Virus record (IMG/VR): IMGVR_UViG_3300032157_000003
DNA length: 23,450 nt
Direction: 5' to 3' (one strand)
DNA from: a virus
Each line of letters begins with the position of its first letter. The stretch's first letter is position 1. Position numbers and translations under genes: made by a program. Below the pieces are notes generated by a model. It did not search any database. It had not been told where the DNA came from and saw only the letters and a list, made by a program, of their open reading frames with translations. Below are positions 1-23,450 of the stretch, one piece after another.

Positions 1-2064
1 GCTGGGTACGCCATCCAAATCCTCGAAAAGAAGATTGCGGATGCGAAAGAGGAAATGCGACTCAACGTCGAGCGCAACGACCCGAACATGGAGTCGAAGA
101 ACAAGGCCCTGCTTGAGCAGCGTGCGGGCCTTGTAAACGACCTGATGCTGGTCAAACGCGACCTCGGCAAATCGACGCAGGACCTCAATCAGGAAGAGGC
201 CAAGGTCAACAACCGTCGCGACACCAATGCCGCGAAGGCCAAGCAGACCCGGCTGACTGACGTCTTGTCGAACGCCGGGGCGGACACTCCGAAGGAAGTC
301 ATTCAGGCTGCCATCGAGGCCTATGACAAGAACCAGCAGGAGCTGAACCGCCTGCTGGAAGAGCGCAAGGTCATCGAAGGCACGCTCTCGGCGGAGTCGA
401 AGGCTGAGATCGAAGAAGCCCAGCGCAAGCTGCTCAAGTACAAGGAGCAGAACGCCTACCTCGACCTCCTGCAACGGCAGGAGGCGGAGATTCGTGCGCG
501 CAATAACCGGGCGCTGGAGAAGCCGCTGTCGTCGGGCGACACCACCGAGGACGCCCGCCTTGGTGGCCTTGGGGTAGTTCCAGGCTCGCGCACTGACCGC
601 TCCCAATTCTTGGCGTACCAAGCCCAGTTGCTTGCGGACAACGTGGGGAGCGTCAACCGGCAGATTCAGGAAAACGAGCAAACCAAGTCGGATGCGGAAG
701 CCTTCCTGAAGGCCAACCCGGACCCGAACACTGTCGGCTACGACCAGCAATCCAAGAACCTGTCGGAGTCGTCCAAGAAAATCGACGACCTGAATGCGGA
801 GATGGACGGCTACCGCATCCGCATCGGTGAGATTCGCAACGAGCTGAACAACGTCCGTCAGACCCTGCCGGGTGCGCTGGATCAGGCGTTCAACCTCGAC
901 ACCATCATCCTCGGTCTGGAGCAGGCGGACTCTGGCGTCGAGAAGCTGGCTGTCAAGATTCACACCGCGCTGATCGCCGGGATCGAGGGCGTTGGCGATG
1001 CGTTTGCCGACTCCCTGCTGGAAGGTAAGGACTTCTTCGACTCGCTGAACGACCTGTTTATCGACACCGGTAAGCAGATTCTGCGCGACGTGATCAAGAC
1101 CTACACCACGGAGACCATCACCAGCTTCCTGAAAGGGTTCTCGCCAAAGGCGAAGGCAGACGCTGGGACATCTGACCCGGTGGGCAACCCGCTGGGCGGT
1201 GGGTTGTTTGGTATGGGTGCTGGCCTGCTGAAGAAAGGCTGGGACTGGGTGACCGGCGCCCCACCGGCAGCGAAGACCGCCCCGGCGAACGTGTCGGGTT
1301 ACGGCATTGGCATGGAGCTGCCAATCGACGAAGCCCCAGCGGGCGGCGTGCTGATCAGCTCCGCCAACCTGATGGGCACGATGGGCAAGGCTGCTGGCCT
1401 GACTGGCAGCCCTCAACCGGCACCGGCTGTGGGCAACAACACCGTGCTGGCAGACGCCGCAGCGGGCGAGGCCAAGGGGTTCTTCGCCTCCCTGTCTGAT
1501 GGCTTCAGCAGCGTCTGGGACGTCATGTCTGAGGGGTTCACTGGCGCGCTGTCCGGCATTGGTGACCTGCTGGGCATCGGCGGTGGCGGCGGTAAAGGCG
1601 GTGGCGGCGGTGTGCTGGGCCTGCTGACCGCAATCATTCCGGGCATGAAAACCGGCGGCATTATCCGTGCGGCAACCGGCGGCATCATCGTTGGTCGGGG
1701 CACAGGTACTTCTGACTCTGTACCCGGCCTCATCCGGGCCAAGAATGGTAAGCTCCATCCGCTGATGACCAGCAATGGCGAGTCGATCCTGAACGCCAAA
1801 GCCACCAGTGCCTTGGGCGAGGGCACCATTCACTCCCTGAACTCGGGCAACTTCCTGCGTGCTGATACAAGCGGCCTTAGCCGTGACAGCGCACGCATGA
1901 TGGCCGGGGTGCAGACAGGTGGTGGCGGTTCGCAAAGTAACTTTGCGAAGGTTCCGCTCAAGCAATACAACACGACTCAGGTGGCGGTCACCCCTGCTCA
2001 GATGCGTATGCGGATGGGTGACTGGCTTGAACAACACGTTATCGAGGAGCTGGGGAGCCGATGA
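1..2064 (+). CDS. Tail tape measure protein, C-terminal part (5'-truncated by the window)
   Basis: Frame is open from base 1. Long Ala/Gln/Glu/Leu-rich helical region, then Gly-rich segments and the typical TMP C-terminal motif GGII.GRGTGTSDSVP...SNGESILNAKAT. Lies upstream of tail-tip genes. Confidence 0.88.
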   Translation, partial: AGYAIQILEKKIADAKEEMRLNVERNDPNMESKNKALLEQRAGLVNDLMLVKRDLGKSTQDLNQEEAKVNNRRDTNAAKAKQTRLTDVLSNAGADTPKEVIQAAIEAYDKNQQELNRLLEERKVIEGTLSAESKAEIEEAQRKLLKYKEQNAYLDLLQRQEAEIRARNNRALEKPLSSGDTTEDARLGGLGVVPGSRTDRSQFLAYQAQLLADNVGSVNRQIQENEQTKSDAEAFLKANPDPNTVGYDQQSKNLSESSKKIDDLNAEMDGYRIRIGEIRNELNNVRQTLPGALDQAFNLDTIILGLEQADSGVEKLAVKIHTALIAGIEGVGDAFADSLLEGKDFFDSLNDLFIDTGKQILRDVIKTYTTETITSFLKGFSPKAKADAGTSDPVGNPLGGGLFGMGAGLLKKGWDWVTGAPPAAKTAPANVSGYGIGMELPIDEAPAGGVLISSANLMGTMGKAAGLTGSPQPAPAVGNNTVLADAAAGEAKGFFASLSDGFSSVWDVMSEGFTGALSGIGDLLGIGGGGGKGGGGGVLGLLTAIIPGMKTGGIIRAATGGIIVGRGTGTSDSVPGLIRAKNGKLHPLMTSNGESILNAKATSALGEGTIHSLNSGNFLRADTSGLSRDSARMMAGVQTGGGGSQSNFAKVPLKQYNTTQVAVTPAQMRMRMGDWLEQHVIEELGSR
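1929..1949. repeat. Dispersed palindrome copy 1: TTCGCAAAG-TAA-CTTTGCGAA
   Basis: Read directly; 9-bp arms (10 if the central T/A pair is counted), inside the TMP gene. Confidence 0.9.
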
Positions 2065-2279
2065 TTACCGCGATGCCATCCAAAATTGTGGCCGACGATG
2101 CCAGTTGCCTGCTGGTGTTCACCGGGCAGGCATACCGCACAGTGACTTGGGGCCTTGCCGGCCCCGGCACTCTGTCCATCCTGACCAACACCACGGACGC
2201 TAATGGAGTGGCCATGGCGATGTACAACCCCGGCGAGGCTGGCGACACGCCAACCGTCTCCGTCACTTATGCGAGCTAA
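2061..2279 (+). CDS. Small tail protein, stand-alone Ig-like (Big-1-like) domain
   Basis: ATGA overlap with the TMP stop; VTW...TTDANGVA...TVSVT pattern matches the Big-1 TDxNGxA motif. Confidence 0.65.
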   Translation: MITAMPSKIVADDASCLLVFTGQAYRTVTWGLAGPGTLSILTNTTDANGVAMAMYNPGEAGDTPTVSVTYAS

Positions 2280-2282
2280 GCC

Positions 2283-2831
2283 ATGCCAACCCTAACGTCC
2301 TCTACATTTTTCACGGTCGCCAACCAAGCCACCGCCGTTGAGACGGTGCAGCTTGTGGTGGTCCCGGCAGGCACTGGCGCGGCTGGCGGCTACGGTCGTC
2401 TGGTCCATCCGACTCTGGGCACGCTGGACTACACCCTGCCGCCCCACGAGTGGACCAACCTCGACAGCGACGTGATCATCCCGCCGACGTGGGCAGCCAC
2501 CAAGACCCTCACCTCGACCGCCAACACGCTCTGGCCGGGTGCGTTGAAGGACGTGGTGGTCACCGAAACGTGGGTGCCGGAGGCGGGCCTGTCCATGCCG
2601 ATGCCCATGCTGCGCCTAATGATGGCGTTCTACCTGAACCCACCGGACCTCGCGGTCAGCCAGTTCGTGAAGTGGTACCCAACGTACTCCAGCGCGCTCG
2701 GCTTCAACGTGATCTTGGAAGGCCTGGACATTGATGGCGTCAACCTGAAGATGACCCCGCAGACCAAGTTCACCGGGCTGATCGAGTTCCCGATCTCCCT
2801 GAAAATCCGTCCGGTTTCGAGGCTCCCATAA
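2283..2831 (+). CDS. Putative distal tail (Dit-like) protein
   Basis: 182 aa, beta-rich, positioned after TMP; function inferred from synteny only. Confidence 0.5.
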   Translation: MPTLTSSTFFTVANQATAVETVQLVVVPAGTGAAGGYGRLVHPTLGTLDYTLPPHEWTNLDSDVIIPPTWAATKTLTSTANTLWPGALKDVVVTETWVPEAGLSMPMPMLRLMMAFYLNPPDLAVSQFVKWYPTYSSALGFNVILEGLDIDGVNLKMTPQTKFTGLIEFPISLKIRPVSRLP

Positions 2832-3973
2832 TGGCGATGAAACTGATCTCCGGGCCGTTCGAGCTGAAGGACCTGTACGGCAACTACCGCGATGCCGAGG
2901 TCTTCTTCTGGTGTGATGAGCTGGACGGCTTTCTGGCGTACAGCACGTGGCGCCCTAACCCTGCCAGTCCCGATCAGGTAGACGGCATGGGCATCTTGCA
3001 GTTGGACGGCACCTTCACGCCGCGCCAGTCGAATCCGGGCGGTAGCCCCTACTACGACTTGGGCAGACGCAAGCTGGCGATGTTAGGGGGCGCACCCGAC
3101 TACAACTTTGTCCGCGATGTTGACTGGCACACGCTGCAAACGCCCTACATCCAAGAGACCACCCCGCTGAACTTCGCAGGGGATGGTGTGCATGAGTTCG
3201 ACTCGCACGCCCGGATGTTCCTGCCCGACCGCATCCTGATCCTCGGGAAACTTATCGACCCGCCGTTCTACTTCGGCACCGGCACCACCAAGGTGTTTTC
3301 GCTGGCCTACGGCGCGACCACGGCACCCGTGGCGGAACACACCATCCAGACCGAGGCGGTTCCAGGCTCCGGCGTCTTTGAAGACTGGCGCCCCTTTAGC
3401 AGCGGGGGCACGGTCAAGATGATCCAGTCCGGCACCCCGGACCGTTCGGTGTTCATCATCTGGACCAAGGGTCTTGAGTGCAGGGTGGTGGAATACGACT
3501 TCGTGCAGCACAAGACCGTGGGCTGGGTACGGCGACTGGGCAACCAGCCGCTGCTGAGTTACGAGCTGGCGATTGGCGGGCAGACCTATCCTCGGCTGGT
3601 GGGCTTCTGCGTGAAGCACAAGTTCTGGCTGGTGACGGACACCCCAGAGGCTCCGCCTGAATCGTCGTGGGGCTTCCACAGACGGATTTCGATCTTTGCC
3701 GATGAAGCTGAGCCGGCGAACCTGTCCAACCCGGTGGCTCTCTCCCCTACCCGCGCAGGCGAGGCGGTGCGCTACCGCGTGCGGCTGACAGGCGCGGATG
3801 GCGACCCCTGCATCGGGCACCGGGTAAACTGGTCCAGCTCGGACTTGGGCACGGTCAATGTCACTCAGTCCCTGACTGACGATGGCGGCTACGCTGAAAC
3901 AATGGTCTCCTACCCACCTCGCTTCGACGGCCCATGGGAAGGTACAACGATCACCGCAGAGGTGGACTACTAA
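2831..3973 (+). CDS. Virion tail-tip protein, beta-rich N-terminus plus C-terminal Ig-like domain (paralog A)
   Basis: TAATG coupling. C-terminus RVRLTGADGDPCIGHRVNWS...LTDDGGYA...TITAEV is Big-1-like. Confidence 0.7.
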   Translation: MAMKLISGPFELKDLYGNYRDAEVFFWCDELDGFLAYSTWRPNPASPDQVDGMGILQLDGTFTPRQSNPGGSPYYDLGRRKLAMLGGAPDYNFVRDVDWHTLQTPYIQETTPLNFAGDGVHEFDSHARMFLPDRILILGKLIDPPFYFGTGTTKVFSLAYGATTAPVAEHTIQTEAVPGSGVFEDWRPFSSGGTVKMIQSGTPDRSVFIIWTKGLECRVVEYDFVQHKTVGWVRRLGNQPLLSYELAIGGQTYPRLVGFCVKHKFWLVTDTPEAPPESSWGFHRRISIFADEAEPANLSNPVALSPTRAGEAVRYRVRLTGADGDPCIGHRVNWSSSDLGTVNVTQSLTDDGGYAETMVSYPPRFDGPWEGTTITAEVDY

Positions 3974-5073
3974 TGCCAATCAAACAGGTTTTTGAGAGCG
4001 CCCCCGGCGTTTACCGCACAGGGCTGCGCACTGGCGTTATCGAGGACCCTTGGGCCGGTACGCCGGAGCGTGACCGCATCTACGATGAGTACCTGTGGCC
4101 CGGAATTTCCTGGGGCGGGGCGTTCATCATCGAGAACCCGGAGAGCCCGACCGATTACCAGATTGCCTTCGTCGCCATCAACTTTGAACGGTCTACAGGG
4201 ATCGGTGAGGCTGCCAACGTCGTGACCATGTTGTGGAGCGGCCTGACTGGCGCGTTCTTGGGGCATGACACTCGGCTGGGTCTGGGCGTCTTCAAATTCC
4301 AGACCGGGGCCAACGGCACGATTCGTGGGACCCGGTTTTGGATTGTGCCGGACGGCGTGGTCTACAAGCTGAACCCGATCACCTACGAGCTGACCGAAAC
4401 CCACCCCTACGGCTTCTACGAGGGCTCCGCCCAGATTGCGTCGATCCCATGCGTGGACGAGCAGGAAGACCTCGCCCTGTTTATCGGCTTCAGCAGCGTC
4501 CATTCCTTGGGGGAAGTGGCAGTCCACCGGGAATCGACCGGCGAGTTCCTGCACAAGGTCAAGGTCTGTGGCGTTCCAGAATCCATTTTCATGGCCGAGA
4601 AGCCGCACGCCTACGTGGTGGCGAACGATGGCACCCTGACCCTGTTCAACTACATCACCGGGCAGGTGCTTGGGGTCTTGCACGCTGGCCTGACCGACAA
4701 CTTGCGGTACTGGACATGGGACCGGGTGGCGAAGCGTATCCTGTGCTTCGAGATCACCCCTGACATCCTGCCGGAGGGCCACTGCACGAGTAAATTCAGG
4801 GGCTACTACCCAATCTCCTTGGCACACGGACTGGCTGGTCCGATCCCCCTGCAAGCTCCGAGGATCGGTCGCCGCGTGGAGATGCTGACCAAGGTGTATG
4901 GCGCTGCGGGCGACGGTATCCCCGGCCAAGTGGTGAGCTACTCTCTGGAGAATCCTACAGGGACAGTCGTGGCGCCGATCCAGCACACCACTGACCTCAA
5001 CGGCAATTCGAGAACCTACGTGACGGCCTCGCTGGCTGGGGACAACACTCTTACCGCAAGCACGGTGGTGTAA
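3973..5073 (+). CDS. Virion tail-tip protein, possible beta-propeller plus C-terminal Ig-like domain (paralog B)
   Basis: Start moved to ATG 3973 (TAATG overlap, GAGGTGG upstream). C-terminus TKVYGAAGDGIPGQVVSYS...TTDLNGNS...TLTAST aligns by eye with paralog A. Confidence 0.7.
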   Translation: MPIKQVFESAPGVYRTGLRTGVIEDPWAGTPERDRIYDEYLWPGISWGGAFIIENPESPTDYQIAFVAINFERSTGIGEAANVVTMLWSGLTGAFLGHDTRLGLGVFKFQTGANGTIRGTRFWIVPDGVVYKLNPITYELTETHPYGFYEGSAQIASIPCVDEQEDLALFIGFSSVHSLGEVAVHRESTGEFLHKVKVCGVPESIFMAEKPHAYVVANDGTLTLFNYITGQVLGVLHAGLTDNLRYWTWDRVAKRILCFEITPDILPEGHCTSKFRGYYPISLAHGLAGPIPLQAPRIGRRVEMLTKVYGAAGDGIPGQVVSYSLENPTGTVVAPIQHTTDLNGNSRTYVTASLAGDNTLTASTVV

Positions 5074-5076
5074 CCC

Positions 5077-6552
5077 ATGAGAACAGACATCTACCTCCCT
5101 GCTTACGCTCTGAATGACATCGAGCGGGAGATCACCACCAAGCTCTTCAGGTCTGCGACCACGACGTGGGAGCACCTGATCATGGGCACGGCCACGCCTG
5201 ACTTCGACCTGTCGCCCTTCGTGGACAGCCTGAGCTGTTCGGCCAGCGGTGCGGACCTGTCGCTGAAGTTCAACCATGAACTGTTCGGCTCGACCCAGCC
5301 ACGCATCGGTGACTTTTTGCAGATCACTTGCGACGGACAGCCGCTGTTCAATGGGCAGGTTGACGGGTTGACTGGCTACCGGGAAGAGCGCGGTGTCCGT
5401 ACTCTCGGCCTGTCGATCAAGACTCGGGACGCCACCCCGCTGTGGCGTCAGACCAGTTGGACGACCGCCACCTACCCGGCGGGCACTGAGCTGGGCGTCA
5501 TCATTCAGGACGTGCTGAAGGCGGTAGGCCTGACCACAGGAGAGATGCCGTCCCTGTTCCTGACCGGCCTGAACACCGTCCACGGCGACACTCAGTTGGC
5601 CGACCTGCCGGTGTGGGACCTGCTCACCCTGATCCTGCAAGCCAACGGCCTGGAACCTTTCATCACGGCCACCGGCAAGATGACGACCATCTCCCGCGAC
5701 GTGATCCGCAACCACGACCTGCAACTGGAGTCCGAGGACATCCTGAGCATTTCCGGGGAGCGGGTGCGTCCGCCGATCACCAACCTTGTCGTGAAGTGGT
5801 TGAACCCGGAGCTGGCCAAGACCAACACCCAGACCCAAGTGCTGGCGAAGGAGTCGATCACTGCGGGCTTCTTCAAACTCAAGCAGGAGCGGAAGGTTTA
5901 CTGGTCGGAGGACCGGCGCCAACGGGCAGAGAACACCTTCATGAAGGTGCTGTCCTCGGTGAACGACGGCCTCTTGCCGGTGGGCGATGAGGACTACGAG
6001 CAGCGGGACGAGTTCTCCGGCAAGATCACCGTCACCACCCTGATGTGGGTGCCGACCTTGGCCACCATCACCATGTCCATCATGCTCCTGTCGGCAGCCC
6101 TGCCGGACGGCGTGGCCTCCCTCGGCGGTGGTGTGACCATCCCGATTGGCCGGCGGATCGAGGCAGCGGGTCAGGTGGCCTACTTCCTGATCATCATGTC
6201 GCTGGGCACTGGCAACTATGAAATCTGGGGCGACCCTTACGACTACGTGCATGAGACCAACACCACCGAAGCCTACGACCAGAACGCCCCGGCGTGGGTA
6301 CGGCTGGAGGAAACCATCTCGTCCGACTTCATCATGAACGAAGCCCATGCGCAGGCGATGGCCGTCCGTGAGCTGCTGTATCGCAGCATGTCGGCGCACA
6401 GTTGGAACGTGGATATTGTCGACAACCCGCTGATCGAGAAGGGTGACATCCTGCGCCTGCCGGACGGTTCCAGGCTCTACGTGGTCGACTACTCCCGCGA
6501 CCTGTCGCACGGTGCGCCTGCCGTGCTTTCTGTGAAGGGGTTCCGTGTATGA
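5077..6552 (+). CDS. Baseplate hub / central tail protein (Tal/gpD-like)
   Basis: DLSPFVDSL, IGDFLQI...LFNGQVD and C-terminal NPLIEKGDILRL patterns are typical of hub proteins; synteny agrees. Confidence 0.65.
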   Translation: MRTDIYLPAYALNDIEREITTKLFRSATTTWEHLIMGTATPDFDLSPFVDSLSCSASGADLSLKFNHELFGSTQPRIGDFLQITCDGQPLFNGQVDGLTGYREERGVRTLGLSIKTRDATPLWRQTSWTTATYPAGTELGVIIQDVLKAVGLTTGEMPSLFLTGLNTVHGDTQLADLPVWDLLTLILQANGLEPFITATGKMTTISRDVIRNHDLQLESEDILSISGERVRPPITNLVVKWLNPELAKTNTQTQVLAKESITAGFFKLKQERKVYWSEDRRQRAENTFMKVLSSVNDGLLPVGDEDYEQRDEFSGKITVTTLMWVPTLATITMSIMLLSAALPDGVASLGGGVTIPIGRRIEAAGQVAYFLIIMSLGTGNYEIWGDPYDYVHETNTTEAYDQNAPAWVRLEETISSDFIMNEAHAQAMAVRELLYRSMSAHSWNVDIVDNPLIEKGDILRLPDGSRLYVVDYSRDLSHGAPAVLSVKGFRV

Positions 6553-7061
6553 GTGGATACCTGACGTACCTGATGCGGGCAGAGATCGACCAAGCCACCC
6601 GCGAGATCGACGGCACGACCCTGACCCGCCCTACCCTGCTGATCACGGACGGCATCGGCCTGACCTACGGCGTGGACGTGGACGTGGGCGTGAAGGCCAT
6701 CGACAACAACACGGGCGACGAAGTGGTCACCCCGCTGCGCAACGTGCCCATCGCGGCGGCGAACAAGGACTTGATCTACACCGACATCGGCTCGGCGGTG
6801 CGCTTGCGGCGCTCGGACTCTGGCAGGTGGGAGGTGGTAGGCTTCTCCAAGCGGCGCGTAGGGACATATACAAGGGTGGGTGTCGTTATCCCTGAACCCG
6901 GTTTCGATCCGGTTCCCTATACTATCGCCACGCCTGTCAGCATTGGCTTGTCCGCCAGAGCTATTACCTACGGGGAGCTGGCGACCTACGGCGGCTACGG
7001 GACAGTGCCCTACGGAACCACGGCCATTTTCAGTGGCGACACCCTTCTTGAGCTGAGGTAA
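6549..7061 (+). CDS. Tail-tip protein of unknown function (possible OB-fold)
   Basis: ATGA overlap with the hub gene; beta-rich LRNVPI...GSAVRL...WEVVG segment. Confidence 0.6.
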   Translation: MSGYLTYLMRAEIDQATREIDGTTLTRPTLLITDGIGLTYGVDVDVGVKAIDNNTGDEVVTPLRNVPIAAANKDLIYTDIGSAVRLRRSDSGRWEVVGFSKRRVGTYTRVGVVIPEPGFDPVPYTIATPVSIGLSARAITYGELATYGGYGTVPYGTTAIFSGDTLLELR

Positions 7062-7064
7062 CAC

Positions 7065-8654
7065 ATGCCAATTTCTCTGCAATCGTTCGCCATTGGTGAC
7101 GCGAACTACATCAGCAAGCACAACGCCAACGTCGCCGCCCTGCTGTCCTTTCTGGGGAGCGTGGAGTCCACGCTGGCTACCGTGTCGGGCGCCAGCAGCG
7201 GCGCGGCGAACGCGGCGAACATTGGCTCGGCCACCTACGGTGCCAGCGGCATGGTGTTCGTAGGTTCCGATGCGTTCTCCGACAGCACCAGCGGCACGAA
7301 CCTCACCCTGACCGGCGGCTTCTGCTGGGATGGGACCATGGGCATGATGCACTACAAGGACACCAGCACGGTGATCCCGTTTGTAGGGCTGGCGGCAGGG
7401 ACCTACTACATCCGCTTTGACGGGACCGACACTCCATATGCCGACACCATCACCTCCAGCGCGATCTACAGCGTGGTGTGGGGTGGGTCGACCTTCAGCA
7501 CCATCACCCAGCTCGCCACCATCACCCCGACCGCACCAGACATCAGCGCGTTGAACGCCAGCACCTACTCGGGCATCACCTACGCGACCCCGGCTCAGCG
7601 CCTGCTCGCCACGGAGAAGGCCTTCAGCGACCTGCTGGCGGCAGACATGAGCGTGGGCAACTTCACTCCTACAGCCGCGCAGGCGATGGAAGCCATCGGC
7701 CTGCGGCTGACCGGCGCGGTGACTGCCAACCGGACCATCACCGTGCCGAACAAGGACAAGGTGTATCTGGTCGTCAACGAGTTCACCGGAGCCTTCACTG
7801 TGACGGTGAAGACGGCGGCAGGGACGGGTATCGCGCTGGAGGCCGGCGAGAGCGCTGTCCTGTATTGCGACAGCACCAACGTGGTTCATATTTTCCGCCA
7901 AGGCGGGAACGTCCCGATCAACAGCTTGCTCAAGTTGAACGACACCCCGGACTCCTACACCGGCCAAGGCTTGAAACTGCTGCGCGTGCGGGAGGACGAG
8001 ACGGGCACCGAGTTGGTGGCCCCTGCCTCGGTGCTGACCTCCACCCTTGTGGTCAAGGACGAAGGCTCGGCGGTTGACAGTGCGGTGGCCGGGATCAACT
8101 TCGAGGGCTCTGGCGTAGCCGTGACCCAGACCTCTGCCGGTCAGGTGAAGGTCACGGTCACTGGCAGTGGCCCGCTGTCGGTCGAGGACGAAGGCGTAGA
8201 GGTGGACGCTGCCACCGTCCTGATCAACTTCGAGGGCGACGGCGTGACTGTCACACAGACCGCCAGCGGCCAGATTCTGGTGACGATCCCAGGTGCTACA
8301 GGCGGCGCGGTGGACTACGACCTCTCGACCTACATTGCCGACAAACGCCCAAGCGGTGCGGTCGCGTATCGCCACACCTTCACCAAGGCGGTGGACTTCG
8401 CGGCGAACTTCGCCCTGTCGGACGCCGATGCGGTGGCGGCGGCTACGGCCTCGGCTGTGTTCCTGATCAAGAAAAACGGGACCCAAGTCGGCACCCTGAC
8501 CTTCGCAGCCTCGGGCACCACCGGCACCTTCGCCACCACGGGCGGCTTGACGGTGAGTTTCGTTGCCGGTGACATCCTTGAGATCACCGCGCCAAGCCCG
8601 CAGGACGCTACCCTGCTGGGCGTCTCCATCACGATGGCCGGTGTGAGGGCCTAA
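7065..8654 (+). CDS. Tail fibre / structural protein with two 43-aa repeats and a C-terminal beta domain
   Basis: GAGGT RBS; Thr/Ala/Gly/Ser-rich; tandem LxVxDEGxxVD...INFEGxGVxVTQTxxGQ repeats. Confidence 0.75.
   Translation: MPISLQSFAIGDANYISKHNANVAALLSFLGSVESTLATVSGASSGAANAANIGSATYGASGMVFVGSDAFSDSTSGTNLTLTGGFCWDGTMGMMHYKDTSTVIPFVGLAAGTYYIRFDGTDTPYADTITSSAIYSVVWGGSTFSTITQLATITPTAPDISALNASTYSGITYATPAQRLLATEKAFSDLLAADMSVGNFTPTAAQAMEAIGLRLTGAVTANRTITVPNKDKVYLVVNEFTGAFTVTVKTAAGTGIALEAGESAVLYCDSTNVVHIFRQGGNVPINSLLKLNDTPDSYTGQGLKLLRVREDETGTELVAPASVLTSTLVVKDEGSAVDSAVAGINFEGSGVAVTQTSAGQVKVTVTGSGPLSVEDEGVEVDAATVLINFEGDGVTVTQTASGQILVTIPGATGGAVDYDLSTYIADKRPSGAVAYRHTFTKAVDFAANFALSDADAVAAATASAVFLIKKNGTQVGTLTFAASGTTGTFATTGGLTVSFVAGDILEITAPSPQDATLLGVSITMAGVRA
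8046..8294 (+). repeat. Intragenic tandem duplication, about 129-nt period (2 copies)
   Basis: GGACGAAGGC, GATCAACTTCGAGGGC and CAGACC blocks recur 129 nt apart (units start at 8046 and 8175). Confidence 0.85.
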
Positions 8655-8657
8655 CCC

Positions 8658-10823
8658 ATGACGATCCTTTATGTGGACCCGGTTGCAGGGAACGACGCCA
8701 ACAACGGCCTGTCGTTCGCCAACCGCAAGCGCACCTTCAACTCGGTCACGAGTGCCGCCGCCGAACTCGACACCATCCGGTTGATCGCCAGCCCCGACCC
8801 TTTCAGCGTCGGCAGTGCGTCGTGGACGGACTGGACGAAGGACATCACGTGGACCAACACCTCCAACCTGAAGATTGATGCTTGCGACTCCGGCTGGACA
8901 GCGGCAACCAACGTCACGGTCACCCACCCGACTGGCAAGAGCAAGACCGGCAGCGCCCACGTGCAGTTGGCTATCGCCAGCGGGTTCACCACCGGCAAGG
9001 CGGCGTACAAGACGCTGGCCGCGCCCCTGACCGTCTCGGCGTTCCAGCAGATTGCCTTCTACTTCCAGTCGTTCAACTCGTCGAACGTCAGTTTCAAGAT
9101 TTGCCTGTGCTCGGACACCACCGGCAACACCATCGTGGCCGAGATCACCAAGACCATGACGTGGATTACTGACTTCCTCCAGTCGGACTCCACCACCACG
9201 GCCTATTGGACCCCGGTGCATCTGGACTACGGTTCGGCCCTGCCGGGAACCTCGATCAACTCCATCGCCATTTACATGACGGTAGACCCCGGCACCGTCA
9301 CGCTCAGCTTCGACGGGTTCACCCTCTGCAAAGCCCCCGGCGCGTCGGACCTGATCGACCTGTACTCCATGATTGGGAAGAACGCAGGTTCCGAGACGGA
9401 GTGGTACCCGATCACCGATCTGGCTGAGACCGGCGTGAAGGTGACGGGGCACTGGCAGAAAATCCGGGGCGGCTTCACCCTGACTGACCGCGACTATCGC
9501 GGGACCACGGAGTCCGTGACGACCTACATCCGCAACCCGCTGAAGCTGGGGCAGGGAGTGACGTGGGACAACACGGACATCCGGTACCAGAAAAACAAGA
9601 TCACCATCGAGGGTGGTTACAACCGCACCGACATGAGCACCAAGACCGGTGAGACATGGCTTTGCGGGATGACCCTGTACAGCGGGATCAGGCCAGACAT
9701 TGTTAACTACTCGGACGTTAGCCTGTTGAACATGGGGTTCACCCACTGCGTCATTGGGGCCAAGGACATTGTTGTTGGTCAGGGCAAGTTGGCGACCCCT
9801 TCGGTCTACGACTTCCTTGGCTTCATCGCGTGCGAAACCCCAGTTACCTTCCTGCCAACTGGCGGCAGCAACAACATGCGCTATGCCGGGTACTACGACT
9901 TCCGCTGCAAGCAGGTCTGGGCCAGTCTGCTGCCTCTGAACACGCCGAACCGCCCCGGCAAGTACACCGTGGGGCGTATCCACGGCTACCAGCGTTCCGA
10001 CAGCGGCACGGCTGCATGGATTCCGGGGGCTTCTTTCCAGGCCAACCCGATCACCTACGTCATCGGCAAGATTGACGGCAACAAGGCCGGCATCATGCTG
10101 GACAACACTTTTAACGACCTCAAGTTGGTGGGGACGGTCATTCAGAACAACGATAACGACTGGGCGGTGACACTCCAGACCGGGCGACCATTCCACCTGC
10201 ACTTCGACAACATGGCCGAACTGATGTTGGATGCGGACTACGACGGCTCGAACCTGTTCTACGCGCTGGACAACTACCCAACCATCGTCCGTCAGACCCG
10301 CATTGGTGGCGACCCTACCAAGAACCGAACCATCGTGAATGGCAACGAGATTTTCGAGAGCAGCACGGCGATCCGCCACACGGCCAGCGGGCTGTCGTGG
10401 CGCCTGCAATCCGCCAAGTGGGGCTACTTCATGAACGACCGACCAGCCGGGGCTCCGGGCCACCTGCTGGGTTACGTGGCGTGCGAGGCCGACAAGGAGG
10501 TGACCGTCACCTGCTGGATGTACGTGGAGTACGACGTCTACAAGCAGTACGACGACCCGATGGACGACCCTGCGGCGATTTGGGGGATCATGGTGCTGCC
10601 GGACGCCACCATGGAGATTCCGCTGATTCAGGTGGCTGCCAACATGGCGACCATCGGCTCGTGGCAGCAGGTGACGCTGAACTTCACGCCGGGGGAGACT
10701 GGCGTGGTTCCAGTGTACGCCTACGTCTACGCCCAGTACGGCAGCTACGGCCCAGCCGAACTGACCCCGCCGGAAATCTACTCGGTCTACTACGATGACC
10801 TCGAAGTGACACAGGCGACCTGA
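8658..10823 (+). CDS. Tailspike / receptor-binding protein, probable beta-helix with carbohydrate-binding modules
   Basis: N-terminal YVDPVAGNDANNGLS...KRT motif is typical of pectin-lyase-like/DUF1565 proteins; CBM-like C-terminus (WQQVTLNFTP...VYYDDLEV). Confidence 0.65.
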   Translation: MTILYVDPVAGNDANNGLSFANRKRTFNSVTSAAAELDTIRLIASPDPFSVGSASWTDWTKDITWTNTSNLKIDACDSGWTAATNVTVTHPTGKSKTGSAHVQLAIASGFTTGKAAYKTLAAPLTVSAFQQIAFYFQSFNSSNVSFKICLCSDTTGNTIVAEITKTMTWITDFLQSDSTTTAYWTPVHLDYGSALPGTSINSIAIYMTVDPGTVTLSFDGFTLCKAPGASDLIDLYSMIGKNAGSETEWYPITDLAETGVKVTGHWQKIRGGFTLTDRDYRGTTESVTTYIRNPLKLGQGVTWDNTDIRYQKNKITIEGGYNRTDMSTKTGETWLCGMTLYSGIRPDIVNYSDVSLLNMGFTHCVIGAKDIVVGQGKLATPSVYDFLGFIACETPVTFLPTGGSNNMRYAGYYDFRCKQVWASLLPLNTPNRPGKYTVGRIHGYQRSDSGTAAWIPGASFQANPITYVIGKIDGNKAGIMLDNTFNDLKLVGTVIQNNDNDWAVTLQTGRPFHLHFDNMAELMLDADYDGSNLFYALDNYPTIVRQTRIGGDPTKNRTIVNGNEIFESSTAIRHTASGLSWRLQSAKWGYFMNDRPAGAPGHLLGYVACEADKEVTVTCWMYVEYDVYKQYDDPMDDPAAIWGIMVLPDATMEIPLIQVAANMATIGSWQQVTLNFTPGETGVVPVYAYVYAQYGSYGPAELTPPEIYSVYYDDLEVTQAT

Positions 10824-10824
10824 T

Positions 10825-11592
10825 ATGACACTGCCAACCAGAGACGAACTGCTGACACTGGACTGGACCTACGACGGGGGGCCGTTCTTCGCCATCACGG
10901 CGAAGGAAGGGGTGAGCGGGGATGCCACCTACAATGGCCTGCCGTTCTTCCCCATCGCCTTCAGTGGCGGTGGCGGCGAGCCGGAGCCGGACCCTGAGCT
11001 CGTCCCGGTCTACGTGTGGCTGGATCAGTCCGTGCCACCTGTGACCTCGACCACGATTGCGCGGGAGACCGGCGACGTCCTGCTGATGGAAGAGGGCTTC
11101 ACCCTGATCGAGGAAACCGGCTCGCTGGACAGCGGCACCCCGACCATCGAGCTGTTCCAGACCAGCACCCCGACCGCAGGGACGTGGGTGCTTGGCCGCT
11201 ACTACGCGACCAACCGCAAAACGGACGGCGTGCTGCGCAGTCCGTTGCCGTCGCTGGCAGGCGCGCTGGAGGATGCCACCCTGACCCTTGTGGCTACCGG
11301 AAACACCCAAGTCACCTTTGACTGGGGCATTTTCGGGCGCTGGTTCGGCACCAACGACCCGGACAGCAGCGACCTCCTGCGATTCCTGATCGACGACGTG
11401 GAGCAGATGGAGTGGTACCCGGTGGACTTGGGCGGCAGTGACATGGCCCTCGCCATGGGCCGCTACTCTTTCGTCGTGCCCGCTGGCACCTACGAGCTGA
11501 AGTGGCAGTGGTCACGGCCACCGGGCACGACATGGAGTCCGCTTGAGAGCCATACTTGGATCACCAACCTGATCATCGACCCGACATTCTGA
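10825..11592 (+). CDS. Virion structural protein of unknown function
   Basis: Coupled to the upstream gene; N-terminal repeat, GGGGEPEPDPE linker, beta-sandwich-like C-terminus. Confidence 0.65.
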   Translation: MTLPTRDELLTLDWTYDGGPFFAITAKEGVSGDATYNGLPFFPIAFSGGGGEPEPDPELVPVYVWLDQSVPPVTSTTIARETGDVLLMEEGFTLIEETGSLDSGTPTIELFQTSTPTAGTWVLGRYYATNRKTDGVLRSPLPSLAGALEDATLTLVATGNTQVTFDWGIFGRWFGTNDPDSSDLLRFLIDDVEQMEWYPVDLGGSDMALAMGRYSFVVPAGTYELKWQWSRPPGTTWSPLESHTWITNLIIDPTF

Positions 11593-11600
11593 GGTAAACC

Positions 11601-12218
11601 ATGGCCAAGAAACTCAGCCAGCTCACCCCCGCTGGCACGCTGGCAGACGAAGACCTTGTTCTGGTGTCGGTCGGTGGCGAGACCCCGCAATCCAGAAGTG
11701 CGACAGTGGCGCAGGTCCGAGGCACGCCGGAGATCACCCTGCTGGATGAAACCACCGACCTTGGCGAGTTCCACACGATCAAGTTCGTGGGCTCGGTGGT
11801 GACTGTCACAGAGACCGCTGTGGGCGAAGCGACTGTGACATTTTCCGAAGGGGCAGGCGGCACGGCCACTCACCTCTGCGAACTGACGATTGCGGGCAAG
11901 CCTGGAAGTCCGGGCGTGAGCACAACCCTTCGTCGCTTCGTCGCGCCAATGTCGATGACCATCCCTGCCAACTTCGCAGGGTCGCGGGCGTTCGCAGAAG
12001 TGCCGGCCACGGTGAACACCGTCATCTACATCAACAAAAATGGGACCAACATCGGCAACGTGACTTTCTACGCAGGCTCTCAAGTCGGCACTTGGAGCGC
12101 CACCCCATCCGGCGCGGCTGTCACTTTGGTGGCTGGCGACTTCGTGAAGGTCTACACCGGGTCCACACAGGACGCCACGCTGGCCGAGTTGGGCATCACC
12201 CTGCTGATCAACAAGTAA
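11601..12218 (+). CDS. Short fibre-like protein, paralogous to the C-terminal part of 7065..8654
   Basis: GAGGT RBS; KKLSQL...ADEDLVLV N-terminus; shares ANFAxS, KNGTxxGxxTF, VAGD and QDATL motifs with the 529-aa protein. Confidence 0.75.
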   Translation: MAKKLSQLTPAGTLADEDLVLVSVGGETPQSRSATVAQVRGTPEITLLDETTDLGEFHTIKFVGSVVTVTETAVGEATVTFSEGAGGTATHLCELTIAGKPGSPGVSTTLRRFVAPMSMTIPANFAGSRAFAEVPATVNTVIYINKNGTNIGNVTFYAGSQVGTWSATPSGAAVTLVAGDFVKVYTGSTQDATLAELGITLLINK

Positions 12219-12223
12219 GGGAT

Positions 12224-12243
12224 TTCGCAAAGTGCTTTGCGAA
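12224..12243. repeat. Dispersed palindrome copy 2: TTCGCAAAG-TG-CTTTGCGAA (intergenic, putative operator)
   Basis: Read directly; 5 nt after the stop at 12218 and 19 nt upstream of the extended -10. Confidence 0.92.
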
Positions 12244-12262
12244 GGTGGTGGCGGTACGCCAG

Positions 12263-12271
12263 TGCTATAAT
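12263..12271 (+). promoter_or_regulatory. Extended -10 sigma70-type promoter (TGCTATAAT) for the lysis-type cassette
   Basis: Perfect TGnTATAAT in the only sizeable + strand intergenic gap; AAGGGGGG RBS before ATG 12314; no good -35 at 17 bp. Confidence 0.7.
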
Positions 12272-12313
12272 AGCCCGGAATAAAGCAGGTGGCTGACACC
12301 TCAAGGGGGGCAT

Positions 12314-12637
12314 ATGGCATCGGAATCGAAGGGAACCGTAATCAGCTCGATCACGGCTGTTTCCACGACCGTCGCCGCCACCCTGCTGCTGGGATTCCTG
12401 GGGATCGTGAAGGACATCGCCACCCAAGCCCCGCTGATCGAGGCGCACATGAAAACCACCAGCGCTGAGCTGGTGACGATCAAAGACAAGCAGGTGGAGC
12501 AATCGCTGGTGCTGGCCGCACTGGCGAAGGACTACGCCTCGCGTGACAGTCTGCGTCAGGAAATCGAGAAGCTGGACAGCAAGATTCGGGACCTCCAGCT
12601 TCAGCAAGCAATGAACAGCAAGGGAGGGAAGCGATGA
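12314..12637 (+). CDS. Membrane-anchored coiled-coil protein (lysis cassette; i-spanin- or holin-accessory-like)
   Basis: Single N-terminal hydrophobic helix, C-terminal heptads, basic tail; adjacent to the holin. Confidence 0.6.
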   Translation: MASESKGTVISSITAVSTTVAATLLLGFLGIVKDIATQAPLIEAHMKTTSAELVTIKDKQVEQSLVLAALAKDYASRDSLRQEIEKLDSKIRDLQLQQAMNSKGGKR

Positions 12638-12873
12638 ACAGCGATTTGATGACAGTCCTGATCCAGTACCTCAAACAACCGTCGACTTGGCAGGGCATCA
12701 CCCTGCTGGCCGGCTCTCTGGCCACGTGGCTGGGTGTCCCGGTGGAGATGGTGACCTCGGCTGGCGTGCTGCTGCTGGCCGTGATCCTGATCGTGAAGGA
12801 TGAGCGCCCGACCAAGGACGTGGTGCAGGACGCCCTCGGCAAAGTGCTGGAAGACAAGGTGGACAAGCCATGA
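12634..12873 (+). CDS. Holin (two TM helices)
   Basis: 79 aa; LKQPSTWQG motif, two hydrophobic segments, charged C-terminus; ATGA coupling. Confidence 0.7.
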   Translation: MNSDLMTVLIQYLKQPSTWQGITLLAGSLATWLGVPVEMVTSAGVLLLAVILIVKDERPTKDVVQDALGKVLEDKVDKP

Positions 12874-13319
12874 GCATGCCTGAGTTCGTACCCAAGTTCC
12901 TGACCCCGCTGGTCCTCGAAGAGTACATGCGTGGCGCTCGGTCTGTGCCGGGTGAGTGGGTCGTGTTCCAGCCCCTGATCTACGAAGGCTCGCTGGGGCA
13001 GATGATCGTGCCGCGTGGCTTCATCACGGACTTGGCGTCGATCCCGAAGTTCATGCGCGGCCTGCTCGATGTGAACGACTCACACCGCAGGGCGGCGGTG
13101 CTGCATGACTTCCTGTATTGCGCGCAGCATCTGACCCGCAAGCAGGCGGATGACATTCTGCTTGAGGCGATGGAGGCTATCGGGGTGCAGGCCTGGAAGC
13201 GCAACGCGATGTACGCGGCGGTCAGGGTGGGTGGCTGGGCTTACTGGAACAAAAGGGCCAACGAGCGTCCCGCGAACGGGAAAGACTTCGTTGGCCCTAA
13301 CTACTTCAACGTCCCTTGA
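12870..13319 (+). CDS. DUF1353 family protein
   Basis: VPRGFITDLASIP, AAVLHDFLY, RKQADDILLEAM and MYAAVRVGG motifs. Confidence 0.88.
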   Translation: MSMPEFVPKFLTPLVLEEYMRGARSVPGEWVVFQPLIYEGSLGQMIVPRGFITDLASIPKFMRGLLDVNDSHRRAAVLHDFLYCAQHLTRKQADDILLEAMEAIGVQAWKRNAMYAAVRVGGWAYWNKRANERPANGKDFVGPNYFNVP

Positions 13320-13521
13320 ACTTGAGGCGTTTCTGAAAATCCTCGCGACAATCCGCATCGCAGAAGCGGCCCTGCTCCAAAGGTTCTTCGCAATTCAGGC
13401 AGTGGCCGGCAGCGGTACTCAGTACCTCTTCCAGCTCCTGCCCTGCTTTGCGCTGCCTTTCAATGGCCACTTCAGTCTGCAACAGTTCCAGCTCTGAGGC
13501 GTTATCGGTCCAGTCACTCAT
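13306..13521 (-). CDS. TraR/DksA-like zinc-finger protein
   Basis: N-terminal MSDWTDNA (DxxDxA as in TraR), helix, CxxC-x9-CxxxC. Confidence 0.72.
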   Translation of the reverse strand: MSDWTDNASELELLQTEVAIERQRKAGQELEEVLSTAAGHCLNCEEPLEQGRFCDADCREDFQKRLKFKGR

Positions 13522-13814
13522 GAGGGTGTCTCTCCATGTAAGGTCGTCAGATGGTAGCGCGGGACGTCCTCCGCCAGAGTGCTAGGGGTGAGCCATACCA
13601 TCGGCTTGAACTCAGCAGGAATGGGTTCACCCCGCTCCTGCAACGTCTCACGGGCCTTGCACCAGAACTTCAGCGACTGCATTGTCGGCGGCGCCTTGAT
13701 AGCCGGGGAAGGGGAGTAGAGGTTTTCACAGAACCGCGCCTCTTCCTCCTGATCAGCCCGCCACGCCACCAGCAATTTCTCAAACTCCCACTGACTTAAA
13801 ACATAGCAGGCCAT
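13518..13814 (-). CDS. Hypothetical protein (98 aa)
   Basis: Start reassigned to ATG 13814 (MACYVLSQW) with GAGGT RBS just after the sbcC-like stop; ATGA overlap with the next gene. Confidence 0.65.
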   Translation of the reverse strand: MACYVLSQWEFEKLLVAWRADQEEEARFCENLYSPSPAIKAPPTMQSLKFWCKARETLQERGEPIPAEFKPMVWLTPSTLAEDVPRYHLTTLHGETPS

Positions 13815-13822
13815 GGCGCACC

Positions 13823-16060
13823 TCAGAGCGTGATCGAGTGGTTGAACACCGAGGAATCCAGTTCCCGGTGGCTGACCATGATGACCTGTTTGCCGCTCGC
13901 CGCCAGCAGGGTGGAGAACGCCAAGGCGTGCTCCGGGTCCATGTCGGCAGTCGGTTCGTCCATCAGGATCACGTCCAGCGGGCATTGCGCCGCCTCTGCC
14001 AGAGCCATCTGCACCGCGCAGCCGATGATGGCGAGCTGGGCACCTGACCCTTCCTCAAGGCTCATCTCGAAGCCTTCCTCGAAGAAGGTGAACGCGCCTT
14101 CGCTGTCCCGGCTCAACTGCTCCATGTAGCCTGCGGTCAGGGTGCTGGCGAACAGGCTGGCCGAAGCCATGAACACGTTCCACACCTGCTTCGAGTAACG
14201 GTCGCGGTTGCCACGGATCAGGTCGCGCAATTGTTCCATGGCCGACACCTTCACCAGCGCCTCTTCGTACTTGGCGTTGTTGGCCAAGCCGGCGGCGATC
14301 TCCTGCTCCAGCAGTCGCACCTGAGTCATCAGGTTGCCGGTGAGCTCCCGATTCTTGTCCCGCTCAACCATCACCTCGTCGTACAGGTAGCGAAGGTTGC
14401 CACGGAGCTTCTGCACCTGCTCCAGCAATTCGCCTGCATGTTCCACGTGGAACACGTCATGCGTTTTCAGCAGTTCGTCGTGGATGCGCTGGGCTTTGGC
14501 GTGCGCCGCGCTGGCGTCCTCGGCAACCCGCTCGGTGTCCTTCAGCTCGCCAATCGCATTGCTCAGGTTGCGCGACAGTTGGCGCGAGTGCTCCAGCAGT
14601 TCGTCCAGTGCGACCAGTTCCTGCTTGAGGTTTTCGGCGTTTGGCAGGGGTGCCAGCTCCAGGGACTTCAAGGCCAGCGAGTGGCGCAGTTTGCCCGCGT
14701 GCGAACGGTAGTCCTCCAGCGCGATACCCTTGCGGCGCACCTCGTCCTGAGCGCGAGCCAGCTTGTCCTCCTGCTCCATGAAATCGCTGAAGCGGGCGTG
14801 CAGCTCCTTGACCCGCTCGTCAATCATGCTCAGGTCGGTGAGAGCTTTGGTGACAGCTCGCTTCGATTCCTCCGGGTTGTAGTCCTCGAACGGGCGCTTG
14901 CAGCTATCGCACAACCCGTTCTCCACGGTGGAGCGGGCGTGCTTGAGCCGGTGGACGTACTCAGGGCGACTATCCCTCAGTGCGTTCAGCTCATGCTCAA
15001 CGAGCAGCGATGCTTCCTTGTCCAACGGTGGCAGCGAGTTCATCAGGTTGGTGGCTAGCTGCAATTCCATCTCCAGCTTGTCCTCACCATCGGTCAGGCC
15101 TTGGCACGCTTTGGTCAGGGTTGCCACCTCGACGCTCAGGGCGCGGCTCTGGCGTTCCTGTTCGACGATGGCACCACGACCATTGGCCAGCTTGACGATG
15201 CTCTCAGCCAGTACCAAGTCCTCGCCGCCGCACAGCTTCAGCGACTCGATCTGAAGTTCGGTCAGCTTGTCCTTCACGGCGGTGTAGCGGTGGCAGGCCG
15301 TGTCCATGGTCAGGTTGGCGTAGTTCATCTCCCGCTTGGCGTCGTGCAACTCGGAACGGACCTTGTTCAGGCGTCGTTCCTCCTGCTCGGCTTCCTCCAG
15401 CTCCTTGCTCATCTTCTTCAGGGTTTCGTTGTCATGCTCCAGCGCGACGGTGGCCGTTTCCAGCGCCTCCCGGCAGGCCTCCTGCGCGGCCTGCTTCGGC
15501 GCAACGTCGATCTCTGGCGTCAGCTCCACAATGTGGCGATGCACCTTCAGGTCGTTGTCCAACAGGGTGAGCACGGACATGATCCGCTCCAACCCGGTCA
15601 ACTCAGTCACGATCTTGAACAGCTCGCCGGAGCCGGCCTTGAGGATCGCGTCGGCGGCTTTCTGCTTGGCGTACTTGATCTGGGCGAAGCGGCGCAGCGG
15701 CATGCCCAGCAACTCAGCGATGGCGTTGTTCACCGGAGTGGTGCCACTGGCGACCAGTTCCTCCAGCCCTGCTGCATCCAGCCGTTTCAGGTTGGCGGCG
15801 GTCTTGGTGCGCTGGACGATGTAATCACCCTTGCCGGGAATGGCGAACCACAGGGTCTGACGGAAGCCCGCGTTGGTGCCACGGGTGGCGATGCGGCTGC
15901 CTGGAACCATGCGCGAACCGCCGAGGCAGAACAGGATGCCCAGCAGGATGGTGCTCTTGCCCTTGTAGTTCGGGCCGGTGATGCCGTTCAACCCCTCGGC
16001 AAAGTCCACCGTCAGGTACTCGTGCTTCTTGAAATAGTTCAGCTCAAGCTTCTTTAACAT
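13823..16060 (-). CDS. SbcC/Rad50-like ATPase (T4 gp46 / T5 D13-like)
   Basis: Walker A GPNYKGKST, coiled coils, central CDSC zinc hook, signature GSGAQ, Walker B ILMDEP, H-loop VSH. Confidence 0.92.
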   Translation of the reverse strand: MLKKLELNYFKKHEYLTVDFAEGLNGITGPNYKGKSTILLGILFCLGGSRMVPGSRIATRGTNAGFRQTLWFAIPGKGDYIVQRTKTAANLKRLDAAGLEELVASGTTPVNNAIAELLGMPLRRFAQIKYAKQKAADAILKAGSGELFKIVTELTGLERIMSVLTLLDNDLKVHRHIVELTPEIDVAPKQAAQEACREALETATVALEHDNETLKKMSKELEEAEQEERRLNKVRSELHDAKREMNYANLTMDTACHRYTAVKDKLTELQIESLKLCGGEDLVLAESIVKLANGRGAIVEQERQSRALSVEVATLTKACQGLTDGEDKLEMELQLATNLMNSLPPLDKEASLLVEHELNALRDSRPEYVHRLKHARSTVENGLCDSCKRPFEDYNPEESKRAVTKALTDLSMIDERVKELHARFSDFMEQEDKLARAQDEVRRKGIALEDYRSHAGKLRHSLALKSLELAPLPNAENLKQELVALDELLEHSRQLSRNLSNAIGELKDTERVAEDASAAHAKAQRIHDELLKTHDVFHVEHAGELLEQVQKLRGNLRYLYDEVMVERDKNRELTGNLMTQVRLLEQEIAAGLANNAKYEEALVKVSAMEQLRDLIRGNRDRYSKQVWNVFMASASLFASTLTAGYMEQLSRDSEGAFTFFEEGFEMSLEEGSGAQLAIIGCAVQMALAEAAQCPLDVILMDEPTADMDPEHALAFSTLLAASGKQVIMVSHRELDSSVFNHSITL
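14439..14454. promoter_or_regulatory. Chromosomal-type parS site TGTTCCACGTGGAACA
   Basis: Perfect 16-bp palindrome matching the widespread ParB-binding consensus TGTTNCACGTGNAACA; function here untested. Confidence 0.75.
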
Positions 16061-16274
16061 TGTCCCTTCCCCTTTGTTCCACTCGACGTTTCGTCAGTTG
16101 CACCCGGCAGCGTGCGTCACAGAAAACCTCGCCTTCGAGGTTCACCGCTCGCCCACGCTCAAGGGCCGTGCGCAGCATCTGCTCCCTTGGAATGAACTCG
16201 CCTTCAACGTATTGGCCCTCCAGCGCTTGCTGGCAGAAGGCGCAGGTCAACTCGCACCACACCTCTACCAACAT
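16044..16274 (-). CDS. Small Cys-containing hypothetical protein
   Basis: TGATG coupling to the sbcD-like gene; CAFC and FCDARC motifs. Confidence 0.6.
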   Translation of the reverse strand: MLVEVWCELTCAFCQQALEGQYVEGEFIPREQMLRTALERGRAVNLEGEVFCDARCRVQLTKRRVEQRGRDNVKEA

Positions 16275-17383
16275 CAGTCTTCTCCCAACCCGGCCAGCGT
16301 GCGGCCCCAGAACGACAGGAACAGGTCCAGCAGATCAGGCGCGTCCTTCAGGTCGTCCATCACCACCTTGTCGATGGATTGGAAATCGTAGGACACGGCG
16401 TCACCACCGGTGGCCTTGACGATCTCCGCCTTGTTGCGGATCGCCAGCGGCTCGTAGGTCGTCCACAGGCCACGGATCGCCTTGGCCATGTGCATCACGT
16501 GTTCTGGTGGTAGCTTCCCGACGATCTCAATGAACTGGACCCCCTGCGGAACTGTCTCAGGAATGCCACCGATCAATGCCTCGGCGTCGAGCTGGACGTA
16601 CTTGCCCTCCGGCGACCAGATGGTACGGAACTCATGCCCGCCGTCCGCCTTGATCTCCAGCACACGCTTTGGCCCGATGTCACCGAAGCCAGTTGGGTGC
16701 ATGTTGCCGAGGATGATCACCCGGCCCTCGAAGTCCTCGCGGGGGTGGTGGTCGTGACCAATCAGGATGTAGTCGATCCCTGCATCCAGCAAATCCTTGG
16801 CCTGCTTGCGGGTCAGCGACAGGGCTGTCTCGTCCACGGCGAACCCGGAGTCGTAGTTGCAGTGCAGGCAGAGGTAAGCCTTGGGCTTCACGCTGCGGGT
16901 GATCTGGCGCTGGTGCGCCCACTCCATCACGTCATCCAGCGAGCGCTGGAACAACTCGTCGGTGGTGTGATGCGGCACGAAAATGAAGTCGAAGCCGGCA
17001 ATCGAGTTCAGGTAGCAGCGCGACTCACCGAAGCCCGACAGCAGGATTTTGCAGTCGGACTCGTACTCTTCCATCAGGTGGCTCAGGAACTCCAGGCTCC
17101 CGACCTTGTTCTTGTCGGCGGTGACGTCGTGGTTGCCGGCCATGATGTAGTCGCTGTTCTCGGCAATCCGCAGCCCCTGCTGAATCACCACCTCGGGGTT
17201 GGTGAACTGGTCGAACAGGTCGCCCAAGCAGACCTTGTAGCAGCCCGCCGGGGAGTCCTTCAGGGTGTCGTCCACGGTCTTGTAAATGGTGTCGCGCAAC
17301 CGCGCACGGCTGTTGGTGGTGGTGTGGGCCTGCATCGTGCGGCCCAAGTGTGGATCGGTGTAGACGGTAATCACTGTGGTCAT
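16274..17383 (-). CDS. SbcD/Mre11-like metallophosphoesterase nuclease (T4 gp47 / T5 D12-like)
   Basis: DPHLG, GDLFD, GNHD, H and GHDH motifs; paired with the SbcC-like gene. Confidence 0.92.
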   Translation of the reverse strand: MTTVITVYTDPHLGRTMQAHTTTNSRARLRDTIYKTVDDTLKDSPAGCYKVCLGDLFDQFTNPEVVIQQGLRIAENSDYIMAGNHDVTADKNKVGSLEFLSHLMEEYESDCKILLSGFGESRCYLNSIAGFDFIFVPHHTTDELFQRSLDDVMEWAHQRQITRSVKPKAYLCLHCNYDSGFAVDETALSLTRKQAKDLLDAGIDYILIGHDHHPREDFEGRVIILGNMHPTGFGDIGPKRVLEIKADGGHEFRTIWSPEGKYVQLDAEALIGGIPETVPQGVQFIEIVGKLPPEHVMHMAKAIRGLWTTYEPLAIRNKAEIVKATGGDAVSYDFQSIDKVVMDDLKDAPDLLDLFLSFWGRTLAGLGED

Positions 17384-17384
17384 G

Positions 17385-17879
17385 TCAGGCCCCCGCCGCG
17401 CTGAAGCGCGGGTTGTCGATCAGTGCGGCCTCGAAGACCGCCTTAAATTCCTTGAAACTCTTGAAGTGCATAACGATCCCATCGGGCTTGAGTCGCCCCC
17501 TGTAACTTGCACGGACCGTAGCCACGTGCTCGCCTGACCATAATTCAATTGCCCCGTCCTGCTGCGACAGGAACAGGACGTGGGTGACTGCCCCGGCCCG
17601 CGCCCAAAAGCGGAGTTGTGCTGCCTGACTGGTGTTCATCAGCGAGGACAAGCCACTCACCAGCGTCTGGTGCGTGTGGCTCGACTTCAGCTCGAACAGG
17701 TGCAGGTGTTGTTCCATCAAGAAGAAGAAGTCCCCCGGCTGCTCCGGCATGTACCCGCCTGCCGAGTGTGCGTCGTACAGGCGGTGAACCGCCGCCCGGT
17801 GCCGGGTGGTGATCCCCTTGCACAGCAGGCGGAAATCTTCCTCAAACTCCTTCCCTACCTCTTGCGGCGTCTTGGCCAT
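17385..17879 (-). CDS. PD-(D/E)XK endonuclease, Holliday-junction-resolvase-like (RecU/Hjc type)
   Basis: GKEFE...PGDFF...FELKS catalytic pattern; recombination context. Confidence 0.7.
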   Translation of the reverse strand: MAKTPQEVGKEFEEDFRLLCKGITTRHRAAVHRLYDAHSAGGYMPEQPGDFFFLMEQHLHLFELKSSHTHQTLVSGLSSLMNTSQAAQLRFWARAGAVTHVLFLSQQDGAIELWSGEHVATVRASYRGRLKPDGIVMHFKSFKEFKAVFEAALIDNPRFSAAGA

Positions 17880-17888
17880 GGTCTTCCC

Positions 17889-18392
17889 TCAATCACACGA
17901 ACTGCTGGAGCTGCTGCTGGAGCTGCTGTCGCAACTCGAACTGCTGCTGGAACTGCTGTCGCCGCCGTAGCTGCTGTAGCTGGAGCTGCAAGAGCTGTGG
18001 GAGCGAGAAGGTGTGTAATCGTCGTCAGACCTCGACGTGTGGCGGTGTTCGCTGTGGGAGCGAACTGGCGCGCACTCCGGTTCGTCCCTGCGAGTGTCGG
18101 TCTGGTTCATCGGGTTCAACGGGCTCAACGGGTGAGCCGGGTTCATCAGGTAGTCGTCGCGCCCGCTGCGATCCGCAGGCCTGGAACTTGACGACGCTGA
18201 CCTCGGTGGTGGCGGTGCTGACGAAAACTTCGGCGGTGGTGGTGTCGCTGACCTCGGGTTTCTCACAGGCGGCATTTGGGGCCGCTTAACGTCCCTTGGC
18301 CAGACCGGTTCTGACGTCTCGTTCGCAAAGTCCTTTGCGACTTCACGCTTGCTCTTCTTCTTGCGGAACAGCGACAGCAGGAACTCGAACAT
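17889..18392 (-). CDS. Low-complexity Pro/Ser-rich protein (167 aa)
   Basis: Start reassigned to ATG 18392 (MFEFLLSLF) with AGGAG RBS; poly-Ser C-terminus. Confidence 0.75.
   Translation of the reverse strand: MFEFLLSLFRKKKSKREVAKDFANETSEPVWPRDVKRPQMPPVRNPRSATPPPPKFSSAPPPPRSASSSSRPADRSGRDDYLMNPAHPLSPLNPMNQTDTRRDEPECAPVRSHSEHRHTSRSDDDYTPSRSHSSCSSSYSSYGGDSSSSSSSSCDSSSSSSSSSSCD
18322..18341. repeat. Dispersed palindrome copy 3: TTCGCAAAG-TC-CTTTGCGAC
   Basis: 8-bp perfect arms, one terminal mismatch to the consensus; inside the Ser-rich gene. Confidence 0.85.
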
Positions 18393-18403
18393 GGTGTAAC
18401 TCC

Positions 18404-19672
18404 TTAGCAGAGAACAGCAATGCGACGTGGGCGAGAACATGCAACGTAGAGGCTTTGCAGTGCTTCCAGAGTGTTCTGGTTGCACAGGATGTCGCCGGTA
18501 TCGACGAACACGGTGTCGTAGGTCGACCCCTGCGCCCGGTGCGAAGTGATCGCGTGGCACGGACGAATGTCGTGGATCGAGTCCTTCAAGTCCCAGAACG
18601 CTGCCCAAGAGCCGTTGCCGATCCGGGCGCTGTTCGACATTTCGGTGAGCATGGCGTTGTAGTCGCGGCGGCTGTCCTCGTGGACCACGAAGCCGACCAC
18701 CCACTGATCCCAGAAGTCCGGCTGGATGGTCATGGCGTAGACTTTCAGGTTGCCGTAGATCGGGTGCTGCATGATGACCACGTGCTCGACGGTGCCTTCC
18801 TCGTCGGTCGCCATGCCCAGCTCATCGCCCACCATGATCGGCTGGCAGGTAACGACCCGCTCACCTTCGTGGAACGGCATCTCGGCAGCCATCTTTGGCC
18901 CGTACATCGCATCGCGGATCAGCTCGTTGTAGAACTTCACCGTGTCGTTGCGCCACGCGATCACCTTGAACGAGTTAGGGTTGGCCTTGTAGCTGTCCGA
19001 GGTGAACGCCTCGCAGGCACGGCGGCGCAGCGCCTTCCAGTTCAGTTTGTAGACGCCGCCGTGCTCGTCGTTGTCCGAGTCGAGCGACAGGTGCGCCTGC
19101 CCTGCCTGGACCAACCGGATGTGGTTGGCGAGGGTCAGAATCTGGTTGTCGTGGCGCTCCACCTTGGTCAGCTTGCGGTAGTAGCGGATGTCCAGCACCT
19201 GCGAGCGCTCCTGACCCACAGGCGGCAACTGGCAGCCGTCGCCCATGAACAGGAACTTCACGCCGAACTCCCGCGCTGCACGGCAGATGTGGCCGAACAG
19301 GGAGTCGTTCACCATCGAGCCTTCGTCCACCACGATGACGTCGTACTGGTTGGCCTTGTTGCCTTCCTCGTTGACGGTGATCTCGCGGCACTCGCCGTTG
19401 CTGTCCAAGCGCAGACCCAGCAGGGAGTAGATGGTGCTGGCGTCGATGGTGCCTTCCAGCTCCTGCCGCGCAGTCTCGCGCAGCACCTTGGAGGCCTTGT
19501 TGGTTGGTGCGGTCAAGGCGACCCGCAAGCGGGTCTCCCTGATGAATGTCTGCACGCAGGTGGTCTTACCTGTACCGGCGCTTCCCAGCAGCAGGAAGAA
19601 CGGCTCCACTCCCTTGGCGAAGACGTGCATCTCGTCTACGGCTCCGCGCTGGTCACTGTTCAACTGGATCAT
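18404..19672 (-). CDS. Dda/RecD-like SF1B helicase
   Basis: GSAGTGKT, APTNKA, VDEGSMV, GDGCQLPPV, TSHRAQGSTYD and YVACSRP motifs. Confidence 0.92.
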   Translation of the reverse strand: MIQLNSDQRGAVDEMHVFAKGVEPFFLLLGSAGTGKTTCVQTFIRETRLRVALTAPTNKASKVLRETARQELEGTIDASTIYSLLGLRLDSNGECREITVNEEGNKANQYDVIVVDEGSMVNDSLFGHICRAAREFGVKFLFMGDGCQLPPVGQERSQVLDIRYYRKLTKVERHDNQILTLANHIRLVQAGQAHLSLDSDNDEHGGVYKLNWKALRRRACEAFTSDSYKANPNSFKVIAWRNDTVKFYNELIRDAMYGPKMAAEMPFHEGERVVTCQPIMVGDELGMATDEEGTVEHVVIMQHPIYGNLKVYAMTIQPDFWDQWVVGFVVHEDSRRDYNAMLTEMSNSARIGNGSWAAFWDLKDSIHDIRPCHAITSHRAQGSTYDTVFVDTGDILCNQNTLEALQSLYVACSRPRRIAVLC

Positions 19673-19698
19673 GTCTTACTCCCCTTATTGATCTTTGC

Positions 19699-22600
19699 TT
19701 ACCGACGCCACCCTTCGGCGTACCACTTGTCGAACAGCGCGGTGATCTTCTTCTCCGAAGGCCGGTCGTGCAGTTCGTTGGCCGCAACCTCGTGCCAGTT
19801 CCTGCCGATGGACACCTCTGCCAGCATCGGAATCTTGTGGCCTGGAGGTGTGATGTTCATGATGTCCTGCGCACGCTCGACGAACTCGAAAACGTTGTCG
19901 ATTGGAACGCTGTTGGTCAATTCGTCATAAACCGGGGCGTACAGGATTGCGTGTGTCTCTTCGTACAGGCGGGTGTGGTGAGCGTTGGTCAGTACGACCT
20001 TCAGCACGTCAGCAGCGCCGCCCTGAATCTTGTGGTTCACCGTCTGCCGCTCAGCGCGTGCCCGCAGGCTGCCTTCCCGGCTGAGGATGTTCACGTCGCA
20101 GTGCTTGCGAGTGCCAAAGGCCGTGGTGATGTAGCCCTGTGTCCGGCCTTCTGCGATGGTCTCCTGCTGCCACGCACCGAGGCGCGGGTAACCGGCGAAC
20201 ACACCGTCGATGATCTTCTGTGCCGCCCGCTCAGGGATGCCCAGCTTCATGCCCATCGAGAACGCCTGACCGCCGTAGATGATCAGGAAGTTAACGGTCT
20301 TGGCCATTTTCCTGACCTTGACGATGGTCTTCTGCAACTTGTCGCCAACCACCTCGAAGCGTTCGTACACCGGGTCTTTGCGGTCCAGCAGGTTGCAGAA
20401 CAGCTCGTAGTCCAGCGTGCCCGTCTCGCTCCAGATCAGCTCGTCGAGGATGCGCTTGCCCAGCTCCTGCTCCAGCACGTGACTGGCGAAGGTGCAGCCG
20501 GTCATGGCGTGGATGTCGCGGAAGTTGGCGCGGGTCATGCCGTCTTCGTCGATGTACGTCCCGCCTGCCGTGTAGGCCTCGATCAGTACCGGGTCGTTCG
20601 ACTCGGAGCCGGTGATGCGCAGCTCCTGCCCGGAGAAGTCGAGCGACACCGACACGTGGCTCGGGAAGCGCGGGATGAAGATGCCCCGCAGCGGACCCTT
20701 GGACACAGCCAGCACGTTCAGGTTGGAGCCAGCAGGGCGGCGGGTCACGGTGCCGCAGTTACGGGTGCCGGGGTGAACCGCGCCGTCGCGTGGGTGTTTC
20801 CAGTGCGGGTACTTCTTGTAGTACAGGGAGAAGCGGGTCTGACATTCCTTGACCTCAAGGAACTTCTGCAACAGCTCACGGCGCCAGTCGCCTTCAGGGC
20901 AGTCCTCTGCCAGTGCAGCCATCACCGACTCTTCGTTGGTGCTTGGCGCACCTTCCAGGCCCAGCTTGTCGCGCTGCGAACCACGGTCAGGGAAGGTGCG
21001 GATGCGAACCGGCAGAGCCAGCATGCAGTACAGCATCTCGGTCATCTGCTTGGCCGAACCGAAGTTCAGCTCGCAGCCTGTCTCGATCACCTTGCCGCTC
21101 TCGTGCAGGATGTTGGCCTCGACGTACTGCTTCAGCGCCTCGAAGGCGGAACCCTTGCGCTCCTTGAACTCCTGCATACCGCACTCGGCCAGCAGGGTGA
21201 TCAGCTTGTCAGCCCGTGGGTCCACGCCCTCGGCGGTCAGGTCAGCCTTGATGCTGATCAGCCACTCGGTCAGGCCGGCAGCGCTCAGCTTCTCCAGCGG
21301 GGTCTTGATCCCCACCAGTTCGGCGCAGCGGCTGAAGCCCTTGGCGGTCGGCATGAACTCTTCAGGACGATGCGATGACGTGAACGGCACGTACACCGAC
21401 GCCTCGGTCCAGCGGATCACCGACTCAGCCAGCTTGGCCGTGGCCTGCGCCCGGTTCAGTTCCTTGGACATATGCAGACGAATCTGCGCCTCGCCCTCGG
21501 CACGCTTGAGCTCCATCGCCCCTGCCGGGTTCTGCTCGCGGCAGTGCTCGGACAGCAGCTCGCGGATGCGCAGCATGTTGGTGTCGATGGTGAGTTGGTC
21601 GGCCACCTTCAGGCGTTCCATCTCTTCGTAGTCGATCATCATGCCGGCTTCAAACGACCGGTTGAACGGGTGGCAGGTGAAGCGGTCGCGGTAGTAGGCG
21701 AAGTCCCACTGCTCTTCGAGGCAGAGCGTCAGGTACTGGAGCATGAACAGGCGACCGGACACGTAGGAGTCGTCACAGCCGTAGGCCAGCACCTGCTCAC
21801 CGGTCAGGTCGCGCATGTCCTTGGCGCCGTGCTTCTCCAGCAGGTCCTTGAACTTGGTTTGCTCGTAGGCGAAGTACAGGTTGGTCTGGTCCTTCAGGCC
21901 TGCGAACTGGTTTTCATCGACGTAGCTGGCGAGGACCTGGGTGCAGATCGGACCTTCCAGTTGGAAGTTCAGGTCCTGCTTCGACAGTTGTTCCTCGAAC
22001 CGGGCGTTGTGCGCCACGTAGTCCAGCTCAGCTTCTTCGATCAACGTCAGGAAGCTGGCGAGGGCGTCCCGTGGAGCATTCGCGGTATCGCGGTGCTGAA
22101 CAGGGATGTAAACGGTGTGCTGGAGGTTTGCTCCATAGCAGAACGAGCCGCCGGTCAGGCGCTGCGAGAGCACGTCAACGAAGTCTCCTTTGGCGGCGTC
22201 CGGCAGGGCTGGCTTCCAGTCCTTGCCGAGTGCGTCATAGGATTCATAGTCGAAAGGAACGTAGGGGGTTTCGCAAAGTGCTTTGCGAAAGTGATCGAGA
22301 GTAGCAGGGACATCCTGTTCTTCGATCAGGGCGAAGCGGGGCAGGAACGGCTCGAACACATCGAACATGTAGTCCGCGCCTGCGGAGTGCAGGACTTGCT
22401 TCACACGCTCAGCGTCCGCCATGCGGACGTACCACTCAGGCTTGATGATCTCCTTGGCGGTGGCGCGGTGGCACAACTCAGGGTGCAGGTCAGCCAGCAG
22501 GTACATGGTCCGCCAGATGCCCCGGTTTTCGTACAGCTTGTTCAACACTTTGCAGTTGGTGGCTTCGACCGCCATCTTGAGATAGCTGAAGTCGTTGGCC

Positions 22601-23268
22601 CGTACACAGGCTTCCAGCTCCTGCATCCCGTCCAGCTCGTAGGTGTCCAGCAGGAACTGGAACGCCTTCGGTCCAATCTGCGGCACGCCGCCGTACTCGT
22701 CGGAGGTGTCGCCCACCATAGACTTGTACAGACGAATCAGGTGGTGCGGATGGCCCTCGAACTCCGTGGTGACTTCGCCGCCGACCAGAACCACGCAGTC
22801 GCTGTCGGTCAGTTGCACGAGATCGCCGTCAACGGTGTAGACCAGCTTCGGAACACCCTTGACCCGCTTGCACAGGGCGCCGATCACGTCGTCCGCTTCG
22901 GTGCCTTGCACGATGACGTTGTGCGCGCCGATGTAGGCCAGCAGCACCTTCGCCTTCTTGTACAGGTCAGCGAGTTGGACTTCCTGCGCTTCGTTCTTCG
23001 GTCGGGATTTCCGCTTGATTTTGTAGTCAGGGAAGATCGACGTTCGATAGTCCGTGCCACCGTCCCAGACCGCAACGATGTTCAGGGGGGCGAACTCTTG
23101 GAGGATGCCCCGCAGGTAACCTTCAATGAAGGTACGGAGGCCGAAACCGGAGGTGTTGACTGGGGTGCCGCTGGCGTCGAGAACGGCGTCAGGGTCTTTG
23201 CCGCGAAAGTACGAGTGGATCAACAGTCCCTTGATGTCGAGCAGGACGATCCCAGGAATTTTAAGCAT
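19699..23268 (-). CDS. polA: Family A DNA polymerase with fused 5'-3' nuclease and 3'-5' exonuclease domains
   Basis: 5' nuclease motifs WDGG, PDYK, EADD, DGDL, GDTSD; Exo motifs FDYES, HNARFE, YGCDD; polymerase motifs DFSGQELR, RKMAKTVNFLIIYG, VYDE. Start at ATG 23268 with AAGGT RBS. Confidence 0.95.
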   Translation of the reverse strand: MLKIPGIVLLDIKGLLIHSYFRGKDPDAVLDASGTPVNTSGFGLRTFIEGYLRGILQEFAPLNIVAVWDGGTDYRTSIFPDYKIKRKSRPKNEAQEVQLADLYKKAKVLLAYIGAHNVIVQGTEADDVIGALCKRVKGVPKLVYTVDGDLVQLTDSDCVVLVGGEVTTEFEGHPHHLIRLYKSMVGDTSDEYGGVPQIGPKAFQFLLDTYELDGMQELEACVRANDFSYLKMAVEATNCKVLNKLYENRGIWRTMYLLADLHPELCHRATAKEIIKPEWYVRMADAERVKQVLHSAGADYMFDVFEPFLPRFALIEEQDVPATLDHFRKALCETPYVPFDYESYDALGKDWKPALPDAAKGDFVDVLSQRLTGGSFCYGANLQHTVYIPVQHRDTANAPRDALASFLTLIEEAELDYVAHNARFEEQLSKQDLNFQLEGPICTQVLASYVDENQFAGLKDQTNLYFAYEQTKFKDLLEKHGAKDMRDLTGEQVLAYGCDDSYVSGRLFMLQYLTLCLEEQWDFAYYRDRFTCHPFNRSFEAGMMIDYEEMERLKVADQLTIDTNMLRIRELLSEHCREQNPAGAMELKRAEGEAQIRLHMSKELNRAQATAKLAESVIRWTEASVYVPFTSSHRPEEFMPTAKGFSRCAELVGIKTPLEKLSAAGLTEWLISIKADLTAEGVDPRADKLITLLAECGMQEFKERKGSAFEALKQYVEANILHESGKVIETGCELNFGSAKQMTEMLYCMLALPVRIRTFPDRGSQRDKLGLEGAPSTNEESVMAALAEDCPEGDWRRELLQKFLEVKECQTRFSLYYKKYPHWKHPRDGAVHPGTRNCGTVTRRPAGSNLNVLAVSKGPLRGIFIPRFPSHVSVSLDFSGQELRITGSESNDPVLIEAYTAGGTYIDEDGMTRANFRDIHAMTGCTFASHVLEQELGKRILDELIWSETGTLDYELFCNLLDRKDPVYERFEVVGDKLQKTIVKVRKMAKTVNFLIIYGGQAFSMGMKLGIPERAAQKIIDGVFAGYPRLGAWQQETIAEGRTQGYITTAFGTRKHCDVNILSREGSLRARAERQTVNHKIQGGAADVLKVVLTNAHHTRLYEETHAILYAPVYDELTNSVPIDNVFEFVERAQDIMNITPPGHKIPMLAEVSIGRNWHEVAANELHDRPSEKKITALFDKWYAEGWRR
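22269..22290. repeat. Dispersed palindrome copy 4: TTTCGCAAAG-TG-CTTTGCGAAA
   Basis: 10-bp arms; 21 bp identical to 12223-12243; inside polA. Confidence 0.92.
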
Positions 23269-23294
23269 GGCTCTACCTTTGTGCAGACGTGCGG

Positions 23295-23326
23295 AAAGAA
23301 AGGCCCGGTGGTTTCCCACCGGGCTT
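23295..23326 (-). terminator. Intrinsic terminator upstream of polA
   Basis: Minus strand GCCCGGTGG-GAAA-CCACCGGGC followed by CTTTCTTT. Confidence 0.85.
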
Positions 23327-23342
23327 ACCTGTCTTGATCAGA

Positions 23343-23450
23343 TCAGTTCAGGCTGACCAGCTTGAAGTTCCACGGGTAGAACGGGAACTTCGTGTTGGTC
23401 ACTTTCTCGCCGCGAGAGAAGTTGGTCTGGTAGCCGTTAGGGTCCAGGCC
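23343..23450 (-). CDS. 3' end of an upstream gene (unknown; possibly an abundant replication protein such as an SSB)
   Basis: Open frame GLDPNGYQTNFSRGEKVTNTKFPFYPWNFKLVSLN* with genome-like codon usage, followed by a terminator. Confidence 0.6.
   Translation of the reverse strand, partial: GLDPNGYQTNFSRGEKVTNTKFPFYPWNFKLVSLN

Follow-up and report, generated by a model that had tools for sequence, protein, structure and literature searches.

A genome-wide array of dispersed palindromes in a Lana/SHOU24-like siphovirus, selected at the DNA level and respelled among its relatives

Why does the same short palindrome stand at four places in one phage, three of them inside genes? The question was raised by a 23,450-nt stretch of viral DNA (IMG/VR record IMGVR_UViG_3300032157_000003; here called the window), which spans the tail and replication region of a Lana/SHOU24-like siphovirus. 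A relative, G002, is 66 kb long and 90 to 94% identical to the window. The four sites and one neighboring element are as follows.

1929..1949, no strand: dyad site 1, 3-nt spacer, within a tape-measure-like gene (peptide SQSNFAK)
12224..12243, no strand: dyad site 2, 2-nt spacer, intergenic
12263..12271, plus strand: TG-N-TATAAT, an extended -10-like element read from the sequence, identical in G002
18322..18341, no strand: dyad site 3, 2-nt spacer, one outer mismatch (peptide VAKDFAN)
22270..22289, no strand: dyad site 4, 2-nt spacer, in a family A DNA polymerase gene (peptide FRKALCE)

The palindromes of the window

The four palindromes reported in the initial annotation are real and far above chance. 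Three copies (1929-1949, 12224-12243, and 22270-22289) matched TTCGCAAAG-N2/3-CTTTGCGAA perfectly, a number reached in none of 100 shuffles, and the fourth (18322-18341) had one outer mismatch. Copies 2 and 4 shared the 21 identical bases described earlier, inside a 33-nt repeat of 91% identity, and the coding copies gave the peptides SQSNFAK, (V)AKDFANE, and FRKALCE as claimed. Three coding copies were observed, whereas 1,000 synonymous-codon resamplings averaged 0.002 and never gave more than 1.

Site 2 was found 5 nt past the stop codon of a tail gene (11601-12218) and 70 nt ahead of the ORF at 12314. The TG-N-TATAAT element, 19 to 22 nt downstream of this site, is a possible promoter for the genes at 12314-13319; it lies outside the output of our consensus promoter scan, which requires a -35. 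The comparison with G002 covered sites 2, 3, and 4, the 1929-1949 stretch being outside G002 coverage. At site 2 the arms were unchanged and both spacer bases were different. Site 3, within a Ser-rich ORF on the minus strand (17889-18392), had 19 of 20 bases the same, with substitutions immediately flanking it on both sides. Site 4 is spelled with the rare codons TTT, AAA, GCA, and CTT and was unchanged in G002. It was also hit by none of the 19 differences listed over 22130-22430 from four other runs, of which X2 to X4 may not be independent of G002 because X2 carries the G002 allele at 22242. Thus, between the window and G002, the arms were conserved while the spacers and flanks drifted.

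The array across the genome and selection on the site

The 66 kb of G002 contained 30 copies of TCGCAAAG-N1-3-CTTTGCGA within two mismatches, and G003 added 1 further copy, giving 31 sites. Within one mismatch, 29 copies were found in G002 compared to 0 for the reversed control pattern. The spacer was 2 nt long at 20 of the 31 sites, 3 nt at 8, and 1 nt at 3; the 2- to 3-nt spacer proposed at the outset therefore describes most sites, but the range is 1 to 3 nt. The description of the palindromes as mostly inside genes applies to this window only, since 19 of the 30 G002 sites were outside genes, although the non-coding share of the contig is only ∼9%. The non-coding count is 19 and not 20 because one site lies in a Ser-rich ORF missed by the gene caller. 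Intergenic sites were placed after a stop codon and ahead of the ribosome-binding site that follows, and 18 of 30 sites had a start codon no more than 75 nt downstream. Eleven of the 30 were inside genes, and along the genome copies occur in the middle of primase, helicase, polymerase, and tape-measure genes. Density was highest in the early region and fell from its start: 11 sites at 12 to 22 kb, then 7, 4, and 3 per 10 kb, and 2 in the last 14 kb.

Several features show that the palindromes are selected at the DNA level, genome-wide. The proposed whole-genome scan against a codon null gave 10 coding copies in G002, whereas 300 null runs averaged 0.09 and gave at most 1. In the sister clade, the orthologous peptides carry other residues at the site (HHKAFPK versus HRKDFAK, YAEFFAD versus YAKFFAK, and AYVEGLRD versus HFRKALCE). 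Only 1 of 56 exact half-sites in G002 was outside a dyad. Among the 31 sites, the core variants were one-sided in five of five cases and none was compensatory, the outer pair was Watson-Crick in 16, and the outer-pair mismatches were C-A in 9 and T-G in 2. An orientation skew of 8 versus 2 was not significant (P = 0.11). Because the arms are kept, the half-sites are paired, and compensatory variants are missing, the site would be read as a duplex by a dimeric protein and not as a hairpin. The extruded-hairpin or nicking alternative offered earlier is disfavored by the same core variants.

Respelled arrays and a candidate binder

Nine of 19 related genomes carried their own, differently spelled dyad family at similar positions, and 10 had no clear family. 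The Vibrio phages K449 and SHOU24 had 38 and 14 copies of TTGGTCT-N-AGACCAA (1-nt spacer), with a site directly upstream of a PadR-family gene. The other spellings were CTGACATGTCAG in G020 (17 copies, 0-nt spacer), TCGGAC-N2/3-GTCCGA in G012 and G019 (11 and 7 copies), TGTACA-N2-TGTACA in G013 (9 copies), and CCTGTA-N2-TACAGG in G016 (14 copies). The sister clade had an unrelated direct heptad repeat instead of a dyad. A metagenome pattern scan returned 119 stretches from 7 of 64 collection parts, none related to the phage group by tblastn, which look like chance singles. In the literature, as far as the retrieved texts go, the motif strings were not found, and no published description of repeats in the Lana/SHOU24-like group was found. 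PMBT3 is described as lytic in its paper, the main text of which has no mention of "repeat," "palindrom," or "motif." New here are the tolerance of 1- to 3-nt spacers and the respelling across this phage group.

In G002, a site precedes the start of the first early gene (12318-13403) by 27 nt, and the product of this gene is a candidate binder as a lead only. The product had no Pfam match and a weak PHROG match of unassigned function. Its profile did not match the G016/Lana first-gene family (hhalign probability, 0.2%), and the G016 family had no PDB sequence match. Foldseek against the PDB gave no match for the first-gene product at E ≤ 0.001, the weak rows being Zur and RsrR. The G002 model (pLDDT 66, four sequences) likewise had no match in the viral library at E ≤ 0.001 and did not reach the family matched by the G016 model, a structurally similar family spread through lytic podoviruses. 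For the G016 product, PF25746 had an Atlas feature score of 0.80, flagged as often chance. Within IMG/VR, the multi-copy motif and the first-gene family were both found only in G002, a single co-occurrence, and no protein family tracked dyad presence in an all-against-all clustering of 19 proteomes. Folding and profile tests thus did not confirm the first-gene product as the binder.

What the array may do

Dispersed inverted repeats, some of them genic, are known from the SopB sites of N15 and the KorB operators of RK2, both of which depend on a ParB-family protein together with ParA or IncC; none of these turned up here. The proposed search for parA and parB elsewhere gave no ParB/SopB/KorB or ParA/SopA match among 121 called proteins (23 from the window, 90 from G002, and 8 from G003, a set that covers all but ∼7 kb of neck and tail genes). 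Hairpin promoters of the N4 type serve a virion RNA polymerase, whereas the proteins of the window, G002, and G003 gave no RNA polymerase match. In the temperate Streptomyces phage phiC31, repressor c binds conserved inverted repeats, which like the present sites are dispersed palindromes in early-region intergenic gaps. However, its repressor is identified, and the only link here is the PF25746 score of the G016 product. L5 gp71 belongs with the Cluster A stoperators. Like the array, the stoperators are numerous and spread over the genome, lie close to start and stop codons in short gaps between genes, and are off promoters (PMC4351075). They are asymmetric and oriented with transcription, whereas the sites here are symmetric, and they belong to temperate phages with a known immunity repressor. 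Family searches gave no CI repressor or integrase in the present lineage; among the relatives, G013 encodes a tyrosine integrase and G006 a ParA.

The closest published case is that of the Cluster O mycobacteriophages, which have more than 30 dispersed 17-bp dyads (TGTTCGG-N3-CCGAACA). About one-third of these are genic, they crowd towards one end of the genome, and most are not at promoters, with no integrase or parAB (PMC4351075). The array likewise has ∼30 near-invariant dyads genome-wide (30 in G002 and 1 in G003), with an intergenic majority, about one-third genic, denser at one end, and mostly off promoters. It differs in sequence, host group, and phage group, in its spacer (1 to 3 nt compared to a fixed 3 nt), and in that a whole group of relatives has respelled versions, one clade with heptad repeats.

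As judged from the sequences, the favored reading, that the array binds a dimeric, phage-made protein and acts as an operator or roadblock that damps or times transcription, is about evenly balanced for and against. It is possible, though not probable, that a phage protein instead docks at the sites to organize, pull in, or shield the incoming genome, with little direct effect on transcription. Their spread along the whole genome and within core genes, thinning from the early region and mostly away from promoters, is consistent with this, and the Cluster O paper also infers action outside transcription initiation (PMC4351075). However, searches of this lineage gave neither a ParB nor a Noc-type protein, and 18 of 30 sites are near start codons, which may just reflect non-coding space. 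A host regulator exploited by the phage, with a spelling that varies because hosts differ, is unlikely. The family searches and the 19-proteome clustering gave no phage binder, the phage has one copy of a host-type parS, and the Vibrio-phage motif presumably resembles GntR-family operators. Yet the motif was absent from the two Pseudomonas genomes with the closest primase homologues (which may not represent the true host), occurred once in one of four genomes searched, and is replaced in the sister clade by the unrelated heptad repeat. The two Pseudomonas primase matches were rejected as prophages; each belongs to a small integrated element (with a resolvase, small genes, primase, and integrase) and so does not point to a temperate life style.

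RNA stem-loops in 5′ leaders, or extruded DNA hairpins for processing, stabilization, nicking, or priming, are similarly improbable. As RNA, every site could form a stem-loop of -7.2 to -9.3 kcal/mol, a variable loop length fits, the second to fourth outer pairs are Watson-Crick in 15, 11, and 10 of 31 sites, somewhat above chance, and the phage has SbcCD-like and resolvase genes. Against folding stand the noncompensatory core variants, the C-A excess at the outer pair, the 1-nt and 0-nt spacers of the Vibrio phages and G020, the direct heptads, which cannot fold so, and the lack of an RNA polymerase gene among the window, G002, and G003 proteins. Protein family searches of this lineage returned no ParA, ParB, integrase, or CI, so that a dispersed centromere for ParB/SopB-type partition of a phage-plasmid is very unlikely. 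Such a centromere would resemble the partly genic inverted repeats of N15, and G006, a sister genome, has genes for a ParA and a resolvase along with a Rep-like ORF, from which plasmid-like members of the group may exist; in K449 a DndB-family gene adjoins sites. But G006 lacks the dyad, SHOU24 has sites with no annotated DndB-like gene, and no full-length primase relative was found among plasmids. From the sequence, the earlier suggestion of a ParB-like or repressor site is supported as a dispersed site for a dimeric protein but not as a ParB centromere, the sites also being crowded shortly before the starts of early genes. Highly improbable, too, are shared junctions for recombinational swapping of early-gene cassettes. 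Sites do lie between genes in the variable region, and homology-block ends were ≤40 nt from a site in 11 of 35, 4 of 24, and 10 of 37 cases in three Vibrio phages compared to 6.6% expected from position alone. After a gene-junction control, however, site-bearing junctions showed no enrichment (Fisher P = 0.76, 0.70, and 0.16), on which swapping was rejected, and it leaves the selected copies inside core genes unexplained.

For an operator or roadblock array, a dimeric, phage-encoded protein would dock at the palindromes. A spacer range of 1 to 3 nt is unusual for a rigid dimer, and its acceptance suggests that the two DNA-reading heads would be joined by a flexible link. Docking would lower early transcription, chiefly by blocking elongation, which is favored because few sites overlap sigma-70 promoters. 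In the promoter scan most sites fell away from sigma-70 consensus promoters, and the best match, TTGACA-17-TACAAT (G002 33508), had no site. More doubtful is the specific proposal that an undescribed first-gene family, with a flexible link between heads and dimer domain, reads a private array rewritten in each lineage in spelling, spacer, and dyad or heptad geometry. If this is true, the first-gene protein and its array would be a self-recognition and shut-off circuit in phages without lysogeny genes, where dispersed dyads have been described but are unexplained (Cluster O mycobacteriophages). The spacer tolerance of 1 to 3 nt constrains the architecture of the binder. Cultured members with 14 to 38 sites (SHOU24, K449, K45, and K120 g1) make a test tractable, at least five spellings allow proteins and sites to be matched by swapping, and orthogonal protein-site pairs, if confirmed, would be useful as regulatory parts.

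Palindrome copies in the window and in G002

A pattern scan of the window for TTCGCAAAG-N0-6-CTTTGCGAA found three exact copies and a fourth with one outer mismatch:

1929-1949, exact copy
12224-12243, exact copy, intergenic
18322-18341, copy with one outer mismatch, in the Ser-rich gene
22270-22289, exact copy, in the polymerase gene

None of 100 dinucleotide shuffles of the window reached three copies. The three coding copies encode unrelated peptides, as the initial annotation had observed, and use rare codons; at the polymerase site these are TTT (32 of 278 Phe codons), AAA (53/326), GCA (84/664), and CTT (37/708). In 1,000 synonymous resamplings of 20 window genes, the mean number of coding copies was 0.002 and the maximum 1, compared to the 3 observed.

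Tail genes occupy the plus strand of the window (61.5% GC); the minus strand encodes SbcC, SbcD, a Holliday junction resolvase, Dda helicase, and a family A polymerase. By polymerase and primase, the closest cultured phages are Vibrio phages SHOU24, vB_VpaP_1601, and the K449 group and Pseudomonas phages Lana, PMBT3, and UAntarctica, at 26 to 34% identity; the best-matching sequencing runs are labeled soil metagenome. The IMG/VR relative G002 (66,336 nt; locus L043) is 90 to 94% identical to the window across 5843-23450. A 7,684-nt contig, G003 (locus L047), supplies the remainder of the terminase along with genes for portal, protease, and capsid, and has a single site; going by gene order, without sequence overlap, we regard it as G002 continued.

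Forty-one IMG/VR stretches matched the motif, 19 of the matches lying in G002 and the remaining 22 stretches having one copy each. With up to one mismatch, G002 has 29 dyads compared to 0 for a reversed control pattern, and with up to two mismatches of the 8-nt arms it has 30. Although only ∼9% of G002 is non-coding, 19 of these 30 sites sit outside genes, so that the initial description of a motif lying mostly inside genes holds for the four places in the window but not for G002. Eighteen of the 30 have a start codon no more than 75 nt downstream, the usual order being stop codon, site, pyrimidine-rich spacer, AGGAG, ATG. The first 12 kb have 3 sites; the count peaks at 11 between 12 and 22 kb and then drops to 7, 4, 3, and 2 along the early, replication, and tail regions. 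The called genes of G002 contain 10 dyads, compared to a mean of 0.09 and at most 1 in 300 null trials. The array is real, genome-wide, and under strong selection.

Other features of the window, G002, and G003
Window 17889-18392 (-): 167-aa ORF with a Pro/Ser-rich low-complexity tail and C-terminal SSSSCD, clear of neighboring genes; counterpart in G002 over the part inspected
Window 14439-14454: perfect 16-bp palindrome within the SbcC gene, same in G002; single exact copies in Lana (29287, between converging arms) and G027 (5289)
L043:10928-11566 and L043:11573-11767: alginate lyase-like protein and CsrA homologue, respectively, hinting at a Pseudomonas-like host
L043:13400-15140: 1.7-kb non-coding stretch with four sites and tandem CCCTTAC(A/T)TC(C/T)TG-like repeats, possibly a genome end or origin
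L047:343-582 (-): Acb2/Tad1-family gene among the head genes (PF24729, E = 6e-21), a probable anti-CBASS sponge

The palindrome in the SbcC gene matches the chromosomal parS consensus, and the phage may recruit host ParB through it.

Selection on the arms and the form of the site

Synonymous divergence between the window and G002 is 7 to 19% per gene. Against this, the intergenic site keeps both arms while both spacer bases have changed, the Ser-rich site is unaltered at 19 of 20 bases but flanked by changes on either side, and the polymerase site is the same. Across 22130-22430, 19 differences were listed from four other sequencing runs, and none falls in the polymerase site; the evidence is weak here because the site is bridged by runs X2 and X3 only, X2 resembling G002. 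Judged from these alignments, the DNA arms are the target of selection. Since orthologous peptides in the motif-less sister clade differ at the site positions, the proteins have probably been bent to accommodate the site.

Every site can fold, with predicted energies between -7.2 and -9.3 kcal/mol, and the second to fourth outer pairs are Watson-Crick at 15, 11, and 10 of 31 sites, as they might be if the sites worked as hairpins. This reading is nevertheless improbable, given that all five core variants are one-sided, that the outermost pair is C-A at 9 of the 31 sites (Watson-Crick at 16), and that exact half-sites in G002 almost never stand alone (1 of 56 outside a dyad). The sequences thus favor a duplex site rather than a hairpin. 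The spacer is 2 nt at 20 sites, 3 nt at 8, and 1 nt at 3, a range unusual for a rigid dimer, which suggests flexibly linked reading heads in the binder.

Differently spelled sites in relatives

The window core occurs in related records as one copy, in 1 of 29. Dyad families were present in 9 of the 19 genomes examined, G002 included, several of the 19 being partial and four covered to 77 kb only.

Dyad families in relatives
TTGGTCT-N-AGACCAA: K449, 38 copies; SHOU24, 14
CTGACATGTCAG: G020, 17 copies
TCGGAC-N2/3-GTCCGA: G012, 11 copies; G019, 7
TGTACA-N2-TGTACA: G013, 9 copies
CCTGTA-N2-TACAGG: G016, 14 copies; G018, at least 4

These copies are mostly non-genic and directly ahead of starts. 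The first 47 to 49 kb of K120 g1 and K45 hold 32 and 33 dyads. Among the ten other genomes of the 19, G011 has four copies of another dyad, and a raw count for Lana gives 13 loose TCGCTA-N2-TAGCGA matches. No clear family was found in UAntarctica, G015, G026, G027, G029, or G031 among the 19. The heptad AATTCAC recurs in G006 and G009, as both direct and inverted repeats that lie as far from start codons as the dyads do. In G006, the closest complete relative, they take the place of the dyad and are reminiscent of omega-type sites.

Plasmid-type genes and integrated elements
G006 57008-57887, 73041-73676, and 79486-80842 (L307-L311): ParA with a small neighbor, serine resolvase, XRE, Arc, and two MvaT-like proteins
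G034 84707-93383 (L374-L375) and G035 276084-283131 (L382-L383): small elements in two Pseudomonas chromosomes with the primase of this phage group and the small gene ahead of it, a resolvase on one side and one or two integrase-like ORFs on the other

Together with an ORF that we read as Rep-like (without a Pfam match), these genes suggest that G006 may be a phage-plasmid. The Pseudomonas elements are possibly satellites.

Possible functions and a candidate binder

No ParA, ParB, integrase, CI, or RNA polymerase turned up when 23 window, 90 G002, and 8 G003 proteins were scanned with PHROG or Pfam; the set lacks ∼7 kb, which in G006 encodes neck and tail genes. The centromere proposed in the initial annotation is therefore very unlikely. 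Junctions for cassette exchange deserve equally little credence because enrichment is absent once gene junctions are controlled for. Sites seldom coincide with sigma-70 consensus promoters, and none lies at the strongest promoter detected; the exceptions are window site 2, which sits 19 to 22 nt above an extended -10 element, and, in K449 and SHOU24, one site apiece overlapping a possible -35. An activator is disfavored, since 12 to 60 nt to the start codons would leave too little room. For these reasons we favor, at about even odds, an operator or roadblock array, which the binder would occupy as it accumulates, lowering early transcription. A scaffold or shielding role is doubtful, and reading by a host regulator is less likely still.

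Two ORFs of 158 and 88 aa gave weak HTH signals (E = 0.014 each), the latter also occurring in the dyad-less sister clade. A site lies directly upstream of a regulator gene in K449 and SHOU24, that of K449 being PadR by Pfam; PadR had no match in G002. At L052:26377-28433 in K449, three sites flank the PadR-family gene, which a DndB-family gene follows. The early region opens with a lone uncharacterized gene of 200 to 390 aa in 11 of 11 genomes checked, with a site 27 to 30 nt upstream in G002 and G020 and none nearby in G012. Its products group by lineage, and cross-lineage alignment fails; the G002 family is small, with 4 proteins and 3 representatives, and within IMG/VR is confined to G002. 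Predicted structures for G016 (L339:12975-13691; pLDDT 81) and G002 (pLDDT 66) run from helices through a beta-hairpin and a linker to a helical C-terminal part. With Foldseek, the G016 model matched no solved structure and the G002 model no viral one. The G016 fold does match an uncharacterized family of many lytic podoviruses (best E = 1e-4), including A24, TL, ICP2, Percy, RSB3, and tf. This first early gene product is our tentative candidate for the binder.

Cluster O mycobacteriophages offer the nearest published parallel, a 17-bp dyad with 34 copies in Corndog, about one-third within genes, denser at one end, in phages without integrase or parAB, and of unexplained function (PMC4351075). 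Stoperators are described there as asymmetric and oriented, whereas the window and G002 sites are neither. PMBT3 is described as lytic, without lysogeny genes, and the main text of that paper does not mention repeats (PMC8421299). A literature search short of full texts returned no description of such arrays for this phage group. Dispersed dyad arrays are a known kind, so far unexplained, and this array is a new variant.
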